Source: Steroidobacteraceae bacterium (lineage in GTDB: Bacteria; Pseudomonadota; Gammaproteobacteria; Steroidobacterales; Steroidobacteraceae). Taken from it: 64,000 nt of DNA. This document shows positions 1 to 64,000 of this stretch, in pieces. The position numbers and the translations under genes were made by a program. The stretch is taken from the NCBI GenBank assembly GCA_019187185.1, contig JABAQU010000015.1, positions 105,665 to 169,664 of the forward strand, given 5' to 3'. Position 1 is the first letter of the stretch. Each line of letters opens with the position of its first letter. Below the pieces are notes generated by a model. That model did not search any database and was not told where the DNA came from. It was given only the letters and a program-made list of their open reading frames with translations.

Positions 1-1120
1 CGCGTCCGGCAGGCCGCTCGCGGAGGGCGATATCGTGCGGCTCTTCGACGCACAGGGCCCGGACCTGCGTGCAGTGCTGCACGCCGCCGACCGGCTGCGC
101 GCCGAAAGCGTCGGCGAGGGCGTGTCGCACGTCGTCAATTGCAACATCAACTACACGAACATCTGCAAGCACCGCTGCGGTTTCTGCGCCTTCGCGAAAG
201 GCCGCAGCGCCGCGAGCCTGCGCGGGCCGGCCTACAACTACTCGCCGGACGACGTGGCGAGGCGCGCGGTCGAAGCATGGCAGCGTGGCGCCACGGAAGT
301 GTGCCTGCAGGGTGGCATCCACCCGGAGTACACCGGCCGCACCTACCTCGATATCGTGGCGGCGGTGAAGCGTGCCGTGCCGCAGATGCACGTGCATGCG
401 TTCTCGCCGCTCGAGGTCCGCCATGGCGCACAGTCCCTCGGGCTGTCGCTGCACGAATACCTGCGCGAGCTGCAGGCGACCGGCCTCTCGACGCTGCCCG
501 GCACGGCCGCCGAGATCCTCGACGACGAGATCCGGGCCGTGATCTGCCCGGACAAGCTCACCACCGCGGAGTGGCTCGAAGTGATCCGCGAGGCCCACAC
601 GATCGGCCTCCGGACGACCGCCACGATCATGTTCGGTCACGTCGAGCGTCCCGTGCATTGGGCGCGCCACCTGCTCAGGGTGAGGAGACTGCAGGAGGAG
701 ACGGGCGGCTTCACCGAATTCGTGCCGCTGCCCTACGTGCACATGGAGTCACCGATGTGGCGTCGCGGCCGCAGCCGCTCGGGGCCCACGCTGCGCGAGG
801 CAGTTCTGATGCATGCGATTGCGCGACTCGTTCTGCACCCGGTGATCCGCAGCATCCAGGCGTCGTGGGTCAAGATGGGTCCGAAGGGCGTCGCGCTCTG
901 CCTGCAGGCGGGCGCGAACGATCTCGGCGGCACACTGATGTACGAATCGATCACGCGGGCGGCGGGTGGCGTCAACGGGCAGGAATTCGATGCGACCGCC
1001 ATGGCGGAGCTCGTGGCGGGCATCGGCCGGCCGCTCTGGCAGCGCACCACACTGTACGGCCGCGTCGAGGCCGGCGCGATGGCACGGCAGGCCGCGCCAC
1101 GCGAGTGCGCGGCAGGTTAG
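1..1120 (+). CDS. cofH: FO synthase (7,8-didemethyl-8-hydroxy-5-deazariboflavin synthase) CofH subunit, or the CofH half of a fused FbiC; 5' end lies outside the window
   Basis: The frame is open from base 2, with no stop upstream of the ORF-track start at 35. Radical-SAM motif CKHRCGFC is preceded by NCNINYTNIC, and the C-terminal region carries GANDLGGTLMYESI. cofE, cofD and npdG in the same window favour CofH over the homologous MqnC/MqnE enzymes. Confidence 0.85.
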   Translation, partial: ASGRPLAEGDIVRLFDAQGPDLRAVLHAADRLRAESVGEGVSHVVNCNINYTNICKHRCGFCAFAKGRSAASLRGPAYNYSPDDVARRAVEAWQRGATEVCLQGGIHPEYTGRTYLDIVAAVKRAVPQMHVHAFSPLEVRHGAQSLGLSLHEYLRELQATGLSTLPGTAAEILDDEIRAVICPDKLTTAEWLEVIREAHTIGLRTTATIMFGHVERPVHWARHLLRVRRLQEETGGFTEFVPLPYVHMESPMWRRGRSRSGPTLREAVLMHAIARLVLHPVIRSIQASWVKMGPKGVALCLQAGANDLGGTLMYESITRAAGGVNGQEFDATAMAELVAGIGRPLWQRTTLYGRVEAGAMARQAAPRECAAG

Positions 1121-1160
1121 GACGGCACACTGGAGCCGGCAACGGCGCGAAGGCGGGAAC

Positions 1161-1682
1161 ATGACGATTTCGATCGGGGAACTCGAACGGCAGGTGCGCG
1201 TGCTGCGCGACATCGAGGAGATCAAGCGCCTCAAGCACGCGTATTTCCGCTGCATCGACACGGCCAACCTCGCGGAGCTCGCGCAGCTCACACACCCGGA
1301 GGTCACGACCAGCTACGTGGGCGGCAGCTATCGCATCGAGCTCAGGAACCGGGAAGAGTTCCTCGAGATGATCGGCAGTTCGTTCCACGCCGAGTGCGTC
1401 GCGCGACACAACGGCCACCACCCCGAGATCGAGGTGACGAGCGAAACGGAAGCGACCGGAACCTGGTACCTGCACGACGATTTCCTGAACCTGCGGGAAA
1501 TGATCCGGACCGAGGGCACGGCCATCTATCGGGACCGTTACCTGAAGGTGGATGGTCGCTGGGTGATCAGCCACCAGAGCTACGAGCGCATTTACGAGCG
1601 GGTCGAACCGATCACGACGGTGCCTACGCTCACCGTCAACACGCTGGCCCGCGTCGGGCGCCGGCTGCCGAAGAAGGGTTGA
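1161..1682 (+). CDS. SnoaL-like / NTF2-fold protein (SnoaL_4, BaiE-type fold)
   Basis: 173 aa from ATG 1161, with AAGGCGGGA just upstream. Pattern LRDIEEIKRLKHAYFRCIDT ... YRDRYLKVDGRWVISH is typical of SnoaL_4. The ORF-track start at 966 adds an Arg/Ala-rich stretch overlapping cofH and was not used. Confidence 0.75.
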   Translation: MTISIGELERQVRVLRDIEEIKRLKHAYFRCIDTANLAELAQLTHPEVTTSYVGGSYRIELRNREEFLEMIGSSFHAECVARHNGHHPEIEVTSETEATGTWYLHDDFLNLREMIRTEGTAIYRDRYLKVDGRWVISHQSYERIYERVEPITTVPTLTVNTLARVGRRLPKKG

Positions 1683-1691
1683 GGAGTACAG

Positions 1692-2573
1692 ATGCAATTC
1701 TGGCAATCATCGTTCCTGTGCGAGGGTGAACACCTGTTCGACATGGTGAAGCACTGCGAGTCCGCGGGGTTTCACGGCATTCTCGTGTCGGATCATCTCC
1801 TGCATCCCGAGAAGCAGGATTCGAAGTACCTGTACTCGACCGACCACAAGCCGCCGCAGTTCGAGGCGGACACCCTGTGGCCCGAGGCGTGGTCGTTCAT
1901 CGGCGCGCTCGCCGCCGTGACGAAGAAGCTGCACTTCTGCACGAACGTCTTCATCCTGCCGCTGCGCCACCCGCTCGAAGTCGCGAAGGCCACGGGCAGC
2001 GTCGGCTACTTCTCCGGGGGGCGCGTGCACCTCGGTGTCGGCGCCGGGTGGATGAAGGAAGAGTTCGAGATGCTGGGCATCGACTTCCACACCCGCGGCA
2101 AGCGCTACGACGAATGCATCGAGGTCATCCGCAAGGTGCAGACGGGAAAATTCGTGGAGCACCACGGGCAGTTCTTCAATTTCCCGCGCATCATCATGAC
2201 GCCGGCGCCGCCGGCACCGGTGCCGATCCTGATCGGTGGCACGAGCGACGTGGCGCTGCGTCGCGCGGCACGCATCGGCGACGGCTGGGTGTCGCCGGGA
2301 CAGCCGCTCGAGGATGAAATCGCCACGCTGAAGAAACTCGATGCGCTGCGTCGCGAGTACGGCACGCACGGCAAGCCGTTCAACTCGATCGTGGCGATCA
2401 TGCGGGGAGAGGACAAGCCGGTCACGCCGGCCGACATCCGTCGCCTGGAAGATGCGGGCGCCACCGGCTTCACGATCCTGCCGTTCCGGTTCACGATCGG
2501 CCGCGGCACGACGCTCGCGCAGAAACGGGCGGAAATCGACCGGGTCGCCACGGAGTTGATCGCGAAGGTCTGA
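1692..2573 (+). CDS. LLM-class (luciferase-like) oxidoreductase, probably F420-dependent
   Basis: 293 aa. Motifs GFHGILVSDHL, VHLGVGAGW, PILIGGTSDVALRRAARIGDGWVS. Paralogue of 8511..9377. Starts 9 nt after the preceding gene. Confidence 0.8.
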   Translation: MQFWQSSFLCEGEHLFDMVKHCESAGFHGILVSDHLLHPEKQDSKYLYSTDHKPPQFEADTLWPEAWSFIGALAAVTKKLHFCTNVFILPLRHPLEVAKATGSVGYFSGGRVHLGVGAGWMKEEFEMLGIDFHTRGKRYDECIEVIRKVQTGKFVEHHGQFFNFPRIIMTPAPPAPVPILIGGTSDVALRRAARIGDGWVSPGQPLEDEIATLKKLDALRREYGTHGKPFNSIVAIMRGEDKPVTPADIRRLEDAGATGFTILPFRFTIGRGTTLAQKRAEIDRVATELIAKV

Positions 2574-2597
2574 CTCGCGACACGCCGGGCGTGTCGC

Positions 2598-3644
2598 GTG
2601 CCGATGGAGTGGGGCTTCATGCAGGCGGCATCGGTGACCCGTGGAGCCATCGGCCTCGACGAGCTCGCCGCATGGGCGCACGCGCACGTTGCCGACGCGG
2701 CGTCGCCTCTCGCGGGCAGGCCTTACCTGCTGGTGCGCATCGGCGACTCCGGTCGCACGCCCGGTGCACAGGACGTGGCGGACATCGGTCGCTGGCTGCG
2801 TGCCCAACCGTGTCCCGTACTGGGAATCGCGGATGCGGGCGCACACGAGCTGTTGCAGCGCTCCTGCGACCTGGTGTCGGCGGACGAGGCCGCGCTCGAC
2901 GCTGCGATGGACAACATCCGTCACTCACCGCTCGCCGCCATGGTGCTCGTGCAGGTATTGCGTGTCACGGAGCAGATGCCGGTCGAGCACGCGCTCACGG
3001 TCGAGTCGCTCGCTTATGCCACGCTGCAGGGCGGCGAGGAGCATCGCCGCTGGCTGGCTGCACGCACACCCCGCAATCGGCCGGCCGCGCGCGACCCCGA
3101 CCCTGCCGTACTCGTGGAGAGGACCGGGAACGAAGTCGAGATCCGCTTGAATCGACCTTCGCGGCGCAACCCGCTGTCGATCGAAATGCGCGATGGATTG
3201 TGCGAGGCGCTGGAGCTCGTCGCCGCGGATCCGTCGATTGCGAGGGTGCGGATCGCCGGCAACGGTGACGCGTTCTGCTCGGGCGGGGACCTCGATGAGT
3301 TCGGGGCCACACCGGACACTGCGACAGCCCACGCCGTGCGCAGCCTGCGGTTGCCGGCGGCCACGCTGCAGAGGTGCGCGGATCGGGTCGAATTCCGCGT
3401 GCACGGTGCGTGCATCGGGGCCGGCATCGAATTGCCGGCCTTCGCGCCGACCGTTCGCGCGCGGCGCGATGCGTTCTTCCAGCTTCCCGAGATCCGCATG
3501 GGCCTGATTCCGGGCGCGGGTGGCTGCGCGAGCATTCCGCGCCGCATCGGACGGCAGCGTACGGCGCTCATGGCGCTGTCGGCCGCGCGCATCGATGCGC
3601 CGACGGCCCTCGCCTGGGGACTGATCGACGCGATCGAAGACTGA
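2598..3644 (+). CDS. crotonase-superfamily (enoyl-CoA hydratase/isomerase) protein with atypical domain order
   Basis: The C-terminal ~180 aa carry the crotonase core (EIRLNRPSRRNPLS, GDAFCSGGDL, HGACIGAGIEL, EIRMGLIPGAGG), and the protein ends right after GLIDAIED. The N-terminal ~165 aa resemble the C-terminal helices of a crotonase (RHSPLAAMVLVQVL...ESLAYATL). GTG start at 2598; ATG alternatives at 2604 and 2619. Confidence 0.75.
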   Translation: MPMEWGFMQAASVTRGAIGLDELAAWAHAHVADAASPLAGRPYLLVRIGDSGRTPGAQDVADIGRWLRAQPCPVLGIADAGAHELLQRSCDLVSADEAALDAAMDNIRHSPLAAMVLVQVLRVTEQMPVEHALTVESLAYATLQGGEEHRRWLAARTPRNRPAARDPDPAVLVERTGNEVEIRLNRPSRRNPLSIEMRDGLCEALELVAADPSIARVRIAGNGDAFCSGGDLDEFGATPDTATAHAVRSLRLPAATLQRCADRVEFRVHGACIGAGIELPAFAPTVRARRDAFFQLPEIRMGLIPGAGGCASIPRRIGRQRTALMALSAARIDAPTALAWGLIDAIED

Positions 3645-3690
3645 TGCCCGGCAACAGCGGCCGCTCTCTGCGAGTCGGGCTCGCTGCGGC

Positions 3691-5103
3691 TCAGCCGCGC
3701 TGCCAGATCAGCTGGCCGCCCCGAAGTGTCGCGATCACGCGTACGGCCGCAAGATCGCAACGTGCCGCAGACCATGGGCGGTCGAGCAGGCACAGATCCG
3801 CCGGCGTCCCCGGTGCGATGTGCATGGCCGCCGTGCCGGGCGCCAGCGGATCACCGCTGAAGAGTCCGAGCGCCTCTTCCGGCGTCAGGGCTTCGGCGCA
3901 GCCGAGCGTTTGGCCCGCCTGGGTGCGGCGATCCACTGCGGCCTGCATGGCGAGCCATGGATCGGGTTCGCCGAGCGGCGCATCGGTTCCTGCCGCGAGT
4001 GCAATGCCCGCGTCGAGGAAGGCGCGCCCGCGATAGAGCCACGGACAGTCGCGGGCGGCGACGTCCGCGAGGTAGGCGTCGCCGCGCTCGCGCACGAAAT
4101 TCGGCTGCGTCACGACCGTGACGCGCTGTTCGGCGATGAGCGCGAGCACTGCAGGCGGCGCGACGGAGGCATGCTCGATGCGATCACCGGGCCGGCTGCC
4201 GACCGCGGCGAGCGCCGCGAGCGCGAACACGATCTCCGCCTCCGTCACACAGTGCACGGCGATGGCGCGCCCGGCGTCGTGGCTGCCCGCGATCGCGGCG
4301 CACAGATCCTCGAGTGTGGGGAGCGAAGACTCGCGCAGGTAGATCTTGGTCGGGCCCCGCTTCACGGCCTCCGAGTCCCCGATGGCGTCGAGGCCGGCAT
4401 CGCCCATCACGCATACGCGCTGCAGGAGTTCCGCGCGCGCGGTCGCGTCGACGAAGTGGCGGAACTCCTGCCGCGAGTTGCGCGCGCTCGCGTCGGTGAT
4501 GCCGGTGACGCCGAAGCTCGCCAGCAGGGCGCTCGCGGCGTGCAATGCCGGTGGCGAGCCGCCGAGCCGTCGTCGCAGCCATGGATCGAGGTCGTAGAGC
4601 CTGCCGGTCGCGAGTGCGTCGTTTGCGCGCAGGGGCGCGAGCTCGTTGGCATCGGCGCCGGCAGCCAGCCGCTCGAGTCCGCGGGAATTCACGATCCAGA
4701 GACGACCGGAGCGATGCTGGATGCGCACCGGCCGATCGGCGACGATGCGATCGAGCCAGGCTCGATCGATGTCTCCGGCCACCGATTCGTGGTATGCAAT
4801 GCCGCGGATCCATGCGTCGTCGTTCGCCGGCAGGCTCGCTGCGTGTTCGCGCAGGCGGCACGCGAGTGCGTCCTCGGTCACGATCCCCGGGGGGCCGCAT
4901 CGCAGCGATGCGAGCGAGGTCGCGAGCGCGAGGACGTGCAGGTGATGGTCGTGCAGTCCGCGCACGAGCGCACCCCCGCGCGCATCGAGCACGGTTTCGC
5001 CGGACCGGGCAGGCAGGCGCTCGCCCAGCTGCGTCACGAATCCGCCGTCGATGCGCATGTCCGAGGTCCCGCACCGGCCGAGTTCCGCGTTGCGTATCAG
5101 CAT
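3691..5103 (-). CDS. metal-dependent amidohydrolase (Amidohydro_3 / YtcJ-like)
   Basis: 470 aa. N-terminal GLHDHHLH metal-binding HxH motif, AVHCV and GTDAP motifs. Overlaps the upstream gene by 7 nt. Confidence 0.8.
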   Translation of the reverse strand: MLIRNAELGRCGTSDMRIDGGFVTQLGERLPARSGETVLDARGGALVRGLHDHHLHVLALATSLASLRCGPPGIVTEDALACRLREHAASLPANDDAWIRGIAYHESVAGDIDRAWLDRIVADRPVRIQHRSGRLWIVNSRGLERLAAGADANELAPLRANDALATGRLYDLDPWLRRRLGGSPPALHAASALLASFGVTGITDASARNSRQEFRHFVDATARAELLQRVCVMGDAGLDAIGDSEAVKRGPTKIYLRESSLPTLEDLCAAIAGSHDAGRAIAVHCVTEAEIVFALAALAAVGSRPGDRIEHASVAPPAVLALIAEQRVTVVTQPNFVRERGDAYLADVAARDCPWLYRGRAFLDAGIALAAGTDAPLGEPDPWLAMQAAVDRRTQAGQTLGCAEALTPEEALGLFSGDPLAPGTAAMHIAPGTPADLCLLDRPWSAARCDLAAVRVIATLRGGQLIWQRG

Positions 5104-6524
5104 GCGCGACTCGGGCGGCGGAACACCGAGTCATTGTCGGCGCCGAGGGGGCACGCACGGCCGGTGACTGCACGGGCCGCCGGACGCACCGCATCGAGTC
5201 CGAGTGCGCGGGCCTCGGCAGTCCAGGCGCGCCAGCGCTCGCGCATCGCAGCCTCGGTACGAGGTTGGCCGAAGGCGATGCCGTGAGCCACGACATCGCG
5301 CAGCGTGATCTCGATGAGATGGCCGCCGCCGCCGCGATGGCTGGCAAGGCCGGCCAGCGCAGCGTGCATCCCGGCCAGCGGATCGGCGAGCGCATCGCCA
5401 CAGACGAGCGGCGCACCGGTCAGCTGCTGCATCAGCGAGGACAGGCCGGCAGCGACGGCGCCGTCGTCGCCGAAGGCTACCCAGTCGCTGCCCGGTTCGT
5501 CACGGCCGTAGCCGGTGAGGCTGACCCAGGTCAGCCCCGGGCGCCTTGCGACGCATTGCTCGGCGACGATTCCCCGCTCGCGCAGCGCGCGCGGTCGCGA
5601 GCCCTCGATCACGATGTCGGCCCAGTCGAGGAGGGCGTGCAGGCGCTCCATGCCGCGGCCATCGAACGGGATCGCCACGCTGCGCTTGCGGTGGTTCAGC
5701 AGGTCGAAGAAATCCGCAGGGCCTCTGCGGGCGCCGTCCGGCCGATCGGGACTTTCAACCTTGATGACCTCGCCGCCGAGTTGCTGGAGCAGGTGCGAGC
5801 ACAGAGGGCCCGCCCACAGCGACGACAGGTCGACGATGCGGGGCGGGCGCACGCGGGTCCCGATCGGCGCCGTCGGGCCGTGCCGTGCCGCGGAGAACCA
5901 GGGCCGCGGCACTGCTGCCGGCGGGGCTGATACGCACGCGGCGAGCCCCAGCAAACGTGCTCGCTCGACGAGCGGCTCGACGGCGCGCGCAGCGACTGTG
6001 CTGGCGAGCGCGTCCCACGATTCGATGCGACCGGACTCGAGCCACGCAGGCACATCCGCCCAGTCGGCGGCACGCGGCAGGCTGACGGCGAACCATCCAT
6101 CCGCGCCTGCGAGCAGGCGGCAGCTGCCCCCGGGCGACATGAGACCTTTTCGATGCAACCGCGCGATCGCAGCCCGCTCACCGAGCAGGGCGCGTCCTGC
6201 CGGCAGGCTGCCGACGGCATCGAGCGGTGCGAGGCAGGAGAGCGCCCGCACCGCGCCGTCCGCACAGCTCGCGAGCGGTGCAGGGCACATCTGTGCGGGG
6301 CCGTCGGCGAGCCCCGTCAGTGACATGAGGCCGCTCTGCGCCCAGGCGATCGCGGCGGACAGGTCCTCCGGGCCGGCGACCGTGGTCACGCGTGCACCGA
6401 GCGATTCGAGCAGTGCGTGCGCGTAATCGCTCGCGATGCCGTGCCCCGCGAGGCGGAGCGGCGGCAGCGCGGACAGGAGACCGGCGTCGGAAGCTGGGGG
6501 CACGTGCATCGGCTGATTGTTCAA
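5097..6524 (-). CDS. family III (CaiB/BaiF) CoA-transferase-like protein with ~200-aa N-terminal extension
   Basis: 475 aa. Canonical N-terminal CaiB motif appears only at residue ~225 (IVDLSSLWAGPLCSHLLQQLGGEVIKVESP), followed by LTGYGRDEP. The extension contains CaiB-like fragments (SGLMSLTGLADGP, ADGWFAVSL). Confidence 0.75.
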   Translation of the reverse strand: MNNQPMHVPPASDAGLLSALPPLRLAGHGIASDYAHALLESLGARVTTVAGPEDLSAAIAWAQSGLMSLTGLADGPAQMCPAPLASCADGAVRALSCLAPLDAVGSLPAGRALLGERAAIARLHRKGLMSPGGSCRLLAGADGWFAVSLPRAADWADVPAWLESGRIESWDALASTVAARAVEPLVERARLLGLAACVSAPPAAVPRPWFSAARHGPTAPIGTRVRPPRIVDLSSLWAGPLCSHLLQQLGGEVIKVESPDRPDGARRGPADFFDLLNHRKRSVAIPFDGRGMERLHALLDWADIVIEGSRPRALRERGIVAEQCVARRPGLTWVSLTGYGRDEPGSDWVAFGDDGAVAAGLSSLMQQLTGAPLVCGDALADPLAGMHAALAGLASHRGGGGHLIEITLRDVVAHGIAFGQPRTEAAMRERWRAWTAEARALGLDAVRPAARAVTGRACPLGADNDSVFRRPSRAC

Positions 6525-6680
6525 TGGATGCCCGGTCGCGACAAAGGGCGTAGTGTTCGGCTAGTCCAGGTGGACGATGATCCATGGCAGCCCGACGACG
6601 AGACTTGGACGCGCGTCCCGGGGGGGCATGCGGGCGCGTCGTCCGAATCAGCTTTGCCCGGAAATACGGCGGATATCGTC

Positions 6681-6992
6681 ATGAGGTTACTGAAGGCCGG
6701 TACGCGTGCCAAGTGCGCGGTGTGCGATACGGAAGTCATGGTCGTTCGCGCGGCGCCCGTGGAGGTGCAGGTCACCTGCGGCGGCGTCGAGCTGATCGCG
6801 ATGGATGGCGCGAAGGCGCCGGGTGCGCATGTGGATGCGGCGGCAGGCCAGTCTGCGCTCGTCGGCAAGCGCTACGTGAATGCGGCAGATGTCGTCGAAC
6901 TGCTGTGCACGAAAGGCGGCAAAGGGCAGCTGGCGGTGGGCGGCGAGCCGCTCTCGGTCAAGCAGGCAAAACCGCTGCCGTCTTCGGACTAG
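6681..6992 (+). CDS. small Cys-containing hypothetical protein, internally duplicated zinc-ribbon-like
   Basis: 103 aa from ATG 6681. Stop lies 3 nt before the acyl-CoA synthetase start. Contains CAVCDTEV...TCGG in the first half and GKRYV...LLCTKGGKG...KPLPSSD in the second. The longer 6417 start would add an Arg-rich leader. Confidence 0.5.
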   Translation: MRLLKAGTRAKCAVCDTEVMVVRAAPVEVQVTCGGVELIAMDGAKAPGAHVDAAAGQSALVGKRYVNAADVVELLCTKGGKGQLAVGGEPLSVKQAKPLPSSD

Positions 6993-6995
6993 TCC

Positions 6996-8504
6996 GTGAA
7001 CCTGGTCATGACGCTCGAGATGGCGGCCGAGTGCCATCCGCAGCGCATCGCCGTCACCTCGACCGACACTCGGCTCACGTGTGCGGAGCTGCTGGCGGCC
7101 GCGCGTGCCGCGGCGCTGGGCATTCGGGAAGCGGGCGTGAAATACGTCGGCATGCTCGACATCAACAGCCCGGCCGTACCGATTGCGCTGTTTGCCTCCG
7201 CGTATGCGGGTGTGCCCTACGTGCCGCTCAACTATCGGCTCACCCGGGGCGAGATCGAGGCGCTGCTCGCGCGCATCGCACCGGCGCTGCTCATCACCGA
7301 CGAGCCGGTGGTCGCGCCACTGACGCTTCCGCCCGGCATCACCGTGATGCTGCGCAGCGAGTTCCAGCGTCGCGCCCTGTCGGCTGCGCCCACGGAGATC
7401 TCCGCGCCGGGTGAACCGCGTGATGCCGCGATCCAGCTGTTCACGAGCGGGACGACGGGCAAGCCCAAGGCGGCCGTGCTGCGGCACGAAAACCTGATGT
7501 CCTACGTGCTCGGCACCGTGGAGTTCGCCTCCGCCGCCGAGGATGACGCGATCCTGATTTCCGTCCCCCCGTACCACATCGCGGGGATTTCGGCGGTCCT
7601 GAGCTCGATCTATGCCGGCCGGCGCATGGTGCAGCTGCCGAACTTCGATGCGGCCACGTGGCTGCAACTGTGCCGCGACCAGAAGGTCACCAATGCGTTC
7701 GTCGTGCCGACGATGCTGTCGAGGATCGTCGATCACCTGCAGCTGCACCCGGGAGACGCCCGCATGCCGTCACTGCGGGCAATCGCCTACGGCGGCGGCA
7801 AGATGCCGCTCGCGGTGATCGAACAGGCGATGCGGCTCCTCCCCGGCGTCGATTTCACCAATGCCTATGGCCTGACGGAGACGAGTTCGACGATCTGTCT
7901 CCTCGGGCCCGACGACCATCGCAGCGGCTTCGGAAGCGCGGATCCGCTGGTGCGTCGCCGCCTGTCGTCGGTCGGCAAGCCCGTGCCGACGATCGAGCTC
8001 GAGGTGCGCGGCGAGGCCGGCGAGGTGCTCGGACCCGGCCAGTCCGGCGAGGTCTTCGTGCGCGGCGGACAGGTCGCCGGCGAATACCTGGAGCAGGGCA
8101 GTCTGCTCGACACGGATGGCTGGTTCCCGACGCGCGATCGCGGCCACGTCGATGAATACGGCTACGTGTATCTCGAAGGCCGCGCCGACGACGTCATCGT
8201 CCGCGGCGGGGAGAACATCTCGCCGGGCGAAGTCGAGGATGTCCTGCTGGAGCACCCCGCGGTGTCCGATGCCGCCGTCGTCGCCGTGCCGGACCGGCAA
8301 TGGGGCGAGTCGGTCGGGGCCGTGATCGTGCTGCGCGAAAACGCGCAGGCCACGGATGCCGAGTTGCAGGACTGGGTCAGGCAGCGACTGCGTTCATCCC
8401 GTGTGCCGACCGCCATTCGCTATGTCGATCAATTGCCGTTCAACGAAATGGGCAAGGTGCTGCGACGCGTCCTGAAGCAGCAATTCGCCGATCTGAAATC
8501 GTAG
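6996..8504 (+). CDS. AMP-dependent acyl-CoA synthetase/ligase
   Basis: 502 aa. AMP-binding signature LFTSGTTGKPKAAVL, YGLTETSS, GWFPTRDRG, and a C-terminal MGKVLRR lysine motif. Confidence 0.9.
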   Translation: MNLVMTLEMAAECHPQRIAVTSTDTRLTCAELLAAARAAALGIREAGVKYVGMLDINSPAVPIALFASAYAGVPYVPLNYRLTRGEIEALLARIAPALLITDEPVVAPLTLPPGITVMLRSEFQRRALSAAPTEISAPGEPRDAAIQLFTSGTTGKPKAAVLRHENLMSYVLGTVEFASAAEDDAILISVPPYHIAGISAVLSSIYAGRRMVQLPNFDAATWLQLCRDQKVTNAFVVPTMLSRIVDHLQLHPGDARMPSLRAIAYGGGKMPLAVIEQAMRLLPGVDFTNAYGLTETSSTICLLGPDDHRSGFGSADPLVRRRLSSVGKPVPTIELEVRGEAGEVLGPGQSGEVFVRGGQVAGEYLEQGSLLDTDGWFPTRDRGHVDEYGYVYLEGRADDVIVRGGENISPGEVEDVLLEHPAVSDAAVVAVPDRQWGESVGAVIVLRENAQATDAELQDWVRQRLRSSRVPTAIRYVDQLPFNEMGKVLRRVLKQQFADLKS

Positions 8505-8510
8505 GTCGCC

Positions 8511-9377
8511 ATGAAGTTCGCACTGCTGCTCGGGTTCAGCCACCATCGTGATTTCCCGGCGCTCGCGCAGGCCGCCGAAGCAGCGGGCTTCAACTCGGTG
8601 TGCATCCCCGACAGCCTCTTTTACCCGAAGGCGACGGAATCGGAGTATCCGTACAACGATACGGAAACCATCCGCGGCTACATCAGCGCGACGGAATTCA
8701 TCGAACCGTTCATCGCGATGGCCACGATGGCGGCCGTCACTTCCCGCGTGCGCTTCTACCCGAGCGTGCTGAAGGTGCCGGTGCGCCAGCCGCTCGTGCT
8801 CGCCAAGCTGCTCACCTCGCTCGCCGTCGTCAGCGATGGCCGCGTCGCGCTCGGCGCGGGCTTGAGCCCGTGGAAGGAAGACTTCACGTACAACGGCGTG
8901 CGCTACGAGCGTCGCGGCGCGCTGATGGACGAGTGCATCCAGATCATCCGCGGTGTCATGTCGGGCGACTATTACGAACACCACACCGAGAACTACGATT
9001 TCGGACCGCTCAAGATGAACCCGGTGCCCGCGCGGCCCATCCCGATCCTGATCGGCGGACACGCGGCGCCGGCACTGAAACGTGCCGCGCGGGTCGGAGA
9101 CGGCTGGATATCCGCGAACAGCGACTACGAATCGCTGGCGAAGCTGATCGCCCAGCTGAACGGCTATCGGCGGGAGTACGGCACGCTGGACCGCAAGGAT
9201 TTCGAGATCCACGTGATCGATTCCAATGCGCAGACCGTCGCCGATTTCCAGCGTCTCGAGGCGCTCGGCGCCACCGAAGCAGCGCTCATCGCCTGGCCGC
9301 CGCAGGTACGCGATGGCCGCCAGCAGATCGAGGCGATCAAGCGCTTCGGCGACACGGTCGTCGCGAAGTTCCGCTAG
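8511..9377 (+). CDS. LLM-class (luciferase-like) oxidoreductase, probably F420-dependent
   Basis: 288 aa. GFNSVCIPDSL, VALGAGLSPW, PILIGGHAAPALKRAARVGDGWIS. Paralogue of 1692..2573. Starts 6 nt after the ligase gene. Confidence 0.85.
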   Translation: MKFALLLGFSHHRDFPALAQAAEAAGFNSVCIPDSLFYPKATESEYPYNDTETIRGYISATEFIEPFIAMATMAAVTSRVRFYPSVLKVPVRQPLVLAKLLTSLAVVSDGRVALGAGLSPWKEDFTYNGVRYERRGALMDECIQIIRGVMSGDYYEHHTENYDFGPLKMNPVPARPIPILIGGHAAPALKRAARVGDGWISANSDYESLAKLIAQLNGYRREYGTLDRKDFEIHVIDSNAQTVADFQRLEALGATEAALIAWPPQVRDGRQQIEAIKRFGDTVVAKFR

Positions 9378-9491
9378 ACCGGGTCGCGTTCGACACGCGC
9401 CGTCGATGGTGATGCTTCGACGCCGGAGCGCTCGAACGACTCGAAGAAATGGCCCTAACTAACTGTAAACGCTCGTATTGAGCATCTGCCC

Positions 9492-11912
9492 CTACCGGGC
9501 CGCGCCGACTTCCTTCAACCGCATCCACACGCGCTGCGCCGTGGCCGGCGTCTCGGTCATCTCGATGCCGAGCGGCGCGAGGGCGTCGTTGATCGCGCAG
9601 GTGATCGCCGCGGGCGTCGTGTGCATCGCCCCTTCGCCGCAGCCTTTCGCGCCGAGCGGCGTGACGGGCGAGGGGGTCACGATGTGGTCTCGCCGGGTGA
9701 TCGGCACCTCGTGGATCGACGGCATCAGGTAGTCGACGAATGTCGTGACGAGGGGATTGGCACCGTCGTCGTACACGTACTCTTCGAGGAGCGCCGCGCC
9801 GACGCCTTGTGCGACGGCTCCCTGGAGCTGCCCTTCGACGCTCGCGGGATTCAGCCGGGTGCCGCAGTCGTCGACGATGAAGTACTTCAGGATCGACGTG
9901 TGGCCCGTGCCGCGGTCGACCTCGACCATCACGACGTGGGTCGCCGTGGCCGCCGTCAGATAGCTGCGGCACCGACCTTCCTCGTCGGGCATGTTGCGCC
10001 CGGGGGCCGTCCACACCGAGGTGGCCGTCGGGTTCGGCTCCATGCCGGGCGGGAGCAGGTCGCTGCGGCCGAGCATCGTGCCCGCGACTTCGGCGACCGT
10101 CATGCCCATGGCCGGATTGGCCTTGACTCGCAACCGCCCGTCCATCAGTTCGATTGCATCGGGTGGCAGGCCGCCCATGATGTGGCCCACCACGCGCTTG
10201 AAGTCGGCCTCGAGCTTCTGGCAGGCGCCGAGCACGGCGCCCGTGATGGCGACGCCGACCCGGCTGCCGCCCTGGCCGAAGTGCGGCGGCGTGGCATCCG
10301 TCGCGGCGGTCGTGACCTTCACCGATGTGATGTCCACGCCGAAATAGTCGGCGGCGACCTGGGCCGCGACCGTGAACTGGCCCTGTCCCTGCAGGTTGAA
10401 GCCCACGACTATCGTGATGTTGCCGAGGACGTCGAAGGACACCCGCGCGCCCTCGGGCACGCCGACGCCCTGCACGCCGACCGTGGCGTAGGCATTCCAG
10501 TCGAAGACGCCCGGCTCGACCGTGTTCACGACGCTGATGCCGACGAGCCGGCCCTCGGCCCGCGCCGCCGCCTGCTCCTTGCGCAGGGCCGCGTAGTCCG
10601 CGAGCTTCAGCACTTTGTCGAGCACGGCTTCGTAGTCGCCGCTGTCGTACTCGTTGCCGCTCGGGATGGTGTACGGGAATTGCTCGGGCCGTATGTAGTT
10701 GCGGCGCCGGATGTCGGCCGGATCGAGCGCGAGCTTGCGCGCCGCCATGTCGACGAGGTTCTCGAGCACGAGAAAATGCGGCGGCGGACCGTAGCCGCGA
10801 TAGGGCGCGACCGGGGCACGGTTGGTCACGACGAGCGTCGTGTCGTAGCGGGCCGCCTCGATCCGGTAATTGCCGGTGAAGGCGGCGAGCGGCTTGGCGA
10901 CCGAGATCGTGCCGTAGGTTTCCGTCGTCGCGCCCTGGTCGTCGAGCAGCTTCACGTCGAAACCCGTGATCGTGCCGTCAGCCTTGAGCGCGAGTGACGC
11001 CTCGTAGCGACGGTCCCACGACTGGCTGCCGCCCGCGAGGAGACACTCCATGCGGTCCTCGATGTACTTGACCGGCAGGCCGCCCGCCTTGCGCGACAGG
11101 AGCGCGGCGATGTCGGTGCCGCGCGCGCCGCCCTTGCCGCCGAAGCCGCCACCCATGGGATGGCTCACGACTTTCACCTTGTTGGCGGGCAGGTTCAGCG
11201 AGAACGAGCGCGCGAGGCCCCAGAAGCCCGGCACCTGGTACGAACCGTGGCACACGAGACTGTTGTCGGTCAGGTCCCACTGGCACACGCAGCCGAAGGT
11301 CTCGGTGGGGTTCGCGCCGCAGCGGTTCCAGCGAAAGCTGGCGGTCACGACATGATCGGCCTCGCGAAAGACACGATCGACCTCGCCCCACGTGTAGACG
11401 CGCTTCTGGATGACGTTGGTCCCGTGCTCCTCGAACAGCACGGGCGCATCGGGCGCGATGGCGGCAGGCGCCGATGCGACCGCCGGGAGCACTTCGTAGT
11501 CGACATCGATCAGTTCGATCGCGTCCTCGGCGACGTGGCGGCTCGTCGCGGCCACGGCGGCCACGGGCTCGCCGACATAGATGACCTTGTCGATCGCAAT
11601 GCAATGCGTGCCCCAGCCCGGCGGGCTCGTGACATGCGCATTGGCCCAGCGCTTGACGTCATCCGGCGTGAGGACCGCAACGACTCCCTCGAGCGCTTCC
11701 GCCGCGCTCGCATCGACCTTGAGCACGCGCGCGTGCGCATGCGGGCTGCGCAGGATCGCGCAGTGCAGCATGCCCGGCAGCTGCAGGTTGTCGATGAAAG
11801 GCGCCGAGCCCGACACGAGCGCGGGGTCCTCGACGCGCCGGACTTCCTTGCCCACGTAGCGCACCGCGCTGGTCGGCAATTCTTCTGGCAGGCGGGGAAA
11901 CTCTCTGGCCAT
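9492..11912 (-). CDS. xanthine-dehydrogenase-family molybdopterin-binding large subunit (CoxL-like, not a bona fide CO dehydrogenase)
   Basis: 806 aa from ATG 11912, with GGAGGAG upstream. Starts MAREFPRLPEE...YVGKEVRRVEDPALVSG. Contains GGGFGGKG. The active-site loop reads APYRGYGPP rather than AYxCSFR. The ORF-track start at 12134 overlaps coxS-like and was rejected. Confidence 0.9.
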   Translation of the reverse strand: MAREFPRLPEELPTSAVRYVGKEVRRVEDPALVSGSAPFIDNLQLPGMLHCAILRSPHAHARVLKVDASAAEALEGVVAVLTPDDVKRWANAHVTSPPGWGTHCIAIDKVIYVGEPVAAVAATSRHVAEDAIELIDVDYEVLPAVASAPAAIAPDAPVLFEEHGTNVIQKRVYTWGEVDRVFREADHVVTASFRWNRCGANPTETFGCVCQWDLTDNSLVCHGSYQVPGFWGLARSFSLNLPANKVKVVSHPMGGGFGGKGGARGTDIAALLSRKAGGLPVKYIEDRMECLLAGGSQSWDRRYEASLALKADGTITGFDVKLLDDQGATTETYGTISVAKPLAAFTGNYRIEAARYDTTLVVTNRAPVAPYRGYGPPPHFLVLENLVDMAARKLALDPADIRRRNYIRPEQFPYTIPSGNEYDSGDYEAVLDKVLKLADYAALRKEQAAARAEGRLVGISVVNTVEPGVFDWNAYATVGVQGVGVPEGARVSFDVLGNITIVVGFNLQGQGQFTVAAQVAADYFGVDITSVKVTTAATDATPPHFGQGGSRVGVAITGAVLGACQKLEADFKRVVGHIMGGLPPDAIELMDGRLRVKANPAMGMTVAEVAGTMLGRSDLLPPGMEPNPTATSVWTAPGRNMPDEEGRCRSYLTAATATHVVMVEVDRGTGHTSILKYFIVDDCGTRLNPASVEGQLQGAVAQGVGAALLEEYVYDDGANPLVTTFVDYLMPSIHEVPITRRDHIVTPSPVTPLGAKGCGEGAMHTTPAAITCAINDALAPLGIEMTETPATAQRVWMRLKEVGAAR

Positions 11913-11944
11913 GCTGGATCTCCTCCGTCCGGGTTGGCGCCGAC

Positions 11945-12442
11945 TCAGGCGGGCCCTGATTGTTCGCGCAGGCGCCGGGCCGCGAGCCGCACCGACGCGA
12001 TGATGGTCTCGTACCCCGTGCAGCGGCACAGGTTCCCGCCCAGTGCTTCCTTGATGGCCTCGTCGTCGGGATCGGGGTTGTCGCGCAGCAGTTCGACCGT
12101 CGACATGATGAAGGCGGGGGTGCAGAACCCGCATTGCAGGCCGTGCGCGTCGACGAACGCCTGCTGCACCGGGTGCAGCTTGCCGGTCTCCGGGTCGCGC
12201 AGTCCTTCGATCGTCGTCACCTCCATGCCGTCGGCCTGCACGGCGAGCGTGAGGCAGGAGCGCGCCGGCAAGCCGTCGATGAGCACCGTGCAGACGCCGC
12301 AGATGCCGTGTTCGCAGCCGACGTGAGTGCCGCCCAGATGCAGGTCGTGACGCAGGAAGTCCGCGAGCGTGACGCGTGGCTCGACTTCCCGCTCGTAGAC
12401 GCGGCCGTTGACCGTCACCCGCGTGCGCTGTCTCGTTGTCAT
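11945..12442 (-). CDS. (2Fe-2S)-binding small subunit of the Mo hydroxylase (CoxS-like)
   Basis: 165 aa from ATG 12442. Both 2Fe-2S motifs are present: CEHGICGVCTV and CGFCTP...CRCTGY. Confidence 0.9.
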   Translation of the reverse strand: MTTRQRTRVTVNGRVYEREVEPRVTLADFLRHDLHLGGTHVGCEHGICGVCTVLIDGLPARSCLTLAVQADGMEVTTIEGLRDPETGKLHPVQQAFVDAHGLQCGFCTPAFIMSTVELLRDNPDPDDEAIKEALGGNLCRCTGYETIIASVRLAARRLREQSGPA

Positions 12443-12461
12443 GATCTCGTGCCTGCTCCTG

Positions 12462-13337
12462 TCACGCCGCGCGCGCCGCGGCTTCTGCGAGGCAGCGTTC
12501 CGTGAGTACCTTGACCAGCTGGCGGCGGTAGTCCGGCGTCGCGTGCACGTCGCCGAGCGGTTCGGCGACGGACTCGCCGGCCACGGCCGCCGCACGCGCA
12601 AAATTCTCCGTCGTCGCCGACTGGCCGTTGAGTGCCGCTTCGGCCGCCGGCAAGCGCACCGCGGTGGCATTGACGCCAAAGGCGCCGATGCGCACGTCTT
12701 CGCATCGGCCATTGGCCTTGCGCAGCGTGACGGCGATGCCCGCGAGCGCGAGGTCGCCGTGGCGTTTCGCGAATTCCTGGATCGCCCAGCCGGTGCCGGG
12801 CCGAAACGGTGGCAACCGCACCTCGACAAGTATCTCGGTCGCTTCGAGGCTGGTCGTCATGAAGGTCACGAAGAAATCGCTCGCCGCGATCTCGCGCACG
12901 CCGTTCGGCCCCTGCGCCCGCATCCGGATGTCCTGGACCAGCGCAACCGCCGGGTACTCGGCCGCCGGATCGGCGTGCGCGAACGAGCCGCCGACGGTGC
13001 CGCGATTGCGGATCTGGCGGTGGCCGATCAGCAGCGTTGCCGCGTGGAAGAGGGGTTGTTGTTCGCGGAGCAGCGGCGAGTCCTCCGCCGCGCGCTTGCT
13101 CGCCATCGAGCCGATCGCGATCGCCTCGCCCTCCGCGCGGATGTAATCGAGCGCCTCGATCTTGCCGAGATCGACCAGCACCTGCGGGCGTGCGATGCGC
13201 ATGTTGAGCATCGGCATCAGGCTCTGGCCACCCGCCAGCAGCTTCGTGTCGAGGCCCTCGCCCTCGAAGCGCTGCAGCAGCGCGATCGCCGATTCGACCG
13301 TCGGCGGCGCATGGTAATCAAAAGAGGCGGCTTTCAC
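12462..13337 (-). CDS. FAD-binding medium subunit of the Mo hydroxylase (CoxM-like)
   Basis: 291 aa from GTG 13337 (VKAASFDYHAP). LLAGGQSLMPMLNMR and RNRGTVGGS motifs. Gene order M-S-L is as in cox/xdh-type operons. Confidence 0.85.
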   Translation of the reverse strand: MKAASFDYHAPPTVESAIALLQRFEGEGLDTKLLAGGQSLMPMLNMRIARPQVLVDLGKIEALDYIRAEGEAIAIGSMASKRAAEDSPLLREQQPLFHAATLLIGHRQIRNRGTVGGSFAHADPAAEYPAVALVQDIRMRAQGPNGVREIAASDFFVTFMTTSLEATEILVEVRLPPFRPGTGWAIQEFAKRHGDLALAGIAVTLRKANGRCEDVRIGAFGVNATAVRLPAAEAALNGQSATTENFARAAAVAGESVAEPLGDVHATPDYRRQLVKVLTERCLAEAAARAA

Positions 13338-13481
13338 GTGCGTGTCCCGATCCGGATCCTCTGGTACATCCCGTGCGCCGCAGCTTGCAGCCGGGCCGCG
13401 TACGAGGTCAACCGCGCTGCCGCAAGTGGCGGTGGCTGCATTTGACCACGCGTGAACACTGGGGCATCGTCCGATTGGAGG

Positions 13482-13506
13482 TATCGGCCGCGTGCAGCGG
13501 CCGATA
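13482..13506. promoter_or_regulatory. perfect 10-bp inverted repeat (TATCGGCCGC-N5-GCGGCCGATA) in a divergent promoter region; candidate operator
   Basis: Read directly from the sequence. Lies 59 nt upstream of the NMO-like gene start (13565) and 145 nt upstream of the coxM-like start (13337) on the other strand. Confidence 0.4.
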
Positions 13507-13564
13507 ATTTGCATTCAGCATCGGGGTCGGTGCGCGGTCAAATCCAGTTCGGCAGGTAACGTCC

Positions 13565-14662
13565 ATGAGCGGACCCTTACATACACCTCTGTGCGACAAG
13601 CTCGGCATCGAGTATCCCGTCGTTGCCTTCACGCATTGCAAGGACGTCGCGGTTGCCGTGATCAACGCGGGCGGCTTTTCCGTGCTCGGCGAAGCCCTGC
13701 ATTCGCCCGATCACATTGCTGCGGACATCAAATGGATCCGCGATCGGGTCGGCGGCAAACCGTTCGGCATCGATCTCGTGCTGCCGGCGTCGGTTCCGGA
13801 GGAGCGCACTGTCGAGCAGCTGCTCGCGGAGATTCCGCAGACGCACCGCGATTTCGAGCAGCAGATCAAGCGCAAGTACAACGTGCCCGACCCGAAGGAA
13901 GCGCCGAACATCCACATCTGGGGCGGCCTCGACCAGAAGCGCGCACTCGCGCAGGTGGAGGTCGTGTTCGACGAACGCGTCCCGGTATTCGCCTCGGGCC
14001 TCGGCTCGCCGGCATTCCTGCTGAAGCGCGCCCACCAGCTCGGCATGCAGGTGTGGGGGCTGGTCGGCAAGCCGCGCCAGGCGAAGAAGCAGATCGACGC
14101 GGGCACGGACGTGATCATTGCGCAGGGGTACGACGCGGCGGGTCACACGGGCAACATCGGCACGTTCTCGATCGTCCCGCAGATCGCCGACGCGGCACGC
14201 GCGGCCGGCGTTCCCGTGCTCGCGGCCGGTGGCGTGACCACGGGGCGGCATCTCGCGGCCGCGCTCGCGCTCGGCGCGGACGGCGTATGGACCGGTTCAT
14301 TGTGGCTGGCCTCGCGCGAGTCCGACGTCAATCTGCCGCTGAAGGAGCGGCTGCTCGAGGCCGAGACCGACGACACGGTGTACTCGGACTGCATCTCGGG
14401 CTACACGATGCGCACGACGCGCAGCCCCTGGCACGACGAATGGCTGAGCCCGGAAGCGCCGCCGGTCCTGAAGCCGCCGCTGCAGATGATGCTGTCGGCC
14501 AACTACATCCAGGGGTCGCTCGACTACCAGCGGAAGGACCTGATGACCGAAGCGGCGGGGCAGGGCATCCACTACGTGACCGAGATGAAGCCGGCGCGCC
14601 AGATCCTCTCCGATCTGGTCGATGAGGCACTCGATGTCTTCGAACGCTTCGCCTCCGCCTGA
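13565..14662 (+). CDS. nitronate monooxygenase / FabK-family FMN-dependent oxidoreductase
   Basis: 365 aa. LGIEYPVVAFTH, GIDLVLP, IIAQGYDAAGHTG, LAAGGVTTGRHLAAALALGADGVWTGS. Confidence 0.85.
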   Translation: MSGPLHTPLCDKLGIEYPVVAFTHCKDVAVAVINAGGFSVLGEALHSPDHIAADIKWIRDRVGGKPFGIDLVLPASVPEERTVEQLLAEIPQTHRDFEQQIKRKYNVPDPKEAPNIHIWGGLDQKRALAQVEVVFDERVPVFASGLGSPAFLLKRAHQLGMQVWGLVGKPRQAKKQIDAGTDVIIAQGYDAAGHTGNIGTFSIVPQIADAARAAGVPVLAAGGVTTGRHLAAALALGADGVWTGSLWLASRESDVNLPLKERLLEAETDDTVYSDCISGYTMRTTRSPWHDEWLSPEAPPVLKPPLQMMLSANYIQGSLDYQRKDLMTEAAGQGIHYVTEMKPARQILSDLVDEALDVFERFASA

Positions 14663-14933
14663 GCGGGCCGCACCGGATTTCCGGACCCGGGACGGCTTCG
14701 ACGCCGCAATGCAGGGTCGCCGGGCCGAGTGCGACGGTGGCAAGGCCATCGAGGGCACGCATTTCGCGGGTCGCCAGCAGTTCGCGGGCACCCTGACGGG
14801 GCAATATCGCGATTTCGGTGACTACCCGTGGCGCTGGTATCTCATGACGGATCTCACGCACAAGCCGGAAGGCTATGCGCACGAGGCTGTCTGGTGCGAC
14901 GCCGGCAGCCTGGATTTCGAAGGCAAAGAATGA
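14622..14933 (+). CDS. small hypothetical protein (74-103 aa depending on start)
   Basis: Third-codon positions are mostly G/C, as in neighbouring genes. Amino-acid composition is normal (DYPWRWYLMTDLTHKPEGYAHEAVWCD). Stop lies 4 nt before etfB. Alternative starts at 14634 and 14709. I recognise no family. Confidence 0.4.
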   Translation: MRHSMSSNASPPPERAAPDFRTRDGFDAAMQGRRAECDGGKAIEGTHFAGRQQFAGTLTGQYRDFGDYPWRWYLMTDLTHKPEGYAHEAVWCDAGSLDFEGKE

Positions 14934-14937
14934 ACCC

Positions 14938-15735
14938 ATGCGCATCGTAGTCTGTGTAAAGGAAGTGCTCGACCCGAACGCCGTCAACAACCTGGCGCTC
15001 GCGGGCAAGCTGAGGATCGGCGCCGACGGGCGCACGCTCGACGTGGCGAGTGTGCCGCGGCTGATCAATGGCTATGACGAGCAGGGCATGGAAGTCGCGC
15101 TGCGCATCCGTGATGCGGGGGTCGAGTGCCGGATCGCCGTCGTGTCGATCGGCGGGGACCAGCAGGCCGTGCTGCGGCATTGCGCGGCGCTCGGCGCGGA
15201 CGAAATCGTCGCGATCGATCCGGCCGGGGCCGAACTCGACTGCGAAGCGGTGGCGAAGCTGCTCGCGGCCTGGATCAAGGGCAGTGGCGGCGCAGATCTC
15301 GTCCTCTGCGGGCGCCAGGCGTCCGACGACGACCAGGGCGTCGTGCCGGTGTTGCTCGCGGAAAAACTCGGCCTGCCCGCCGTGCTGTTTGCGCGCGCGG
15401 TCGAAGTGTCGGGCACGAGCCTGCGCGTGACGCGCGTGACGAGCGACGGCGACGAGGTCGTGCAGGGCGCGATGCCCGCGCTCGTGACCGTGAGCAACGA
15501 AGTGGGTGTGCCGCGTTTCCCGACGGCCAAGTCCAAGATGGCCGCGCGCAAGATGGCGCCGGTTGCGGTCACGGCCGCCTCGCTCGGCCTCTCGGCGGGA
15601 GATCTCGCGCCGACGGTCGCGCTGGTGAAGCAGCAACTCCCGGTGGTCGCCGGCAACTGCGAGTTCCTGCAGGGCTCGGCGCCCGAGGTGGCGCAAACGC
15701 TGATTGCGCGCCTGCGCGCCGACGGCGTGATCTGA
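14938..15735 (+). CDS. etfB: electron transfer flavoprotein beta subunit
   Basis: 265 aa from ATG 14938. MRIVVCVKEVLDP, LVLCGRQASDDDQGVVPVLLAEKLGLP. Confidence 0.9.
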   Translation: MRIVVCVKEVLDPNAVNNLALAGKLRIGADGRTLDVASVPRLINGYDEQGMEVALRIRDAGVECRIAVVSIGGDQQAVLRHCAALGADEIVAIDPAGAELDCEAVAKLLAAWIKGSGGADLVLCGRQASDDDQGVVPVLLAEKLGLPAVLFARAVEVSGTSLRVTRVTSDGDEVVQGAMPALVTVSNEVGVPRFPTAKSKMAARKMAPVAVTAASLGLSAGDLAPTVALVKQQLPVVAGNCEFLQGSAPEVAQTLIARLRADGVI

Positions 15736-15742
15736 GGCCCGC

Positions 15743-16363
15743 ATGGCGATCGAGCTCAGGCAGACCTTCGAAGTGCGGGCGCCGATCGATGCGGTCTGGG
15801 CATTCATGCTGAATCCCGAGAACGTCGTCGCCTGCATGCCAGGGGCATCGCTGACGCAAATCGTCGACGAGCGGAGCTTTGTCGGCGCGGTGAAGGTCAA
15901 GGTCGGTGCGGTCAGCGCGCAGTACCAGGGGACGATCACCTACGCGGAGACGGACCGCGCGGCCGGCATCGTGAAATTGCTGGCCGAAGGCAAGGAACGG
16001 GGTGGCGGGACCGTGCGGGGCACGATCACGAGCCGGCTCACGAGCATCGCAGGCGGAGCGGCCACGAGCGTCGAGACGAGCTCGAGCATCGACCTCACCG
16101 GCAAGATCGCGCAGGTCGGTCGCGGGATGATCGAAGGTGTCTCGGGCCAGATCATCAAGATGTACGTCAACAACGTGCGCGCGATGCTCGAACCTGCGGC
16201 GAGCGCTGCGGCCGGCGCGGGCACGGCTCCGGGCAGCGTGCCTGGCGCGTCGCCTGCACCGCCACCGGCCCGCCAGGAATCGATCAACATCGTTGCCGTC
16301 GTCCTGAAGACGCTGTGGGAGGGCCTCAAGGGCTTTTTCAGGCGCCTCTTCGGTCGCGCGTAG
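15743..16363 (+). CDS. CoxG-like SRPBCC-fold protein with Ala/Pro-rich linker and C-terminal amphipathic helix
   Basis: 206 aa. FEVRAPIDAVWAFMLNPENVVACMPG...GKIAQVGRGMIEGVSGQIIKMYVNNV is CoxG-like. The tail reads AAAGAGTAPGSVPGASPAPPPA followed by INIVAVVLKTLWEGLKGFFRRLFGRA. Confidence 0.8.
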   Translation: MAIELRQTFEVRAPIDAVWAFMLNPENVVACMPGASLTQIVDERSFVGAVKVKVGAVSAQYQGTITYAETDRAAGIVKLLAEGKERGGGTVRGTITSRLTSIAGGAATSVETSSSIDLTGKIAQVGRGMIEGVSGQIIKMYVNNVRAMLEPAASAAAGAGTAPGSVPGASPAPPPARQESINIVAVVLKTLWEGLKGFFRRLFGRA

Positions 16364-16372
16364 AGGGGCTTC

Positions 16373-17332
16373 ATGAGCGTAGTCGTCTGCAGTTGGGGAA
16401 ACACGGTCGAACGCGGCACCGAGGAAGTGCTCACGGCGGCGCGCGCCTACAGTGTCGCCGCGGGGCTGCCATTGCGATGGGTGGTCGCGGGAACCGACTG
16501 CGAGGCCGTGCGTGGGTTGGCTGCGCGCTACGGGGTTGCGGCGGTGGACCTCATCAGCCACCCGAAGCTGGCCGGCTATGGCCCCGACGCGCTGACAGAG
16601 GCGCTTGCCCGTTATTTCGCGCAGGTGCAGGCGGCTGCCGTCCTCCTGAACCAGACGGCGGAATCGCGCCTCGTGGCGCCGCGTCTCGCGACGCGACTGG
16701 GCGGCGCCGTGGTGACGAACGTGTTTGCGCTGCGACACGAGGGGGGGGCTCTGCACGTGTCGGCGACGGCCTATGGCGGCGATACTCATGCAACCTACCG
16801 CATGCCTGCGAAGAACAGCATCGTGTGCGTCGCCACGACGACGCTCGCAGCCGAGCATGCCGCCGCGCCGACCGAGCCGCAGTGCAACCCGGTCGATGTC
16901 GACCTGGGTGCCGTCGAGGAGCGCTTCAAGGTCACCGCTGCGCCCAAGGCGGAGGGGCCGCGCCTCGAGGATGCGGAAATCATCGTCGGCGGCGGTCGCG
17001 GCCTCGGCAAGGCGGACAATCTCGGCCTGATCAGGGACCTCGCCGCGGCCCTCGGCGGCATGTGGGGCGGCTCCCGCCTGCTCGTCGACGACGGCTGGAT
17101 CGACGCGTCGCGACAGATCGGCCTCACGGGCAAGATCACGCGGCCGCGCCTGTACGTCGCGGCCGGCATTTCCGGCGCGAGCCAGCACATGGCCGGTTGC
17201 TCGGCCGCGAAAACGATCGTTGCGATCAACAAGGACCGGGACGCGGCCATTTTCCGCTACGCGCGCTTTGGCATCGTCGGTGATTGCCTCGAAGTGATAC
17301 CGGAACTCATCAAGGCAGCCCGTGGTGGCTGA
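16373..17332 (+). CDS. etfA: electron transfer flavoprotein alpha subunit
   Basis: 319 aa. C-terminal FAD-binding signature YVAAGISGASQHMAGCSAAKTIVAINKDRDAAIFRYARFGIVGD. Confidence 0.9.
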   Translation: MSVVVCSWGNTVERGTEEVLTAARAYSVAAGLPLRWVVAGTDCEAVRGLAARYGVAAVDLISHPKLAGYGPDALTEALARYFAQVQAAAVLLNQTAESRLVAPRLATRLGGAVVTNVFALRHEGGALHVSATAYGGDTHATYRMPAKNSIVCVATTTLAAEHAAAPTEPQCNPVDVDLGAVEERFKVTAAPKAEGPRLEDAEIIVGGGRGLGKADNLGLIRDLAAALGGMWGGSRLLVDDGWIDASRQIGLTGKITRPRLYVAAGISGASQHMAGCSAAKTIVAINKDRDAAIFRYARFGIVGDCLEVIPELIKAARGG

Positions 17333-17759
17333 CGGAGAAACGCCAGTGGTCGAATCCTCCCAACCGTGTGTACCGGGCCTGTTCGCCGCCGACGGTGGCG
17401 CGCGGGTCCTCGGGTCGCGCTGCACTGCCTGCGGCACACCGTATTTCCCGAAGGCGGCGAGTTGTCACAACCCGAAATGCCCGGGCTCGAAGATGGAGCC
17501 CTGCGAATTCGGCGGCCGGGGCAAGGTGTGGAGCTATTCGGTCGCGGATTTCCCGCCGCCGCCGCCCCACAAGCACGACAAGCCGTTCAAGCCGTATGCG
17601 ATCGCCGTGGTCGATCTCGACAGCGGCCTGCGGCTCGTCGGGCAGATGGTCGATCCGCCGTCGGCCATGAGCGTCGGCGCGGCGGTCGAACTGGTCGTCG
17701 ACACGCTCTACCACGAGGAAGGCAAGGCCTTCACGACGTGGAAATTCAAGCTGGCCTGA
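17322..17759 (+). CDS. DUF35 OB-fold / zinc-ribbon protein (thiolase partner)
   Basis: Zinc-ribbon Cys pairs CTACGTPYFP...CHNPKC, followed by the OB fold (KVWSYSV...YAIAVVDLDSGLRLVG). An alternative GTG at 17346 has GGAG 8 nt upstream and would give 137 aa. Confidence 0.85.
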   Translation: MVADGETPVVESSQPCVPGLFAADGGARVLGSRCTACGTPYFPKAASCHNPKCPGSKMEPCEFGGRGKVWSYSVADFPPPPPHKHDKPFKPYAIAVVDLDSGLRLVGQMVDPPSAMSVGAAVELVVDTLYHEEGKAFTTWKFKLA

Positions 17760-17779
17760 GCCGCGGGGAGTAAGCAGTC

Positions 17780-18973
17780 ATGCAGGATGTCGCAGTACTG
17801 GGCGTGGGACTCCACCGTTTCGGCAAGACCGGCGACGATGTCGTCGGCAACAAGTCCGTGACGGAACTGTGCCGGCACGCGGTGGACAAGGCGCTCGAGG
17901 ACGCCGGCGTGTCCTGGCGTCAGATCGAGGCTGTTGCCGCCGCGAGCTCGCGCTTCTCGGGCGGCAAGGGCTGGGGACTGAACGGCAACGACGTCGTCGA
18001 GGACATCGGGTCGACGGGCATCCCGGTCTTCAACATGTCCGCGGGCTGCGCCGCCGGCGGGAACGCATTCAATGTCGGCTATTCGCTGGTGGCGGGCGGG
18101 ATGTACGACCTCGTGCTCGTCGTCGGGGGCGAGGTGATGCCGAAGGGCATGATCCAGACCTCGGGCGTCGAGGAAGCCACGGACCCGGAATTCCTGCGCC
18201 AGCGCTGCATCGGCTTTCCCGGGCCGTCATTCTGGGCAACGCTCGCGCGCCGCCGCATGCACGATTACGGCACCACCGAGGAGCAGTTCGCGAGCGTCAC
18301 GGTGAAGGCCCGCAAGTGCTCCGTCGGCAATCCGTATGCACGCTTCCAGAAGGAGATCACGCTCGCCGACGTGCTGGCGTCCCCCTACGTCAGCAATCCG
18401 TTGCGCCTGTTCGAGATCTGTCCGGTGTCGAACGGTGCGGCTGCGGCGGTCATCTGCTCCAAGCGCAAGGCCCGCGAGTTCACGAAGAAGCCCGTCTGGG
18501 TCGCTTCGAGCGCCGTGGCGACGTTGACCTTCGAGGATTCGCTGCCGCGCGGCCTCGCGGGCCCGGTCCCGAGCGGCCCGAGTTTTCACACGGAGGTGAA
18601 GGGTGCAGTCACGCGTGCGTTCGAGCGGGCCGGCATCGGTCCGAAGGACGTGAGCTTCACGGAGCTGCAGGACAACACCTGCTACTACGAGCTCGCATTT
18701 CCGGAGGAATGGGGGCTCTGCGAACCCGGGGAGTCCGAGCGGCTGGTTGCGGCCGGCGAGACGACCCCGACCGGGCGCATGCCGATCAATCCGTCGGGCG
18801 GCTTCGTGTCGTTCGGTGAAGCGACGACCGCCATGGGCGTGTTCCAGATCGCGGAAGTCACCTGGCAGCTGCGAGGCCAGTCGGGTGCCCGGCAGGTACC
18901 CGGCGCGAAGGTCGGTCTCGCACAGACGAATGGACTGGGCGGCAACGCGACGGCAGCCATCCTGAAACGCTGA
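17780..18973 (+). CDS. SCP-x-type thiolase-like protein (DUF35-associated)
   Basis: 397 aa. The nucleophile-position Cys is present (FNMSAGCAAGGNAF, compare INVNNNCATGSTAL of SCP2 thiolases). C-terminal INPSGGFVSFGEATTAMG. Confidence 0.85.
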   Translation: MQDVAVLGVGLHRFGKTGDDVVGNKSVTELCRHAVDKALEDAGVSWRQIEAVAAASSRFSGGKGWGLNGNDVVEDIGSTGIPVFNMSAGCAAGGNAFNVGYSLVAGGMYDLVLVVGGEVMPKGMIQTSGVEEATDPEFLRQRCIGFPGPSFWATLARRRMHDYGTTEEQFASVTVKARKCSVGNPYARFQKEITLADVLASPYVSNPLRLFEICPVSNGAAAAVICSKRKAREFTKKPVWVASSAVATLTFEDSLPRGLAGPVPSGPSFHTEVKGAVTRAFERAGIGPKDVSFTELQDNTCYYELAFPEEWGLCEPGESERLVAAGETTPTGRMPINPSGGFVSFGEATTAMGVFQIAEVTWQLRGQSGARQVPGAKVGLAQTNGLGGNATAAILKR

Positions 18974-19023
18974 TCGCCCCACGCGCCGGGAACGGCGCGG
19001 CGGCGCTCGCTGGGGCAACGATC

Positions 19024-20967
19024 GTGTACGACATCGGCGCGGTGAACTACGGCCTCCTCGCGATCCTGCTGTGCGGCGCAGGCGCCGCGCTCGTGCTCGG
19101 CCTGCGCGACATCTGGCGGCGCGCCTCGGCCGAAGGCTCGCCGTTCGCCGGTGCCACGGCGCTCGGCGACATCGTCGGGCGCATCAACTGGCGCTCGTTC
19201 CTGACGCGCGGCGTGCTGCTTTCGCGCCTCTACAAGCGGCCGGCATCGGGCATCGCGCACGCGCTGCTCTTCTACGGCGCGCTGCTCGAGATCTTCGGGC
19301 ATGGCGTCTACGCGCTGAGTTTCGTCGGCGTTCCCGTCTATTCGGGCCGGTTCGGCTACCTCGTCATGGAACTCGGGCGTGACGTGGGCGGGCTCGCGAT
19401 GCTGCTCGGTGTCGTGTTCTTCCTGCTGCGGCGCTCGAAGCCGCCGGAGCGGCTGACCGTCGGCAAGGCCCGCCGTGGCTTCGTCGTCATGGAAACGCTC
19501 CTCCTCCTCGTCATCGTCGCGGGCTTCGTCGCCGAGTCGGTCCGCCTCGCGCAACCGGGGATCACGAGTGCCGGGGAATTTGTCGGCCTCGCGGCGGCCC
19601 GATGGGTGGGGCAGATCGGCGCGGTGATGCACGAGCACAGCTATCTTGTGCTGTGGTGGTTCCACGGACTGCTCGGTCTCGCGTTCATCGTGCTGATCAC
19701 CCGCACGCCGATGTCACACATGCTGCTCGGCCCGATCAACACGGCGCTCGCCAAGAGGCGCCCGGGCGTGACGATACCGGCGATCGATTTCGACGCCGAG
19801 GAGCCGGTCCTCGGTGTCGAGAAGCTCGCCGACCTGCCGTTCAAGAACCGCTTCGACTTCGAGGCGTGCCTGTGGTGCGGCCGTTGCCACGAGGTGTGCC
19901 CGGCCGCGCAGACCGGCAAACCGCTCTCGCCGAAAAAGATCATGCTGACCTGCGCCGAGTACCAGGCGCAGGGGCGGACCGACGACGCGTCGCTGATCGA
20001 TACGCTCGGCGTCGATGCGCTCTTCAGTTGCACGAGTTGCGGGGCCTGCGTGGAGGAGTGCCCCGTGACCAACGACCCGGCCGAGGTGATCCTGCACTTC
20101 AGGCGCCAGCTCGTCATGGGCCGCTCCGAGATGCCGGACGTCATGGCGAGTGCGAACCGCAACCTCGAATCGCGCTGCCACCCGTTCGTCGGCACCGCGG
20201 CCAACCGCGACGACTGGCATCGCGGCCTCGAGGTGCCGCGCTTTGTCCCGGGGCAGACCGAGTACCTGCTCTGGATCGGGTGCTCCGTCGCCTACGAAGA
20301 GCGTGCGCAGAAGATCGCGCGTGCGATGGTGCGGATCCTCGATGCCGCGGGTCTTTCGTGGGGCATCCTCGAGGAGACCCGCTGCACGGGCGATCCGGCC
20401 AAGATGATGGGCAACGAGCTGCTGTTCGTCGAACTGGCGCAGGCCAACATCGAGGAGTTCCAGGAGGCGAAGGTCACGAAGGTGATCACGATGTGCCCGC
20501 ACAGCTTCAACAGCTTCAGCAGGTACTATCCGCAGCTCGGCGCGCAGTGGGAAACGGTCATGCACTCGGTGCTGATCGACCGGCTGATCAAGGGCGGCAA
20601 GCTCGCGGTCAAGCGCGATGCGCTGCAGAAAATCGTGTTCCACGATCCGTGCTATCTCGCGCGGCACAATGGCATCGAAGCCGAGCCCCGGGGTGTCGTC
20701 GCGTCGGTCGGCGAACTCGTCGAGATGCCGCGCAACCGCGAGAACAGCTTCTGCTGCGGTGGCGGCGGGGGCAAGTACTGGTCGCGCGAGACGGGCACGG
20801 CGCGCATCAGCGACGTGCGGATCACGGAGGCCCTCGGCACGGGCGCGAACAAGGTCGCGACCTCCTGTCCGATCTGCCTCCTGATGCTGAGTTCGAGCGC
20901 GGCGAAGCACTCGGAGGAGCCGCGGGTCTTCGACCTCGCGGAACTCGTCTCCGAGGCGCTGCAATAA
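19024..20967 (+). CDS. membrane-bound Fe-S oxidoreductase: NarI/DsrM-like multi-helix N-terminus fused to an HdrD/GlpC-like 2x[4Fe-4S] plus CCG domain
   Basis: 647 aa, GTG start. About 5-6 hydrophobic helices with conserved His (IAHALLFYGALLEIFGHG, WWFHGLLG). Two ferredoxin motifs, CLWCGRCHEVCP and CTSCGACVEECP. Cys-rich CCG-type motifs (CTGDP, CPHSFN, DPCYL, FCCGGGGG, CPICL). Confidence 0.85.
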   Translation: MYDIGAVNYGLLAILLCGAGAALVLGLRDIWRRASAEGSPFAGATALGDIVGRINWRSFLTRGVLLSRLYKRPASGIAHALLFYGALLEIFGHGVYALSFVGVPVYSGRFGYLVMELGRDVGGLAMLLGVVFFLLRRSKPPERLTVGKARRGFVVMETLLLLVIVAGFVAESVRLAQPGITSAGEFVGLAAARWVGQIGAVMHEHSYLVLWWFHGLLGLAFIVLITRTPMSHMLLGPINTALAKRRPGVTIPAIDFDAEEPVLGVEKLADLPFKNRFDFEACLWCGRCHEVCPAAQTGKPLSPKKIMLTCAEYQAQGRTDDASLIDTLGVDALFSCTSCGACVEECPVTNDPAEVILHFRRQLVMGRSEMPDVMASANRNLESRCHPFVGTAANRDDWHRGLEVPRFVPGQTEYLLWIGCSVAYEERAQKIARAMVRILDAAGLSWGILEETRCTGDPAKMMGNELLFVELAQANIEEFQEAKVTKVITMCPHSFNSFSRYYPQLGAQWETVMHSVLIDRLIKGGKLAVKRDALQKIVFHDPCYLARHNGIEAEPRGVVASVGELVEMPRNRENSFCCGGGGGKYWSRETGTARISDVRITEALGTGANKVATSCPICLLMLSSSAAKHSEEPRVFDLAELVSEALQ

Positions 20968-20983
20968 ACGACAGAGTGAGGCC

Positions 20984-21763
20984 ATGGCACTGAATCTTCC
21001 CGAGACGTTCACTTACGAGAAGCGCGGCCGCATTGCGGTGATGACGCTGAACCGGCCGCAGGCGGCCAATGCGATGACCCGCGAAATGATCGTGGGCATG
21101 GACGCGGCGTTCGACGATTTCAACGCCGACCCCGCGCTGCACGTCGCGATCCTCACCGGCGCGGGCAATCGATCGTTCTGCACGGGGATGGACATGAAGT
21201 CTGCGCTCCCCGCGATCGCGGCCGGCGACTCGATGGGCTACGAGGACCCGGTGAAGCGGCCGTTCCAGACGATCTACAAGCCGATCATCGCGGCGGTGAA
21301 CGGCATGTGCATGGCCGGCGGCATGGAGTTCATGCTGGGCACCGATATCCGCCTCGCCGCGGAGAACGCGACCTTCGGCCTGAGCGAAGTGCGCTGGGCG
21401 GTGATCCCGGTCGGTGGCAGCCACATCCGCCTGCCGCAGCAGATCCCGTGGGCCGTCGCGATGGAGATGCTGCTGACGGGCGCCAGCATCGACGCGCAGC
21501 GGGCCTACGAGGTGGGGCTCGTGAACCGCATCGTGCCGGCCGAGCGGCTGCTCGACGAGGCGCTGGCGCTGGCGGAGAAGATCTGCGACAACGGTCCGCT
21601 CGCGGTGCGCACGGCGAAGGAGATCGCGGTGCGGGCGCTCAACAACGAACCGAATTTCGTCCTCGAGAAGGCGATCGGCGCGCGGGTGTTCTCGTCCGCG
21701 GACGCGCGTGAAGGACCGAAGGCCTTCGCCGAAAAGCGCAAGCCCGACTACAAGGGGCGCTGA
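20984..21763 (+). CDS. enoyl-CoA hydratase/isomerase (crotonase)
   Basis: 259 aa. AVMTLNRPQAANAM, FCTGMDM, IIAAVNGMCMAGGMEF, EGPKAFAEKRKPDYKG. Confidence 0.9.
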   Translation: MALNLPETFTYEKRGRIAVMTLNRPQAANAMTREMIVGMDAAFDDFNADPALHVAILTGAGNRSFCTGMDMKSALPAIAAGDSMGYEDPVKRPFQTIYKPIIAAVNGMCMAGGMEFMLGTDIRLAAENATFGLSEVRWAVIPVGGSHIRLPQQIPWAVAMEMLLTGASIDAQRAYEVGLVNRIVPAERLLDEALALAEKICDNGPLAVRTAKEIAVRALNNEPNFVLEKAIGARVFSSADAREGPKAFAEKRKPDYKGR

Positions 21764-21813
21764 GGGCCCGATAGTCCGATTGGACGTCGCCTCGCAGGGG
21801 GGCGGGCAGTACG

Positions 21814-21852
21814 TTGCGGGCATATTCGACGGCGGCGCGGCATTGCCCGCAA
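21814..21852 (+). promoter_or_regulatory. 9-bp stem (TTGCGGGCA / TGCCCGCAA) with 21-nt loop in the 131-nt gap before the acyl-CoA dehydrogenase gene
   Basis: Read directly from the sequence. This is the largest intergenic gap inside the long + strand gene array. Confidence 0.3.
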
Positions 21853-21894
21853 TACACGCCGCACGGCGGCTCGGCCACGTTCCGGAGTCAATGC

Positions 21895-23076
21895 ATGGAC
21901 TTTGAATTCAGCGACAAAGAGCGCGCCTTCCTGCGCGAAGTGGACGAGTTCCTGACGGCCAACCACGACCCGAAGGTCATGGACGTCACGCGCGAGAACA
22001 TGGCGCAGGTGTGCGATACGCCGGAGAGGCGTGCCTTCATGGGCAAGCTCGCGAAGAAGGGCTGGCTCGGCATCACCTGGCCCCGCGAGGTCGGCGGCCA
22101 GGACGGCGAGGGCTTCTACGAGTACCTGCTGAACGAGAAGCTGTCGTCGGTCGGCGCGCCGCAGATCGGCAAGGGCATCGGCATCATCGGCAAGACGCTG
22201 ATCCGCGTCGGCTCCGAGAAACTCAAGAAGGAGTTCCTGCCGCAGATCCTCGCGGCGAAGATCGAGTTCGCGGTCGGCTACTCCGAGCCGAGCGCCGGCT
22301 CCGACGCCGCGGCGATGCGCCTGAAGGCCGAGCGCAAGGGTGATGGCTGGGTGCTGAACGGCCAGAAGATCTTCACGACTTCGGCCCACTTCGCCGACTG
22401 GTACTGGGTCGGTGCGCGCACGAATCCCGAGGCACCGAAGCACCATGGCATCTCGCTGTTCCTCGTGCGCATGGATGACCCGGGCCTCACGATCCAGCCC
22501 ATGTACACGATGGGCAACGAACGCACCAACGCCGTCTTTTTCGACAATGTGTTCGTGCACGACGACTACCGGGTCGGCGAACTCGGCAAGGGCTTCCAGT
22601 ACATCGCCGAGGCGCTCGACATCGAGCGCTTCACGATGTTCACGTTCTCGCCGATACGCGGGCGCGTCGAGCTGCTGTGCAATTTCGTGCGCGACACCGT
22701 GCGCGACGGCAAGCGCCTCCGGGACGATCCGGTCATTCGCCAGCGCATCGCGCAGCTCGTGACCGAGTGCGAGGTGGCGCGCCTCCTCGGCGTGCGCTTC
22801 GTCGATGCGGCGCTGTATTCGACCAAGACACCGACGATCGAGGCCTCCGAGTACAAGCTCTATGCGACGGAGCTGTCGCGGCGCGTGGCCGACGCGACCA
22901 TGGATATCGTGGGCCCGGGGGCGCAGCTCGCGCTCGGTACCGAGGACGCGCCGCTCAAGGGACGCCCGGAAAGCTGCTACACCTACACGGTGATCGACAC
23001 GATCGGCGGCGGGTCTTCCGAGGTCCAGAAGAACATCATCGCCAAGCGCAAGTTCGACCTGCCGAAGAACTTCTGA
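21895..23076 (+). CDS. acyl-CoA dehydrogenase
   Basis: 393 aa from ATG 21895 (MDFEFSDKERAFLREV). FAVGYSEPSAGSDAAAM, GWVLNGQKIFTT, C-terminal IGGGSSEVQKNIIA. Confidence 0.9.
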   Translation: MDFEFSDKERAFLREVDEFLTANHDPKVMDVTRENMAQVCDTPERRAFMGKLAKKGWLGITWPREVGGQDGEGFYEYLLNEKLSSVGAPQIGKGIGIIGKTLIRVGSEKLKKEFLPQILAAKIEFAVGYSEPSAGSDAAAMRLKAERKGDGWVLNGQKIFTTSAHFADWYWVGARTNPEAPKHHGISLFLVRMDDPGLTIQPMYTMGNERTNAVFFDNVFVHDDYRVGELGKGFQYIAEALDIERFTMFTFSPIRGRVELLCNFVRDTVRDGKRLRDDPVIRQRIAQLVTECEVARLLGVRFVDAALYSTKTPTIEASEYKLYATELSRRVADATMDIVGPGAQLALGTEDAPLKGRPESCYTYTVIDTIGGGSSEVQKNIIAKRKFDLPKNF

Positions 23077-23084
23077 CACCCGCC

Positions 23085-24245
23085 ATGTCGCTGCTGCACG
23101 GCCTCACCGCTCTCGATCTCGCCGCCGTCGGCCCGGCCGCACGCGCGTCGCGGATCCTCGCGGACTATGGCATGCGCGTGATCAAGGTGGCGCCGGTGGC
23201 GGGCGCGGGCGTCGAGGCGATCGAGCCGGTGTTCCACGCCTACGGCGGCGGGCGGGGCATGCAGAAGATCCGCGTCAACCTGAAGACGGAGGCCGGCCGC
23301 AACGTGATCGTGCGACTCGCGAGCCGCGCCGATGCGCTGATCGAGAGCTATCGGCCGGGTGTCGCGAGCCGGCTCGGCATCGGTTACGAGCAGTTGAAGG
23401 CGCACAATCCACGGCTCATCTATTGTTCGACGACCGGCTACGGCCAGGCGGGTCCCTATGCGCAGTGGGCGGGCCACGACATCGATTACCTCGCGGTCGG
23501 CGGCTTCCTCGCGTGCAGCGGCCGCGACGCCGAAGGCCGACCGGCGCTGCCCGGCGCCACGGTGGCCGACAGTGCCGGCGGCGGCATGCATGCGGCGATG
23601 GCGATCATGGCCGCGCTCGTCGGGCGCGCGCAGTCGGGAGTCGGCACGCACCTCGACGTGTCGGTCGTGGACGGGGTACTGAACCTGATGTCGTTGTACC
23701 TCGACCAGTACCTCGCCACCGGCGAGGAGACGCAGCCGGGGTCCGCCCTGCTCACGGGCAAGTTCGCATGCTACGGCGTGTACACGGCGGGCGACGGCAG
23801 GCATCTCGCGGTCGGCGCGATCGAGGGGAAGTTCTTCCGCAATCTCTGCCGGTTGCTCGGAGTCGAGCACTACGCCGATGCGCAGTACGACCCGTCGCGG
23901 CAGGATGAGATCCGGCAGGGGCTGCAGGAACGGTTTCGCACGCGCTCCCGTGACGAATGGACCGCGCTGCTGGCCGACAAGGACACCTGCGTCGCACCGG
24001 TACTGGCGATCTCCGAAGTGGCGGCGAATGCGCATTTGCGTTCGCAGGGCGCGTTCATGACCGCGAACCACCCAAAGCACGGCACGTTCGGGCAACTCGC
24101 GCCCAACCTTGCGGGTGCCGAGCGCGATCAACCGACCTTCAACCTGCCGCCCGCCGGTCAACTCGATACCGATGCGGTGCTCGGCGGCGCCGGCTACTCG
24201 GCCGACGAGATCCGCGAGCTGCGCGGCCAGGGGAGCGTGCAATGA
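23085..24245 (+). CDS. alpha-methylacyl-CoA racemase-like family III CoA-transferase superfamily protein
   Basis: 386 aa from ATG 23085. AGHDIDYLAVGG, VADSAGGG, HLAVGAIEGKFF and DTCVAPVLAISEV line up with the MCR/AMACR motifs AGHDINYISLNG, VGDFGGG, YVAVGAIEPQFY and DACVTPVLAFGEV as I recall them. Confidence 0.8.
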   Translation: MSLLHGLTALDLAAVGPAARASRILADYGMRVIKVAPVAGAGVEAIEPVFHAYGGGRGMQKIRVNLKTEAGRNVIVRLASRADALIESYRPGVASRLGIGYEQLKAHNPRLIYCSTTGYGQAGPYAQWAGHDIDYLAVGGFLACSGRDAEGRPALPGATVADSAGGGMHAAMAIMAALVGRAQSGVGTHLDVSVVDGVLNLMSLYLDQYLATGEETQPGSALLTGKFACYGVYTAGDGRHLAVGAIEGKFFRNLCRLLGVEHYADAQYDPSRQDEIRQGLQERFRTRSRDEWTALLADKDTCVAPVLAISEVAANAHLRSQGAFMTANHPKHGTFGQLAPNLAGAERDQPTFNLPPAGQLDTDAVLGGAGYSADEIRELRGQGSVQ

Positions 24246-24766
24246 CGTCGACCGACCTGCCGCCGGCGGTCCAGGCGCTCATCGGCGTGCCGCAGTACGA
24301 GGAGCGCTCGGAGTTCCCGATCGAGATCGGCTACGTCTACAACACCTGCGCCGCGACCGCCAACGGCAATGCGCTGTTCTGGGACGAGGCCGTCGCGCGC
24401 GAACTCACCGGCGGCCGCATCGCCCCGCCCACCATGCTGTCGGTGTGGATGCGGCCGCACTACTGGGCGCCCGGGGCGCCCGGCGAGCGCAAGGCGCTGA
24501 TGGCGCACTTCGACCTGAAGGAGCTGTGCGGCCTGCCGGAGGCTGTCGTGGTCAGCAACGAGGCGAGCTTCGGTGAACCGGTGCGCATGGGCGACGTGCT
24601 GACCGCGACGCAGATCGTGCGCTCGGTCGGCCCGCTCAAGCAGACAAAGCTCGGTACCGGGCGCTTCTGGGTCATCGACGTGGAGACGCGCAACCAGCGT
24701 GGCGAGTGGGTGGGCACCGAGACCTACAATTTCCTCGGCTACCGGCGCCCGGGAGCGGAGGCATGA
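24242..24766 (+). CDS. MaoC-like hotdog-fold protein, non-catalytic partner subunit (HadA/ChsH-type)
   Basis: 174 aa. ATGA overlap with the upstream stop. Hotdog-fold pattern (GTGRFWVIDVETRNQRGEWVGT) but no hydratase D-x4-H motif. Confidence 0.8.
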   Translation: MTSTDLPPAVQALIGVPQYEERSEFPIEIGYVYNTCAATANGNALFWDEAVARELTGGRIAPPTMLSVWMRPHYWAPGAPGERKALMAHFDLKELCGLPEAVVVSNEASFGEPVRMGDVLTATQIVRSVGPLKQTKLGTGRFWVIDVETRNQRGEWVGTETYNFLGYRRPGAEA

Positions 24767-25245
24767 GCGCCGTGCGCCGATTGCTCGCGAGCGACGTCGC
24801 GCCGGGGCAGGAACTGCCGTCGCTGCGGGTCGCGGTGAGCGCCACGACCATCGTGCTCGGGGCGCTCGCGAGCCGCGACTGGCGACCGATGCACCACGAC
24901 AAGGCTTTCGCGATCGAGCGCAACGGCGTGCAGGACATTTTCATCAACACGCCGAACTTCCAGGCGTGGTTCGAGCGCTACCTCACCGACTGGACGGGCC
25001 CGACCGGACGGCTCGGACGAATGACGTTCAAGATGAAGAGGTCCGTGTTCCCCGGCGATGAAATGGCATTCTCGGGGCGCGTGACCGGCACATCCGGCGA
25101 CGCGACCGGCTGCCGGTGGGTGGACGTGGATTTTGGCGTGTCGGTGGCCGGCATGCTGACGACCGAGGGTCACGCGAAGCTCGCGCTGCCCGCGCACGAC
25201 GGCGACAACCCGTGGGCCCGCCGGGGCCCGGACTGGAAACCCTGA
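24763..25245 (+). CDS. MaoC-like (R)-specific enoyl-CoA hydratase, catalytic subunit
   Basis: 160 aa. ATGA overlap with the partner gene. Hydratase-2-like motif SRDWRPMHHDKAFA, in which the Asp and His are retained. Confidence 0.8.
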   Translation: MSAVRRLLASDVAPGQELPSLRVAVSATTIVLGALASRDWRPMHHDKAFAIERNGVQDIFINTPNFQAWFERYLTDWTGPTGRLGRMTFKMKRSVFPGDEMAFSGRVTGTSGDATGCRWVDVDFGVSVAGMLTTEGHAKLALPAHDGDNPWARRGPDWKP

Positions 25246-25291
25246 GCCGGCGCGCTGCGCCGGTTCGATCGACTGCACTGAGAGCAAGCCC

Positions 25292-26455
25292 ATGGACCTG
25301 AAATTTACCGACGAACAACGGATGTTGCGGGAAACCACCCGCGATCTGTGCGTGGCCAGCTGCGGCATGGACGTGGTCCGCAAGGTGGAGAACGATCCAT
25401 CCGGAGTGCCGCAAGCGCTCTGGCAGAACATGAAGGAAATGGGTCTCACCGGGATCCTCGTGCCGCAGGAGTTCGACGGCATGGGGCTCGCGATGCTGGA
25501 CTGCGCCGTCATCTACGAGGAATTCGGTCGCGCGCTCGTGCCGGGGCCGCATTTCCCGAGTGCCGTCGTCAGCGTCCTCGCGATCCGCCGGGCGGGCGAC
25601 GCCGCGCAGCAGAAGGCGCTCCTGCCCGGCATCGGCAGCGGCGAGCACATCGTCGTCCCGGCCTGGCTCGAACCGGACGGCGGCTACGGGCCGCAGGGTG
25701 TGCAGCTCACGGCAACTGCCGTGAAGGGCGGCTTCAGCCTGCGCGGCGTGAAGCGCCATGTATTCTGCGCGAAGGCGGCACAGCAGCTGCTCGTCCTCGC
25801 ACGCACCGGTACGGGGGCCGAGGATGTCGACCTGTTCCTCGTCGATACGACGGCGAAGGGCGTGACGCTCGAGCAGCAGAAGTCGATGGCGTCGGATACG
25901 CAGTATCGCGTCACGTTCGACGACGTCGTCGTGCCGCAGGCACAGCGCCTCGGTGCCGCGGGCAGCGGCTGGAAGCACTGGTCGGATGCGATGCACGAAG
26001 CCATCATCCTGCTCGGTGCCTATGCGGCCGGCGGGGCGGAGCGCGCGCTCGAGATCACGGTGCAGTATTCCAAGGACCGCCAGCAGTTCGGCAAGCCGAT
26101 CGGCGCGTTCCAGGCGCTGGCGCACTACATGGCCGATGCGGCGCCGGTCGTGGAAGGTGCGAAGGTGCTGGTGTACGAGGCGGCCTGGGCGCACGCCAAC
26201 GGGCGCGACATCCGCCGGCTCGCCCCGATGGCGAAACTCTTCGGCTGCAAGACCTTTCGCGATGTCACGCACATGGCGCAGCAGGTGCACGGCGGCATCG
26301 GCTTCACGCTCGACTACGACATCCAGCTCTACTACCGGCGCGCCAAGCAGCTGCAGCTGAACTGGTGGGATTCCCGCTATCTCGAGGGTCTGATCGCGAT
26401 CGACGTGCTGGACCGGGGGCTGCCGCGGACGATCCCGGATCCGTTTGCGCCATGA
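25292..26455 (+). CDS. acyl-CoA dehydrogenase
   Basis: 387 aa. MDLKFTDEQRMLRE, QFGKPIGAFQALAH, HGGIGFTLDYDIQLYYRRAK. Confidence 0.9.
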   Translation: MDLKFTDEQRMLRETTRDLCVASCGMDVVRKVENDPSGVPQALWQNMKEMGLTGILVPQEFDGMGLAMLDCAVIYEEFGRALVPGPHFPSAVVSVLAIRRAGDAAQQKALLPGIGSGEHIVVPAWLEPDGGYGPQGVQLTATAVKGGFSLRGVKRHVFCAKAAQQLLVLARTGTGAEDVDLFLVDTTAKGVTLEQQKSMASDTQYRVTFDDVVVPQAQRLGAAGSGWKHWSDAMHEAIILLGAYAAGGAERALEITVQYSKDRQQFGKPIGAFQALAHYMADAAPVVEGAKVLVYEAAWAHANGRDIRRLAPMAKLFGCKTFRDVTHMAQQVHGGIGFTLDYDIQLYYRRAKQLQLNWWDSRYLEGLIAIDVLDRGLPRTIPDPFAP

Positions 26456-27669
26456 CGCCACCCGGCGCCGGCGCCCTGGCCGGCATCAAGGTGCTCGATT
26501 TCGGTCAGATGGTGTCGGGGCCCTTCTGCGCGAAGCTCTTCGGCGACTTCGGTGCCGACGTGATCAAGGTGGAGCCGCCGGCGGGCGATGCGGCGCGACG
26601 CGCGGGTCCGTTCCCGGGTGACATCGCGCATCCCGAAAAGAGTGGCCTGTTCTTCGTCAACAACACCAACAAGCGCGGGGTGACCTGCGACGTGACGACC
26701 GCGGACGGGCGGGCACGCTTCCTGCAGCTGCTGCGCTGGGCCGACGTGCTGATCGAGAACAACCTGCCGCAGCAGATGCGGGTATGGAACCTCGAGTACG
26801 AGCAGCTGAGGGCGGTGAATCCGGACCTCGTGATGATCTCCATCACGCCGTTCGGCCAGACCGGACCCTACAGCGGCTGGAACGGCTACGACCTGAACGC
26901 TTTCCACCTCTCCGGCGCGAGTTCGCGCTACTGCGGCCGGCCGGGCGAGATGCCGCTCGAGCACGGCACGTTCTCGGCCGACTACTTCGGCGCGGCCGCG
27001 GGTGCGGCCTGGGGGCTCGCTGCAGTGTACGGTCGTGCGATCGCCGGGGGTCAGCAGGTCGATGTCTCCTGCGCCGAGGCGATCGCGGCCGCGTTCGTCG
27101 GCGGCCAGAACATCGGGCTCGTGGCGCAGGAGGGCCGCTTCGACAAGCGCACCGGTGTCGGCATGCCGCTCGGTGCGCCGGCGACCATCGTGGCGTGCAA
27201 GGACGGTCACGTGTGGATGCTCGCGCTCGAGCGTGGCCAGTGGGAGGGACTCTGCAGGGTGATGGGTGATCCCGAGTGGGCGCGCCTCGAGATGTTCAAC
27301 GACATGTACGTGCGCGCGCAGAACGCCGACATCATGTATTCCTTCATCGAGGAATGGACCGCGCAGCACACGAAGATGGAAATCATGGAGAAGTGCCAGG
27401 CGGCGGGCTGCCCGATCACCGCCGTGTTCACCATTGCGGAAGTGGCGGCGCAGCCGCACCTCGCGGCGCGCGACTATTTCGTCGACATCGAGCATCCGGA
27501 TCTCGGGCGCCTGCGCAATCTCGGGGCGCCTTTCAGGTTGCCGGCGAGTCCCGGAGGACCGGCGCGTCCGGCGCCCCGCCTCGGCGAGCACAATGCCGAG
27601 GTGTTCGCGGCGCTGCCGACCCCGGTCCCGACCCGACCGGCGGCGTCGCAGTGCGGTGCCGGCCACTGA
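26452..27669 (+). CDS. family III (CaiB/BaiF) CoA-transferase
   Basis: 405 aa from ATG 26452, with ATGA overlap. IKVLDFGQMVSGPFCAKLFGDFGADVIKVEPP, FGQTGPYSGWNGYD. Confidence 0.9.
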   Translation: MTPPGAGALAGIKVLDFGQMVSGPFCAKLFGDFGADVIKVEPPAGDAARRAGPFPGDIAHPEKSGLFFVNNTNKRGVTCDVTTADGRARFLQLLRWADVLIENNLPQQMRVWNLEYEQLRAVNPDLVMISITPFGQTGPYSGWNGYDLNAFHLSGASSRYCGRPGEMPLEHGTFSADYFGAAAGAAWGLAAVYGRAIAGGQQVDVSCAEAIAAAFVGGQNIGLVAQEGRFDKRTGVGMPLGAPATIVACKDGHVWMLALERGQWEGLCRVMGDPEWARLEMFNDMYVRAQNADIMYSFIEEWTAQHTKMEIMEKCQAAGCPITAVFTIAEVAAQPHLAARDYFVDIEHPDLGRLRNLGAPFRLPASPGGPARPAPRLGEHNAEVFAALPTPVPTRPAASQCGAGH

Positions 27670-27694
27670 GCCGTCTGCGAAGGATCACGATCAC

Positions 27695-28915
27695 ATGAGC
27701 AAGGCGCGGCCGCTCACGGGCATCAGGGTCATCAACCTCGGCTGGGTCTGGGCCGGGCCGGTCGTCGGCCAGACGCTCGCGTTCCTCGGCGCAGATGTCC
27801 TGAAGGTCGAATCGCGCCAGCGGATCGACATGCTGCGCACGCTGCCGCCGTTTGCCGAAGGCATTCCGGGTCCCGACCGCAGCCTGTCGAACCACGCCTG
27901 CTGGGCGGGCAACGGCTCCATTTCCCTGAACCTGAAGGAGCGCGAGGCGCGTCAACTCGTGCTCGAACTGATCGCGCAATCGGATGTCGTCGTCGAGAAC
28001 TTCGGCCCGGGCGTGCTCGACAAGATGGATCTCGGCTACGCGGAGCTGTGCCGCGCGAAGCCCGACATCGTCCTGCTGTCGATGCCCGCCGCAGGGCTCA
28101 CGGGCCCGCTCGCGCATGTGCGTACCTATGGCCTCAGCCTCACCTCGCTCACCGGACTCGACAGCCTGGTCGGCTACAAGGGCGGCGGTCCGGTTCCGTT
28201 CGAGAACGCCTTCGCCGACCCGATGGCAGGCATCTTCGCTGCATTCGCGGTCATCGTCGCGCTGCATCACCGGCGCAATACCGGCGTCGGTCAGCATGTG
28301 GATTTCTCGCAGCAGGAAGCGGTCCTGCAGATGCTCGGACCGGCCTACATGGACTACGTGCTGAACGGTCGTGTCGGCGGGCCGAAGAGCAATGAACATC
28401 CGGTGGCGATGTGCGCGCCGCATTCGGTCTTCCCGTGTCTCGGCGACGATCGCTGGATCAGCATCGCGGTGCAGACGGAGGAGGAGTGGGCGGGACTGGT
28501 GCGCGCGATGGGCGAACCGTCGTGGGCGCTCGCGGGCGAATTCTCCGGTATGGCCGCGCGCGTCGCGAACATCGATGCGTTGCACGCGCGCATCGCCGCA
28601 TGGACCGCGCAGTTCGACGACCGGGCGCTCGCGGAGACGCTGCAGCGCCATGGAGTGGCGGCGGCGCCGGTGCTGAACGTGGGCGACCTGCTTCACGATC
28701 CGCATTTCGCCGCGCGCGGGACATTCGTCGAAGTCGAACATCCGCTCGGCTTCCGCGAAACGATCTACGGGCCCTACGTCAAGCTGAGCGGCACGCCGGC
28801 GCAGGTGCGCACCGGCCCGATGATCGGGCAGGACAACGAGCGGGCCTTCCGCGGTATTCTCGGTCTGAGTGAGGAGCGCTATCGTGACCTCATCGACCGC
28901 AAAGTCATCTATTGA
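27695..28915 (+). CDS. family III CoA-transferase paralogue with Gly at the conserved catalytic-Asp position
   Basis: 406 aa from ATG 27695. IRVINLGWVWAGPVVGQTLAFLGADVLKVES. The segment aligned to ...GYD... reads VRTYGLSLTSLTG. Confidence 0.85.
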   Translation: MSKARPLTGIRVINLGWVWAGPVVGQTLAFLGADVLKVESRQRIDMLRTLPPFAEGIPGPDRSLSNHACWAGNGSISLNLKEREARQLVLELIAQSDVVVENFGPGVLDKMDLGYAELCRAKPDIVLLSMPAAGLTGPLAHVRTYGLSLTSLTGLDSLVGYKGGGPVPFENAFADPMAGIFAAFAVIVALHHRRNTGVGQHVDFSQQEAVLQMLGPAYMDYVLNGRVGGPKSNEHPVAMCAPHSVFPCLGDDRWISIAVQTEEEWAGLVRAMGEPSWALAGEFSGMAARVANIDALHARIAAWTAQFDDRALAETLQRHGVAAAPVLNVGDLLHDPHFAARGTFVEVEHPLGFRETIYGPYVKLSGTPAQVRTGPMIGQDNERAFRGILGLSEERYRDLIDRKVIY

Positions 28916-28957
28916 GCCAGGCGCCGACCGGCGCGCGCGACCAACGAGTGAGCTGCC

Positions 28958-29788
28958 ATGACCGACGAACTCAAGACCCTGCGTTACGCCCTCGAGGACA
29001 ACGTCGGGATCATCACGCTGAATCGTCCGGAGAAGCTGAATGCCGCGAGCTGGCAGCTGGCTGAGGAGCTGTCTGGGCTGCTGTACCGGCTGCGCTTCGA
29101 CGACTCGGTGCGTGCGATCGTGCTCACCGGCGCGGGCCGCGCCTTCTGCGCGGGGGGCGACGTGGAGTTCATTTCGGGCGAGGGTGAGCACGCGATGCCC
29201 GGTACGTCGGATGCGTCGCGTCCGATTCCGCGCTGGCAGAGGAAGACGCCGGGCGGCTACTTCTTCGACGTGGCGCGGCAGCTGATCGCGGTCGACAAGC
29301 CGGTGATCGCGGCGATCCACGGCCACGCGGTCGGCGCCGGCCTCGCCTTTGCGCTCGCCTGCGACCGGCGCTTCGGCGACACGACGACAAAAATGAGCGC
29401 GATCTTCACGAGCATCGGCGTGGCGCCCGACTGCGGCCTGTCGTATTTCCTGCCGCGCATCGTCGGCATCCCGAAGGCGCTGATGATGGTCGAGACGGCA
29501 CGGATCTTCAAGGCGGAGGAGTGCCGCGAACTCGGACTGATCGACGAACTCGTGCCGGAAGGCAAGAGCCTCGAGACGGCGCTCGAGTACGCGAAGATGA
29601 TCGCGAAGCGGGCGAGCACCGCGGTGGAGATGGGACGTCGGCTGATCCACATGTCGCTGCAGCACAACCTCGAGCAGATGCTCGATTACGAAGGACACTA
29701 TGGCGTGGCAGTGGCCTCCACGGCCGACGCCAAGGAAGGCACGATGGCCTTCCTCGAGAAGCGCAAGCCCCAGTTCCGGGGCACCTGA
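28958..29788 (+). CDS. enoyl-CoA hydratase/isomerase (crotonase)
   Basis: 276 aa. GIITLNRPEKLNA, FCAGGDV, VIAAIHGHAVGAGLAFALACD, EGTMAFLEKRKPQFRG. Confidence 0.9.
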   Translation: MTDELKTLRYALEDNVGIITLNRPEKLNAASWQLAEELSGLLYRLRFDDSVRAIVLTGAGRAFCAGGDVEFISGEGEHAMPGTSDASRPIPRWQRKTPGGYFFDVARQLIAVDKPVIAAIHGHAVGAGLAFALACDRRFGDTTTKMSAIFTSIGVAPDCGLSYFLPRIVGIPKALMMVETARIFKAEECRELGLIDELVPEGKSLETALEYAKMIAKRASTAVEMGRRLIHMSLQHNLEQMLDYEGHYGVAVASTADAKEGTMAFLEKRKPQFRGT

Positions 29789-29811
29789 GCCGAGCCGGCC
29801 GGAGCAATCAC

Positions 29812-31074
29812 ATGCCTGCGAGAAAAGCACCTGCCACGCCGCTCGAGGGTCTGCGCGTCCTCGACGTGTCGACGATGCTGGCGGGACCCTATGGAGCGAC
29901 GCTGCTCGGCGATCTCGGCGCGGACGTCATCAAGGTCGAATCGCACCTGGGCGACGACAGCCGCCGGCTCGGTGCAATGCGGGATGGCGAATGCGGACCG
30001 TTCCTCAGCCTGAATCGCAACAAGCGCGCGGTCGTGATCGACATGCAGCAGCCGCAGGGCCAGGACGTCTTCGCACGCCTCGTGGCGACGACCGACGTGC
30101 TGATCACGAACGTGCGCGAGCCGGCGCTCAGCAAGCTCGGGCTGAACTACGATCAGGTGCGCGCACACCGCCCGGACATCGTGTGGATCGGCGTCACGGC
30201 CTTCGGGCCCGACGGGCCCTACGCAGGACGACCCGGAATCGACTTCCTGACGCAGGGCTACTGCGGGGTGCTCGGGTTGAACGGCGATCCCAAGGGCGGG
30301 CCCGTGCGCACCGGCTTCCCGGCCGTCGACGTGATCACCTCGCTCCTCGTCAGCAATGCCGCGCTCGCGGCGCTGCGGGTCCGCGACCGCACGGGCGAGG
30401 GCCAGCGCATCGAGGTATCGCTGCTGGATGCGCTGATGCACGCGCAGGCGAGCTCCATCGGCAGCTATCTCGCGACCGGCGAGCCCCCGAAGCGGACCGG
30501 CAACCGCAGCCAGTATTTCGCGCCATCGGGCGTCTATCCGACGAAGGATGGCCGCTTCGTGATCATCACGACGCCGAGCGAGAAATTCTTCGGCCATGTC
30601 TGCCGCGCGCTCGATGCCGACTGGGACCGCGATCCGCGGTTCCACGACATCGCGTCACGCCTCGCGAATCACGACGAGCTGGATCGCGTGATGTCCGAAC
30701 GCACGCGCCAGTTCGACCGGGACGAACTCGTCGAGCGCCTGATCGCCGCCGACGTGCTCACCGCGCCGATCAACGACGTCGAAGACGTCGTGAAGGACCC
30801 GCAGATCCGGCACAACCGGATGATCGTGCGCCTCGAGCATCCGTTGCTCGGCCATGTCGACGTCACGGGCGTGCCGATCCGTTTCTACGGCACGCCGTGC
30901 AGTGTCACGAAGCATCCGCCGATGCAGGGCGAGCACACGCGCGAACTGCTCGCGAGCCTCGGCTACGGCGAAGCGGAAGTCGAGCGGTTGATCACGGCCG
31001 GCGTGACAGCCGACCGGCCGGAGATGTTGCGCCGGCGCGCGGAGAAAAAGGCGCGCCGACAGCCCGCCGGGTAG
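29812..31074 (+). CDS. family III (CaiB/BaiF) CoA-transferase
   Basis: 420 aa from ATG 29812. LRVLDVSTMLAGPYGATLLGDLGADVIKVES, FGPDGPYAGRPGID. Confidence 0.9.
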   Translation: MPARKAPATPLEGLRVLDVSTMLAGPYGATLLGDLGADVIKVESHLGDDSRRLGAMRDGECGPFLSLNRNKRAVVIDMQQPQGQDVFARLVATTDVLITNVREPALSKLGLNYDQVRAHRPDIVWIGVTAFGPDGPYAGRPGIDFLTQGYCGVLGLNGDPKGGPVRTGFPAVDVITSLLVSNAALAALRVRDRTGEGQRIEVSLLDALMHAQASSIGSYLATGEPPKRTGNRSQYFAPSGVYPTKDGRFVIITTPSEKFFGHVCRALDADWDRDPRFHDIASRLANHDELDRVMSERTRQFDRDELVERLIAADVLTAPINDVEDVVKDPQIRHNRMIVRLEHPLLGHVDVTGVPIRFYGTPCSVTKHPPMQGEHTRELLASLGYGEAEVERLITAGVTADRPEMLRRRAEKKARRQPAG

Positions 31075-31183
31075 TCCGGATGCAGGATGGCGAAATGCAC
31101 CCGGTCGGAGATCATTCCGCTGACGCTGCTACGATGCGTCCCGGCCGACAGGCCTGAATCGTTCGAACGCGCGAGGCACCGAG

Positions 31184-32368
31184 ATGGGTCGCATCCTCCA
31201 TGACGTGACAGTGCTCGATCTGACCCGGCAATTCTGCACCGCGCTGTCTGGTGCGTTCCTGGCGGACTTCGGCGCACGCGTCATTCGTGTCGATCTGCTG
31301 CCGAGCGCCGGGCCCGAGCCGACCGGCCGCTGGAACCACGAAGCGGACCTGATCCACCGCAACAAGCTGTCGGTCGCGATCAACGCGAGCACCCCACGAG
31401 GTCGCGAGGTGTTCGCGGCGCTCGCGGCCAAGGTCGACGTGATCCTCACCGACTGGCAGCGCGATGAACTCGCCGCACTCGGAGTCGACTACGCCAAAGT
31501 GAGCGGCACGCGCCCCGATGTCATCTTCGCGCGCCTCTCGGGCTTCGGGCCCAAGGGTCCGGACCAGGACCTGCCGGTCATCGACGAACTCGCGGCAGCG
31601 CGCACGGGCGCAATGCCCATCCTGCCGCAACCAGGCCAGCCCCCCGTGTACACCGGCGCCGGCGCGATGCACGCCACCGGGATGCTGGCGTTCGGCATTC
31701 TCACCGCGCTCCTGCACCGGATGCAGAGCGGCGAGGGGCAGGAGGTCGATGTCTCGCTCTTTGGCGCGAACATGTACAGCTCGGCGCTCGACCTGCAGGC
31801 ATTCCTGGCCATAGGCCACGGCGATCGCCTGCTGAATCCGATCTCGCGGCTCGATGTGTCGAACCCGATGTCGGGTTCCGTCTACCGCAGCGCCGACGGC
31901 CGCTGGGTCACGCTGACGATGCCCGACACCGATCGCTGGTGGCCGGCCTTTTCCGCGATGGTCGGCCTCGATGCGAACGACGCCCGGTTCGATACGCACG
32001 AGAAGCGCACGGCCGTGAATCGCCTGGCGCTCATCGGCGAGCTCGAGGAGCGCTTCAGCCGCCGGCCCGCCGGCGAGTGGCGCCGGATGTTCCAGGAAAA
32101 GCAGCTCTCGGCCGACATCATCGAGCAGTTCGACTATCCGGCGCACGATCCGGCCGCGTATGCCAACCGCTATATCATGGAGCTCGATCATCCGAGCTTC
32201 GGCAAGGTGAAGACCCTCGGCTTCCCGATCTGGGCGAGTGACAGCCCGGCCCGGCTCGAGAGTCTCGCGCCGTGCGCCGGGCAGCACACGGACCAGGTAC
32301 TGCACGAGCTGCTCGGCTATTCGCGCGAGACGCTGCACGAACTCGTCGATGCGGGAGTACTGGCATGA
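31184..32368 (+). CDS. family III (CaiB/BaiF) CoA-transferase
   Basis: 394 aa. VTVLDLTRQFCTALSGAFLADFGARVIRVD, SGFGPKGPDQDLPVID. Confidence 0.85.
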   Translation: MGRILHDVTVLDLTRQFCTALSGAFLADFGARVIRVDLLPSAGPEPTGRWNHEADLIHRNKLSVAINASTPRGREVFAALAAKVDVILTDWQRDELAALGVDYAKVSGTRPDVIFARLSGFGPKGPDQDLPVIDELAAARTGAMPILPQPGQPPVYTGAGAMHATGMLAFGILTALLHRMQSGEGQEVDVSLFGANMYSSALDLQAFLAIGHGDRLLNPISRLDVSNPMSGSVYRSADGRWVTLTMPDTDRWWPAFSAMVGLDANDARFDTHEKRTAVNRLALIGELEERFSRRPAGEWRRMFQEKQLSADIIEQFDYPAHDPAAYANRYIMELDHPSFGKVKTLGFPIWASDSPARLESLAPCAGQHTDQVLHELLGYSRETLHELVDAGVLA

Positions 32369-33573
32369 GCAAGGCGCTCGAGGGCGTTCGCGTCATCGAT
32401 CTCACGGTGTGGTTCCAGGGGCCGGTATCCGCCCAGTACCTCGCGGACTTCGGCGCCGACGTCATCAAGGTGGAGCGGCCGCAGGGCGGGGACCAGGCGC
32501 GGGGAGTGCGCAGCATCAAGTCGCTCGAGATCGGCGACTGGAATCAGTACTTCCTCGTCATCAACCGCAACAAGAAGAGCATCGCGATCGACCTGAAGAA
32601 GCCGGAGGGGCAGGAGATCCTGTACCGGCTCGTCGAGAAATCGGATGTCTTCCTGAGCAACCTCGCGCCGGAGATGCTCGCGGCCTGGAACCTGACGTAC
32701 GAGAAGCTGTCCTCGATCAATCCGAAGCTCGTGTACGCGACGAACACGGGCTACGGCCGGTTCAGCAAGGTCTCGAAGCCCTCGTTCGACATGACGGTGC
32801 AGGCACTCACCGGGATCATGGCGCGCCTCGGCGAGCCGGGGCAGCCGCCGATCTACCTGGGCATGGGTTCGGGCGACGCGTACGGTGGCATCATGTCGGC
32901 GCTCGGCATACTGCTCGCGCTGTACGAGTGCCGGCGCACCGGCAAGGGACAGAGCATCGACGCGTCGCTTTATGGCGCGCAGCTGTATCTCGCCGCGCCG
33001 CATCTGCAGGCCTACCTCGCCGGCCACGAATCGAGCGCGCTGCAGCACTCGCGCCGGCAGGTGGAGAATCCGCTGTGGAACCTGTACCCGACGAGCGGCA
33101 AATGGGTCTTTCTCTGCGAACGCAATGAGGACGCGCGGTTTGCGGCGCTGTGCCGCGCGCTGCGCAATCCCGCGGCACTGGCTGATCCACGCTTCGGCAG
33201 CACGGCGCGCCGCCGCGAGAACAACGAGGCACTGATCGCCGCGATCGAGGGCGAGACGCTGAAGTACGGTCACGCGGAACTGATGAAGGCGCTGCAGGGC
33301 GCGGGCATCACCGCGAGTCCCGTGAACAATTTCGCCGACGTCATACGCGACGAGCAGGCGTGGCAGAACGCGTACTTCATGAAGACCTGGTGCGAGGAAG
33401 TGCAGCGCGAGGTCGAGATCCGCGGCCTGCCCGTCACGCTGTCGAAGTCGCCGGGCGAGGTACACAGCCTCGGACCGCAGCTCGGCCAGGACACCGAAAT
33501 CCTGATGATGGATCTGCTCGGCTACGAATGGGAGCAGATCGAGGCGCTCAAGGCGAAGGGCGCGATTCCCTGA
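32365..33573 (+). CDS. family III (CaiB/BaiF) CoA-transferase
   Basis: 402 aa from ATG 32365, with ATGA overlap. VRVIDLTVWFQGPVSAQYLADFGADVIKVERP, TGYGRFSKVSKPSFD. Confidence 0.9.
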   Translation: MSKALEGVRVIDLTVWFQGPVSAQYLADFGADVIKVERPQGGDQARGVRSIKSLEIGDWNQYFLVINRNKKSIAIDLKKPEGQEILYRLVEKSDVFLSNLAPEMLAAWNLTYEKLSSINPKLVYATNTGYGRFSKVSKPSFDMTVQALTGIMARLGEPGQPPIYLGMGSGDAYGGIMSALGILLALYECRRTGKGQSIDASLYGAQLYLAAPHLQAYLAGHESSALQHSRRQVENPLWNLYPTSGKWVFLCERNEDARFAALCRALRNPAALADPRFGSTARRRENNEALIAAIEGETLKYGHAELMKALQGAGITASPVNNFADVIRDEQAWQNAYFMKTWCEEVQREVEIRGLPVTLSKSPGEVHSLGPQLGQDTEILMMDLLGYEWEQIEALKAKGAIP

Positions 33574-33595
33574 GCCGATGCAAGAGGTGAAACCC

Positions 33596-34507
33596 ATGAG
33601 TCAATCCAGGTTCAGCGACTGGAGCGCCGTCAGCGGCGACGGTCTCGACGACTTCAAGGAAATCGTCTACGAGAAGCGCCATCACAGGACGCTCGGCGGC
33701 GGTGTTGCGCGCATCGCGATCGACAAGCCCGACAAGATGAACGCGATGACGCTCGCGACGGTGGACGAGATGTTTCGCGCGTTCTATGACGCGAGCCACG
33801 ACCCGTCGATCGGCGTCATCGTGGTCGCGGGCCGCGGCAAGCACTTCGGCGCCGGCGGCGACGTCGTCTGGGAACGTTGGGGCCTGCGCGAGGGCTTCTA
33901 CAACCGCTATCCGCACAACCGGCTGGTCCGCATGTCCCGCAAGCCCGTGATCGCGCAGGTGCAGGGCTACTGCGTCGGCGGCCACAACCACATGGCCTAC
34001 TGCTGTGATTTCACGATCGCGGCCGACAACGCCGTGTTCGCGCAGGCCGGCCCGCGCGTGTCCTCGCCGGCCGACGGCTACTTCGTGCCCTACCTGACCA
34101 AGGTGGTGGGCGCCAAGAGGGCGCGCGAGATCTGGATGCTGTGCCGCAAGTACAAGGCCGCGGATGCGCTCGCGATGGGGCTCGTCAATGCCGTGGTGCC
34201 GCTCGCCGATCTCGAGGCTGAAGTCGAGAAGTGGTGCGAGGAGCTGCTCGAGAAGAGCCCCGGGTGCCTCGAGATCCTGAAGGCCGCATTCGACCAGGAA
34301 CTCGACGGCTACAAGGAGCCGTGCGCCATTTCGGCGGCGCTGTACCCGGACTGGTTCGACATGCCGGAGGGCAAGGAGGGTGGCGCGGCGTTCGTCGAGA
34401 AGCGCCCGGCCCGCTTCTGGGATATCCGCTTGCGCGAGGCACAGATGCGCCAGACGCTGCTCGAGGAATACGAAGCCCTGCAGCAGTCGGGCAAGGCGGC
34501 CGGGTAA
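33596..34507 (+). CDS. MenB/BadI-like crotonase-fold protein (candidate C-C bond-cleaving or ring-cleaving acyl-CoA hydrolase)
   Basis: 303 aa from ATG 33596, with GAGGTG 7 nt upstream; the ORF-track start is 33578. [56 protein letters not shown] closely parallels MenB [56 protein letters not shown] as I recall it. Confidence 0.85.
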   Translation: [303 protein letters not shown]

Positions 34508-34525
34508 TCGGGGAGCGCGCCTGCT

Positions 34526-35707
34526 GTGAACACCTTGATGGACGCAGCCTGCATCGTCGGCATCGGCCAGACGGCGGTCTGCCGCAAACCGGGGTCGGGC
34601 CTCAGCCAGATGGCGCTGCAGCTGAAGGCGGTGGCGGCCGCGCTCGAAGACGCCGGCCTCACGGCCCGCGACATCGACGGCATCATGCCGTTTCCCAATC
34701 TCGGCCGCGCCGAGGCTTTCGCCGCGAGTCTCGGTTGCGAGAACCTGCGTTTCGCCGCGACGCTGAACCTCGGCGGCGCGGCGCCGGTGGCGGCGCTGCG
34801 CGTGGCGGCGATGGCGGTCGCGACCGGCAGCGCGAACCATGTGCTCGTGCCCGGCGGCTGGAACGGCTATTCCGGGGCACGGACGCGCGAGATTGCCGCC
34901 ACCGACTCCGAGTCGATCCCCGGCGCCGCGATCGCGCGCGACTACTACCTGCCCTACGGCCTGTCGGCGCCCCCGCAATGGTACGCATTGATGGCGCAGC
35001 GGCACATGCAGGAGTACGGCACGCGCAGCGAGCAGCTCGGAGCGGTGGCGATCGCGATGCGAAGACACGCACAGCTGAATCCCGACGCATTGATGCACGG
35101 CAAGCCGATGACGATGGATGACTACCTCGACTCGCCGATGATCAGCGCGCCGTACCGCCTGCTCGACTGCTGCCTCGAGACCGACGGCGCGGCCGCCTTC
35201 ATCGTCACCTCGACCGAGCGGGCACGCGACCTGCGCGGGCGGGCGGTGTCGATCATGGGCGCCGCATCGGGCCAGCCCTATCCGGCCGACGACATCTTCA
35301 ATCGCAAGGACTTCCATCGCATCGGCCTCACGACCGCGGCGCCGGAGGCCTTCGCGATGGCAGGCGTGACACCGGCCGAGGTGGACTTCGCACAGATCTA
35401 CGACTGCTTTACGTTCGAGGTGATCCAGCAGATCGAGGAGGCCGGCTTCTGCCGGCGCGGAGAGGGCGGGGCGTTCGTCGAGAACGGCGGCATCGAACTC
35501 GGCGGCCGGCTGCCCGTCAACACGCACGGTGGCCTCCTGTCCCAGGCTCATCTCCTCGGGCTCGGTCACGTGGTGGAGGCCGTGCGCCAGTTGCGCGGCG
35601 AGGCGGGCGAACGCCAGGTGAAGAACGCGCAGATCGGCGTCGTCACGGGCTGGGGCGATTTCGGTGACGGCAGCATCGCGATCCTCTGCCGCGGAGAGCA
35701 ACGATGA
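34526..35707 (+). CDS. thiolase-fold protein lacking the nucleophile Cys (Ltp2/aldolase-like), DUF35-associated
   Basis: 393 aa. GTG start, with ATG alternative at 34538. The nucleophile position reads TLNLGGAAPVAAL, with Gly where thiolases have Cys. C-terminal VNTHGGLLSQAHLLGLGH. Confidence 0.8.
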   Translation: MNTLMDAACIVGIGQTAVCRKPGSGLSQMALQLKAVAAALEDAGLTARDIDGIMPFPNLGRAEAFAASLGCENLRFAATLNLGGAAPVAALRVAAMAVATGSANHVLVPGGWNGYSGARTREIAATDSESIPGAAIARDYYLPYGLSAPPQWYALMAQRHMQEYGTRSEQLGAVAIAMRRHAQLNPDALMHGKPMTMDDYLDSPMISAPYRLLDCCLETDGAAAFIVTSTERARDLRGRAVSIMGAASGQPYPADDIFNRKDFHRIGLTTAAPEAFAMAGVTPAEVDFAQIYDCFTFEVIQQIEEAGFCRRGEGGAFVENGGIELGGRLPVNTHGGLLSQAHLLGLGHVVEAVRQLRGEAGERQVKNAQIGVVTGWGDFGDGSIAILCRGEQR

Positions 35708-36111
35708 CGCGTCCCCTGCCGGCGATGACCGGCCTGACGGCACAGTTCTATGAATGGTGCAGCCGCGGCGAACTGCGCTTCCAGCGCTGCAGCCGCTGCG
35801 CCACGTTCCGCCATGTGCCGCGCGACCTGTGTGCCGAGTGCGGCTCGTTCGACTGGGAATGGGCGCGCTCGAGTGGCAACGGCACGGTGTTCACGTACAC
35901 CATCGTCGCCCGCGCACTGCATCCGGGCTTTGCCGACGCGGTTCCGTATGCGGCCGCCGTCATCGAACTCGCCGAGGGGGTGCGCATCCTCGGGAACATC
36001 GTCGACTGCCCACCCGGGGAACTGCGCATCGGCATGCCCGTGCGCGTCGATTTCGAGCGTCAATCCGACGCGGTCACGCTGCCGGTCTTTCGCCGCGCCC
36101 TCACCACCTGA
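35704..36111 (+). CDS. DUF35 OB-fold / zinc-ribbon protein
   Basis: 135 aa. ATGA overlap with the thiolase-like gene. CSRCATFRHVPRDLCAECGS zinc ribbon followed by the OB fold (GTVFTYTIV...YAAAVIELAEGVRILG). Confidence 0.85.
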   Translation: MTRPLPAMTGLTAQFYEWCSRGELRFQRCSRCATFRHVPRDLCAECGSFDWEWARSSGNGTVFTYTIVARALHPGFADAVPYAAAVIELAEGVRILGNIVDCPPGELRIGMPVRVDFERQSDAVTLPVFRRALTT

Positions 36112-36955
36112 AATCGTGCGGCGGCCGTTCGTCGAAGTGCGGCAGGTCGTCTTCGGCATCGATCCAGCCGGCCCGCGAGCCGAAGTAGATATGGCAGCGC
36201 GTGCGCACGCCGGGATCGGCGTCGAGTGACCCTGCCGTGATGAACGCGACATCTCCGATGACGGACGGCACCGACGCGCCGCACTCGCCGCAGAAGGTGA
36301 CGAGGTAGCGCGCAGCCTCCGGCAGCTGCCAGCGACGGATCGATGCTGCGCCGCTCAGGAACGTGAGTCCGGAGGCTGCACAGGCGAGCGCCACGAGATA
36401 ACTGCTGCCGGAGCGGCGCCTGCAGCGCGAACAATGGCAGGCGCGCATGGCGTAGAGCCGCGCGCCGATCTCGTAGCGCACCGCGCCACACAGGCAGTGG
36501 CCCGTGACCGTTGACGACACGGCGAGAGGCGCCGCAGGTTCGAGCCTGCTGACCGCCGGTGTCGACGCCGCATGTCGCGATCCGGGATGGCACGGCAGGC
36601 TGGCCATGGCCGGCATCCAGGACCCGCGCCCCGCGACGTGTGCGTGCCAGGCCGGTCTCAGGCCCCCGACGTCGTCGAGCCCGCCGGCCGGCAGCAGCGC
36701 GGCGCTGCCGTCACGGCGTTCCGCGGGCAGCTGGCTCGCGCAATTAGCGCAGAACGAGCGCACGAGCGGTCCCGCGCCGGCGATGCGAACGCGGCGATGC
36801 GTGCCGGCCTCCCAGTGCACGCCGGTGGCTTCAATCCATGTGCCGAAGCCGACGCCGCTCGCCCTCGCGCACGAAGCGCAATGGCAGTACCACATGTCGC
36901 CGGCAGGACCGGACGCCGCGTATCGAACCTCGCCGCACAGGCAATGGCCGCGCAT
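36101..36955 (-). CDS. tandem GFA-domain protein (two glutathione-dependent formaldehyde-activating / CENP-V-like domains)
   Basis: 284 aa. Two copies of the GFA Cys pattern: GHCLCGEVRY...YCHCASCARASG and GHCLCGAVRY...ACHCSRCRRRSG. The 3' end overlaps the convergent DUF35 gene by 11 nt. Confidence 0.8.
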   Translation of the reverse strand: MRGHCLCGEVRYAASGPAGDMWYCHCASCARASGVGFGTWIEATGVHWEAGTHRRVRIAGAGPLVRSFCANCASQLPAERRDGSAALLPAGGLDDVGGLRPAWHAHVAGRGSWMPAMASLPCHPGSRHAASTPAVSRLEPAAPLAVSSTVTGHCLCGAVRYEIGARLYAMRACHCSRCRRRSGSSYLVALACAASGLTFLSGAASIRRWQLPEAARYLVTFCGECGASVPSVIGDVAFITAGSLDADPGVRTRCHIYFGSRAGWIDAEDDLPHFDERPPHDFRW

Positions 36956-37704
36956 CAGCCCTCGAAGCGCAGCAAGGCGTCGGGACTGGCCGTGAAATCG
37001 CGCCGGTATCCTTCGATCCGTTCTGCACGCTGCACGACCGGCGTGCTGTAGGAGTAGCAGACGCCATCGGGCATGCCGTCGCCGATGGCCGGGTGTTCCC
37101 TGACAGGGGTGACGATGAAGCGGCGCGTCTGGGCGACGAGGTACCCGCGCTGCAGCAGCAATGCCGCCTCGAGGTCACTGTCCGTGAAGACTTCGCTGGC
37201 CCAGCCGTGAAATCCCTGCATGACCGATCGCCCGACGAGTTCCCGCGGCTCGACGAGCAGGTGGCGCGCAACGGCCCACTCGTGCACGGTCCGACCGTCG
37301 CAGGTGATCCGCGCCCGCGTGCGGCCGTCACGTTCGTCGTCCACCGCGATGTCGTAGAGGCGCGTGAGTCCCGCCGCATCGACATGCGCCAGTGCGAGCG
37401 CCGTCATGTCCGTCACGTGCGTGCAACTGTGGCGCCTCGCGAGCGCGCGGCGCAGGTCGGGCACGGCGCCGAGCGACTGGCCGACGAACGCGAGCAGGAA
37501 CCTCGCCGACTCGGGGCAGGTCGTGAACGGATGCCGGACATACACCGGTTCGATCGCGGTGATGCACTGGCCGTCGTGCCGCAGCACCACGCGGAAAGCG
37601 TGCACGCTGTCCTCGAGATCGACATGCACCGCACGCGCCGCGACGCGCAGTCGCACCCGGCGCCGGAAGATGCCGCTGCCGTAATCCGGATTCGGCGGCA
37701 GCAT
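36955..37704 (-). CDS. hypothetical protein, DUF2889-like
   Basis: 249 aa. Good coding-like composition. TGATG stop/start overlap with the downstream GFA gene. The DUF2889 assignment is from memory of the family pattern only. Confidence 0.55.
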   Translation of the reverse strand: MLPPNPDYGSGIFRRRVRLRVAARAVHVDLEDSVHAFRVVLRHDGQCITAIEPVYVRHPFTTCPESARFLLAFVGQSLGAVPDLRRALARRHSCTHVTDMTALALAHVDAAGLTRLYDIAVDDERDGRTRARITCDGRTVHEWAVARHLLVEPRELVGRSVMQGFHGWASEVFTDSDLEAALLLQRGYLVAQTRRFIVTPVREHPAIGDGMPDGVCYSYSTPVVQRAERIEGYRRDFTASPDALLRFEG

Positions 37705-37707
37705 GCG

Positions 37708-38961
37708 TCAGCCGAGTGCGCCGGCCGCCTTCAGATCGGCACAGCGCTGTGCGTCGTAACCGAGGACTTCGCGCAGTACCTGGCCCGTATGTTCGCCGAC
37801 GGTCGGCGCGATGGCGGGTGCGGGCAACTGCTCACCGACGAACTGCACCGGGAAACCGAGCATGTCCGCGCCGTGGGTTTCGTGCGGCAGGATCTGGAAC
37901 CGGGCCTTGAACTGCGGGTCGTCGACGATGTTCTGCGGGGTGTTCACGGGCGCAATCGGCGTGTTGGCCTCGGCGCTGAACTTGAGCCACTGCTGGCTGG
38001 TCCTCGTCTTGAAGATGTCGCGCAGCTCGGCCTGCAGCGCACGGTTGCCGCGTGCATGGTCGGCGTACTTCGAGCCGGGCCACTTTTCGAACAGGTCCAT
38101 GCGCCCGACGCCCGCACAGAAGTTCTTCCAGAACGCCTGCTCGGAGGCCATGAACAGCACGTGGCCATCGCTGGATTCGTAGAGCTGATAGCGCACGCCT
38201 TCACGCATGCCGGCCGTCGCGACCGGGCGGCGCTGGTAGCCGTCGGCCTTGTTGCCGGTGACGACGTCTTCGGGCCGCGCATACGCCATGTGGCTTTCGC
38301 TGCGGTACCAGTCGAACGCGGCGGCTGCATCGCTCTGGGCGAGTTCCATGAAGCAGCCGACGCCCGTGGCGCGGGCCCGTATGACGCCCGCCAGCACGGC
38401 GAGGCCGCCGAAGAGCGGTGCGGCATTGATGCCGATGCCGACATGTTCCGGGATGTAGCAGAAGCCCTCGTCATCGTAGGCCGGCTTGCAGGTGCCCGAC
38501 CAGGTGTCGTACGCGATGCCGTGCGAAGGCATGTCCTTGTAGGGCCCGGTCATGCCATAGCCCGAGACCGTGCAGAACACGATGCGGGGATTGATCTTGC
38601 GCAGGTCCTCGTAGCCGAGCTTGTTCCGCGCGAGCGCACCCGGCTTCGAGGCCTCGATGACGACGTCCGCACCCTTGACGAGTTCCCGATAGACCTCGCG
38701 CGCGGCCTCGACCTTGAGGTCGAGCGTGATGCTCTTCTTGCCGCGGTTCAGGTGATAGTGCATCAGCGAGATGCCCTGGATGATCGGCCAGGTCATCTCG
38801 CGGATGTAATCACCGGCGGGCGTTTCGACCTTGATGACGTCGGCACCGAGGTCCGCGAACGCCGTCGTGATCGCGGCGGGCCCGAGGATCGAGCTTTCGA
38901 TGACGCGCACACCCGCCAGCGGGGCGGGTGTGGTGGCCACCTCACTTGGCCGGCTTGACAC
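37708..38961 (-). CDS. family III (CaiB/BaiF) CoA-transferase
   Basis: 417 aa. VRVIESSILGPAAITTAFADLGADVIKVETP, SGYGMTGPYKDMPSHGIAYD. Confidence 0.9.
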   Translation of the reverse strand: MSSRPSEVATTPAPLAGVRVIESSILGPAAITTAFADLGADVIKVETPAGDYIREMTWPIIQGISLMHYHLNRGKKSITLDLKVEAAREVYRELVKGADVVIEASKPGALARNKLGYEDLRKINPRIVFCTVSGYGMTGPYKDMPSHGIAYDTWSGTCKPAYDDEGFCYIPEHVGIGINAAPLFGGLAVLAGVIRARATGVGCFMELAQSDAAAAFDWYRSESHMAYARPEDVVTGNKADGYQRRPVATAGMREGVRYQLYESSDGHVLFMASEQAFWKNFCAGVGRMDLFEKWPGSKYADHARGNRALQAELRDIFKTRTSQQWLKFSAEANTPIAPVNTPQNIVDDPQFKARFQILPHETHGADMLGFPVQFVGEQLPAPAIAPTVGEHTGQVLREVLGYDAQRCADLKAAGALG

Positions 38962-39922
38962 GCTTCACCGGGTCGATGCCCGTCAGCTTCGCGAGGTTGA
39001 GGCCGAGGATCTTGGCCTTGTCCTCGTCGGTAATCTGCGCGTAGCCCCACTTCTCCTGCAGCTCTTCCGGCATGTCGAGATTGCGGATGTAGTCGGTGAC
39101 CCGCGGCAGATCGTCGAAGGGCAGGTCGAAGCCGAGCACGATCTTGTCCGCCGGCACCCACTGCAGCGCGGTGCCGATCACGTGATAGCCGCGGTAGGGC
39201 GAGCGCTGATACCAGCCGAATACGCCCGAGAGGCTCATGTAGAGGTTCTTGTGCTTGCCGCAGAGCCCGATCAGCTCTTCCGTGTACGGCCAGCCCGCGT
39301 GGTAGGCGATCATCTTGAGTTCGGGGAACGAGAGTGCCACGTCATCGAGCTGCGACGGATGGCAATGGCTGTTCGGCTGCGGGCACACATAGCTGACCCC
39401 GGTGTGCAGCGTGAGCGGAATGCCGAGTTCCTGCGCCTTTTCGTAGAAGGGCCACAGCCGCTTGTCGTTGATCGGGCCGTCGTCCTCCGGCTGGTAGACC
39501 TTGCAGAGCTTCGCGCCCTTTTCCTTTACCAGGTACTCGAGTTCCCAGTTCGCGTGCTTGATGCCGCGACGGATGACGGGCCCGACATTTGCCTCGAGGT
39601 ACATCCGGTTCGGGTACGGCTCGATCTGCTGCAGCATGAAGCCGTTGGTCGAGAACGACACGACACCGCCCGTGATGTCCATCATCGGCTCGCGCAGGCA
39701 GAATGCGACGTCGACACCGGCCTTGTCCATGTAGGGCGCCAGCTCGCTCGCGAGCGGCGCGGGCCACGGGTCGTCCATGCTGCGCCCTGACCACGCACGC
39801 AGTACCCCGCTCACGCTCGAGTGGAAGTGGTGCATGCCGGGGTAGTAGCCGATTTCACTCAGGGTCTGCGTGTTCATGAAGTGAAATTCGGTCATCGCGA
39901 CGAAGAAATCTTTCTTGCTCAT
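38942..39922 (-). CDS. amidohydrolase_2 family protein (ACMSD/LigW/LigJ-type decarboxylase, hydratase or lactonase fold)
   Basis: 326 aa. IPLTLHTG, KMIAYHAGWPY, LGFDLPF motifs. Its 3' end overlaps the downstream CoA-transferase start by 20 nt. Confidence 0.8.
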   Translation of the reverse strand: MSKKDFFVAMTEFHFMNTQTLSEIGYYPGMHHFHSSVSGVLRAWSGRSMDDPWPAPLASELAPYMDKAGVDVAFCLREPMMDITGGVVSFSTNGFMLQQIEPYPNRMYLEANVGPVIRRGIKHANWELEYLVKEKGAKLCKVYQPEDDGPINDKRLWPFYEKAQELGIPLTLHTGVSYVCPQPNSHCHPSQLDDVALSFPELKMIAYHAGWPYTEELIGLCGKHKNLYMSLSGVFGWYQRSPYRGYHVIGTALQWVPADKIVLGFDLPFDDLPRVTDYIRNLDMPEELQEKWGYAQITDEDKAKILGLNLAKLTGIDPVKRVKPAK

Positions 39923-40067
39923 GTGCCGGATCCTGCGTTGGAAGACTGGGCCGAAAGGGGAAGGAATGCGATCGACGGGGGCGGCGGGCAGGCCGGCCGA
40001 GTATCGGCAACGACCCTTGCAGCCACCACGTCCGATAGGACTACCAGATTCGAGGCTCGTTCCGCCA

Positions 40068-40745
40068 CTAATTCTGCTTCGGCACGCCCGTGATGCGGAT
40101 GCCGGAGGCGGGCACCTTGTAGCGCTGGTTGATGGCGATCAGGACCGACGTCAGCGCTTCCGCCACGACGGAATTGGCGAGCACGCCGGCGTACCAGGCG
40201 CCGAGCCCGATCGCGCTGGCGAGCCCGATCACCGTGTCGGCCGACGCCCGGTCGTTGCTGCAGACGAGCACCTCGCACTCGATCTTGTGGTTCAGGTCCT
40301 TCAGGTGATGGGCGGAAATGTTCTGGAACGCCGAGACGACCTTGACCTCGTCACCGAGCAGGTCCTGCATCGCCTCGACGGCGGAGCGGCCCCCGGGCAG
40401 CTGGACGCGGCTCACCTTCGGCGGCACGAGCGGTACCGTGACATCGACGAGGATCTTGCCGGCGAGGGCGTGGCGCACGTCCTCCACGGTCTGCCGCTGT
40501 GCGGCAAAGGGGACCGTCAGCACGACGATGCTGGCGGCCGCCGCGGCGGCCGGGTTGTCGAGGCCGCGGGCCCCATCGCGCCCGAGCAGCTCGTTGATTT
40601 CGCGGGCGGCCTGTTCGGCCTTTTCGGCCGTGCGACTGCCGATGATCACGGGGAAGCCGGCGTGCGCCCACCGGAACGCGAGCCCGCTGCCTTCCTTGCC
40701 CGAGCCGCCGAGGACTGCGATGACCGGGCGCGATTCGTCGTGCAT
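40068..40745 (-). CDS. npdG: NADPH-dependent F420 reductase (F420H2:NADP+ oxidoreductase)
   Basis: 225 aa from ATG 40745, with AGGAGA upstream. VIAVLGGSGKEGSGLAFRWAHAGFPVIIGSRTAEKAEQAA and NSVVAEALTSVLIAIN are typical of Fno/NpdG. The ORF-track extension to 41240 was rejected. Confidence 0.85.
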   Translation of the reverse strand: MHDESRPVIAVLGGSGKEGSGLAFRWAHAGFPVIIGSRTAEKAEQAAREINELLGRDGARGLDNPAAAAAASIVVLTVPFAAQRQTVEDVRHALAGKILVDVTVPLVPPKVSRVQLPGGRSAVEAMQDLLGDEVKVVSAFQNISAHHLKDLNHKIECEVLVCSNDRASADTVIGLASAIGLGAWYAGVLANSVVAEALTSVLIAINQRYKVPASGIRITGVPKQN

Positions 40746-40908
40746 CTGGGGTTCTCCTGATTTTCCCGACGGTATAGCAACCCGGCCGCCGGGCGTCCTA
40801 CCCCATTGGGACGACACGGGTTTCTGGTCCGAGTGGACGAGGCCAAGGGCACGTAATCCTGTCAGCCTCCTCGCCGGCCGGACGACGGATACCGTGAGGA
40901 GCCGCTCG

Positions 40909-41736
40909 ATGAGGTATGCGAACAAGGTGGCCGTGGTGACCGGCGCGGGGCAGGGCATGGGCCGCGCCATCGCGCAGCGGCTCATGCGCGAGGGCGCCCG
41001 GGTCGTCGCGGTCGACGTCAACGAGGCGAACGCGCGCGAGACGATCGCGCAGGCGGGCGGCGACAGCGCCGGCATGGCGCGCGTCTGCAACATCGCCGAC
41101 AGCGCGGCGGTGAAGCAGCTGTTCGCTGCGGTCGATGAAAAGTACGGCCGGCTCGATGCGCTCGTGAACAATGCCGGCATCGGCAGCGCGCGCGGCGACG
41201 GCTTCGCCAAGCTGATGGCCCGCATGAGCGAGCGCGGCAAGCAGTTGGCACGCGGCGAGACGCCGACCGTCTATCCCGACATCACGATCGACATGGAGGA
41301 CGAGGGCTGGCACGGCGTGCTCAACGTGAACCTTCACGGCACCTTCTACTGCACGCGCGAGGCGGTGCGTCTCATGGTGAAGCACGGCATCAAGGGCGCG
41401 ATCGTCAACCTGTCGAGCACCTCGGCGCTGTCGGGCGAGGGTGCGCCGCACTACGCCGCGTCGAAAGCGGCCCTCGTCGGCATGGTGCGCAGCATGGCGC
41501 GGGAGCTCGGGCCGCGCGGCATCCGGATCAACAACGTGATGCCCGGGGCGGTCGAGACGCCGATCCTGAAGGGCGTCTCGCAGGAGTGGAAGAACCAGAT
41601 GATCGCGGCGATACCGCTCGGGCGCATCGCCGAGCCCGACGATATCGCCTCCGTCGTCGCCTTCCTCGCCTCGGACGAGGCGGCGATGATCACGGGCGCG
41701 GACATCGTCGCGAACGGCGGCTCGTATTTCAAGTGA
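40909..41736 (+). CDS. short-chain dehydrogenase/reductase (SDR)
   Basis: 275 aa from ATG 40909, with GTGAGGAG upstream. VAVVTGAGQGMGRA, NNAGI, YAASKAA. Carries an insertion of about 30 aa after NNAGI. Confidence 0.9.
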   Translation: MRYANKVAVVTGAGQGMGRAIAQRLMREGARVVAVDVNEANARETIAQAGGDSAGMARVCNIADSAAVKQLFAAVDEKYGRLDALVNNAGIGSARGDGFAKLMARMSERGKQLARGETPTVYPDITIDMEDEGWHGVLNVNLHGTFYCTREAVRLMVKHGIKGAIVNLSSTSALSGEGAPHYAASKAALVGMVRSMARELGPRGIRINNVMPGAVETPILKGVSQEWKNQMIAAIPLGRIAEPDDIASVVAFLASDEAAMITGADIVANGGSYFK

Positions 41737-41746
41737 GGAGAGCGGC

Positions 41747-42529
41747 ATGACGGGTCGGCTCGAAGGAAAAGTGGCATTCATCACCGGGGGCGGTTCCGGG
41801 ATCGGGGAGGCGACCGCACACCGCTTCACCGAAGAAGGCGCCACGGTCGTCATCTGCGGCCGGCGCAAGGAGCTGCTCGACGGCGTCGTCGCGGCGATCC
41901 GCGCCAGGGGCGGCAGGGCGGAAGCCGTCCAGGTCGATGTGGGCAACGAGGAACAGTATGTCGCGGCCCTCGACGATGCGGCGAAGCGCCACGGCAGGCT
42001 CGACATCCTCGTCAACAATGCGATGGCGTACTCGGTCGGGCCGATCGAGCGCACGTCGACAAACGACTGGCACGGAAATTTTTCGACGACCGTCGATGGC
42101 ACGTTCTGGGGCACCCGCGCGGCGTTGCGGCTCATGCGCAAGCAGGGCAAGGGCGGGGCGATCGTCAACGTCTCCTCGATCTGCGGCCTGTTCGGCGCGG
42201 CGTACATGGCCGGCTACAGCGCTGCGAAGGCCGCGATCATCAACTTCTCGCGCGCGGTGGCCGCCGAGGGGGGTGCACTCAACATCCGCTGCAATGTCGT
42301 GATCCCGGGCACGATCGAGACGCCGCCGATGGCCGAGATGCTGGCGGACGAGGAAGCGCGCAAGAAGACAGGCAAGCTGATACCGATGCGGCGTGTGGGC
42401 AGGCCGGAGGAGGTCGCGAACGCCATCCTGTTCCTCGCCTCGGACGAAGCGTCGTACGTGAACGGCGCCGCGCTGTCGGTCGATGGCGGGCAGGCATCGA
42501 CCCTGGTCATTGCCGCCGCGCTCGACTGA
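41747..42529 (+). CDS. short-chain dehydrogenase/reductase (SDR)
   Basis: 260 aa. VAFITGGGSGIGEA, NNAM, YSAAKAA. Confidence 0.9.
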   Translation: MTGRLEGKVAFITGGGSGIGEATAHRFTEEGATVVICGRRKELLDGVVAAIRARGGRAEAVQVDVGNEEQYVAALDDAAKRHGRLDILVNNAMAYSVGPIERTSTNDWHGNFSTTVDGTFWGTRAALRLMRKQGKGGAIVNVSSICGLFGAAYMAGYSAAKAAIINFSRAVAAEGGALNIRCNVVIPGTIETPPMAEMLADEEARKKTGKLIPMRRVGRPEEVANAILFLASDEASYVNGAALSVDGGQASTLVIAAALD

Positions 42530-42534
42530 CGCCG

Positions 42535-43164
42535 ATGGACGATCAGCAGATTCTCGCGCGGCTCGACCGCCTCGAATCGATCGAAGCGATCCGCGGTCTC
42601 GCCGCGAGATACTCGCTGTCGCTCGACATGCGAGACCTCGACGCGCACGTGAACCTCTTCGCGCCCGACATCCGCGTCAGTCGCGAGAAGGTCGGCCGCG
42701 CCCACCTGAAGTCGTGGCTGGACGAGACGCTGAGGGAGCAGTTCACGGGCACGTCGCATCACCTCGGCCAGCACATCATCGAGTTCAGCGACCCGGACCA
42801 CGCGATCGGGGTCGTGTACTCGAAGAACGAACACGAGTGCGGACCGGAATGGGTCATCATGCAGATGATCTACTGGGACGACTACGAGCGCATCGAGGGC
42901 CGCTGGTATTTTCGCCGCCGGCTGCCGTGCTACTGGTACGCGACCGACCTCAACAAGCCGCCGATCGGCGGGATGAAGATGCGCTGGCCGGGGCGCGAAC
43001 CCTACGACGGGGCCTACCACGATCTTTTCCCGTCCTGGAAGACGTTCTGGGCCGCGCGTCCGGACAAGGACAAGCTTCCGGAAGTCGCGCCACCCGCGCC
43101 GCTCGAACACTTCCTCGAAACGATGCGCCGGGGTGCACCCGTCCCGAAGATCCGGGTGCGCTGA
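42535..43164 (+). CDS. SnoaL-like / NTF2-fold protein (SnoaL_4) with C-terminal extension
   Basis: 209 aa. LDRLESIEAIRGLAARYSLSLDMRD...WDDYERIEGRWYFRRR. Second member of this fold in the window. Confidence 0.75.
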   Translation: MDDQQILARLDRLESIEAIRGLAARYSLSLDMRDLDAHVNLFAPDIRVSREKVGRAHLKSWLDETLREQFTGTSHHLGQHIIEFSDPDHAIGVVYSKNEHECGPEWVIMQMIYWDDYERIEGRWYFRRRLPCYWYATDLNKPPIGGMKMRWPGREPYDGAYHDLFPSWKTFWAARPDKDKLPEVAPPAPLEHFLETMRRGAPVPKIRVR

Positions 43165-43165
43165 C

Positions 43166-44242
43166 ATGGCGGGACTTTTCGATCCGCTGCAACTCGGCGA
43201 CATTGCGCTCGCCAACCGCGTGATCATGGCACCTATGACGCGATCGCGGGCGAGTGCCGACGCGGTACCGACCCCGATCATGGTGGAGTACTACCGGCAG
43301 CGCGCGAGCGCCGGGCTCATCGTCTCCGAAGGCATCGCGCCGTCGCGCCACGGGATCGGCTACTGCCGCACGCCGGGCATCTACAACGATGCGCAGGTCG
43401 CCGTCTGGCGCCAGGTCACCGATGCGGTGCACGCGGCAGGCGGACGCATCGTTGCGCAGCTGATGCACTGTGGCCGCGTGGGGTCTCATTTCAACAAGGC
43501 GCCCGATGCGGAAACGGTGGCGCCGTCCGCGGTGCGCGCCGCGGGCAGCATCTTCACCGATGTGGCCGGCATGCAGGAGCAGGACATGCCGCGCGCCCTG
43601 GCACTCGGGGAGATCCCGGATGTGGTCGGTGAGTACGCCACCGCGACACGCCTCGCGATCCAGGCGGGCTTCGATGGCGTGGAACTGCATTGCACGAGCG
43701 GCTACCTGCCGATGCAGTTCATGGCGACGAACAGCAACCTGCGCACGGATGGCTATGGCGGCTCGGCGCGGAACCGTGTCCGCTTCGTGATCGAGACGCT
43801 CGAAGCGATGACGCAGGAGGCCCGCGGACGGGTCGGCATGCGCATCTGCCCCGGCAACCCGTTCAACGACGTCCTCGATCCGGATCCGGCGGCGACCTAT
43901 CAGGCGCTGCTGTCCGGCAGCGCCGGGCTGCAGCTCGCCTACCTGCACGTGATTCGCTCGCCGCTGCGCAGCCTCGATGCGTTCGCACTTGCGCGCGAGC
44001 ACTTCGGCGGTGCACTCATCCTCAACGACGGCTTCGATGGTGCCAGGGCATCGAAGGCGCTCGCCGAGGGCCGGGGCGCGGCGGTCTCGTTCGCGCGTCA
44101 TTACATCGGCAATCCGGATCTCGTGCACCGGTTGCGCGAGGGCCTGCCGCTCGCGGCCTTCGACCCGAAGTCGCTCTATACGCCGGGGCAGGCCGGCTAC
44201 ACCGACTATCCGCGCGCCGACACAGCCACCGCCCCGTCGTGA
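43166..44242 (+). CDS. Old Yellow Enzyme family alkene reductase (NADH:flavin oxidoreductase)
   Basis: 358 aa from ATG 43166. LANRVIMAPMTRSRA, GFDGVELHCTSGYL, RTDGYGGS. Confidence 0.9.
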   Translation: MAGLFDPLQLGDIALANRVIMAPMTRSRASADAVPTPIMVEYYRQRASAGLIVSEGIAPSRHGIGYCRTPGIYNDAQVAVWRQVTDAVHAAGGRIVAQLMHCGRVGSHFNKAPDAETVAPSAVRAAGSIFTDVAGMQEQDMPRALALGEIPDVVGEYATATRLAIQAGFDGVELHCTSGYLPMQFMATNSNLRTDGYGGSARNRVRFVIETLEAMTQEARGRVGMRICPGNPFNDVLDPDPAATYQALLSGSAGLQLAYLHVIRSPLRSLDAFALAREHFGGALILNDGFDGARASKALAEGRGAAVSFARHYIGNPDLVHRLREGLPLAAFDPKSLYTPGQAGYTDYPRADTATAPS

Positions 44243-44381
44243 GTTCGACGGCAAGGCGCGTCTCCACGGGCGGATCGCCGAGGGTTGCCGGGTCCCGATA
44301 CCGGGCGGTGCGCCCCGGGCTCGCGCCAGGGGACCAGCGCGGCCTCTGGCCCGGTCTATCTCGTGGGTCTTTTCCGGGCTG

Positions 44382-44936
44382 ATGGCAATGCGTTGCAACG
44401 AGACCACGCGCAAGCGGCTGGCCTCCTGGTTCGGCCAGTGGGCGAAGCCCCTGCGCCAGCATCTCGCGCTGCGCGGCAGGCTGTCGCCCGCCGACGCCGA
44501 TGATGTCGCGCAGGAGGTGTTCCTGCGCCTGCTGCGGTATGAGCGGTCGGAACTCGTGAGTCACCCGCAGGCCTACCTGTTCAAGATCGCCGCAAATGTG
44601 CTGGCGGAATGGTCGACACGTGCACGCTGGAAGCAACCACACGCATCGGAATGGCTGGGTGACCTCACGGACGAGCGGGACCCGGCACATGAATTTGCCC
44701 GAACGGACGAGCACTCCACCATGAGGAGTGCCATAGCGGGCCTGCCGGGGCGCGCGCGGGAGATCCTGCGCCTGCATTACGAAGAGGGGTTGACACACGA
44801 GTCGATTGCACGGCAGCTGGGCATCACGCGGCGGATCGTGAAACGGGATCTCATTCGGGCCTATGCAGAACTGCGCGCCTCGATCGGCGCGCCGACCGCC
44901 GCCGCAGCCTCTGCGGTGTCGAGGAGCACAGCGTGA
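44382..44936 (+). CDS. ECF-type RNA polymerase sigma factor (FecI-like)
   Basis: About 184 aa. Region 2 DADDVAQEVFLRLL and region 4 LTHESIARQLGITRRIVKRDLIRA. Directly followed by a FecR-like gene. Confidence 0.85.
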   Translation: MAMRCNETTRKRLASWFGQWAKPLRQHLALRGRLSPADADDVAQEVFLRLLRYERSELVSHPQAYLFKIAANVLAEWSTRARWKQPHASEWLGDLTDERDPAHEFARTDEHSTMRSAIAGLPGRAREILRLHYEEGLTHESIARQLGITRRIVKRDLIRAYAELRASIGAPTAAAASAVSRSTA

Positions 44937-45988
44937 TGAACACAGGCACGCCGAATGCGGAAGAGCGCCGCCGCGTCGCAGCCGAGCAGGCAGCCGCCTG
45001 GCTCGTGGCACTGCGCGAGGACCGGTTGTCCGCGCACGAGCGCGGCGAGTTCGTCGACTGGCTGCGCGAGTCGCCTGTCCATGTGGCCGAGATGCTGCGG
45101 ATCAGCCAGTTGGATCAGGCACTGGCGGAGTTCGGTGACTGGACGGCACTGCCGGCAGCGACACCAACGCCCGACAATGTCGTGCAGTTGCTGCCGGGCC
45201 CGTCGCGACCGGCGGCGCGTCGCCCGCGGTTTGCGGGATTGACCCGTGCGATTGCGGCGGGACTGGCCATCGTGGTTGTCGCCGGCGGCGGCTGGCTTGC
45301 ACTGAGGGAACAGGGCACGGTCGTGCGCACCCAGCTCGCGGAGCGACGCGAGATGATCCTCGCCGACGGCAGCGCCGTGAGCATTGCCCCGCTGAGCGAA
45401 TTGCGCATCCGGTACACGGCCGACCGACGCTCGATCGAACTGCGCAAGGGGCATGCGCACTTCGACGTGACCCATGACGCGCGACGCCCGTTCGTCGTCG
45501 ATGCGGGCACCGCCACGGTGCAGGCTGTCGGCACGTCGTTCGATGTCGAGCGCGCTCCCGGGAGCGTGCGGGTCACTGTCGTCGAGGGGCGTGTGGCCGT
45601 CACGCAGCAGGAGAAGGGGGCGACGGGCAGTGTGCCTTCACCCGCGACCGTGCCCGCCCGCGTGATGCTCGGGGCGAATGAGGAAATCGTGGTGCCGTCC
45701 CAGGCCCCCATGACTGCAGTGGTGCACCAGGTGAACGCACCGGCACAGGCGGCCTGGACGACAGGGTCACTCGTGTTCGAAGACGAAACCGTGGCCGAAG
45801 TCGTGCGGCGCTTCAATCTGCACAACCAGGCGCAGATCCGGATCCTCGACCCCGAACTCGCCGCTCGCCGCATCAGTGGAACCTTCAGGGCGTCGGATCC
45901 CGAGTCCTTCATCGCATTCATCCACGCGACAAGCGCGTCCCCCGCCGGCGACCGATCCGTTATCCTCGTGGAGCCTCACTCCCGATAA
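44933..45988 (+). CDS. FecR-family transmembrane anti-sigma / signal-transducing protein
   Basis: 351 aa. N-terminal AAEQAAAWLVALRED...FVDWLRESPVHVAEM, one TM segment (AIAAGLAIVVVAGGGWLAL), and a periplasmic FecR domain. Overlaps the sigma-factor stop. Confidence 0.85.
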   Translation: MMNTGTPNAEERRRVAAEQAAAWLVALREDRLSAHERGEFVDWLRESPVHVAEMLRISQLDQALAEFGDWTALPAATPTPDNVVQLLPGPSRPAARRPRFAGLTRAIAAGLAIVVVAGGGWLALREQGTVVRTQLAERREMILADGSAVSIAPLSELRIRYTADRRSIELRKGHAHFDVTHDARRPFVVDAGTATVQAVGTSFDVERAPGSVRVTVVEGRVAVTQQEKGATGSVPSPATVPARVMLGANEEIVVPSQAPMTAVVHQVNAPAQAAWTTGSLVFEDETVAEVVRRFNLHNQAQIRILDPELAARRISGTFRASDPESFIAFIHATSASPAGDRSVILVEPHSR

Positions 45989-46008
45989 GGCCTGGGTCCT
46001 GGGGGACC

Positions 46009-48555
46009 ATGCAGATACGTCGACCGGTCCTATGTTCGTTGCTGAAGCAACTTGCATGGGGATTTCTCGTGATTACAACGTTCGATTCGCCGGCCGCAGC
46101 CGGCTCCGACATGTCCGCTCCCGCATCCCGGATCGTCCATCAGTTCGACGTCCCGGCCGGCGCGCTGGACACGGCCCTGCGCGAACTCGCGCTGCAGGCG
46201 GGCATACAGCTCGCTCATTTCTCGACCGCGATACCGCGCTCGATGCGCACGCCCCGGCTGCAGGGTGCCTATACGCTGGAACAGGCCCTGACGCGGCTGC
46301 TGGATGGAACGGGTCTCGCCTATCGGTTCGCGAACGAGCGAACCGTCGTCATCGTTGCGGCCCGTACACCGGCATCGTCCGCGTTTCCGGCACCATCCCC
46401 GGTGGCCGCGGCACGCGACCAGACGCCACCCGGGAGCCGTACACGCCATTGGCTCGCGCGGCTCGCGGCCTTCTTCGCGGTGTGTGCGCCGGCAACCGGT
46501 ACCGTCTGCGCGCAGGAGAACGGCCCCGCGGCTCTCGAGGAGGTCACGGTGACCGCCCAGCGGCGCGAGGAATCGATGCAGGAGACGCCGATCGCGATCA
46601 CGGCCTTCACCGCCCGTGATCTCGAGACCCAGCGGATCAACAACGTGATGGACTTCGTGAACAAGGCGCCGTCGGTCAATCTCGCGCCCTTCGCCGGCAC
46701 CCGCGTCGCGCCGAACCTCTTCATCCGCGGCATGGGCAACCTCGCCGCGCAGATCACCAAGGACAATGCCACGGGCATCTACATCGACGGCGTGCCCGTC
46801 GGACGCGGCATCGGGCTCGCGGTGGACATCGCCGATCTCGAGCGCGTGGAGTTGCTGCGCGGTCCGCAGGGGACCCTCTGGGGTCGCAACACGACAGCCG
46901 GTGCCATCAACTTCATCACCAAGAAGCCGGAAGACGACCTGTCGTTCGCGGCGCAGCTGACTGCGGGCAGCTGGGATCAGCTGTCCGGCCGCGCGCGAGT
47001 CAACGTGCCGATCACCGACCGCCTGTTCGCGCGCGTCGCCTACATGCGGATGGAGAACGACGGCTGGGTGAAAAACACCAACACGACGCTGCCGAACCAG
47101 ATCAACTTCAACGAAGATCGGGTGAAGGAGGCCTACAAGGCGGCACTGCGCTTCGAGCCGACGGACGCGATCGTCGTCGACTACAGCTTCGACAGTTCGC
47201 GCATGGTCTACGGCAATCACTTCTACCAGATCCTGCAGGGCCCCAACGCGGTCCCGGGCCGGCAGGAATCCGCCAACCGCGTGCGGGGGCTCTACCCGAG
47301 CCGCACGGAGGTTTCCGGGCACAATCTGACCGCGAGCTGGGATCTCGGTGACGTCACGCTGAAGTCGATCAGCGCCTACCGTGATCTCGACAGCTCGACG
47401 AACATGAACTACGTCGACATCTTCACGCAGGACAACAACCAGGGTCAGCACCAGTTCTCGCAGGAACTGCAACTGATCGGTGATGCGCTGGGCCGGGTCA
47501 GCTATGTGCTGGGCCTCTTCTACTTCGAGGAGGGCGCCCACGAAGCGCTCGCGTCGAACTTTGCCGGCGGCGCACTGGTCGATTACTGGCGCGTGAAGGC
47601 CAAGGGCACGTCGGCTGCCGTGTACGGGCAGGCCAAGTGGACCCCGCCGGTGCTCGACGATCGCCTCGGCGTCACGCTCGGCATGCGCTATACGGAAGAT
47701 TCGCGCAAGGCCACCAAGGACTACGTGAACCCGGGCTTCACGCCGGCCATCACCGGGCTCGTGGTCTCGGGCGATCGCGATTTCAGCTCGTTCGATCCCG
47801 CGGTGAGCCTCGAGTACGCATTCACCGGCACGATCAACGGCTACGCGAAGTATTCCACGGGCTACCGCGCCGGCGGATTCAGCACGCAGAGCACGCCGGC
47901 CTATTTCGGGCCCGGCTTCAACGAGGAGAACGTCAAGGCCTGGGAAGTCGGCCTCAAGTCCGACCTGCTCGCGCGGCGCCTGCGCGTCAATGTCGCGGCC
48001 TTCCGCAGCAAGTACAGCGACCTGCAGGTCGACCAGGCCCGCACGCCGCCGATCTTCGTCGATACGCTCAACGCGGGCAGTGCGACGGTGAAGGGCGTGG
48101 AACTCGAGACCACGGCAGTGCTCGCGCGCGGCCTGACCGCGAATCTCTTCTACTCCTGGCTCGACGGCGAGTACCAGTCGTATGTCGACAACGGCGTGGA
48201 ACTCGCGGCCGTGCGGCACATGCAGAACGCGCCGCGCTACCAGGTCGGCGCGGGCGTCGAGTACGCGTTCCCGCCGCTGCCGATCGGCAACTTCATCCTG
48301 AATGTCGATTACCACAAGCAGGACGAGTTCTACGCGGGCCCGATCGCCAATACGCTCTCGCCGGGTTACGACGTGTGGAACGCGCGCCTCGAGCTCGCCG
48401 ACATCCCCGTGCCGCACGGCTCATTGCGCGTGGCGGCCTGGGGCAAGAACCTCGCCGACGAGATCTATCGATACTCGACGACGAACCTCGGCGTGATCAG
48501 CGCGCAGTTCGCGCCGCCGCGCTCGGCGGGCGTGGATCTCGTCTATGAGTTCTGA
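46009..48555 (+). CDS. TonB-dependent receptor with N-terminal STN signalling domain (FecA-type transducer)
   Basis: 848 aa. STN domain (FDVPAGALDTALRELALQAGIQL...LLDGTGLAYRF), plug (EEVTVTAQRREESMQETPIAITAF), and C-terminal GVDLVYEF. Confidence 0.9.
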   Translation: MQIRRPVLCSLLKQLAWGFLVITTFDSPAAAGSDMSAPASRIVHQFDVPAGALDTALRELALQAGIQLAHFSTAIPRSMRTPRLQGAYTLEQALTRLLDGTGLAYRFANERTVVIVAARTPASSAFPAPSPVAAARDQTPPGSRTRHWLARLAAFFAVCAPATGTVCAQENGPAALEEVTVTAQRREESMQETPIAITAFTARDLETQRINNVMDFVNKAPSVNLAPFAGTRVAPNLFIRGMGNLAAQITKDNATGIYIDGVPVGRGIGLAVDIADLERVELLRGPQGTLWGRNTTAGAINFITKKPEDDLSFAAQLTAGSWDQLSGRARVNVPITDRLFARVAYMRMENDGWVKNTNTTLPNQINFNEDRVKEAYKAALRFEPTDAIVVDYSFDSSRMVYGNHFYQILQGPNAVPGRQESANRVRGLYPSRTEVSGHNLTASWDLGDVTLKSISAYRDLDSSTNMNYVDIFTQDNNQGQHQFSQELQLIGDALGRVSYVLGLFYFEEGAHEALASNFAGGALVDYWRVKAKGTSAAVYGQAKWTPPVLDDRLGVTLGMRYTEDSRKATKDYVNPGFTPAITGLVVSGDRDFSSFDPAVSLEYAFTGTINGYAKYSTGYRAGGFSTQSTPAYFGPGFNEENVKAWEVGLKSDLLARRLRVNVAAFRSKYSDLQVDQARTPPIFVDTLNAGSATVKGVELETTAVLARGLTANLFYSWLDGEYQSYVDNGVELAAVRHMQNAPRYQVGAGVEYAFPPLPIGNFILNVDYHKQDEFYAGPIANTLSPGYDVWNARLELADIPVPHGSLRVAAWGKNLADEIYRYSTTNLGVISAQFAPPRSAGVDLVYEF

Positions 48556-49863
48556 GTGAGCGCCGGGGGCGAACCCGGCAGCGCGGCGCCCGCAAGGGCG
48601 CCTGCGCAGGCAATCTCCGGGGGCTACGCCGGCTATGTGCTGGCGTTGCTCACGCTCGTGTACGTGGTGAGCTTCATCGATCGGCAGATCCTCGCGATGC
48701 TGATCGAGCCCATCAAGCGCGAGTTCGGTGTCTCGGACACCGCGATGGGCCTGCTGACCGGGTTCGCCTTCGTCCTTTTCTATACCCTCGCAGGCATTCC
48801 GATTGCGCGGCTCGCCGATCGCGCCTCGCGCAAGGGTATCATCACGCTGTCGCTCGCGGCATGGAGCATCATGACCGCGGCATCCGGACTGGTCAGGAGC
48901 TTCGCGCAGCTCGCGACCATCCGGGTGTTCGTCGGCGTCGGCGAAGCGGGGTGCAACCCTTCCGCGCATTCGCTGATCTCGGACTATTTTCCGCCGCAGC
49001 GGCGGGCGACGGCGTTGTCCGTGTACGCCTGCGGCGTGTTCATCGGCTCCGCCATCGCGTTTCTCGCGGGCGGCTGGCTCCTGACGAGGTACGACTGGCG
49101 GACAGCGTTCTTCGTGGCCGGCCTGCCGGGGCTCCTGCTGGCCATCCTCGTCGGGCTCACCGTGCGCGAGCTGCCGCGCGGGCACGCCGAGGGGCGTGCC
49201 GGGGCCGTCGCACCGGCACCATTGCGCGAGGTCGTGCGTTTCCTGCTCGCACGCCGCGCCTTCGTGCTGATCGTGATCGGCACCGCGATCCAGTCGCTGT
49301 CAGGCTATGCCGTCATCAACTGGGGGCCTGCTTTCCTGGCACGCGTCTACGGGATGTCGTGGAGCGAAATTGGCGCGGGCCTCGGCTGGGTCATCGGCAT
49401 CGGCGGCACGTTCGGTGCGCTCGCCGGCGGCCGGCTCGCGGATTACATGGGTCGGCGTGATGCGCGCTGGTACATGCGGCTGCCGGCGCTGCAGTGCCTG
49501 CTCGCGGTACCGTTCGTCGTCGGCTTCACGATTCTCGAGGAGCCCTCGCTCGCGCTCGTCTCCTTCATCCCGTTCTATACGCTGACGGCGATGTATGTCG
49601 GCCCGATGTTCGCGATGGTGCAGGGGCTCGTCGAGCTGCGGATGCGGGCCACCGCGGCGGCGATCATGCTGTTCATCACCAACATGGTCGGGCTGGGTCT
49701 GGGACCGCTGGTGGTGGGTCTGCTGAACGACCACGTATTCGGTGCGGTGTACGGCGTGGCCGGGATCCGCTATTCGCTCCTGACAGTGGGGCTCCTCGGC
49801 GGGACCTCGAGTGTCTTCTTTTGGGCGGCTTCACGCCGCCTGCGCGACGAACTCCTGACCTGA
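48556..49863 (+). CDS. MFS transporter (Spinster-like MFS_1)
   Basis: 435 aa. GTG start immediately after the receptor stop. VSFIDRQILAMLIEPIKREFGVSDTAMGLL, RVFVGVGEAGCNPSAHSLISDYFP. About 12 hydrophobic segments. Confidence 0.85.
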   Translation: MSAGGEPGSAAPARAPAQAISGGYAGYVLALLTLVYVVSFIDRQILAMLIEPIKREFGVSDTAMGLLTGFAFVLFYTLAGIPIARLADRASRKGIITLSLAAWSIMTAASGLVRSFAQLATIRVFVGVGEAGCNPSAHSLISDYFPPQRRATALSVYACGVFIGSAIAFLAGGWLLTRYDWRTAFFVAGLPGLLLAILVGLTVRELPRGHAEGRAGAVAPAPLREVVRFLLARRAFVLIVIGTAIQSLSGYAVINWGPAFLARVYGMSWSEIGAGLGWVIGIGGTFGALAGGRLADYMGRRDARWYMRLPALQCLLAVPFVVGFTILEEPSLALVSFIPFYTLTAMYVGPMFAMVQGLVELRMRATAAAIMLFITNMVGLGLGPLVVGLLNDHVFGAVYGVAGIRYSLLTVGLLGGTSSVFFWAASRRLRDELLT

Positions 49864-49890
49864 TCCCACCCCGCGATCGGGGTGGGATCA
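49861..49890. terminator. perfect 12-13 bp GC-rich hairpin between convergent genes (TGATCCCACCCC-GCGATC-GGGGTGGGATCA)
   Basis: Read directly from the sequence. Begins at the MFS stop codon and ends 10 nt before the stop of the convergent receptor gene. Followed by GTCTTTGTG on the + strand. Confidence 0.6.
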
Positions 49891-49900
49891 GTCTTTGTGC

Positions 49901-52150
49901 CTACCAGCGATACGTGAAGGTGGCCCCGTACGTCCGCGGTTCCTGGAAGTACGCCAGCGTGTAGTTCGAGAAGAACCCCGGCCCGAAGTCGATGAAGTTC
50001 ACCGGCTGCTGCTCGTCGGTCACGTTGCGCGACCAGAGCGAGAGCTCGCCTTGCCCGTTGCCGAGCGGCATGTCCGCCAGCAGGAGCTTCACGTTGAGGA
50101 GGCCCATGCCCTCGACACGGGTGTTGCCCGCCGTGGCGCGCGTCGGGTCGATCGTGACCAGCTGGTACGGGTACGCGTAGAAGGACGACGTGTAGCCATA
50201 GTCCGCGATGCCACGCAGCTCGCCCCACGACGTCTGCGCAAACTTCGCATCGGCGAGCAGGCTGATCGTGTGTTCGGGTGCGTGCGGGTACGAGCGGTTG
50301 TCCGCGACGTTCGTGATAGGCTGGCCCGGCGTCGGCGCTTCCATGAACTCGATCCACTTGGCATCGAGATAGCCATAGCTCAGCTGCAGGCGCAGTGCCT
50401 CGACGGGCAGCCACGTCGCTTCGAGCTCGGCACCCTGCGTGCGCGCCTCGCCCGCGTTGCGGATCACGGACACGCCCGGCAGTCCGGTGAAGCGGTTGAC
50501 GTGCATGTTCTCGATGTCGTTCCTGAACACCGCCGCATTGATCTGCAGGTGACCGTCGTCCGAGGCGAACTTCGCCCCGAGTTCCCAGGTCTTCTGCTCC
50601 TCGGGCTGGTACGGAATCACCGCCTCCGCCGCCGTGCCGGCCTCACCCTGGAACCCGCCGCTCTTGAAGCCCTCGGCATACCTGGCGTACACGTTCAGGT
50701 TGTCGAGCACCTTGTAGGACAGGCTGGCCATCGGGGTCGTGTCCGAAAACGACTTGCTGGCCGTGACTCGCGGGATCGGCGTGCCAAAGCCCGTCACGGT
50801 CTTGTAGCGCAGCGTGTGCTTGTCCTCGTCGGTCCAGCGCAGGCCGGCCGAGAGCGTCAGGGCCGGCGTGATCTCGAAATCGAGCTGCGAGTAGGCAGCC
50901 ACGGCTTCGGCGCCGAAGCCATATTCGGAGCTGTCCGTACCGAAGAAGAACACGTGCGGGTTGATCGTGTAACCGTCATCCTTGTAGTAGTAGAGGCCGA
51001 GCACGTAATTCAGCCGGTCCGTGCTGCCGATCCACTGCAGTTCCTGCGACTTCTGGTTGAAGCGGGAGATGCGATTCGCCGTCGCGATCGTCAGCGGCAC
51101 ACCGTCGAGATCGACGGAGTCGTCGTTCTCGAGGTCGCGGTACGAGCTGATCGACTTCACGGTGTTGCGGTCGTTGATGGTCCATTCGAGCGTGAGCGCG
51201 TGGCCCGTCAGCGTGAGTTGCTCGTAGCCCGGCCAGTTGGTGCTCACGGTGCCGAGGCGATCCGTCGATGCGTAGGCGGCCGCGGCGGTGAACAACGGGT
51301 TCGTCGACGCCGAGACGCGATACAGCTGGCTGTGAGGCGGCTCCTGGTCGATGTCCGTGTAATCGAACCGGTAGTCGGCGACGAAGTTGTCGCTGAAATC
51401 GAGGGCGAGCGCGAATCGGGCACCGAGCTTGTTGCGGCTGTCGAGATCGGTGCCGGGGCTGCCCGGCGTCAGCTTCACGAGCCCGTCCCGATCTTCGGAG
51501 CGCACACCGAACGACATGCGGGCGATACCGAGCCGCGGCAGGTCGATCGACAGCTTCTCGACGTGATGGCCGTAGTTGCCGACCTCTGCGGACGCATGAC
51601 CCTGGAATTCGCCGCTCGGCGCGTGCGTGATGAAATTGACCGCGCCGGCCATCGTGTTGCGACCGTACAGCGTTCCCTGCGGTCCGCGCAGCACTTCGAT
51701 GCGTTCGATGTCGACCACGTCGAACACCGATCCGACGGCCTTGCCGAGGTACACGCCGTCGAGGTACAGGCCGGTGCTCGGCTCCCAGTACATCGCGCCG
51801 TTGACGGTCACGCCGCCGCGGATCGCGATCTGGGACACGACATTGCTGTTCGGATACCGGCTCACCATCAGGTTCGGCACCATCGCCTTCAGGTCGAGCA
51901 GCGTGTTGACGCCACGGGCCTCGATCTGGTCGGTCGAGATGGCGCTGATCGCGATCGGCACGTCCTGCAGAGCCTGCTCGCGCTTCTGCGCCGTGACCAT
52001 CACTTCCTCGAGCACACCCTCCGTGGAGTCGGCGGCGGCTTGCTGGGTCGCTTCCTGCGCGAGCGCCGGCGCGGCGCCCCATGCGACAACGCCCGCAAGG
52101 AGCGCAGCGGCAGTCGCCGGCGCGCGAGCGTCAACTCTGAACTCGGACAT
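49901..52150 (-). CDS. TonB-dependent receptor (no STN domain)
   Basis: 749 aa from ATG 52150. Signal peptide ending AAPALAQE, plug EEVMVTAQKREQALQDVPIAISAI, C-terminal GATFTYRW. Confidence 0.9.
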   Translation of the reverse strand: MSEFRVDARAPATAAALLAGVVAWGAAPALAQEATQQAAADSTEGVLEEVMVTAQKREQALQDVPIAISAISTDQIEARGVNTLLDLKAMVPNLMVSRYPNSNVVSQIAIRGGVTVNGAMYWEPSTGLYLDGVYLGKAVGSVFDVVDIERIEVLRGPQGTLYGRNTMAGAVNFITHAPSGEFQGHASAEVGNYGHHVEKLSIDLPRLGIARMSFGVRSEDRDGLVKLTPGSPGTDLDSRNKLGARFALALDFSDNFVADYRFDYTDIDQEPPHSQLYRVSASTNPLFTAAAAYASTDRLGTVSTNWPGYEQLTLTGHALTLEWTINDRNTVKSISSYRDLENDDSVDLDGVPLTIATANRISRFNQKSQELQWIGSTDRLNYVLGLYYYKDDGYTINPHVFFFGTDSSEYGFGAEAVAAYSQLDFEITPALTLSAGLRWTDEDKHTLRYKTVTGFGTPIPRVTASKSFSDTTPMASLSYKVLDNLNVYARYAEGFKSGGFQGEAGTAAEAVIPYQPEEQKTWELGAKFASDDGHLQINAAVFRNDIENMHVNRFTGLPGVSVIRNAGEARTQGAELEATWLPVEALRLQLSYGYLDAKWIEFMEAPTPGQPITNVADNRSYPHAPEHTISLLADAKFAQTSWGELRGIADYGYTSSFYAYPYQLVTIDPTRATAGNTRVEGMGLLNVKLLLADMPLGNGQGELSLWSRNVTDEQQPVNFIDFGPGFFSNYTLAYFQEPRTYGATFTYRW

Positions 52151-52269
52151 CTGGAGGCCTCTCGTCGGTGGGTATGGACGGCAGCGGACTCTACAGGGGG
52201 TCACCCACCGGGCGATATCATCCAAATGGACGAATGCGGTGCATCAGCCTCCCGCGGGCGGGGCAAGAG

Positions 52270-53019
52270 TCAATTCGCGGTCTGGCCCCCGTCGACAGGC
52301 AGTGCGATGCCGGTAATGCGCCGGGCCTCGTCGCAGGCGAGGAAGGCGACGGCGTCGGCGATGTCCGGCGGCTCGCAGGGCTCGCCGCCGTTCAGCCACG
52401 GTGCCGATCGCGTGAGGAGCGCGTAGTCCACGCCCTCGGGCGGTGGGCCCATGACCATCGGGGTCTGCACCTTGGTCGGGCAGATCGCATTGACACGCAC
52501 GCCAGCCGCAGCAAATTCCAGTGCGAGCGCGCGGGTGAGACCCACGACCCCGTGCTTCGAGGCGACATAGGGCGCACCGTAGGGTACCCCGACGAGGCCG
52601 GCCGACGAGGCGAGATTGACGATGCAGCCTTTCGTCTCGACGAGTTTCGGCAGCGCGGCCTGGCACATGAAAAACGTGCCGCTCAGGTTGATGCGCAGGA
52701 TGCGATTCCACTCCTCCGGCGTGATCGCGGCGACCGGCGCGAGGCGCAGCACGCCTGCAACATTGCAAAGGACGTCGACACGGCCGGTCGACTCGACTGC
52801 CAGCCGCACGATTGCCGCGCAGTCTGCCGGGTTCGAGACGTCGAAGGCGTGCGCGAGCGCGACATCACCGAGTTCGGCCTTGACGTTCGTCAAGCCGGCG
52901 GCATTGATGTCTCCCAGCACGACCCGGGCACCTTCGCGCGCAAAGCGCACCGCCACCGCATGGCCGATGCCCGAAGCGGCACCCGTGACAATCACTGTCC
53001 TGCCCTGAAACCGCGACAT
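52270..53019 (-). CDS. short-chain dehydrogenase/reductase (SDR)
   Basis: 249 aa from ATG 53019; alternative start at 53034. VIVTGAASGIGHA, NVAG, YVASKHG. Confidence 0.85.
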   Translation of the reverse strand: MSRFQGRTVIVTGAASGIGHAVAVRFAREGARVVLGDINAAGLTNVKAELGDVALAHAFDVSNPADCAAIVRLAVESTGRVDVLCNVAGVLRLAPVAAITPEEWNRILRINLSGTFFMCQAALPKLVETKGCIVNLASSAGLVGVPYGAPYVASKHGVVGLTRALALEFAAAGVRVNAICPTKVQTPMVMGPPPEGVDYALLTRSAPWLNGGEPCEPPDIADAVAFLACDEARRITGIALPVDGGQTAN

Positions 53020-53156
53020 GCCACGCTGCTCCATTGCGCGGCCGGCGCCGCATCTGCGCAGCATTACGCAGCCGCGAGCACCGCCTGTCAATCGCGTACG
53101 ATTGTGCTGTCGAAGCGGCCGTGCCAGTCTGCACGTGCGAACCGAGGAGGGGATGT

Positions 53157-53924
53157 ATGGGATTGGTGGACGGACGACTCGCGATTGTCACCGGCGCCGG
53201 CCAGGGTGTGGGGCGCGGAACGGCGCTCGCGCTCGCCACGGACGGTGCGGCGGTGGCCGTACTCGGGAGAACGGCATCGAGCGTCGAGGAAACCTGCGAG
53301 GAGATCCGTCGCCGGGGCGGCAAGGGCTACCCGGTGATCGGCAATGCGCACGATCGGGATGACATCGCGCGCATGGTCGCGGAAGCCGTCAGGGCCCTCG
53401 GCGGCGTCGACATCCTGGTGAACAACGCGAATTTCTCCGCGAGCAGCATGGGACCGCTGCTGTCGATCTCCGACGACGATCTCGTGCTCGGCTTCATGGC
53501 GGGCCCCGTGTCCACGATGCGCTTCATGAAGGCCTGCTACCCGCACATGAAGGCGCGCGGTCGTGGCGACATCATCAACATGGTGACGTCGGCGATGGTG
53601 CGCTGGGATGCGCGGAATTTCGGCCTGTACGCGGCCTACAAGCAGGCCGTGCGCTCGCTGACCCGTGCGGTGGCGCACGAGTGGGCGCCGGACGGGATCC
53701 GCGCGCTCAACATCGCGCCGCATGCGACGTCGCCGGCGCTGAAGAACTGGACCCGCGAGAAGCCGGAGGAAGCCGCCGAGTTCACGAAGTCGATTCCCGC
53801 AGGGCGGATCGGCGATTGCGAACTCGATATCGGGCGCGGCATCGTCGCGCTGCTGAACAAGGATCTGTCTTACCTGACCGGCGCGACGATTCCGCTCGAC
53901 GGCGGCCAGGCTTACTTCGGTTAG
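53157..53924 (+). CDS. short-chain dehydrogenase/reductase (SDR), atypical
   Basis: 255 aa from ATG 53157, with GAGGAGGGG upstream. LAIVTGAGQGVGRG, NNAN, YAAYKQA. Confidence 0.85.
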   Translation: MGLVDGRLAIVTGAGQGVGRGTALALATDGAAVAVLGRTASSVEETCEEIRRRGGKGYPVIGNAHDRDDIARMVAEAVRALGGVDILVNNANFSASSMGPLLSISDDDLVLGFMAGPVSTMRFMKACYPHMKARGRGDIINMVTSAMVRWDARNFGLYAAYKQAVRSLTRAVAHEWAPDGIRALNIAPHATSPALKNWTREKPEEAAEFTKSIPAGRIGDCELDIGRGIVALLNKDLSYLTGATIPLDGGQAYFG

Positions 53925-53934
53925 GAGAACCGGC

Positions 53935-56073
53935 ATGGGCCGAGGAAGCTATTCTCATCTGTTGTCTCCCGGCCGCATCGGCGGGATGCAACTGAAGAAC
54001 CGCATCGTCGTGACGGCGATGGGAGTGAGTCTCGCCGAGGCGGATGGCACCGTCGGGGAGCGCCTGCTCGCCTACCACGAAGAACAGGCGAAGGGCGGCG
54101 CCGGGCTCATCATCAGCGGCGTCTGCGGCGTCGCGTGGCCGGTCGGTGCGGTCATCAGGAACCAGATCGCACTGTCGGAAGATCGGTTCATTCCGGGCCT
54201 CACGCGGCTCGCCGATGCGGTCCATGCGCACGGCGCGAAATTTGCCGTTCAGCTCCACCATGGCGGCCTCGTGGCCGCCTACGCTCTCGGCCATGGCGAG
54301 CCGATGTGGTGTCCGTCGCTGCCGACGCACGATCCGGATGCGGAGGACGTGACTGATGCGCTCGTCGAGAGCGAATTGCCGATCTTCGCCGGCGGACCGC
54401 AGATCGGGCCGGACAGCTTCAAGGTCGTGAGCACGGACGACATCCAACTCGCGGTGCGGCAGTATGCGGCGGCGGCGGTGCGCGCGCGGGAAGCCGGCGT
54501 CGACGGTGCGGAGATCCACGCCGGTCACGGATACCTGCTCTCGAGCTTCATTTCGCCGCGCAGCAACCATCGCACCGACGAGTACGGCGGCCCGCTCGAA
54601 AACCGGGTGCGCTTCGTGCTCGAAGTCATTCGTGCCGTCCGTGCGGCGACGGGCCCTGATTTCGCGCTCTGGGTGAAGATCGACTCGCAGCAGTTCGGCG
54701 CCGCAGATGGCATCCAGCTGCCGGACGCCGTACGCACAGCGCAGATGATCGAAGCGGCCGGCGCCGATGGCGTGACCGTCTCCTCCTACCACGATGTCGG
54801 CCGGCTCAAGCTGCATTCGGAATCGAACATCCCGCACATTCCCGGCTGGAACCTGCCGGCGGCCGCCGAAATCAGGCGCGCGATCGGCATTCCGGTCATC
54901 GCTTCGGGCCGTGTCGAACCCGACGTCGCCGATGGGAAGATCGCGGCAGGCGCGTTCGATTTCCTCGGCATGGGACGCAAGCTGCTGGCCGACCCGCACC
55001 TGCCGCGCAAGCTCGCCGAAGGCGCTCCCGGGACGATCCGGCCCTGCATCTACTGCTACACCTGTGTCAGTGCGATATACCTGCTCGACTCGGTGCGCTG
55101 CGCGGTCAATGCCGATCTCGCATTCGAGTACCTGCATCGGGGCGGTCGCAGTGCTGCGCCGAAGCGCTACGTCGTCGTCGGGGGCGGGCCCGGAGGCATG
55201 GAGGCCGCGCTGCGCCTCGATGCGCAAGGACACAAGGTCACGCTGCTCGAGCGCACGGCACGTCTCGGTGGCACATTGCAGATCGCCGCGCTGCCGTATG
55301 AGCCGAATGAACGGCTGCTCGACTGGTTGCGCGCACGGATTGCGGCATCGGGCGTCGAGGTCAGGCTCGGGACACCAGCCACACCCGAGCTCGTGGCGGC
55401 GCTTGCGCCGCATGCCGTGCTGGTCGCCACCGGTGCGCGGCGCGACCTGCCGCCCATTCCCGGCGCCGATCTGCCGCAGGTATTGAGCGGGGACGACCTG
55501 CGCCGGATGTTGCTGGGTCAGTCGAATCCCGAACTCGCGAGGAAGCTGCCGCTCGCGGCCCGCATGGCAACGAGGGCCGGCGCTGCGCTCGGCCTGACCG
55601 CGGACCCCGCGTTCGTCCGCAAGGCAACCCGGCAGTGGATGCCGCTCGGCAAGCGGATCGTCATCATCGGCGGCGAACTGGTCGGCATCGAGCTCGCCGA
55701 GTTCCTGGTCGAACGGGGGCGCAGTGTCGCCGTCGTGGAGGAAGGGGCGCGCATGGGCGCCGGCCTGCAGCTCGTGCGGCGCATGCGGATCCTCGCGGAA
55801 CTGCGCGAGCACGGCGTGTCGCTGATGACCGGTGCACGGGACATCCGCATCGAGGCGGCAGGCGTCCGCTTCGTCGACGGGGGCGGAATGGAGAAAGTGT
55901 TGGGCGCAGACCACGTGATCGTGGCGCGCGGCGCTGCCGGCGATACGGCGACGGCCGAGGCCCTGCGCGCGGCCGGACTCGACGTGCACGCATTCGGCGA
56001 CTGCACCGGCGTCGGCTACATCGAGGGTGCCATTCGGGGTGCCGCGAATCTCGTCGCCGAACTCACGCAGTGA
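53935..56073 (+). CDS. FadH-like 2,4-dienoyl-CoA reductase type enzyme (OYE TIM barrel + 4Fe-4S + FAD/NAD(P)-binding domains)
   Basis: 712 aa. LKNRIVVTAMG, QLHHGG, RTDEYGG, Cys cluster RPCIYCYTCVS...RCAVN, dinucleotide folds VVVGGGPGGMEAA and IVIIGGELVGIELAEFL. Confidence 0.9.
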   Translation: MGRGSYSHLLSPGRIGGMQLKNRIVVTAMGVSLAEADGTVGERLLAYHEEQAKGGAGLIISGVCGVAWPVGAVIRNQIALSEDRFIPGLTRLADAVHAHGAKFAVQLHHGGLVAAYALGHGEPMWCPSLPTHDPDAEDVTDALVESELPIFAGGPQIGPDSFKVVSTDDIQLAVRQYAAAAVRAREAGVDGAEIHAGHGYLLSSFISPRSNHRTDEYGGPLENRVRFVLEVIRAVRAATGPDFALWVKIDSQQFGAADGIQLPDAVRTAQMIEAAGADGVTVSSYHDVGRLKLHSESNIPHIPGWNLPAAAEIRRAIGIPVIASGRVEPDVADGKIAAGAFDFLGMGRKLLADPHLPRKLAEGAPGTIRPCIYCYTCVSAIYLLDSVRCAVNADLAFEYLHRGGRSAAPKRYVVVGGGPGGMEAALRLDAQGHKVTLLERTARLGGTLQIAALPYEPNERLLDWLRARIAASGVEVRLGTPATPELVAALAPHAVLVATGARRDLPPIPGADLPQVLSGDDLRRMLLGQSNPELARKLPLAARMATRAGAALGLTADPAFVRKATRQWMPLGKRIVIIGGELVGIELAEFLVERGRSVAVVEEGARMGAGLQLVRRMRILAELREHGVSLMTGARDIRIEAAGVRFVDGGGMEKVLGADHVIVARGAAGDTATAEALRAAGLDVHAFGDCTGVGYIEGAIRGAANLVAELTQ

Positions 56074-56837
56074 CGACCGGACTGCAACTCATCGCGGTAC
56101 CGGACATGCCGCTGGTGCAGGCCGGGGACGACCTGGCCGGGCTCATCATCGAGAGGCTGGCCGCGGCTGGTCAAGTCCCGAGGGACGATGATGTCATCGT
56201 CATTGCACAGAAAATCGTCTCGAAGGCGGAAGGCCGCATCGTCGACCTGACATCGGTCGAGCCCTCGGCCCGCGCCGAGGAACTGGCGATCGTGCTCGCC
56301 AAGGATCCACGACTTGTCGAACTCATCCTGTCCGAATCACGGCGCGTCGTGCGCGCCGTGAGGAATGTGCTCATCGTCGAGCATCGACTCGGCCTGATCA
56401 TGGCCAACGCGGGTGTCGACCAGTCGAATGTCGCCGATCCGGACGGTCCTCCGCTTGCGCTGCTGCTGCCGAAGGATCCGGATGCCAGCGCGTCGCGACT
56501 CCGGGAGGATATTCATCGCCGGCTCGGCTGCCGTGTCGGCGTCGTCATCAACGACAGCTTCGGCCGTCCGTGGCGGGTGGGTACCGTGGGCGTGGCGATC
56601 GGCTGTGCGGGCCTGCCGGCAGTCGTCGACCGGCGCGGCGATCCCGACCTCTTCGGCCGGACACTGCAGACGACGGTCGTCGCATATGCCGACGAGATCG
56701 CGGCGGCCGCGTCCCTGCTCATGGGCCAGGCGGAGGAGTCGCGCCCGGTGATCCTCGTGCGCGGACTGCGGTCGGACAAGCCGCATCAGGCGGCGACCGC
56801 GCTGCTGCGTCCGCGGGGCGAGGATCTGTTCCAGTGA
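56070..56837 (+). CDS. cofE: coenzyme F420-0:L-glutamate ligase, single-domain CofE type
   Basis: 255 aa from GTG 56070, with GTGA overlap on the FadH-like stop. [49 protein letters not shown]. There is no C-terminal nitroreductase-like domain as in FbiB. Confidence 0.85.
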
Positions 56838-57781
56838 GCGGCAAGGTTCTCGCGCTGGCCGGGGGCATCGGCGGCGCCAAGCTCGTGCTCGGCCTGGCGC
56901 GTGTGCTCGGTGACGGTGAGCTCGTCGTCGTCGGCAACACCGGCGATGACTTCAATCACCTCGGCTTCAGTATTTCGCCGGACCTCGACACGCTGCTCTA
57001 CACGCTCGCCGGCCTCGCGGACCGCTCGCGCGGCTGGGGTCGCCGGCGCGAAACATGGAAGTTCATGGCGGCGCTCGAGCAACTCGGCGGCCCTAGCTGG
57101 TTTCGCCTCGGAGACGCCGATCTCGCCCTGCACGTCGAGCGGACTCGGCGACTGGCGTCAGGCGAGAGCCTGACATCCGTGATGGATCACTTGCGTCGCG
57201 AACTCGGTGTGGCCACGCGCCTCGTGCCGATGACCGACGATCCGGTACGTACGCGGCTGCGCTCCGGCCGCGAATGGCTGGACTTCCAGGATTATTTCGT
57301 GCGCCTGCGCTGCGAGCCCGCCGTGGAGGAAATTGCCTATGTCGGCGCCGAATCCGCACGGCCGCAGCCCGAGATCCTGGCGCTCCTCGGCGGCAAGGAC
57401 CTGCGAGCGGTCGTCATCTGCCCATCCAATCCGTTCCTCAGCATCGAGCCCATCCTCGCGATTCCGGGCATGCGGTCCGCGATCGCGCAATGCGCTGCGC
57501 CGGTCGTGGCGGTGTCGCCGATCATCGCCGGCCGGGCCGTCAAGGGTCCGACGGCCAAGATGATGCGCGAATTCGGCATCGAGGTGACGGCGACCGCGGT
57601 CGCGCGCCATTACGCCCGGCTGATCGATGTGTTCGTGGTCGACGAAGCAGATGTCGATGCCGAGGTTCCGGGCGAGGTCGAATGCGTTACCGCGAGCACA
57701 CTCATGGTCACGCTCGCCGACCGCAAACGGCTGGCACGTTCGGTGCTCGCCGCGGCCGACGCCATCTCACGCTCCCGGTAA
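56834..57781 (+). CDS. cofD: 2-phospho-L-lactate transferase (LPPG:FO transferase)
   Basis: 315 aa from GTG 56834, with GTGA overlap on the cofE stop. VLALAGGIGGAKLVLGL, VVGNTGDDFNHLGFSISPDLDTLLYTLAG, VICPSNPFLSIEPIL. Confidence 0.9.
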   Translation: MSGKVLALAGGIGGAKLVLGLARVLGDGELVVVGNTGDDFNHLGFSISPDLDTLLYTLAGLADRSRGWGRRRETWKFMAALEQLGGPSWFRLGDADLALHVERTRRLASGESLTSVMDHLRRELGVATRLVPMTDDPVRTRLRSGREWLDFQDYFVRLRCEPAVEEIAYVGAESARPQPEILALLGGKDLRAVVICPSNPFLSIEPILAIPGMRSAIAQCAAPVVAVSPIIAGRAVKGPTAKMMREFGIEVTATAVARHYARLIDVFVVDEADVDAEVPGEVECVTASTLMVTLADRKRLARSVLAAADAISRSR

Positions 57782-58126
57782 CCACCGGGCGCCTGGACTA
57801 GCGGTCGCCCGAGATCTGGTGACGGACCATCGAGACCACCTGGGCAACCAGCAGGCCGAGGGTGGCGATGCATTGAAAGGCGACGAATTCCATGGAGGCG
57901 CTCCGGCAAGGTAGCAGGGTCAAGTGCAGGGGCGCGCATGATAGGGACGCCGCGCGGCGGCCGCCGGACATGCCGCACGAATCCGGGAGATTGTGGCGTT
58001 CCGGCCGCCCGACGCCCGCGCGCCTGTGCCGGGCTGGCCGATGCGCGGTGACATAACGCGCCCTTGCTTGCCGGGCTATTGCACGGGCCGCTACATTCGG
58101 CCGCTCACTTGCTGGAGGATCATGGC

Positions 58127-59026
58127 ATGACGACAGCGACATCGGCCCCGGCCGCGGGACTCGGGCGGCTCGCCGCCCCGCCATTCGTGGGTATCCTGGC
58201 GTTCGTGGCCGTACTCGGCATCGTGCCGCTGATGCACAGTGTCCTGCAGCTCGTGCTGGATGAATTCCCCGAGGGCTACGACACGCCGGTCAGTCTCGGC
58301 ATCGGTGCCGTCGCGGTCGGCCTGATGATCTACGGCTCCCTGAGCCGGAGCGAGGCCGTCGGCACGTGGCTCGGCTTCATCGCCGCGCACCTCGTCTGGT
58401 CGGGCTGGATCGAGCTGTCGTTCCGTTTCAACCCGGTCTACATGGGCATGGGCCCGTTGATCGTCGACGGCGAGCATGTCCTGTCGGCCAGCCTGCTGTT
58501 CGTCGAGGCGACCGTCGGCCTGCTGATGGCGACGCTGCCGTTTTTCGTGTTCAACAAGGATACGCGTTGCAATGCCTTCATGTGGATCCAGCGCATGTGC
58601 CGTTACGACGCGGGCAAGCCGTCGGCGGCGAGCGAGCGCAATTTCGCGCGGATCACGTTCCTCGAGGTCCTGTACGTGGTCTGGTTCTGCTATGCCGTGT
58701 CGCTGTTCCTCGTCGATTCGCGGTTCTTCGGCCTGCATCACCCGGTGACCTATGTCGCGACTTTCCTGCTCGCGATCTGGGCCTTCTACCTCCTGATGCG
58801 GCTCGCGCGCTTCACCCGCATCCTGGCCGCGGTGCGCTACTCGATCCCGACCGCGGGCGTCATGTGGATCACGATCGAGATCACGCAGGAGTGGGGCCTC
58901 TACGAGGAGTTCTGGACGAAGCCGCGGGAATACGCCCTCGAGATGAGCCTGCTGCTCGGCGCCTTCGTCGTCGCATTGGTGCTCGCCGTCGTGATGCCGC
59001 GCCGGCGCACGGTCAGGCCCGATTGA
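58127..59026 (+). CDS. integral membrane protein of unknown function
   Basis: 299 aa from ATG 58127, with GGAGGA upstream. About 7 hydrophobic segments. I recognise no family. Confidence 0.7.
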   Translation: MTTATSAPAAGLGRLAAPPFVGILAFVAVLGIVPLMHSVLQLVLDEFPEGYDTPVSLGIGAVAVGLMIYGSLSRSEAVGTWLGFIAAHLVWSGWIELSFRFNPVYMGMGPLIVDGEHVLSASLLFVEATVGLLMATLPFFVFNKDTRCNAFMWIQRMCRYDAGKPSAASERNFARITFLEVLYVVWFCYAVSLFLVDSRFFGLHHPVTYVATFLLAIWAFYLLMRLARFTRILAAVRYSIPTAGVMWITIEITQEWGLYEEFWTKPREYALEMSLLLGAFVVALVLAVVMPRRRTVRPD

Positions 59027-59480
59027 CGCGGCACGCGTAGCAGCCGTGGCGGGCGTTGTGCACGTGCAGGTAGCGGACTGAGGGCGCGCCGAAGAAGCGT
59101 TCGATCAGCGCTTCGAGTCCCGTCCCCGGGGTGACATCGGCGTCGAGCAGATCGTCACGTTCGTTGTATGCGCGCACCGAAAGCAGGCGGCGGCGCTGCT
59201 GTTCGGGCACTTCGCCCACGGCAAGCCGCGCCGCCGTGGCATGCCGGCGCACGAAGATCGGCCCCGACGATGCATACGGCCCGGTCGTCTGCTGATGCGG
59301 CCACGACAGCAGCAGCAGTTCCTCGCCGGCCTGCGCATCCTCGAGCGAGACGCGACAGGGATAGGCGTGCGGCGCGTCGGCGATGCGGGTCGCGATCCCG
59401 CGCGCGGCAAGCGCATTTGAATCGAGCGCGAACAACGGCGCGAAGGGTTCGGCGGGGAGTCCGACGATCTGGAATTTCAT
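59013..59480 (-). CDS. DUF1203 family protein
   Basis: 155 aa from ATG 59480. MKFQIVGLPAEPFAPLF...YPCRVSLEDAQAGEELLLLS...YASSGPIFVR...YLHVHNARHGCYACRV matches my memory of DUF1203. The 3' end overlaps the convergent membrane-protein gene by 14 nt. Confidence 0.75.
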   Translation of the reverse strand: MKFQIVGLPAEPFAPLFALDSNALAARGIATRIADAPHAYPCRVSLEDAQAGEELLLLSWPHQQTTGPYASSGPIFVRRHATAARLAVGEVPEQQRRRLLSVRAYNERDDLLDADVTPGTGLEALIERFFGAPSVRYLHVHNARHGCYACRVNRA

Positions 59481-59482
59481 GT

Positions 59483-59502
59483 ATGCAGGATGCGTCCTGC
59501 AT
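59483..59502 (-). promoter_or_regulatory. 8-bp perfect hairpin (ATGCAGGA-TGCG-TCCTGCAT) 2 nt upstream of the DUF1203 start codon, containing its AGGA Shine-Dalgarno
   Basis: Read directly from the sequence. On the minus strand the sequence is ATGCAGGACGCATCCTGCAT-AC-ATG. Confidence 0.35.
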
Positions 59503-59559
59503 TGCCGCGGCACACTCCGGATCCTGCGCCCGAATCCGTACTTTGAGATGCGTCAAGCT

Positions 59560-59574
59560 ACAACGAATCGTTGT
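59560..59574. promoter_or_regulatory. 15-nt palindrome ACAACGA-A-TCGTTGT about 95 nt upstream of a TonB-dependent receptor gene; candidate operator
   Basis: Read directly from the sequence. Relatively AT-rich for this genome. Confidence 0.3.
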
Positions 59575-59668
59575 GGCCCATCCCCGGATGGTTGTTGGAC
59601 AGCATTTCGCGGGCATCGCTAGGCTCGGCGAGCGAGCAAGTCGCACGTGTTCGCGCCAGGGGAGCTGC

Positions 59669-62191
59669 ATGAAACCGTTCGTTCGCGTCTGCATTGCAAT
59701 GTCGTCGATTCTCGGCGCCGCCACCGCCCTTGCGCAGGAGGCCGCCCAGAACGCCGTCACGCTCGACGAAATCGTCGTCACGGCGCGGCGTGCCGAGGAG
59801 AACCTGCAGAAGGTGCCGCTGTCGATCACCGCGATCGGCGAGTCGGACATCCAGGCGATGGGCCTCTCGCGCGTGGAGGACATCGCGGCCATGACGCCGG
59901 GCTTCTCGTTCCGCCAGGGCTTCGGGCGCGGCTTCGAACGCCCCGTGATCCGCGGCATGTCGAACATACAGGGTGCGGCCAACGCGGCGTTCTTCATCGA
60001 CGGTGTGTTCGTCAACGGCGCCATCACGGGCTACAACCTCGACAATGTCGAGCGCATCGAGGTGATCCGGGGTCCGCAGTCCGCACTGTTCGGCCGCAGC
60101 ACCTTTGCGGGTGCGATCAATTACGTGACGCGCAAGCCGACGGACGATTACGAAGGCAGCGTCAAGGTCTCCGCCGGCGAGTTCAATTACCAGGACATGA
60201 GCGCCTGGCTCAGCGGTCCGATCATCGACGGGCAGCTGAGGTTCCAGCTGAATGGCCGCTATTACAACAAGGACGGCCAGTACACGAATCTCGTGTCCGG
60301 AACGAAGGATATCGGTGGCCAGCGCACGAAGTCGGTGGGTGCCGTGCTCGACTGGACGCCGACGGGATGGTTCGACGCCACGCTGCGCGCGAATTATTCG
60401 GTCGACGCGGACGGACTGGCCCAGCTCGTCCGCCTCGGGGGCCCGGGGACGGGCCTGACCGCGGCCGACGTGCGCAATTGCTACCCGCCGCTGCCGGGGA
60501 CACGGCGTCGCGGCTACTTCTGCGGCGTCGTGCCGGTATTCGACTTCCTCTCCGCCAACACGACGAACTACCGCGATGCCGGGCTCCAGCCGGGCCGGCA
60601 GGTGAACACGTTCCGTTCGAGCCTCGTGATGAGCGCCACCTGGCGCGACTACGTGTTCACGTCGACGACCAGTCTCGATCGCATCAGCAACTACGGGGCA
60701 GCCGACCAGGACTACAGTTCGCTGCGCGGCTTCGGCGGCGCATTCGAGTCCGTCGGCTTCTCGAACACCGACTACTGGAGCCAGGAGCTGCGCGCCGCGT
60801 CGCCGCGCACGGGGCGTCTGCGCTGGCAGGCGGGTCTCTACACGTACGAAGTGAATCCGGACAAGACCGCCTGGTCGGGCAGCCTCGTCGCCAATCCCAT
60901 GGCGGGCCTGCCGGACCTGCCGGCCGTGATCACGCCGCAGGCCGTGGATTCGAGCACGAAGAACGAAGCGGTATTCGCCATGCTCGAGTTCGATCTGCTC
61001 GACGATCTGACACTGACCGCCGAAGGCCGATACGCGGAGGACAAGATCCACACGGGTGGGCGCTCCAGATTCTCGAAGTCGAGCAACAGCGGGTTCGTAC
61101 CGGGCAGCTATTCGAGCGGCTGCACGGTCGCCAGCACGCCGATTGCCGGCAGCCCGAACCGCCAGACCCTGACTTGCTCGAATGCCTACGTGAACGACTC
61201 CTCGTTCAAGAATTTTCTGCCGCGCCTCACGGCAACCTGGCTCGTGTCGGACACGATGACGCTCTACGCACAGTATGCGAAGGGCAACAAGCCCGGTGGC
61301 TTCAATGCGGACGCCGAGAATGCGCGCACGGTACCGGCGGATCGCAGTGCGCTCGCGACGCTCGGCCTGCTGTCGTTCGACGAGGAGGAGGCGGACAGCT
61401 ACGAAGTGGGGTTCAAGAGCCGCCTGTTCGACCGGCGCGTGCAGTTCAACACGGCGCTGTATTTCATCGACTGGACCAATCAGCAGCTGACGCAGACGAG
61501 CCCCGTGCGCGAAGAGGGCACGCCCGTGGGGGCGCCGGCGACGCCGCAGTTCACCACGTCGTATACGTCGAATCTCGGCAAGTCCGAGATCCGTGGCCTC
61601 GAAATCGAAATGCTCGCCGCGCTCAACCGGAACTGGGATCTGCGCATGACATATGCGCTGCAGGATGCCGAGATCAAGGAGTACCTGAGCTCGGACCAGT
61701 CCGATCTCGTCTTCGCGGGCCCGTACACCGGCTGCATCGCGGGTTCACAGTGCTATGCGGACTACCTTGCGGCCGGCGACCTGCGAGGCAACAAGCTGCC
61801 GCGCGTGCCGAAGCACCTGGCGTCGGCCTCGCTCGCGGCACACTACCCGATCGGCAACTGGGGTACGTTCAACTGGCGGGCCGATTACAGCTACGAGGCG
61901 AGCCGCTACGCGCAGGTACACAACCTCGCGGAGACCGGCGACTCGAACGTGGTCAACATGCGCGTCGGAATCGAGCGGGACGCATGGACGGCCACGCTCT
62001 GGGTCAACAATCTCACCGACGACAAGACTGCGATCGACATCATGCGCACCGTGGATCCGGCACTGTTCATCATCGTGCCCGTGCAGCCTCCGCTGCCGGG
62101 CACGGTGAGCGCGACGAATGCGCGTGATTTCGCGGTGACGCTGCCGGATCGGCGCATGTACGGGCTAACCCTGACGTACCGCTTCCGCTGA
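59669..62191 (+). CDS. TonB-dependent receptor (no STN domain)
   Basis: 840 aa from ATG 59669, with GGGGAG upstream. Signal peptide ending ATALAQE, plug DEIVVTARRAEENLQKVPLSITAI, C-terminal GLTLTYRFR. The ORF-track start at 59168 was rejected. Confidence 0.9.
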   Translation: MKPFVRVCIAMSSILGAATALAQEAAQNAVTLDEIVVTARRAEENLQKVPLSITAIGESDIQAMGLSRVEDIAAMTPGFSFRQGFGRGFERPVIRGMSNIQGAANAAFFIDGVFVNGAITGYNLDNVERIEVIRGPQSALFGRSTFAGAINYVTRKPTDDYEGSVKVSAGEFNYQDMSAWLSGPIIDGQLRFQLNGRYYNKDGQYTNLVSGTKDIGGQRTKSVGAVLDWTPTGWFDATLRANYSVDADGLAQLVRLGGPGTGLTAADVRNCYPPLPGTRRRGYFCGVVPVFDFLSANTTNYRDAGLQPGRQVNTFRSSLVMSATWRDYVFTSTTSLDRISNYGAADQDYSSLRGFGGAFESVGFSNTDYWSQELRAASPRTGRLRWQAGLYTYEVNPDKTAWSGSLVANPMAGLPDLPAVITPQAVDSSTKNEAVFAMLEFDLLDDLTLTAEGRYAEDKIHTGGRSRFSKSSNSGFVPGSYSSGCTVASTPIAGSPNRQTLTCSNAYVNDSSFKNFLPRLTATWLVSDTMTLYAQYAKGNKPGGFNADAENARTVPADRSALATLGLLSFDEEEADSYEVGFKSRLFDRRVQFNTALYFIDWTNQQLTQTSPVREEGTPVGAPATPQFTTSYTSNLGKSEIRGLEIEMLAALNRNWDLRMTYALQDAEIKEYLSSDQSDLVFAGPYTGCIAGSQCYADYLAAGDLRGNKLPRVPKHLASASLAAHYPIGNWGTFNWRADYSYEASRYAQVHNLAETGDSNVVNMRVGIERDAWTATLWVNNLTDDKTAIDIMRTVDPALFIIVPVQPPLPGTVSATNARDFAVTLPDRRMYGLTLTYRFR

Positions 62192-62208
62192 TTCCGTAGA
62201 CTCGCGCG

Positions 62209-63651
62209 ATGACGATCTCACGCCGCGACTTCATGTTGGCTTCCGGTGCCGTGATGGCGACCGCCGCCGCCGCGCGCCCCGCGCACGCCGCGACGGTCCG
62301 CGACCTCGATGTGCTCGTCATCGGCGCAGGCCTGTCGGGCCTCGGCACGGCGCTCGCGCTCGAGGAGGCGGGACTGCGCGTGCGGGTGCTCGAAGGCCGC
62401 GACCGTGTGGGCGGACGGCTCTATACGCTGGACGACGTACCGGGCCATCCCGAGGCGGGAGGGAATTCCGTCGCCGCGGCCTATGGGCGCGTGATCGCGG
62501 CCGGCAAGCGTTACGGTGTCGAACTCGACGACATCGCGATGCGCGCCTTCGGCGGCGGACCGCCGGGCCTCTACATCGACGGTGCGGCGGTGGCGCCCGA
62601 TGCCTGGGCGCAGCATCCGCGCAATCCGTTCTCCGGCGAGATGAAGGCGGTGCCGCCGGGTGCGTGGGCCGATGCGCTGCTGAAGCGCCACATGCCGGTG
62701 AAGGATCTCGGCCGGTGGTGGGATGCCGCGAATGCGCAGTACGACATTTCCGTCCATGACTTCCTGACATCACTCGGCGCGTCCGATGCGGCAATCCAGC
62801 TCGGGTTCGATGCGAACATCTCGTACGGCACGACCGCGCACGATGTCTCGCTGCTGATGCTCGCGTCCGTCGAGCAATGGCAGGTTCTGAATCGCAATGC
62901 CAATGCGCGCTTCATCGGTGCATTTCGCGGCGGCAATCAGCGCCTGCCAGAGGCGATGGCCCGGCAACTGAAGGGTGACCTGTTGCGGGGCCGGCGAGTC
63001 GTCGCGATTGCGACGGGCGCCGATGGCGCCGAAGTGTACTGCGACGACGGATCGCGCCATCGCGCGAAGGCCGTGGTGTGCTCCATGCCGTTCGCCACGC
63101 TGCGCCACGTCGCGATCGATCCGCTGCCGCCGGCGGCGCAGAACGCGGCCATCCGCACGATCGGTTACGTACCGATCACGCAGGTGCACATCGTCCCGAA
63201 GAAGAAGTTCTGGGAGAGCGACGGGCAGAACCCGTCGATGTGGACCGACGGCATCGCGGGTACGGTGTTTGCGCAGCGCTTCGGTTCCGATCCGAAGGAA
63301 GTGATGAGCCTCACCTGCTGGGCGCGCGGCCTCAAGGCACAGTATCTCGACCTGCTCGGCCCGGAAGCCGCGGGTCGCGCGGTCGTGGCCGAACTCGAGC
63401 GGCTCCGTCCTGCAGCGAGGGGCGCGCTCGAAGTGGCCAAGGTGCGCTCCTGGGCGACCGATCCGTTTGCGGCGGGCGTGTGGTCATACTACCGGCCAAG
63501 GCAGGTTGCGGCATTCGCGAACGAGCTGGCGAAGCCGCACCAGCGGCTGTTCTTCTGCGGCGAACACACGGCGCTCGGCAGTCGCGGCATGGAAGCGGCG
63601 CTCGAGTCGGCGGAACGCGCTGCGGTCGAAGTGCAGCTCGCGCTCGGCTGA
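62209..63651 (+). CDS. Tat-exported flavin-containing amine oxidase family oxidoreductase
   Basis: 480 aa. Twin-arginine signal MTISRRDFMLASGAVMATAAAARPAHA, FAD fold DVLVIGAGLSGLGTALALEEAGLRVRVLEGRDRVGGR, C-terminal FFCGEHT. Confidence 0.85.
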   Translation: MTISRRDFMLASGAVMATAAAARPAHAATVRDLDVLVIGAGLSGLGTALALEEAGLRVRVLEGRDRVGGRLYTLDDVPGHPEAGGNSVAAAYGRVIAAGKRYGVELDDIAMRAFGGGPPGLYIDGAAVAPDAWAQHPRNPFSGEMKAVPPGAWADALLKRHMPVKDLGRWWDAANAQYDISVHDFLTSLGASDAAIQLGFDANISYGTTAHDVSLLMLASVEQWQVLNRNANARFIGAFRGGNQRLPEAMARQLKGDLLRGRRVVAIATGADGAEVYCDDGSRHRAKAVVCSMPFATLRHVAIDPLPPAAQNAAIRTIGYVPITQVHIVPKKKFWESDGQNPSMWTDGIAGTVFAQRFGSDPKEVMSLTCWARGLKAQYLDLLGPEAAGRAVVAELERLRPAARGALEVAKVRSWATDPFAAGVWSYYRPRQVAAFANELAKPHQRLFFCGEHTALGSRGMEAALESAERAAVEVQLALG

Positions 63652-63660
63652 CGCGCAGCG

Positions 63661-64000
63661 TCAGTCGGGGCGCGTGAGGGCACGCACTTCTTCGTCCCGT
63701 CCCGTCAGCTGCCAGCGGATCAGCGAAACGGGGATCAGTCCCGCCGAATTAACTTCCTCGAACCAGCGCGACGTGGTGAAGGCGTCGCCCAGCTGCCTCG
63801 ATCGCTCCTGCAGCAGCTGCTCGAGGAGGAATTTCCCCGTCAGGTAGCTCGTGCCGTACCCCGGCTGGCGCAGGTAGAGACCCTGCTCGAAGCCGAGGAG
63901 ATCGAGGTCCTCACGCATCCACCCGCGCGGTGTCCAGGCGACGTGGAAGTCGGCCGCCTCCTTCATCGTGAAGAGGTTCGCGTGCGCGTAGAGGGAGCCG
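63661..64000 (-). CDS. C-terminal part of a DUF885-like protein; 5' end lies outside the window
   Basis: The frame stays open to base 64000. PGYGTSYLTGKFLLEQLLQERSRQLGDAFTTSRWFEEVNSAGLIPVSLI resembles the DUF885 C-terminus (PGQALSYKIG...FH...G..PL). Confidence 0.55.
   Translation of the reverse strand, partial: GSLYAHANLFTMKEAADFHVAWTPRGWMREDLDLLGFEQGLYLRQPGYGTSYLTGKFLLEQLLQERSRQLGDAFTTSRWFEEVNSAGLIPVSLIRWQLTGRDEEVRALTRPD

Follow-up and report, generated by a model that had tools for sequence, protein, structure and literature searches.

The window analysed here, a 64,000-nucleotide stretch of a Steroidobacteraceae genome, opens inside a gene for the biosynthesis of the cofactor F420 that heads an apparently catabolic operon, and this placement raises the question of what the cofactor does in such a bacterium. 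What F420 does in Proteobacteria is acknowledged in the literature to be an open question (PMC8498797). An earlier sequence-only reading of the window had suggested that F420 is made for the particular pathway encoded there.

The first gene and the F420 gene set

The first open reading frame of the window (1..1120, + strand, stop codon at 1118..1120) is cut by the window edge and is the 3' part, encoding the CofH domain, of a CofC-CofG-CofH fusion. The complete frame (G000:C3:103806-106784, where G000 is the source genome and C3 the contig) encodes 992 residues, begins with a GTG codon 1.86 kb upstream of the window and contains no internal stop. Its CofC domain, in which residues 5-193 cover positions 2-192 of the 196-position profile, scored 164.2 on TIGR03552 (cut-off 105), and its CofG domain (residues 246-569) scored 476.1 on TIGR03550 (cut-off 213.35). 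On TIGR03551 (cut-off 374.1) the CofH domain scored 541.3 in the whole fusion and 488.7 for window positions 2..1120, while the CofGH model NF006687 gave 1103.9 on the fusion (cut-off 1018), indicating that CofG and CofH lie in one polypeptide. Each of the two domains carries a radical-SAM motif of the form CxxxCxxC, which reads CRNVCRYC at fusion residue 259 for CofG and CKHRCGFC at fusion residue 675 (window nt 164..187) for CofH. The CofH part was also scored as MqnC (299.7 for the window part and 354.2 for the whole fusion, cut-off 428.1) and as MqnE (277.7 and 327.9, cut-off 434.6), and it fell below both thresholds. The sequence-only reading was thus correct in calling the gene CofH/FbiC-type rather than MqnC or MqnE, and all the genes it named lie where it placed them, although its first gene proved to be a truncated piece of a longer protein; the upstream extension that it proposed for deciding whether cofG is separate or fused finds it joined to both cofC and cofH.

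The fusion gene is therefore predicted to join FO synthase with the linker-activating guanylyltransferase, whose substrate may be 2-phospholactate, PEP or 3-phosphoglycerate, a choice that would set the F420 variant made. Only 13 of the best 80 loci have cofC fused in frame to fbiC, and the 2021 F420 review makes no mention of such a fusion (PMC8498797). Three related genomes encode fusions that are 89% (G020), 80% (G087) and 78% (G090) identical to this one, followed there by the same trio of genes (SnoaL, LLM1 and ECHx) as in the window.

The remaining F420 genes named by the sequence-only reading were also present and scored above curated cut-offs, namely cofE, for a single-domain F420-0:γ-glutamyl ligase (about 56070..56837, + strand; 275.8, cut-off 180.65), cofD, for a 2-phospho-L-lactate transferase homologue (56834..57781, + strand; 298.6, cut-off 257.45), and npdG, for the NADPH-dependent F420 reductase Fno (40068..40745, - strand; TIGR01915 193.8, cut-off 149.8). 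Because the fusion, cofD, the single-domain cofE and npdG all occur together, the gene set is complete, and as judged by these models the genome encodes all the steps known for making F420 and for reducing it. A genome-wide search with the FbiB C-terminal nitroreductase-like domain (TIGR03553) gave no match at E <= 0.01. The F420 genes do not lie together but in three catabolic operons separated by 40-55 kb: one has the fusion and the trio, a second has npdG along with genes for an amidohydrolase_2 and a CoA-transferase, and in the third cofE-cofD overlaps a FadH-like gene. This last gene (53935..56073, + strand), whose stop overlaps the cofE start, encodes a FadH/BaiCD-like OYE-Fe/S-FAD enoate reductase that reached 404 bits on the BaiCD family model, under the cut-off of 825.

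The genes behind the fusion

As had been claimed for a cofactor gene at the head of a catabolic operon, the fusion is followed by genes for a SnoaL protein (1161..1682), an LLM-type oxidoreductase, LLM1 (1692..2573), and a crotonase-fold protein, ECHx (2598..3644), all on the + strand. The gaps are 40, 9 and 24 nt, so that of the earlier figures of 41, 9 and 24 nt the last two stand and the first is off by one. Since promoter and terminator consensus scans detected nothing, the operon structure is read from these short gaps.

The SnoaL protein belongs to the SnoaL_4/NTF2-fold family (PF13577, 1e-20), and its best matches among solved structures were three BaiE entries (3e-27 to 1.5e-26, residues 5-147). 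Its Tyr28, Asp33 and His83 align with the Tyr, Asp and His of BaiE that we take to be catalytic residues, and the protein is thus a predicted steroid 7α-dehydratase homologue of the BaiE-like type (bile-acid 7α-dehydratase family). ECHx has a rearranged domain order, with the core and both catalytic Glu at residues about 171-346, crotonase C-terminal-like motifs in the N-terminal 170 residues and no C-terminal helical segment; a homologue in Denitratisoma oestradiolicum is 52% identical. SnoaL, LLM1 and ECHx are kept as a unit in G020, G087, G090, G120, G043, L122 and L123. At three of these loci (L122, L123 and G120) the order is LuxR-SnoaL-LLM-ECHx with no fusion between, and the flanks are identical in kind (AMP-ligase, SDR, DUF2889, CoA-transferase and AMP-ligase with LLM2). 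Because related genomes carry LuxR-SnoaL-LLM-crotonase without the fusion, we conclude that cofC-fbiC was inserted between the LuxR-type regulator gene and the conserved catabolic trio in this Steroidobacteraceae lineage.

LLM1 scored 207 bits on TIGR03619, the "F420_Rv2161c" family of luciferase-like oxidoreductases, and a second such enzyme, LLM2 (8511..9377, + strand), scored 176.8, both above the cut-off of 166.9, which places the two LLMs in an F420-type subfamily by the HMM comparison that had been proposed for them. Other TIGR03619 paralogues in the genome scored 205.3, 185.2, 249.8 and 220, with one below the cut-off at 135.2. The LLM2 gene is paired with one for an acyl-CoA (AMP-forming) ligase (6996..8504, + strand), a pair that recurs in L123 (78% identity for the ligase and 73% for LLM2), and a 66% identical LLM2 homologue in D. 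oestradiolicum adjoins two SnoaL genes. LLM1 is, by sequence, the orthologue of EmtD from the estrogen-methylation cluster: identity is 65% to the protein of Denitratisoma sp. DHT3 and 60-61% to that of D. oestradiolicum with best matches in both directions, and the next-best paralogues reach 44-45% in the source genome and 39-40% in D. oestradiolicum. Among the F420-dependent LLMs characterised so far, alcohol dehydrogenases and imine or methylene reductases predominate, and we know of none that acts on a steroid.

The surrounding island and its distribution

The fusion operon lies in a steroid-type supercluster of about 160 kb (C3:7-165 kb) that holds genes for a 1-testosterone-dehydrogenase-like Mo enzyme, ring-A-hydrolase-like amidohydrolases, a KstD-like flavoenzyme (589 bits on the 3-ketosteroid-Δ1-dehydrogenase model, under its cut-off of 789), ETF and TonB receptors, together with ChsH/Ltp2-like and IpdAB/IpdC-like genes and many CoA-transferases; no Rieske oxygenase was found on the contig. 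Within C3:7-115 kb we found four LLMs, one FDOR-A and one FDOR-B above their own cut-offs, so that six of the eight above-cut-off F420-type enzymes are inside the supercluster, the other two being TIGR03619 LLMs at C3:239 kb and C2:2 kb. At C3:6947-13676, genes for an LLM, a Mo subunit, an amidohydrolase_2, the KstD-like enzyme and the FDOR-B are adjacent. The three TonB-dependent receptors of the sequence-only reading (45682..48555; 49901..52243, - strand; 59135..62191) were recovered at its positions, as was the second LLM.

The Mo enzyme in the window (9492..13337, - strand) has the three subunits of the xanthine-oxidase family (FAD, 12462..13337; 2Fe-2S, 11945..12442; Mo, 9492..11912; all - strand) and resembles 1-testosterone dehydrogenase (AtcABC/1-TDH), the match to the purified enzyme being putative. 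Compared with the syntenic enzyme of D. oestradiolicum, identity is 62% for the FAD, 76% for the 2Fe-2S and 70-73% for the Mo subunit, the two Mo-subunit homologues there being 73% and 66% identical. The source genome encodes a Mo-subunit paralogue (C3:8121-10505; 58% identity between the paralogues) with an amidohydrolase_2 gene directly after it (C3:10524-11513), an adjacency repeated in G020, G035 and G043. Another amidohydrolase_2 gene (38942..39922, - strand) is ring-A-hydrolase-like, with family and clustering context from PMC11780191; 78% identical proteins occur in Sterolibacterium MAGs, and the characterised SRAH (WP_154715975.1) is not among the cluster members listed. A further block (13508..20967, + strand) encodes an NMO-type reductase (87% identical in D. 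oestradiolicum), ETF-β, a CoxG-like protein, ETF-α (63% for ETF), DUF35 (72%), an SCP-x-type thiolase (83%) and a CCG/Fe-S oxidoreductase (62%).

Window positions 9.5-21 kb are thus syntenic, at 62-87% identity, with 2.150-2.180 Mb of D. oestradiolicum, and that region also encodes an FDOR-A (54% identical), the ECHx homologue and a counterpart of the LLM at C3:26096 (79% identical). D. oestradiolicum degrades steroids by the 2,3-seco route and carries three copies of fbiC together with cofC, cofD, cofE and npdG. Taken together, the gene content suggests that the pathway left unnamed by the sequence-only reading is the catabolism of steroids or bile acids by an oxygen-independent route of the 2,3-seco type.

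That reading had also described F420 as reported in only a few Proteobacteria; its biosynthesis genes are not rare here, with fbiC found in 46 of 121 family genomes and in many other Proteobacteria. LLM1-like matches occurred in 14 family genomes, all 14 of them fbiC-positive (P = 3e-7 against the background of 46/121), and close orthologues of the Mo enzyme and amidohydrolase_2 in 8 of 121, again all fbiC-positive (7/7 with the source genome itself excluded, P = 8e-4), both P values being uncorrected for shared ancestry and for co-transfer of the island. Only fbiC-positive genomes of the family carry the trio, the Mo enzyme and the ring-A-hydrolase-like genes, all of which are missing from the two fbiC-less congeners. 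Because the biosynthesis genes (46/121) are far commoner than the steroid-type module (8/121), F420 has other uses in relatives.

A proposed role for F420 and comparison with known systems

The occurrence of the F420 gene set within a steroid-type island leads us to propose that F420 probably serves mainly as the hydride carrier of a steroid or bile-acid pathway. Fno would equilibrate F420H2 with NADPH, and the FDORs and LLMs would transfer hydride to or from steroid rings or their CoA-ester fragments. Candidate steps are the reduction of androsta-1,4-diene-3,17-dione to a 1-ene-3-one, the reduction of the Δ4,6-dienone that the BaiE-like dehydratase would produce, and hydroxy/oxo interconversions. 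If transcribed together with the trio, the fusion would tie the supply of the cofactor to pathway induction. Co-location and the phyletic pattern favour the earlier claim that F420 is made for this pathway, but the claim applies at most to this lineage and to a main rather than a sole use, since fbiC is commoner than the module and two LLMs lie outside the island.

F420 could instead be a general-purpose cofactor whose genes came to lie in the island through joint acquisition or rearrangement, with no island enzyme specifically dependent on it. The excess of fbiC over the steroid-type module in the family, the self-contained cofE-cofD-cofC-fbiC operon of most Proteobacteria and the two outlying LLMs would fit such a history, but we consider it unlikely given that the genes for making F420 are divided among three catabolic operons, that six of eight F420-type enzymes share one supercluster and that the syntenic Denitratisoma region carries the same enzyme families. 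It is also conceivable, if quite unlikely, that the island breaks down the CoA esters of a different carboxylate (alicyclic, isoprenoid or branched-chain) and that its steroid-like matches stem from shared families. Most island genes do come from broad families (ACAD, ECH, family III CoA-transferase, SDR and thiolase), the BaiCD and KstD models stayed under their curated cut-offs, and the Mo-enzyme and amidohydrolase assignments are drawn from family and gene context. A steroid substrate is nonetheless favoured by the BaiE-family match (3e-27) with its aligned catalytic triad, by the EmtD orthology, by synteny at 62-87% identity with D. oestradiolicum, for which anaerobic steroid degradation is established, by an amidohydrolase_2 directly after the Mo enzyme, as described for 1-TDH and SRAH, and by the family itself being Steroidobacteraceae.

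Two further explanations concern the LLMs. The AlphaFold model of LLM1 (pLDDT 93) is a TIM barrel for which F420-dependent and FMN-dependent LLM structures scored equally, so that the fold does not separate them, and the best PDB sequence match, 2b81, has no assigned cofactor; both results would suit FMN-dependent LLM1 and LLM2, or a use for FO alone (e.g. as a photolyase chromophore), with the fbiC adjacency unrelated to F420 catalysis. This is improbable, however, because cofC, cofD, cofE and npdG are intact, so the pathway extends past FO, because FMN-type LLM models scored far under their own cut-offs on both LLMs while TIGR03619 exceeded its own, and because LLM1-like genes are confined to fbiC-positive family genomes (14/14, P = 3e-7). 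For EmtD, whose function has so far only been guessed, Wang et al. (10.1101/714501) and Jacoby et al. (PMC7448270) suggested that it reactivates a corrinoid methyltransferase by reduction, a role that could be extended to LLM1 in place of a steroid reaction. That extension is highly improbable, since the source genome has no homologue of EmtA (MtmB-like) or EmtC, its sole EmtB match is 26% identical and on a different contig (C1), and in the source genome, L122, L123, G020, G087, G090 and G120 LLM1 is flanked by the steroid-dehydratase homologue and the hydratase rather than by corrinoid proteins.

Returning to F420 as a steroid-pathway hydride carrier, we tentatively offer a wider version, less likely than not: F420H2 may be the physiological hydride carrier in the 2,3-seco pathway of Beta- and Gammaproteobacteria, with FDORs and LLMs encoded beside 1-TDH and ring-A hydrolase genes performing unassigned reductions (e.g. 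androsta-1,4-diene-3,17-dione to androst-1-ene-3,17-dione, or ring-B processing) and EmtD being an F420-dependent steroid oxidoreductase, not a corrinoid reactivator. In that pathway no enzyme has yet been assigned to the reduction of ADD to 1-AD or to the ring-B steps (PMC11780191). If true, this would be the first defined catabolic role of F420 in Proteobacteria, and an fbiC-type fusion gene in a steroid island suggests a testable job for the cofactor in Gram-negative bacteria. F420 genes in Proteobacteria are already known, while the explicit 2,3-seco link and the EmtD connection appear to be undescribed; F420 is not discussed as a 2,3-seco cofactor in the papers searched.

Among known F420 systems, the operons of Paracoccus denitrificans and Oligotropha carboxidovorans (Ney et al. 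2017, cited in PMC8498797) encode the same enzymes, an FbiC-type fused FO synthase, CofC, CofD, single-domain CofE and Fno. Among the relatives compared, most have a compact cofE-cofD-cofC-fbiC order, whereas here the set is split and the fusion lies inside a steroid-type operon. The mycobacterial FbiC/FbiD/FbiA/FbiB pathway (PMC6450877) uses a homologous FO synthase, guanylyltransferase and transferase, but its FbiB has a C-terminal nitroreductase-like dehydro-F420-0 reductase domain that is lacking here in a genome-wide search.

The trio likewise departs from its nearest counterparts in its partners. The 7α-hydroxysteroid dehydratases BaiE (Clostridium scindens group) and Hsh2, whose substrates are 7α-hydroxy-3-oxo-Δ4 steroids, share the SnoaL_4 fold and the aligned Tyr/Asp/His with the window protein, but BaiE pairs with the flavoenzymes BaiCD/BaiH, whereas the proteobacterial protein is paired with an F420-type LLM. 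In the emtABCD cluster of Denitratisoma sp. DHT3 and D. oestradiolicum (10.1101/714501; PMC7448270), EmtD clusters with EmtA, the corrinoid protein EmtB and EmtC, unlike LLM1, which is encoded between a BaiE-like dehydratase gene and a hydratase gene; both Denitratisoma genomes have F420 biosynthesis genes, as does the source genome. The 2,3-seco clusters (PMC6678751, PMC11780191) share with the island a three-subunit Mo enzyme, an adjoining amidohydrolase_2, ETF, CoA-ligases, CoA-transferases, ACADs and hydratases, the island counterparts of the purified AtcABC/1-TDH and SRAH being likened to them by family and gene context. Sterolibacterium resembles the source genome in having F420 genes beside steroid genes, with cofC, cofD and cofE of Sterolibacterium denitrificans lying next to ACS3, a "steroid Δ-isomerase", an enoyl-CoA hydratase, an SDR and ACADs (PMC6678751).

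A CofC-CofG-CofH fusion gene

The open frame at 2..1120 of the window (C3:105665-169664; + strand), which is stop-free to the first window base, encodes a radical-SAM domain followed by a CofH/MqnC C-terminal domain. The sequence-only reading had named placement with MqnC/MqnE (futalosine pathway), along with FMN-dependent placement of both LLM proteins, as a result that would refute its F420 reading. The curated models came out for CofH: TIGR03551 CofH matched at 488.7 bits (cut-off 374.1), while MqnC (299.7 vs 428.1) and MqnE (277.7 vs 434.6) both scored under their curated cut-offs, and the futalosine reading was rejected. The frame runs a further 1.95 kb upstream of the window on contig C3. 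Read from the GTG at C3:103806, the gene encodes 992 aa with a CofC/FbiD domain (residues 5-193; 164.2 vs cut-off 105), a CofG domain (residues 246-569; 476.1 vs 213) and a CofH domain (residues 628-975; 541.3 vs 374). The CofG-CofH part also exceeded the FbiC-model cut-off (1103.9 vs 1018), and both CxxxCxxC motifs are intact. Extending the contig upstream, as had been proposed, thus revealed that cofG is not separate but fused to cofH, with cofC joined as well. Because the stop-free fusion recurs in three genomes of the family (89%, 80% and 78% identity), it is not an assembly artefact.

A frame-aware check of the best 80 public loci identified an in-frame fusion of cofC to fbiC (the CofG-CofH FO synthase gene) in 13, from Steroidobacteraceae, Halieaceae, Xanthobacteraceae and others. 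cofC is a gene of its own next to fbiC in 38 of the 80, mostly in the order cofE-cofD-cofC-fbiC. A whole-genome search found no FbiB-type C-terminal reductase domain in the genome under study. The cofC-fbiC fusion is not mentioned in the 2021 F420 review (PMC8498797).

Insertion of the fusion into a catabolic operon

The fusion is followed by genes for a SnoaL_4 protein (1161..1682), a luciferase-like oxidoreductase (LLM1, 1692..2573) and a crotonase-fold protein (ECHx, 2598..3644). Of the spacings reported earlier as 41, 9 and 24 nt, the last two held and the first is 40 nt. The unit ends at ECHx because the next gene is convergent; a promoter and terminator consensus scan of 1..9500 returned nothing exceeding shuffled expectation. 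A perfect 8-bp hairpin, CGACACGC-CGG-GCGTGTCG, fills the space that separates the LLM1 stop codon from the annotated start of ECHx (2574..2597); judging by homologues, translation of ECHx may in fact begin 6-21 nt downstream of that start.

Two public contigs (L122 and L123) bear LLM1 orthologues at 64-66% identity, in the order DUF2889(-), KstD-like(-), AMP-ligase(-), then SDR, MaoC, LuxR, SnoaL, LLM, ECHx, then CoA-transferase(-), then AMP-ligase, LLM2. The flanks in our genome match theirs with order preserved (52-80% identity), with the fusion sitting between LuxR (C3:102489-103664) and SnoaL. Since both contigs hold equal flanks and the same three genes without the fusion, gene order indicates that an F420 biosynthetic gene was recruited into a pre-existing catabolic operon. 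The inserted form is common to three related genomes (G020, G087 and G090), and the three downstream genes are remote from fbiC in two others (G120 and G043). A DUF2889 paralogue lies near these genes at C3:99151-99951, and DUF2889 also occurs in L122, L123 and Denitratisoma oestradiolicum.

Among solved structures, the SnoaL protein strongly matched only three bile-acid 7α-dehydratases, all BaiE (3e-27 to 1.5e-26). In the alignment, its Tyr28, Asp33 and His83 coincide with the Tyr, Asp and His of BaiE that we take to be catalytic. LLM1 belongs by profile to the F420-type subfamily TIGR03619 (207 vs cut-off 166.9); its predicted structure is confident, yet Foldseek matches do not separate F420- from FMN-dependent LLMs. 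Among cultured bacteria, Denitratisoma sp. DHT3 (65%) and D. oestradiolicum (60%) have its closest homologues; in both, the homologue heads an LLM–hypothetical–corrinoid protein–MtmB-like row and corresponds to EmtD of the estrogen-methyltransferase cluster emtABCD (10.1101/714501). LLM1 and EmtD are each other's best match in both search directions. The literature offers corrinoid reactivation as a conjectured role of EmtD (10.1101/714501; PMC7448270). We considered an estrogen-methylation reading and rejected it, as EmtABC were not found in this genome; the lack of EmtA and EmtC homologues throughout the genome also argues against a role of LLM1/EmtD confined to the methyltransferase.

ECHx retains both catalytic Glu positions (GAGIELP, LPEIR) in a C-terminal catalytic core, directly after which the protein stops. 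Its N-terminal 170 aa, which had no significant match by BLASTP or Pfam, contain motifs like crotonase C-terminal helices (SPLAAMVLVQVLR…ESLAYATLQGG…RRWL) together with a degenerate 'PVLGIADAGA…CD' strand. ECHx thus looks like a circular permutation or the remnant of a truncated tandem; the structure model, built on a 4-sequence alignment, was too poor for confirming a permutation (pLDDT 55). Steroidobacteraceae, other Gammaproteobacteria and Denitratisoma conserve this family at 50-76% identity.

F420 genes and F420-type enzymes in a steroid-type supercluster

Domain scans located the other genes that the sequence-only reading had listed: cofE (about 56070..56837), cofD (56834..57781), npdG (the NADPH-dependent F420 reductase gene, 40068..40745), a second TIGR03619 LLM (LLM2, 8511..9377) and three TonB-dependent receptors are all present in the window. 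By domain content, the F420 gene set of this genome is complete and intact. A FadH/BaiCD-like OYE-Fe/S-FAD reductase gene, cofE and cofD (53935..57781) are translationally coupled via GTGA overlaps, which places cofE and cofD within a catabolic unit too. npdG is first in an operon (36955..40745, - strand) with an amidohydrolase_2 in the family of SRAH (steroid ring-A hydrolase), a family III CoA-transferase and DUF2889.

Scanning the window and C3:1-105 kb with Pfam and NCBIfam showed a single steroid-type supercluster. It comprises ACAD pairs, ChsH/Ltp2-like sets of MaoC, DUF35 and SCP-x-type thiolase, an IpdA-like CoA-transferase, NMO-type (IpdC-like) reductases, a KstD-like flavoenzyme and FadH/BaiCD-like enzymes. 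Family III CoA-transferases number at least seven, and an ETF accompanied by its CCG/Fe-S partner, LuxR regulators and six or more TonB-dependent receptors are also present. A further family III CoA-transferase homologue (5097..6524, - strand) matches Pfam profile positions 5-204 of 366 only, behind a 240-aa N-terminal extension; the window and flanks hold at least seven full-length paralogues besides it. A CoxG-like (SRPBCC) gene separates ETF-β and ETF-α (14848..17332), and the ETF genes are apart in D. oestradiolicum too.

The window also encodes a molybdenum enzyme with FAD, 2Fe-2S and Mo subunits. A paralogous Mo subunit (C3:8121-10505) lies in an adjacent row of LLM, Mo subunit, amidohydrolase_2, KstD-like and FDOR-B (an F420-type reductase) genes. 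Amidohydrolase_2 genes adjoin 1-testosterone dehydrogenase genes in the 2025 ring-A hydrolase paper (PMC11780191), and the Mo subunit-amidohydrolase_2 row at C3:8121 has exactly the adjacency reported there for SRAH. In an orthology check by accession, the characterised SRAH was not among the cluster members listed, and the homologous amidohydrolase of a Sterolibacterium MAG has no adjoining F420 genes in its local context. For the paralogous Mo subunit, which sits near the start of C3, a second pair of FAD and 2Fe-2S subunits (62% and 76%) is encoded close to where contig C8 ends (C8:160795-162128); in the actual chromosome, these ends of C3 and C8 may adjoin.

Six LLMs of this genome exceeded the TIGR03619 cut-off in an NCBIfam scan of all paralogues, four of them at C3:7-115 kb, and one more, on C8, scored under it. 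The remaining two, at C3:239 kb and C2:2 kb, exclude a strict confinement of all F420-type enzymes to the island. The sole FDOR-A (TIGR00026, PF04075; C3:91305-91829) and the sole FDOR-B over its cut-off (TIGR03618; C3:13215-13676) both map to C3. Taken together, the F420-type enzyme genes, as assigned by profile, are concentrated in the steroid-type supercluster. None of the five Rieske (KshA-type) proteins of the genome is on C3; C6 and C20 carry Rieske proteins. Contig C14 (34596-42333) encodes a second KstD-like protein (44%), a FadH-like one (61%) and an enoyl-CoA hydratase. The genome may contain a separate steroid cluster beyond C3, perhaps an oxygen-dependent one (9,10-seco route).

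Distribution and comparison with known steroid degraders

fbiC was present in 46 of 121 sampled Steroidobacteraceae genomes (23 of 40 genera); of the four further genomes sampled from the genus of the organism studied, two lack it. F420 genes are thus frequent but patchy in this family and on their own nothing rare. All 14 family genomes with LLM1-like matches (14/121) were fbiC-positive (P = 3e-7, ignoring phylogeny and island co-transfer). Orthologues close to the Mo subunit (>= 57%) and to the two amidohydrolases (>= 73%) were present in 8/121 genomes, all fbiC-positive; leaving out our own genome, the figure was 7/7 (P = 8e-4, ignoring kinship and joint transfer). The two fbiC-less congeners lack LLM1-like, Mo-subunit and amidohydrolase orthologues.

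From this gene content, we infer that the organism produces F420 and that its main use is probably this steroid-type pathway, in which FDOR and LLM enzymes would carry out hydride transfers on steroid intermediates. Why Proteobacteria make F420 is listed as unanswered in the 2021 review (PMC8498797), and in the anaerobic steroid pathway reductive steps, such as the reduction of androsta-1,4-diene-3,17-dione that comes earlier in the pathway, and ring-B steps are without assigned enzymes (PMC11780191). The locus ties both questions in a conserved manner, through an F420 synthesis gene within a steroid-type operon, F420-type reductases adjoining ring-A enzymes and an EmtD orthologue straight after F420 synthesis genes. 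We found no discussion of F420 as a cofactor of the oxygen-independent steroid pathway in the searchable literature. The pathway and the phylum are known and the arrangement is new; it yields a specific, testable physiological hypothesis not stated in that literature. Steroid degraders that can be cultured, and in part manipulated genetically, have these enzyme families too (Denitratisoma, Sterolibacterium, Steroidobacter denitrificans and Aromatoleum evansii), which makes the hypothesis directly testable.

In D. oestradiolicum, a proven anaerobic steroid degrader, Mo-subunit homologues are found at 73% and 66%, and the stretch at 2.150-2.180 Mb shows synteny with the window at 9.5-21 kb (NMO 87%, thiolase-like 83%, 2Fe-2S subunit 76%, DUF35 72%, Mo subunit 70%, ETF 63%, CCG-FeS 62%). 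ECHx has a homologue there too (52%), next to which the region encodes an LLM, 79% identical to the one at C3:26096, as well as an FDOR-A (54%). The genome has three fbiC copies plus cofC, cofD, cofE and npdG. The association of F420 with steroid-type genes is thus conserved in this degrader at the level of gene content and order. Its steroid-type block is an inverted duplication (L114/L115), with two copies each of NMO, ETF-β, 2Fe-2S subunit, ETF-α, DUF35 and thiolase-like genes that are equal in percent identity to the window proteins. The fbiC copies (LR778301.1; 1208-1211, 1297-1300 and 3877-3880 kb) differ in setting: the emt cluster is ~20 kb away from one, npdG adjoins another, and the third belongs to a cofE-cofD-cofC-fbiC operon near LLMs and SDRs. 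Similarly, in Sterolibacterium denitrificans, cofC, cofD and cofE are listed together with ACS3, a 'steroid Δ-isomerase', a hydratase, an SDR and ACADs (figure legend of a 2019 review, PMC6678751), so that F420 genes adjoin steroid genes there as they do in the genome studied here.

Follow-up and report, generated by a model that had tools for sequence, protein, structure and literature searches.

The 2,3-seco pathway is used by denitrifying bacteria on steroid hormones. Its published ring-A route calls for enzymes that are said to be encoded in the SRAH/1-TDH clusters but have no gene assigned to them: CoA ligase or transferase, acyl-CoA dehydrogenase, acetate-releasing hydrolase, hydratase and aldolase. 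Beta-oxidation-like genes in these clusters had already been noted by those who characterized SRAH, the steroid ring-A hydrolase (WP_154715975.1). B9N43_01910-01920 have been named 1-testosterone hydratase/dehydrogenase genes in two papers, and in the Sterolibacterium denitrificans cluster acd3 the gene order is AtcABC, two unknown genes, EtfB and a further unknown gene. This order matches that of the Mo enzyme, NMO, small ORF, EtfB and CoxG genes of the locus described here.

The locus, from an uncultured Steroidobacteraceae bacterium, contains a 23-gene array that is likely (probability roughly 0.8, as judged from sequence comparison) to encode the CoA-thioester steps of steroid (androgen) degradation by the oxygen-independent 2,3-seco pathway. 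Orthology and synteny show that the array belongs with the genes associated with this pathway, a set already known from cultured steroid degraders. We infer a function within the pathway, and the steps proposed for individual genes below are those suggested by homology and gene context.

Organization of the array

Across positions 13508-36111 of the window (the whole 64,000-nt stretch of DNA analysed; G+C 68%), GC3 frame analysis found coding frames on the + strand only, the sole antisense exception being a 96-aa shadow frame within the first acyl-CoA dehydrogenase gene. The 23 co-directional genes of the initial annotation (Table 1) are borne out by these frames and by domain content, and the five 4-nt ATGA overlaps (at 24242, 24763, 26452, 32365 and 35704) and the largest gaps (131 nt ahead of 21895, 109 nt ahead of 31184) are exactly as described. 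An overlap had also been noted at the small ORF, which indeed overlaps the end of the NMO gene by 41 nt (start 14622) or 29 nt (start 14634), and at the etfA/DUF35 junction, where the choice of start codon decides: the overlap is 11 nt with GTG 17322 and absent with GTG 17346. EtfB may start at 14938 instead of 14875.

Every domain named initially was recovered by Pfam, which identified NMO, ETF beta, COXG, ETF alpha and CCG/4Fe-4S proteins, three crotonases, two acyl-CoA dehydrogenases, six family III CoA-transferases, a FAS1_DH/MaoC hotdog pair, two thiolase folds and two DUF35 proteins (zf-ChsH2 plus OB_ChsH2_C). In the NCBIfam search no array protein reached an equivalog cutoff, so every step assignment is one of family-level similarity and context.

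At least seven further Steroidobacteraceae genomes have the same 23-gene order, with protein identities of 70-97%; such conservation is the best demonstration that the array is non-random. All of the loci closest to the array are from this family, and the gene 22 product has a 100% identical counterpart in a Steroidobacteraceae metagenome-assembled genome. The array consists of three joined modules that are separate or reordered in Betaproteobacteria, the module junctions coinciding exactly with the two largest intergenic gaps.

Table 1. Genes of the array and of its surroundings in the window.
Feature	Product	Coordinates	Strand	Basis
01	NMO/FabK-like FMN enoyl reductase	13565..14662	+	Pfam NMO 8.6e-50
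02	Small conserved ORF, 99-103 aa	14634..14933 (alternative start 14622)	+	Codon-position substitution pattern
03	Electron transfer flavoprotein beta subunit (EtfB)	14938..15735	+	Pfam ETF 4.5e-25
04	CoxG/SRPBCC protein, between etfB and etfA	15743..16363	+	Pfam COXG 5.4e-18
05	Electron transfer flavoprotein alpha subunit (EtfA)	16373..17332	+	Pfam ETF_alpha 7.4e-31, ETF
06 (DUF35a)	Stand-alone DUF35, zinc ribbon + OB fold	17322..17759 (alternative start 17346)	+	OB_ChsH2_C 1.2e-15, zf-ChsH2
07	SCP2-type thiolase	17780..18973	+	PDB SCP2-thiolase type 1, 8.9e-57
08	Membrane Fe-S oxidoreductase, EtfD/EMO-like architecture	19024..20967	+	Two CCG domains + 4Fe-4S dicluster
09	Crotonase ECH1, canonical hydratase type	20984..21763	+	Both catalytic Glu positions occupied
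10	Acyl-CoA dehydrogenase ACAD1, large-subunit type	21895..23076	+	Pfam ACAD N/M/C domains
11	CaiB1, alpha-methylacyl-CoA-racemase-like family III protein	23085..24245	+	PDB MCR 1x74
12	Hotdog subunit HotA (FAS1_DH_region)	24242..24766	+	Pfam 1.2e-09; ATGA overlap each side
13	Hotdog subunit HotB (MaoC), ChsH1/ChsH2-like	24763..25245	+	PDB ChsH1/ChsH2
14	Acyl-CoA dehydrogenase ACAD2, small-subunit type	25292..26455	+	pimD_small
15	CaiB2, family III CoA-transferase	26452..27669	+	Pfam CoA_transf_3 4e-101
16	CaiB3, family III CoA-transferase	27695..28915	+	Pfam 1.4e-94
17	Crotonase ECH2	28958..29788	+	Pfam ECH_1 1.2e-52
18	CaiB4, family III CoA-transferase	29812..31074	+	Pfam 4.8e-117
19	CaiB5, family III homologue	31184..32368	+	Pfam 1.4e-67
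20	CaiB6, family III CoA-transferase	32365..33573	+	Pfam 1.4e-105
21	Crotonase ECH3, MenB/BadI-like	33578..34507	+	NCBIfam, PDB MenB
22	Thiolase-fold retro-aldolase candidate, Ltp2/Sal family	34526..35707	+	PDB Ltp2
23 (DUF35b)	Stand-alone DUF35 partner of gene 22	35704..36111	+	OB_ChsH2_C 1.9e-24, zf-ChsH2; ATGA overlap
Flank	Xanthine-oxidase-family Mo enzyme, three subunits, AtcABC/1-TDH-like	9492..13514	-	Pfam, NCBIfam
	FAD subunit	12462-13514	-
	Fe-S subunit	11945-12466	-
	Moco subunit	9492-11909	-
Flank	Convergent operon npdG/Amidohydrolase_2/CaiB/DUF2889	36955..40760	-	Pfam
	npdG	40068-40760	-
	SRAH-like Amidohydrolase_2	38942-39922	-
	Seventh CaiB	37708-38961	-
	DUF2889	36955-37704	-
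Flank	Luciferase-like oxidoreductase	8505..9377	+	Pfam Bac_luciferase 1.5e-37
	Second luciferase-like gene	1683-2573
	AMP-forming ligase	6993-8504

Synteny with anaerobic steroid degraders

Most array genes have one-to-one orthologues (70-88% identity) in Denitratisoma DHT3, Aromatoleum anaerobium, and Sterolibacterium and Rhodocyclaceae genomes, where the same modules adjoin both the AtcABC/1-TDH-like and the SRAH-like markers. In the window, the large subunit of the Mo enzyme is 74% identical to B9N43_01920 of Denitratisoma sp. DHT3, a gene that carries the label atcA (1-testosterone dehydrogenase), and 72% identical to the Thauera terpenica homologue. The SRAH-like protein shares 77-80% identity with Sterolibacterium, Rhodocyclaceae and Denitratisoma homologues, those from Sterolibacterium (38.2-38.6 kDa) having the published size of SRAH; the npdG product of the same operon scores 196 bits, above the NCBIfam cutoff of 150.

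The comparison of gene order was anchored on ACAD2. Denitratisoma sp. DHT3 carries a co-directional run of CaiB5, CaiB6, ECH3, gene 22, DUF35b, ECH1, npdG, SRAH-like, CaiB, ACAD1, CaiB1, HotA, HotB, ACAD2 and DUF2889::CaiB2 (52-83% identity to the array and flank proteins), in which npdG, SRAH, CaiB and the core module thus follow one another in that order. Aromatoleum anaerobium has the same modules together with AtcABC-like genes on one contig, and in metagenome contigs the SRAH-like gene immediately precedes the core module. Gene 22 has orthologues (about 77-80% identity overall; 79-80% in known and predicted anaerobic steroid degraders) in Azoarcus CIB and DN11, Aromatoleum spp., Seongchinamella, Sterolibacterium and both Denitratisoma strains, a set that largely overlaps the genera and strains reported to have SRAH and 1-TDH. 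Paralogous copies of the sub-core ACAD1-CaiB1-HotAB-ACAD2 that lack the other modules are also present in Actinobacteria and elsewhere, so this sub-core is not ring-A-specific.

The array had initially been matched to no characterized cluster and assigned no substrate. Its modules are, however, orthologous to and syntenic with the AtcABC/1-TDH and SRAH neighbourhoods of Denitratisoma sp. DHT3, Aromatoleum anaerobium and Sterolibacterium/Rhodocyclaceae, in which AtcABC and SRAH are the only biochemically characterized members, and the substrates are therefore most likely ring-A/ring-B seco intermediates of androgens. The suggestion of a steroid was thus right, while side-chain or ring C/D degradation and naphthenic or terpenoid acids are probably wrong in view of the marker synteny. 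The resemblance to steroid systems on which it was based is real, in that an igr-like set is present (heteromeric dehydrogenase, heteromeric MaoC hydratase and DUF35-associated aldolase-type thiolase fold). Nor is the array self-contained as had been thought: several conserved partners are encoded beyond its limits, on the opposite strand or upstream (the Mo enzyme, SRAH-like hydrolase, seventh CaiB, DUF2889, F420 reductase, luciferase-like protein and short-chain dehydrogenases), and domain searches found no 3-hydroxyacyl-CoA dehydrogenase within it. The upstream luciferase-like oxidoreductase is probably F420-dependent; in Betaproteobacteria a weak luciferase-like homologue sits inside the core module, between CaiB3 and ECH2 (for example in L012 and L014), with 23-29% identity to this gene and 31-33% to the second luciferase-like gene of the window.

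Gene content of the modules

Gene 01 has FabK as its top NCBIfam match (154 bits, below the cutoff of 453) and FabK enoyl reductases as its top PDB matches, and its orthologues (84-94% identity across Beta- and Gammaproteobacteria) adjoin the Mo enzyme gene. Gene 02, for which Pfam and NCBIfam searches found no family, is a real gene: substitutions relative to seven orthologues number 111, 98 and 243 at codon positions 1, 2 and 3, and seven loci keep it in the place between NMO and etfB (60-76% conserved, Gamma- versus Betaproteobacteria). Its homologues form only 48 representative clusters among 1.84 billion proteins. CoxG is 54-87% conserved across related loci. DUF35a, listed as the partner of the gene 07 thiolase, matches BbsA weakly (37.6 bits versus a cutoff of 250); gene 07 itself matches BbsB in the PDB (3.6e-40), keeps Cys90, the nucleophile, together with an NPSGG motif, and has orthologues conserved at 79-95%. 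Gene 08 has four hydrophobic segments within its first 230 residues, plus a pair of CxxCxxCxxxC motifs, and is presumed to be the ETF:quinone link. ECH1, which follows DUF35b in Denitratisoma and Aromatoleum, has EchA19 as its top NCBIfam match (292 bits versus a cutoff of 400).

The core module (21895-29788) is opened by ACAD1, whose orthologues are 77-95% conserved and whose top NCBIfam match is pimC_large (187 bits, below cutoff); for ACAD2, pimD_small is second best (160.6 bits). CaiB1 matches MCR at 2.6e-60 versus 4e-38 for transferases, and keeps the His126 and Asp156 equivalents. HotA had no match in the PDB sequence search, and the only PDB matches of HotB are ChsH1/ChsH2 (4w78/4wnb, 6e-14). 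CaiB2, in which the catalytic Asp column is filled, is invariably paired with CaiB3 within the core module and is a DUF2889 fusion in Denitratisoma DHT3. ECH2 closes the module; in the alignment it lacks both hydratase glutamates, which ECH1 by contrast has, and its NCBIfam neighbours include alternative oxepin-CoA hydrolase and PaaG. CaiB4 was seen only in gammaproteobacterial versions (L001-L006, L021 and L041).

The third module opens with CaiB5, in which His replaces the catalytic Asp and an AMHAT motif is kept in orthologues; CaiB6, whose start overlaps it, retains the Asp and a conserved GSGDAYGG motif. ECH3 matches MenB (230 bits, cutoff 380; PDB 4.8e-59) and BadI (215 bits, cutoff 467), and again both hydratase glutamates are absent from the alignment. 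The top PDB match of gene 22 is the Ltp2 aldolase 6ok1 (1.8e-75). Its description as a Cys-less thiolase fold holds for the nucleophilic Cys; another Cys is present in the YDCF motif (292-295), which carries the aldolase Tyr, and His occupies the position of Ltp2 Tyr344.

Proposed role in ring-A degradation

By homology to the characterized enzymes, the flanking Mo enzyme would generate the ring-A 1,3-diketone and the SRAH-like hydrolase would open ring A to give the 2,3-seco acid DSAO. The obvious candidate for DSAO activation is the seventh CaiB, beside the SRAH-like gene; the apparent absence of its catalytic Asp counts against it. The AMP-forming ligase of the window is an alternative; a ligase was assumed for this step in one place in published work. 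In the scheme proposed here, family III CoA-transferase homologues would load the seco acids and keep them on CoA. The PimCD-like heteromeric ACAD1/ACAD2 may then desaturate DSA-CoA at C4-C5, electrons passing via EtfAB and the membrane Fe-S oxidoreductase to the quinone pool, and a non-hydratase crotonase, ECH3 as first and ECH2 as second candidate, would split off the C1-C2 acetyl group, released as acetate, in a vinylogous retro-Claisen hydrolysis that yields SDA-CoA. Hydration by the ChsH-like HotA/HotB would give the tertiary alcohol 5-OH-SDA-CoA, which gene 22 with its partner gene 23 is predicted to split by retro-aldol cleavage into acetyl-CoA and the three-ring diketone STA, paralleling how the igr/Ltp2 system deals with the C17 side chain.

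Surplus to this scheme are the thiolase with DUF35a, ECH1, the NMO-like reductase, CaiB1, CaiB2-4, CoxG and the small ORF. It is not obvious what the racemase-like CaiB1 would do with a ring-A acyl chain that is unbranched, and this was counted against the proposed role. More speculatively, the surplus genes might act in ring-B conversion (STA to HIP) and/or shortening of the HIP side chain. For the published ring-A route, the array supplies candidates for the dehydrogenase, acetate-releasing hydrolase, hydratase and aldolase.

Organization of the array

Between 13508 and 36111, in a window of ∼68% G+C throughout, only + strand frames pass when genes are called by third-codon-position G+C (GC3), the exception being a short antisense shadow within the gene for the acyl-CoA dehydrogenase ACAD1. 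The 23 genes of this array encode, in order, an NMO-like reductase, a small protein, EtfB, a CoxG-like protein, EtfA, DUF35a, a thiolase (gene 07), a membrane Fe-S protein, the crotonase ECH1, ACAD1, the family III protein CaiB1, the hotdog proteins HotA and HotB, ACAD2, CaiB2, CaiB3, ECH2, CaiB4 to CaiB6, ECH3, a retro-aldolase candidate (gene 22), and DUF35b, and we consider them, with a probability of roughly 0.8, to be the CoA-thioester part of anaerobic androgen degradation by the 2,3-seco pathway. The parts list of the initial annotation was borne out gene by gene by Pfam, and a start-codon survey reproduced its five ATGA overlaps (at 24242, 24763, 26452, 32365, and 35704) and its two widest gaps, of 131 nt (ahead of 21895) and 109 nt (ahead of 31184). 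The array had also been called self-contained, a description that did not hold, since conserved partners lie on both flanks and no hydroxyacyl-CoA dehydrogenase is encoded within it. No array gene has an equivalog-level match in NCBIfam. A promoter and terminator scan of 13300–33200 gave no signal above shuffled controls, and the operon substructure is therefore drawn only from gap sizes and comparative module boundaries.

Positions of the array, of individual array genes, and of flanking features in the window
Feature	Position	Strand
CofH/MqnC-like radical SAM protein	2–1120	+
Luciferase-like oxidoreductase	1683–2573	+
AMP-forming ligase	6993–8504	
Luciferase-like oxidoreductase	8505–9377	+
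Mo enzyme, AtcABC (1-TDH)-like	9492–13514	−
23-gene array	13565–36111	+
Small ORF	14634–14933	+
CoxG/SRPBCC gene	15743–16363	+
CaiB5	31184–32368	+
Two-GFA-domain protein	36101–36955	−
Convergent operon of the SRAH-like gene	36955–40760	−
DUF2889 protein	36955–37704	−
CaiB beside the SRAH-like gene	37708–38961	−
SRAH-like Amidohydrolase_2 protein	38942–39922	−
npdG	40068–40760	−
ORF with two short-chain-dehydrogenase matches	40309–41736	+
Old yellow enzyme	42977–44242	+
FecI/FecR/FecA-type signaling set with transporter and second receptor	∼44400–52243	
STN-domain TonB-dependent receptor	45682–48555	
MFS transporter	48556–49863	
Second TonB receptor	49901–52243	−
BaiCD-like Fe-S flavoenzyme	53878–56073	+
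Third TonB receptor	59135–62191	

The small ORF (∼99 aa), which lies between the NMO-like gene and etfB, has no family assignment in Pfam or NCBIfam. Orthologues from seven loci are 60–76% identical across Gamma- and Betaproteobacteria and hold a constant position, and comparison with them gives 111, 98, and 243 substitutions at codon positions 1, 2, and 3, respectively, a pattern by which the ORF is judged to be a genuine gene. The family is rare, with 48 representative clusters in 1.84 billion proteins. Also inserted in this stretch, between etfB and etfA, is a CoxG/SRPBCC gene, whose product has a lipid-binding fold and could be a steroid-binding accessory protein; in betaproteobacterial contigs the homologue comes after two further acyl-CoA dehydrogenase genes (locus L080, 6674–7327).

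Flanking genes

Adjacent to the array on the upstream side are genes for a Mo enzyme of the xanthine-oxidase family with separate FAD, 2Fe-2S, and Moco subunits, which resembles AtcABC, the 1-testosterone hydratase/dehydrogenase (1-TDH). The large subunit shares 74% identity with B9N43_01920 of Denitratisoma sp. DHT3 and 72% with the homologue in Thauera terpenica 58Eu. In two papers B9N43_01910–01920 of DHT3 are named as the 1-testosterone hydratase/dehydrogenase AtcABC, and T. terpenica is reported to carry atcABC. Cluster acd3 of Sterolibacterium denitrificans has been described in a review as encoding AtcABC followed by a pair of proteins without a known function, an ETF beta subunit, and one more protein of this kind, which agrees with the order found here of Mo enzyme, NMO-like reductase, small ORF, EtfB, and CoxG.

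Downstream, and convergent with the array, are npdG, a gene for an Amidohydrolase_2 protein, a seventh CaiB gene, and a DUF2889 gene. [quoted passage not shown] The window protein is 77–80% identical to proteins of Sterolibacterium sp., Rhodocyclaceae, and DHT3, those of Sterolibacterium having a mass of 38.2–38.6 kDa against the 38.6 kDa published for SRAH; the accession of the characterized SRAH, WP_154715975.1, is not listed among the cluster members of the window protein. On these similarities the Amidohydrolase_2 protein is very likely an SRAH orthologue.

The convergent operon ends with a gene for a protein of two GFA (glutathione-dependent formaldehyde-activating/CENP-V-like zinc) domains, which was not seen in the betaproteobacterial clusters examined. 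F420-related genes are also found in this gammaproteobacterial steroid cluster: npdG, an NADPH:F420 reductase gene scoring above its NCBIfam cutoff, which adjoins the SRAH-like gene in DHT3 too (locus L086, 12440–13111), together with two luciferase-like oxidoreductase genes and one for a CofH/MqnC-like radical SAM protein. An ORF with two short-chain-dehydrogenase matches partly overlaps the npdG frame on the opposite strand.

Farther downstream lies a FecI/FecR/FecA-type surface signaling set, consisting of an ECF sigma factor, FecR, and an STN-domain TonB-dependent receptor, with an MFS transporter and another TonB receptor encoded next; together with a third receptor this set may form a steroid uptake and sensing system. 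The pathway starts with the delta-4 reduction of androstadienedione, for which the window offers two candidates: a BaiCD-like Fe-S flavoenzyme with old yellow enzyme and pyridine-nucleotide-disulfide reductase domains (404 bits to the bile-acid BaiCD model, below its cutoff) and an old yellow enzyme encoded elsewhere. A protein with weak homology to the BaiCD-like flavoenzyme (31% identity) precedes one of the array modules, the third module described below, in Aromatoleum anaerobium (locus L085, 4366–6363).

Modular structure and distribution

An exact-sequence search with ECH3 gave no match, and gene 22 has a counterpart of 100% identity on a 308-kb contig of a Steroidobacteraceae metagenome-assembled genome. 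In a homologue scan with ACAD2 as the query and one genome per species, matches were found in Steroidobacteraceae genomes at 82–92% identity, in Sterolibacterium, Rhodocyclaceae, Aromatoleum anaerobium, and Rubrivivax at 66–73%, and in a deltaproteobacterial genome and Microthrixaceae/Acidimicrobiales at 53–62%. Comparison of all window proteins with the fetched loci by tblastn located genes 01–23 in full order in seven Steroidobacteraceae genomes, at 70–97% identity. In Betaproteobacteria the array genes are split into three modules. The core module contains ACAD1, CaiB1, HotA, HotB, ACAD2, (DUF2889), CaiB2, CaiB3, (luciferase-like), and ECH2; the ETF module, mostly divergent from the core, contains NMO, small ORF, EtfB, CoxG and/or EtfA, DUF35a, thiolase, and Fe-S protein; and the third module contains CaiB5, CaiB6, ECH3, gene 22, DUF35b, and ECH1. 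The 131-nt and 109-nt gaps of the window array coincide exactly with the junctions of these modules, which indicates that the array is a concatenation of the three.

Synteny with the beta-oxidation-like genes around SRAH and 1-TDH was found in DHT3 (L086), in Aromatoleum anaerobium (loci L014 and L085), and in Sterolibacterium and Rhodocyclaceae genomes. In DHT3, a cultured degrader of estrogens and androgens (CP020914, 1.755–1.776 Mb), the third module, npdG, the Amidohydrolase_2 gene, a CaiB gene, and the core form one co-directional run. On a single contig of Aromatoleum anaerobium, ∼13 kb separate the third module from the core, and the Mo enzyme genes adjoin the core. Orthologues of gene 22 at 77–80% identity are present in Aromatoleum spp., Azoarcus CIB and DN11, both Denitratisoma strains, Seongchinamella, and Sterolibacterium, and these genomes largely match the published list of SRAH/1-TDH carriers.

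Known 2,3-seco clusters (acd3 of S. denitrificans and the SRAH/1-TDH clusters of Steroidobacter denitrificans, DHT3, Thauera sp. GDN1, Azoarcus CIB and DN11, and Aromatoleum) share with the window AtcABC and, very likely, SRAH as markers beside the array, orthologous modules at 52–88% identity, the gene order from the Mo enzyme to CoxG, and the order of npdG, the SRAH or SRAH-like gene, and CaiB. The window differs in that all three modules are joined in a single co-directional array of 23 genes with the SRAH operon convergent on the opposite strand, that CaiB4, found only in gammaproteobacterial versions among the loci examined, has been added, and that the DUF2889 and luciferase-like genes are displaced from the core. 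In these clusters only AtcABC and SRAH have been characterized, the other genes being described merely as "putative genes."

Orthologues in Gamma- and Betaproteobacteria (loci L012, L014, and L086) are unusually alike, at 84–88% identity for the NMO-like protein and 79–88% for ACAD1, the thiolase, and gene 22. This high identity, with a module order that differs between the classes, points to lateral exchange of modules between the two. Second, paralogous copies of the sub-core (ACAD1-CaiB1-HotA-HotB-ACAD2) were also noted (L009 versus L001, both from genome BF4_110; L007/L045; L035, L037, L039, L047, and L048): some are present in the same Steroidobacteraceae genomes at ∼75% identity, and lone sub-cores without the other modules occur in Microthrixaceae/Acidimicrobiales and a deltaproteobacterial genome at 53–66% identity, which indicates that the sub-core has been reused for other substrates. 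The gene call for DHT3 (L086, 20652–21164) is a single protein of 673 aa in which DUF2889 is fused to CaiB2, which suggests that the DUF2889 protein of the window works together with CaiB2.

The array might instead degrade an alicyclic, terpenoid, or aromatic-derived acid (e.g., naphthenic acids or benzylsuccinate-like compounds) with the steroid genes as mere neighbors, given that all of its domains belong to generic beta-oxidation families and that Aromatoleum and Azoarcus are degraders of aromatic compounds. Its many family III transferases, DUF35–thiolase pair, and ETF with a membrane Fe-S oxidoreductase recall bbs-type operons for benzylsuccinate beta-oxidation (Thauera, Aromatoleum; weak BbsA/B as well as BbsE/F matches), which also share an acyl-CoA dehydrogenase and a crotonase with the array. 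The bbs systems have two-subunit family III CoA-transferases and likewise depend on an ETF and a membrane Fe-S ETF:quinone oxidoreductase. However, Bbs similarity is low and far under the cutoffs (BbsA 37.6 against 250, BbsB 162 against 750), on which account a bbs operon was rejected, and the array lacks a BbsCD-type dehydrogenase and adds an aldolase beside the thiolase, as well as hotdog hydratases. SRAH, moreover, is reported to be inactive on simple cyclic diketones, and carriers of gene 22 are largely those of SRAH and 1-TDH. Linkage to AtcABC-like and SRAH-like genes has been kept across two proteobacterial classes despite rearrangement, which makes a non-steroid substrate very unlikely.

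Proposed roles in ring-A degradation

The ring-A route drawn from metabolites in the 2025 SRAH paper runs through successive seco-steroid intermediates, from DSAO to DSA-CoA, DSA-4-en-CoA, and, with hydrolytic loss of acetate, SDA-CoA; hydration of the latter yields 5-OH-SDA-CoA, and aldol cleavage then yields acetyl-CoA and the three-ring diketone STA. In that paper five ring-A enzymes were unidentified, candidate genes were placed within the SRAH/1-TDH clusters, and ring-B degradation, from STA to the later rings C/D intermediate HIP, was unknown.

ACAD1 and ACAD2, which are always co-located in the compared loci, could constitute a heteromeric DSA-CoA dehydrogenase. They resemble the two subunits of pimeloyl-CoA dehydrogenase: ACAD1 has pimC_large as its best model (187 bits), and for ACAD2 pimD_small ranks second (161 bits), each score being far below its cutoff. 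Electrons would pass to EtfAB and on to the membrane Fe-S protein, encoded three genes after etfA, whose four hydrophobic segments, two CxxCxxCxxxC (4Fe-4S) motifs, and two CCG domains give it, on predicted features, an EtfD/EMO architecture.

HotA (174 aa, FAS1_DH_region) and HotB (160 aa, MaoC) are encoded by translationally coupled genes joined by ATGA overlaps. In the PDB, HotB matches only ChsH1/ChsH2 (6e-14) and HotA has no sequence match; a DUF35 domain is absent from both, DUF35 being encoded separately. The pair would be the natural hydratase for an enoyl-CoA with a ring carbon as the beta-carbon, and since the product of this hydration is a tertiary alcohol that cannot be oxidized, a retro-aldolase would be required. 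The candidate is gene 22, closest in the PDB to Ltp2 aldolase (1.8e-75). It has Gly/Ala (NLGGAAP) where gene 07 has Cys90, so that the thiolase nucleophile is lost, and it aligns with the Cys-less Ltp2. Its YDCF motif (residues 292–295) aligns with Y294DHF of TcLtp2, retaining the catalytic Tyr. The catalytic Tyr motifs of such aldolases are YDHF in Ltp2 and YDCY in Sal (PMC12329534), and the Cys of YDCF makes the motif of gene 22 Sal/SLP-like. At the position of the second catalytic Tyr of Ltp2, Tyr344, gene 22 has His, and so by its active site it is not Ltp2-type, although Ltp2 is its best overall match. The stand-alone DUF35b gene overlaps the gene 22 stop codon by 4 nt, a pairing that is kept in DHT3 and Aromatoleum, and the two products together would carry out aldol cleavage of 5-OH-SDA-CoA.

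Acetate release is assigned provisionally to ECH3, with ECH2 as the other candidate. Both are without the two hydratase glutamates, which ECH1 has. The crotonase oxyanion hole could stabilize the dienolate formed upon hydrolysis of the C1–C10 bond of DSA-4-en-CoA, and ECH3 is favored because its gene directly precedes that of the aldolase in every genome. Among models and structures it scores best against the subgroup of 2-ketocyclohexanecarboxyl-CoA hydrolase (BadI) and 1,4-dihydroxy-2-naphthoyl-CoA synthase (MenB), which likewise lack the hydratase glutamates, but it falls below both equivalog cutoffs (MenB 230.6 against 380, BadI 215.5 against 467.6) and has N- and C-terminal extensions (309 aa); by these scores ECH3 is classed as a relative of the subgroup and a member of neither equivalog. 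The reaction proposed here, in which an enoyl-CoA is stripped of an acetyl group at its gamma-carbon, is not a known activity of the subgroup.

Gene 07, by contrast with gene 22, has both Cys90 and an NPSGG motif and, with DUF35a, probably acts as a genuine thiolase. The array was not accepted as an ordinary operon for fatty-acid beta-oxidation, since it is without a hydroxyacyl-CoA dehydrogenase, has an aldolase where a second thiolase would be expected, and shows linkage to AtcABC and SRAH.

Family III proteins

CaiB1 matches the α-methylacyl-CoA racemase structure 1x74 (MCR) at 2.6e-60, against 4e-38 for transferases, and its GHD motif and the Asp of "VADSAGGG" align with H126 and D156, the catalytic pair in the numbering of the Mycobacterium tuberculosis MCR. 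By sequence it is racemase-like. In an alignment of the seven window paralogues alone (22–35% identity) the catalytic Asp column holds Asp in CaiB1, 2, 3, 4, and 6, whereas CaiB5 has His and the CaiB beside the SRAH-like gene has Asn, both kept in orthologues. If this alignment is right, the latter two may be non-catalytic partners of heteromers or have another activity, in which case a different CaiB or the AMP-forming ligase at 6993–8504 may be what activates DSAO.

Comparison with side-chain degradation

The igr operon for the cholesterol side chain in Actinobacteria (ChsE1-ChsE2, ChsH1-ChsH2, Ltp2-DUF35) and the proteobacterial Shy-Sal system follow the logic proposed for the array, namely a heteromeric dehydrogenase, a heteromeric MaoC hydratase producing a non-oxidizable tertiary alcohol, and a thiolase-fold retro-aldolase held by DUF35. 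In the array, however, DUF35 is a separate gene and not a hydratase domain, the aldolase motif (YDCF with His) combines Sal/SLP and Ltp2 traits, the unit includes an inserted gene for a racemase-like protein, and the presumed substrate is the C3–C4 remnant of ring A on C5 instead of the C17 side chain. The array would be an analog of an igr/Ltp2-type system, applied to a ring-A remnant.

The same likeness could mean that the array acts on the C17 side chain of sterols or bile acids and not on the opened A/B rings. The closest characterized homologues of several of its parts are Ltp2 aldolase, ChsH1/ChsH2, and α-methylacyl-CoA racemase (with both catalytic residues), EchA19 is the best model for ECH1, and copies of the sub-core occur in Actinobacteria. 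Against this, the orthologous modules adjoin SRAH and AtcABC and not genes for steroid C25 dehydrogenase or side-chain ligases, in Sterolibacterium the aldolases, hydratases, and dehydrogenases for the side chain are encoded in clusters apart, and gene 22 has YDCF with His where Ltp2 has YDHF with a Tyr pair. Modules are also found in Aromatoleum and Azoarcus strains, and SRAH/1-TDH-carrying Aromatoleum and Thauera have been reported to be without side-chain Mo hydroxylases and concluded to be androgen-only degraders. A C17 side-chain system was rejected on the latter grounds, and we regard it as improbable.

Ring B and the HIP pathway

Genes beyond the five ring-A steps (those for the NMO-like reductase, the small protein, CoxG, the thiolase with DUF35a, ECH1/ECH2, CaiB1, CaiB2–4, and the Asp-less family III paralogues) might serve an oxygen-independent opening of ring B, from STA to HIP, by undescribed chemistry, and ECH3 might be a new kind of C–C hydrolase that takes an acetyl group off the gamma-carbon of an enoyl-CoA (a vinylogous retro-Claisen reaction). 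This extended scheme is put forward tentatively, and we lean somewhat against it.

Some features would fit the common HIP pathway for rings C and D: the HIP cluster of Sterolibacterium includes an annotated pair of DUF35 and SCP2-thiolase genes, one of the array crotonases is of the ring-hydrolase type, and the NMO-family reductase recalls IpdC of the HIP pathway in Mycobacterium. The markers of a HIP cluster were not found among the window genes, however, as no IpdAB-type (family I) CoA-transferase is encoded anywhere in the window and its sole AMP-forming ligase reaches 237 bits with the FadD3 model, for which the cutoff is 657; a HIP cluster was rejected for the lack of these two. The HIP genes of DHT3 (B9N43_4420–4465) should, by the order of locus tags, lie far from the array orthologues at 1.75–1.78 Mb, and adjacency to ring-A enzymes favors earlier steps. 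A role of the array in ring C and D degradation is therefore very improbable.

Implications for anaerobic steroid degradation

Steroid hormones persist in anoxic sediments and wastewater, and to our knowledge the 2,3-seco pathway is the only oxygen-independent route for degradation of the steroid nucleus. The array belongs to a 2,3-seco gene set already seen, though not functionally dissected, in cultured degraders. Since the same genes are visible in those strains, the gain is a sharper hypothesis and a wider distribution and not a new system; what is new is the fused 23-gene arrangement, the extra CaiB4, and the occurrence in uncultured Steroidobacteraceae. The window supplies a compact and strongly conserved list of candidates with a concrete gene-to-step hypothesis for the five ring-A steps and for ring-B chemistry, and the set helps in choosing marker genes for environmental monitoring beyond atcA and SRAH. 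Uncultured members of the Steroidobacteraceae carry this whole set in a single array.

What the first reader, a model, noticed from the sequence alone, without database searches (positions are those of the whole stretch)
19024..20967. Membrane NarI/HdrD-type Fe-S oxidoreductase as the likely Etf:quinone outlet
A 647-aa protein fuses a multi-helix, His-containing membrane domain to two CxxCxxCxxxCP ferredoxin motifs and Cys-rich CCG-type motifs. This HdrD/GlpC/DsrK-like architecture is best known from anaerobes, where similar proteins next to etfAB are proposed to pass electrons from acyl-CoA dehydrogenases to menaquinone. Aerobic Proteobacteria normally use the unrelated ETF-QO flavoprotein. 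Its presence with etfBA inside this array suggests a dedicated and unusual electron exit. Given the F420/NADPH module nearby, it could even serve as an entry route.
Basis: partly seen in the sequence, partly recalled or inferred. Interest (0 to 1): 0.58.

Follow-up and report, generated by a model that had tools for sequence, protein, structure and literature searches.

The report
Steroid-island ETF-to-quinone oxidoreductase (EMO/EtfD)
This gene encodes a known type of membrane haem/iron-sulfur enzyme (EMO/EtfD) that passes electrons from acyl-CoA oxidation into the respiratory quinone pool. Here it is an extra, pathway-dedicated copy inside an oxygen-independent steroid-breakdown island of a denitrifying bacterium that also has the standard enzyme.

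Summary
It is a full-length member of the EMO/EtfD family. It matches M. smegmatis EtfD (PDB 9OJN) at E 1.6e-83, and the fold match is TM 0.83. All ligands for the proximal haem, both cubane clusters and the proximal non-cubane cluster are present.

The genome is a ubiquinone-only denitrifier. It also carries a complete canonical ETF-QO and a second, conventional etfBA, so this is an additional, dedicated route.

In 121 Steroidobacteraceae genomes ETF-QO is nearly universal (119). This EMO clade occurs in 7, exactly the 7 that also carry the neighbouring AtcA-like (1-testosterone hydratase/dehydrogenase-type) molybdoenzyme. The same etfA-DUF35-thiolase-EMO module recurs in Sterolibacterium, Denitratisoma and Halieaceae, which are known or proposed 2,3-seco steroid degraders.

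Two details differ from both solved EMOs:
- A clade-invariant fourth histidine (H93) aligns with the distal-haem ligand H66 of NarI. It is rare elsewhere in the family.
- In this lineage one ligand of the outermost cluster is Ser instead of Cys (S494).

The "electron entry" idea is not supported.

The scan found the same kind of thing before on other DNA (e1-2073911, e1-2369177). Verdict: a new member of a known kind, of modest interest.

The parts
19024..20967 (+). EMO/EtfD-type ETF:quinone oxidoreductase gene (647 aa, P0001)
   Evidence: ORF. PDB 9ojn_A E 1.6e-83, profile E 1.1e-113. Foldseek 9ojn E 1.4e-34, TMq 0.83.
19024..19758 (+). NarI-like five-helix haem b membrane domain (residues 1-245). 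Proximal haem ligands H79/H232. Distal-site H214 plus the clade-specific H93.
   Evidence: Helices from the AF2 model. H79, H214 and H232 align to Ms H78, H223 and H241. H93, H214 and H232 align to E. coli NarI H66, H187 and H205 (NarI hit E 0.0037 in the PDB-wide profile search). All four His are invariant in 120/120 close homologues.
19831..20133 (+). [quoted passage not shown] C282, C285, C288, C346 form one site and C292, C336, C339, C342 the other. R287 is the haem-propionate partner.
   Evidence: Pfam Fer4 families. Residue-by-residue match to Ms C301/304/307/422 and C311/412/415/418 and to R306.
20251..20964 (+). HdrB-like non-cubane-cluster (2x CCG) domain. The proximal cluster has C543, C577, C578, C615, C618 plus H493. 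The distal cluster has C420, C454, C491 with T455 and S494.
   Evidence: PF02754 E 6.9e-26. Mapping to Ms C637/672/673/709/712 + H583 and to C503/538/581/(584->Ser). S494 is codon AGC and is shared only with the 4 closest relatives.
14875..15735 (+). Island-specific etfB (probable docking subunit for EMO)
   Evidence: PF01012. Only 31% identical to the genome's other EtfB. In SaEMO, ETF binds through EtfB.
15743..16363 (+). CoxG/SRPBCC-like gene between etfB and etfA. It travels with the EMO in relatives.
   Evidence: PF06240. Found beside the EMO on the opposite strand in L034-L036, L053 and L083.
16373..17332 (+). Island-specific etfA (FAD subunit)
   Evidence: PF00766 + PF01012. Alignable with the other EtfA only over the C-terminal 131 aa, at 52%. 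Linked to the EMO in most clade loci.
17322..18973 (+). DUF35 (ChsH2-type zinc ribbon/OB) gene plus thiolase-fold gene. These are the conserved spacer genes of the etfA-DUF35-thiolase-EMO module.
   Evidence: PF12172/PF01796 and Thiolase_N/Thiolase_C_1. The thiolase is 80-95% identical across the clade.
20984..21763 (+). Enoyl-CoA hydratase gene 16 nt downstream of the EMO
   Evidence: PF00378 E 2e-60. Junction sequence.
21814..23076 (+). Acyl-CoA dehydrogenase, probable electron donor to the island ETF
   Evidence: PF02771/02770/00441.
25292..26455 (+). Second acyl-CoA dehydrogenase of the array
   Evidence: Pfam. These are the only two ACAD matches inside the window.
9492..13514 (-). Divergently transcribed xanthine-dehydrogenase-family Mo enzyme (FAD, 2Fe-2S and Mo subunits). 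It is a candidate 1-testosterone hydratase/dehydrogenase (AtcABC/1-TDH) and the marker that co-occurs with this EMO clade.
   Evidence: Pfam. The same arrangement is seen in Denitratisoma and in a Steroidobacteraceae MAG. Co-occurrence 7/7.
38942..39922 (-). Amidohydrolase-2 gene, a candidate steroid ring-A hydrolase (SRAH). Context marker only.
   Evidence: PF04909 E 4e-32. SRAH is an amidohydrolase-2 protein (PMC11780191). Not compared with the characterised sequence.

Best explanation
P0001 is a pathway-dedicated ETF:ubiquinone oxidoreductase of the EMO/EtfD family.

Proposed electron path:
1. Acyl-CoA dehydrogenases of the steroid island oxidise seco-steroid or ring-derived CoA esters and reduce the island's own, divergent EtfBA.
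2. Reduced ETF docks, by analogy through EtfB, on the cytoplasmic HdrB-like domain. Its FAD passes single electrons to the non-cubane cluster pair.
3. Electrons then move through the two cubane [4Fe-4S] clusters to the proximal haem b (H79/H232).
4. From there they reach ubiquinone. They go either directly at a mid-membrane site, as modelled in mycobacterial EtfD, or through a distal haem held by H214 and the clade-specific H93 to a site near the periplasmic face.

What is shown here: homology, conservation of the ligands, gene linkage, co-occurrence with the island, the presence of a separate ETF-QO, and ubiquinone-only biosynthesis.

What is inferred: the actual cofactor content, the donor ACADs, the substrate, the number of haems, and any coupling to the membrane potential.
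For: Sequence and fold:
- PDB 9ojn_A scores E 1.6e-83 and profile E 1.1e-113.
- Foldseek gives E 1.4e-34 and TMq 0.83 over 715 columns, using a model with pLDDT 89.

Ligands:
- Every ligand reported for Ms EtfD haem b, D2, D3 and D4 is conserved, as are 3 of the 4 D1 ligands.

Function of the family:
- Ms EtfD is needed for energy from beta-oxidation and forms a cluster-haem-quinone wire.
- SaEMO haems are reduced by acyl-CoA + ACAD + EtfAB, and an EMO:EtfAB complex has been solved.

Linkage:
- etfB-coxG-etfA-DUF35-thiolase-EMO-ECH-ACAD lie on one strand.
- The etfA-DUF35-thiolase-EMO module is conserved in about 25 loci of the clade and in Denitratisoma oestradiolicum.

Dedication to the island, in 121 family genomes:
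- ETF-QO is in 119.
- This EMO clade is in 7.
- The AtcA-like orthologue (>=71% identity) is in the same 7.
- The island ETF is very divergent from the other ETF.

Quinone and respiration:
- UbiG scores over cut-off. MenD has no match over cut-off and MqnA has no match, in a genome estimated 100% complete.
- NarG, NirS and NirK are present.

Taxa carrying the clade are the known or proposed 2,3-seco steroid degraders of PMC11780191. The Denitratisoma DHT3 homologue B9N43_01980 lies near the 1-TDH genes B9N43_01910-1920.
Against: No biochemical, expression or genetic data exist for this protein or its clade in the papers I could search.

The genome's canonical ETF-QO could in principle serve all ETFs, so the need for a second outlet is unexplained.

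One ligand of the outermost cluster is Ser (S494) in this lineage, so that cluster may be altered or missing.

In many clade members etfB is not next to the module.

Co-occurrence with the AtcA-like enzyme is equally expected if the whole island simply moves as a block.
Confidence: 0.8

Rival explanations
1. The protein is the membrane outlet for the neighbouring xanthine-dehydrogenase-family molybdoenzyme (the 1-testosterone hydratase/dehydrogenase candidate). The CoxG-like protein would tether that enzyme to the membrane, and ETF would play no role or only a mediating one.
For: There is perfect co-occurrence of the EMO clade with the AtcA-like orthologue in the family sample. The Mo enzyme is divergently adjacent here, in a Steroidobacteraceae MAG and in Denitratisoma. 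A CoxG-like gene sits inside the etf pair and travels with the EMO. From established knowledge, CoxG has been linked to membrane association of CO dehydrogenase, a member of the same enzyme family.
Against: Both characterised EMOs take electrons from ETF. The tightest conserved neighbour is etfA, not the Mo enzyme: in about 20 of the clade loci with etfA beside the EMO no AtcA-like gene lies within 10 kb. The co-occurrence is explained equally well by island-wide inheritance.
Confidence: 0.08
2. The enzyme runs in reverse as an electron entry route. Quinol would be oxidised and electrons passed through ETF to a reductive step of the pathway, such as the delta-4 reduction of the 2,3-seco route or an enoyl-CoA reduction.
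For: SaEMO-type enzymes can run in reverse in enoyl-CoA respiration with low-potential methylmenaquinol (PMC8805022, title and abstract only). The 2,3-seco pathway contains a reductive step (established knowledge).
Against: The genome makes only ubiquinone. By textbook potentials, ubiquinol (about +100 mV) cannot reduce enoyl-CoA or enone couples (about 0 mV). A distal-haem route would additionally work against the membrane potential in that direction.
Confidence: 0.04
3. It is a redundant or decaying passenger of a horizontally transferred island, with no specific role beyond what ETF-QO already provides. The Cys-to-Ser change in the outer cluster would be an early sign of relaxation.
For: ETF-QO is present in all seven clade-bearing genomes. 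S494 replaces a cluster ligand in this lineage only. The tree shows island transfer between Beta- and Gammaproteobacteria.
Against: The frame is intact. 28 of 29 cofactor-ligand and haem-contact positions are conserved here and invariant or nearly so across 120 homologues. The clade has a long, well-supported stem with its own invariant residues. Family members with no outer-cluster cysteines at all (FadF, DgcB) are still assigned roles by genetics.
Confidence: 0.08

Closest known systems
Mycobacterial EtfD / MsEMO (M. smegmatis, PDB 9OJN; M. tuberculosis Rv0338c; PMC13083937, PMC8593149)
   Same: Both are single chains with five TM helices, two cubane clusters and two CCG/non-cubane sites. 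The proximal haem His pair, the Arg contacts, F221 (= Ms F230) and H493 (= Ms H583) are conserved. T455 (= Ms T539) is the signature of the linear [3Fe-4S] type. Both have the ETF-linked beta-oxidation role, including cholesterol use in M. tuberculosis.
   Different: Overall identity is about 30%. There is no ~30 kDa disordered C-terminal tail. His93 stands where Ms has Tyr96, and the Ms structure has no distal haem. Ms C584 is Ser494 here. The host makes ubiquinone, not menaquinone, and also has ETF-QO, which is not reported for mycobacteria in the EtfD papers read here (PMC13083937).
Syntrophus aciditrophicus EMO (SaEMO; bioRxiv 10.64898/2026.08.18.745454)
   Same: Same three-domain architecture. 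All three family-wide histidines are present (Sa H87, H233, H251 = H79, H214, H232). It is encoded with its own ETF. A distal haem site is plausible in both.
   Different: SaEMO has a stacked twin haem with Ala101 at the position 14 residues after the proximal His. Here that spacing gives His93. The Sa outer cluster is a Cys/Gly type [4Fe:5S], while here the pair is Thr/Ser. SaEMO drives endergonic methylmenaquinone reduction with the proton-motive force, whereas ubiquinone reduction by ETF is exergonic.
DgcB (Pseudomonas aeruginosa) and FadF (Bacillus subtilis), EtfD homologues discussed in PMC13083937
   Same: They are family members outside the strict anaerobes. DgcB works in a ubiquinone-using proteobacterium. 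Both are pathway-associated (dimethylglycine, fatty acids).
   Different: They lack all cysteines of the outer cluster, while P0001 keeps three. DgcB-like proteins found in other Steroidobacteraceae also lack the distal His214 equivalent. They lie in a different branch of the tree.
Canonical ETF:ubiquinone oxidoreductase (ETF-QO; PF05187 + PF21162 flavoprotein)
   Same: Same proposed job, passing electrons from ETF to ubiquinone.
   Different: It is an unrelated fold: a monotopic FAD/[4Fe-4S] flavoprotein. It is encoded separately in this genome on contig 9 (545 aa) and is nearly universal in the family.
HdrDE heterodisulfide reductase and NarI (nitrate reductase gamma subunit)
   Same: The HdrD-like cytoplasmic part and the NarI/HdrE-like membrane part are homologous. 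The four-His pattern matches the NarI dihaem ligands at three exactly aligned positions and one shifted by a turn.
   Different: P0001 is fused into one chain. H493 fills the substrate site of the proximal cluster, as in both EMO structures, and the outer cluster is depleted of Cys, so a disulfide-reductase role is unlikely. It is not part of a nitrate reductase operon.

Membership tests
EMO/EtfD (ETF:(methyl)menaquinone oxidoreductase family) | One polypeptide joining a five-helix NarI-like membrane domain, an HdrC-like 2x[4Fe-4S] domain and an HdrB-like two-CCG (non-cubane cluster) domain | tested here: met
   Pfam CCG x2 plus Fer4 dicluster. AF2 model with 5 TM helices plus two short connecting helices. 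Foldseek full-length match to 9ojn, TMq 0.83.
EMO/EtfD (ETF:(methyl)menaquinone oxidoreductase family) | Significant full-length sequence similarity to a characterised member | tested here: met
   phmmer against 9ojn_A gives E 1.6e-83, covering both the TM part (residues 66-312) and the soluble part (328-645). Profile E 1.1e-113.
EMO/EtfD (ETF:(methyl)menaquinone oxidoreductase family) | Three family-wide histidines: the proximal haem pair and the distal-site His | tested here: met
   H79, H232 and H214 align to Ms H78, H241 and H223. H79 and H232 are invariant in 120 close homologues and in 144 distant cluster representatives; H214 is invariant in the 120 and present in 136 of the 144.
EMO/EtfD (ETF:(methyl)menaquinone oxidoreductase family) | Eight Cys for two cubane [4Fe-4S] clusters, and five Cys plus one His for the proximal non-cubane cluster | tested here: met
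   C282/285/288/346, C292/336/339/342, and C543/577/578/615/618 + H493. All are invariant.
EMO/EtfD (ETF:(methyl)menaquinone oxidoreductase family) | A complete ligand set for the distal (outer) non-cubane cluster | tested here: inconclusive
   C420, C454 and C491 are present, but Ms C584 is S494 and the HdrB-type second Cys is T455. The T/S pair is unique among 144 representatives. This site is the variable one in the family, and FadF and DgcB lack it entirely. So it does not exclude membership.
EMO/EtfD (ETF:(methyl)menaquinone oxidoreductase family) | Genomic association with etfAB and acyl-CoA dehydrogenases | tested here: met
EMO/EtfD (ETF:(methyl)menaquinone oxidoreductase family) | Haem b and Fe-S content, ETF-dependent reduction, quinone reduction | not testable with these tools
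   Needs purified protein or membrane vesicles.
Canonical ETF-QO flavoprotein | FAD-binding Rossmann domain, ubiquinone-binding domain PF21162 and a C-terminal PF05187 4Fe-4S domain | tested here: not met
   None of these families hit P0001. They hit a different gene on contig 9.
Soluble CCG Fe-S subunits (GlcF, LutA, GlpC, LdhH) | Score above the curated family cut-off, and no membrane domain | tested here: not met
   GlpC scores 58.5 bits against a 278 cut-off, and LdhH 104 against 800. The LutA model matches only the CCG part (TMq 0.30). P0001 has a 245-aa haem-type membrane domain.
HdrD/HdrB heterodisulfide reductase catalytic subunit | Two five-Cys non-cubane clusters with an open substrate site (a bridging Cys, no blocking His) | tested here: not met
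   H493 occupies the position of the blocking His of both EMO structures, and T455/S494 replace Cys. HdrB/HdrC chains match only weakly (E 1e-4 to 1e-3).
NarI-type dihaem cytochrome b (as a fold, not as a nitrate reductase subunit) | Two His on helix II and two on helix V that ligate a proximal and a distal haem | tested here: inconclusive
   Profile-to-NarI alignment: H93=H66, H214=H187, H232=H205, and H79 one turn from H56 (E 0.0037 PDB-wide). Assignment of the NarI ligands is from established knowledge. Haem occupancy cannot be tested here.

The most novel reading that the evidence does not exclude
The Beta/Gammaproteobacterial clade to which this protein belongs would be a distinct EMO subtype. 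It would have a NarI-like bis-His distal haem (H93/H214), or a twin haem ligated from both sides. It would reduce ubiquinone near the periplasmic face. That would make it the first ubiquinone-linked, membrane-potential-coupled EMO, dedicated to the acyl-CoA dehydrogenases of oxygen-independent (2,3-seco) steroid degradation and evolved alongside an ordinary ETF-QO.
Probability: 0.3. Interest if true: 0.55.

Novelty: new member of a known kind. Interest (0 to 1): 0.32.

Why it matters
The enzymology of oxygen-independent steroid degradation is being worked out step by step (ring-A hydrolase, 2025). How the many acyl-CoA dehydrogenase steps are connected to the respiratory chain is not discussed in the papers I could search.

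This locus, and its strict co-occurrence with the AtcA-like marker, nominates a specific ETF/EMO pair for that link. Several clade members are cultured, so the idea can be tested: Sterolibacterium denitrificans, Denitratisoma oestradiolicum, Pseudohalioglobus lutimaris.

For EMO enzymology, the clade offers a natural variant with a fourth haem-type histidine in a ubiquinone organism. That is a useful contrast to the mono-haem mycobacterial enzyme and the tri-haem syntrophic enzyme.

It does not change what kind of enzyme this is.

Tried and rejected
Steps that gave nothing:
1. An exact-sequence look-up of the window's protein found no record.
2. Pfam on the membrane domain alone gave nothing significant. 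NarI homology appeared only with a 40-sequence profile.
3. The SaEMO sequence is not in the PDB copy and could not be fetched by name. So H93 = Sa A101 rests on equal spacing (14 residues after the proximal His), not on an alignment.
4. Model coordinates are not exposed, so the H93-H214 distance could not be measured. That distance would distinguish one distal haem from two.
5. The ISME J 2016 multi-omics paper on Steroidobacter denitrificans (PMC5029156) is not held, and the supplement of PMC11780191 is not held. So expression of the EMO homologue on testosterone could not be checked.
6. Literature searches for ETF or EMO in Sterolibacterium, Steroidobacter or Denitratisoma papers found no mention. 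This is absence in the held library only.

Readings considered and rejected:
1. GlcF/LutA/GlpC-type subunit.
2. Heterodisulfide reductase (blocking His, depleted Cys).
3. EtfB-CoxG fusion in Denitratisoma. The 525-aa gene call there is etfA read through into DUF35.
4. A simple rule that the fourth His goes with ubiquinone. DgcB-like relatives in the same ubiquinone family lack both distal histidines.
Full report
**Observation.** The ORF at 19024-20967 (+) is real: GTG start, TAA stop, 647 aa. Its start coincides with the N-terminus of the homologue consensus. It lies 50 nt behind a thiolase-fold gene and 16 nt ahead of a crotonase gene.
- Both CxxCxxCxxxCP motifs are present.
- Pfam reports two CCG domains (E 6.9e-26) and a 4Fe-4S dicluster domain.
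- An AlphaFold2 model built on 40 homologues (pLDDT 89, pTM 0.88) shows five transmembrane helices. His79 and His93 lie on helix II, and His214 and His232 on helix V.
- The neighbours on the same strand are a nitronate-monooxygenase-like gene, etfB, a CoxG-like gene, etfA, a DUF35 gene, a thiolase-fold gene, then the ORF, a crotonase, an acyl-CoA dehydrogenase, MaoC-type hydratases and a second acyl-CoA dehydrogenase.

**What it is.** The best match among solved structures is M. smegmatis EtfD.
- PDB 9OJN scores E 1.6e-83 by sequence and 1.1e-113 with a profile. The match covers both the membrane part and the soluble part.
- By fold, 9OJN is the top hit at E 1.4e-34 and TM-score 0.83 over the whole length. 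HdrB chains and a LutA model match only the CCG part (TM about 0.30). NarI chains match the membrane part weakly.
- NCBIfam matches to TfrB, LdhH, GlpC, DsrK and others are partial and far below their cut-offs.

EtfD, also called EMO, is now well characterised.
- The mycobacterial enzyme couples beta-oxidation to the menaquinone pool. Its wire runs through a linear [3Fe-4S] cluster, a non-cubane [4Fe-4S], two cubane clusters and one haem b (PMC13083937).
- The Syntrophus enzyme has been solved alone and with EtfAB bound. It has a proximal haem and a stacked distal twin haem (bioRxiv 10.64898/2026.08.18.745454).

**Residue mapping from the HMMER alignment, checked against the sequence.**
- Proximal haem: H79/H232 (Ms H78/H241).
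- Distal-site His: H214 (Ms H223, Sa H233).
- Propionate partners: R136 and R287, with R150 nearby.
- Quinone-stacking residue: F221 (Ms F230).
- Cubane clusters: C282/285/288/346 and C292/336/339/342.
- Proximal non-cubane cluster: C543/577/578/615/618 plus H493.
- Outer cluster: C420, C454 and C491, with T455 as in the mycobacterial enzyme. Ser494 (codon AGC) stands where Ms has Cys584 and Sa has Gly535.

**Two departures from the solved enzymes.**

The first is His93.
- It is invariant in all 120 close homologues (>=55% identity).
- It is present in all 38 members of a monophyletic Beta/Gammaproteobacterial clade (SH-aLRT 100, stem length 0.88).
- In more distant EMO homologues the position is Thr, Leu, Val or Ser.
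- Among 144 representatives of the nearest clusters at 50% identity, only this clade's representative and one other cluster have His. The rest are Thr 95, Ser 10, Asn 10, Ala 8 and Tyr 6.
- In a profile alignment to E. coli NarI, H93, H214 and H232 fall on H66, H187 and H205. By established knowledge these are the distal-haem pair and one proximal ligand.
- H93 lies 14 residues (about 21 A along a helix) from H79. That matches the roughly 20 A haem spacing reported for SaEMO and the spacing of Sa Ala101 from Sa His87.
- I therefore infer a distal haem with His ligation from helix II, either a single bis-His haem or a twin haem ligated from both sides. This is an inference from sequence only.
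- Other clade-specific invariant residues on the periplasmic half (Y9, Y106, R119) point to a remodelled distal site.

The second is the Thr455/Ser494 pair.
- It leaves the outer cluster with three cysteines.
- Ser494 is shared only with the four closest relatives.
- The T/S combination is unique among the 144 representatives. The common combinations are T/C 57, C/C 44 and C/G 13.
- FadF and DgcB lack this cluster altogether, so this does not argue against function.

**Genome context.**
- The assembly is 3.55 Mb and estimated 100% complete. It carries a complete canonical ETF-QO (FAD, ubiquinone-binding and 4Fe-4S domains, 545 aa) on contig 9.
- It has a second, conventional etfBA about 83 kb downstream of the window. 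The island ETF is highly divergent from it: EtfB is 31% identical, and EtfA is alignable only over the FAD domain.
- UbiG scores above cut-off, while MenD (no match over cut-off) and MqnA (no match) point to no menaquinone pathway. The acceptor must therefore be ubiquinone.
- NarG, NirS and NirK are present, so the organism is a denitrifier.
- Sixteen of 28 acyl-CoA dehydrogenase matches lie on the window's contig, many as adjacent pairs.
- The window also holds a xanthine-dehydrogenase-family Mo enzyme divergent from the array, and an amidohydrolase-2 gene. These are the two families of 1-testosterone hydratase/dehydrogenase and of the ring-A hydrolase SRAH in the 2,3-seco pathway (PMC11780191). 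I did not compare them with the characterised sequences.

**Distribution.**
- In a sample of 121 Steroidobacteraceae genomes, ETF-QO is found in 119. This tally includes one unpublished genome, G119.
- Close homologues of P0001 (>=62% identity) are found in 7.
- Orthologues of the Mo-enzyme large subunit (>=71% identity) are found in exactly the same 7, spread over 5 genera.
- Related genomes are not independent, and the island may move as a block. Still, the pattern shows an accessory, island-linked gene.
- Across 80 loci from named genomes, the etfA-DUF35-thiolase-EMO module is conserved throughout the clade. etfB, the CoxG-like gene and the NMO-like gene are nearby or elsewhere.
- Clade members include Sterolibacterium, Denitratisoma, Rhodocyclaceae, Pseudohalioglobus lutimaris and Seongchinamella sediminis. 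Aromatoleum and Thauera appear among the protein hits. These are the known or proposed 2,3-seco degraders listed in PMC11780191.
- In Denitratisoma oestradiolicum the EMO lies about 4.4 kb (two genes) downstream of the Mo-enzyme genes. In strain DHT3 the homologue B9N43_01980 is close to the 1-TDH genes B9N43_01910-1920.
- The papers on these clusters that I could search do not mention ETF or EMO in them.

**Mechanism.** The best-supported reading is a pathway-dedicated ETF:ubiquinone oxidoreductase. The island ACADs reduce the island EtfBA. ETF docks on the HdrB-like domain, through EtfB by analogy with SaEMO. Electrons run through the non-cubane pair, the two cubane clusters and the proximal haem to ubiquinone.

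It is open whether ubiquinone is reduced near the proximal haem or beyond a distal haem at the periplasmic face. [quoted passage not shown] Reduction of ubiquinone by ETF is exergonic by textbook potentials, so a pmf-assisted route is not obviously needed. That is the main unexplained point.

Reverse operation (quinol to ETF) is disfavoured for the same thermodynamic reason. A role as outlet for the Mo enzyme through CoxG cannot be excluded. It is less likely, because etfA and not the Mo enzyme is the constant neighbour.

**Comparison and novelty.** The protein passes every testable membership criterion of the EMO/EtfD family except a complete outer-cluster ligand set, and that site is the family's variable one. 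It is not an ETF-QO, not a GlcF/LutA/GlpC-type subunit and not a heterodisulfide reductase. The EMO preprint already speaks of tri-, di- and mono-haem forms, so a dihaem-type EMO is anticipated in the literature.

Earlier notes of this scan reached the same kind of conclusion on other genomes: e1-2073911 (steroid-island EMO beside a standard ETF-QO) and e1-2369177 (etfA-DUF35-thiolase-EMO with etfB far away).

I therefore file it as a new member of a known kind. What this report adds:
- the clade-defining fourth histidine;
- the lineage-specific Ser494;
- the ubiquinone-only background;
- the exact co-occurrence with the AtcA-like marker.

Noticed in passing
L095:6323-10091, L096:4959-8742, L097:5538-9306, L098:5809-9572 (other Steroidobacteraceae genomes G095, G038, G118, G090): A distant, DgcB-like EMO relative (about 30% identical) sits divergently, about 250 bp away, from a full-length ETF-QO paralogue that is 46-48% identical to this genome's ETF-QO. 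This relative has no distal His, Lys at position 93 and no outer-cluster cysteines. The two unrelated ETF:quinone oxidoreductase types are thus paired head to head in four genomes.
   Followed up: partly
window 17780-18973 and clade loci: Across the clade the thiolase-fold gene in front of the EMO is 80-95% identical. That is more conserved than the EMO (57-92%) or EtfA (58-86%). This is unusually strong constraint for a pathway enzyme.
   Followed up: no
window 15743-16363; L034-L036, L053, L083: The CoxG/SRPBCC-like gene that splits etfB and etfA here travels with the EMO in relatives. It often lies directly downstream on the opposite strand, which suggests it belongs to the ETF/EMO module.
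   Followed up: partly
L003:7053-9849 and L003:17013-19793 (Denitratisoma oestradiolicum): The etfA-DUF35-thiolase unit occurs twice in inverted orientation around the EMO. In the copy next to the EMO, etfA matches in two pieces and is called as one 525-aa gene running into DUF35. This may be a frameshift or a fusion.
   Followed up: partly
genome contig C3 (window = C3:105665-169664): Sixteen of the genome's 28 acyl-CoA dehydrogenase matches lie on this one contig between about 16 kb and 247 kb, mostly as adjacent pairs. That is the pattern of heteromeric steroid ACADs. The second etfBA (C3, about 252 kb) lies near the last pair, so the island may span well over 200 kb.
   Followed up: no
genome C2:77303-79957 and C4:138108-140825: Two further DMSO-reductase-family frames (992 and 969 aa) match NarG only weakly. 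They could be steroid C25-dehydrogenase-type enzymes for anaerobic sterol side-chain hydroxylation.
   Followed up: no
tree (L022 versus L021, L029, L041, L088): One Steroidobacteraceae EMO groups inside the Rhodocyclaceae sequences instead of with the other Steroidobacteraceae. This is consistent with transfer of the island between Beta- and Gammaproteobacteria.
   Followed up: no
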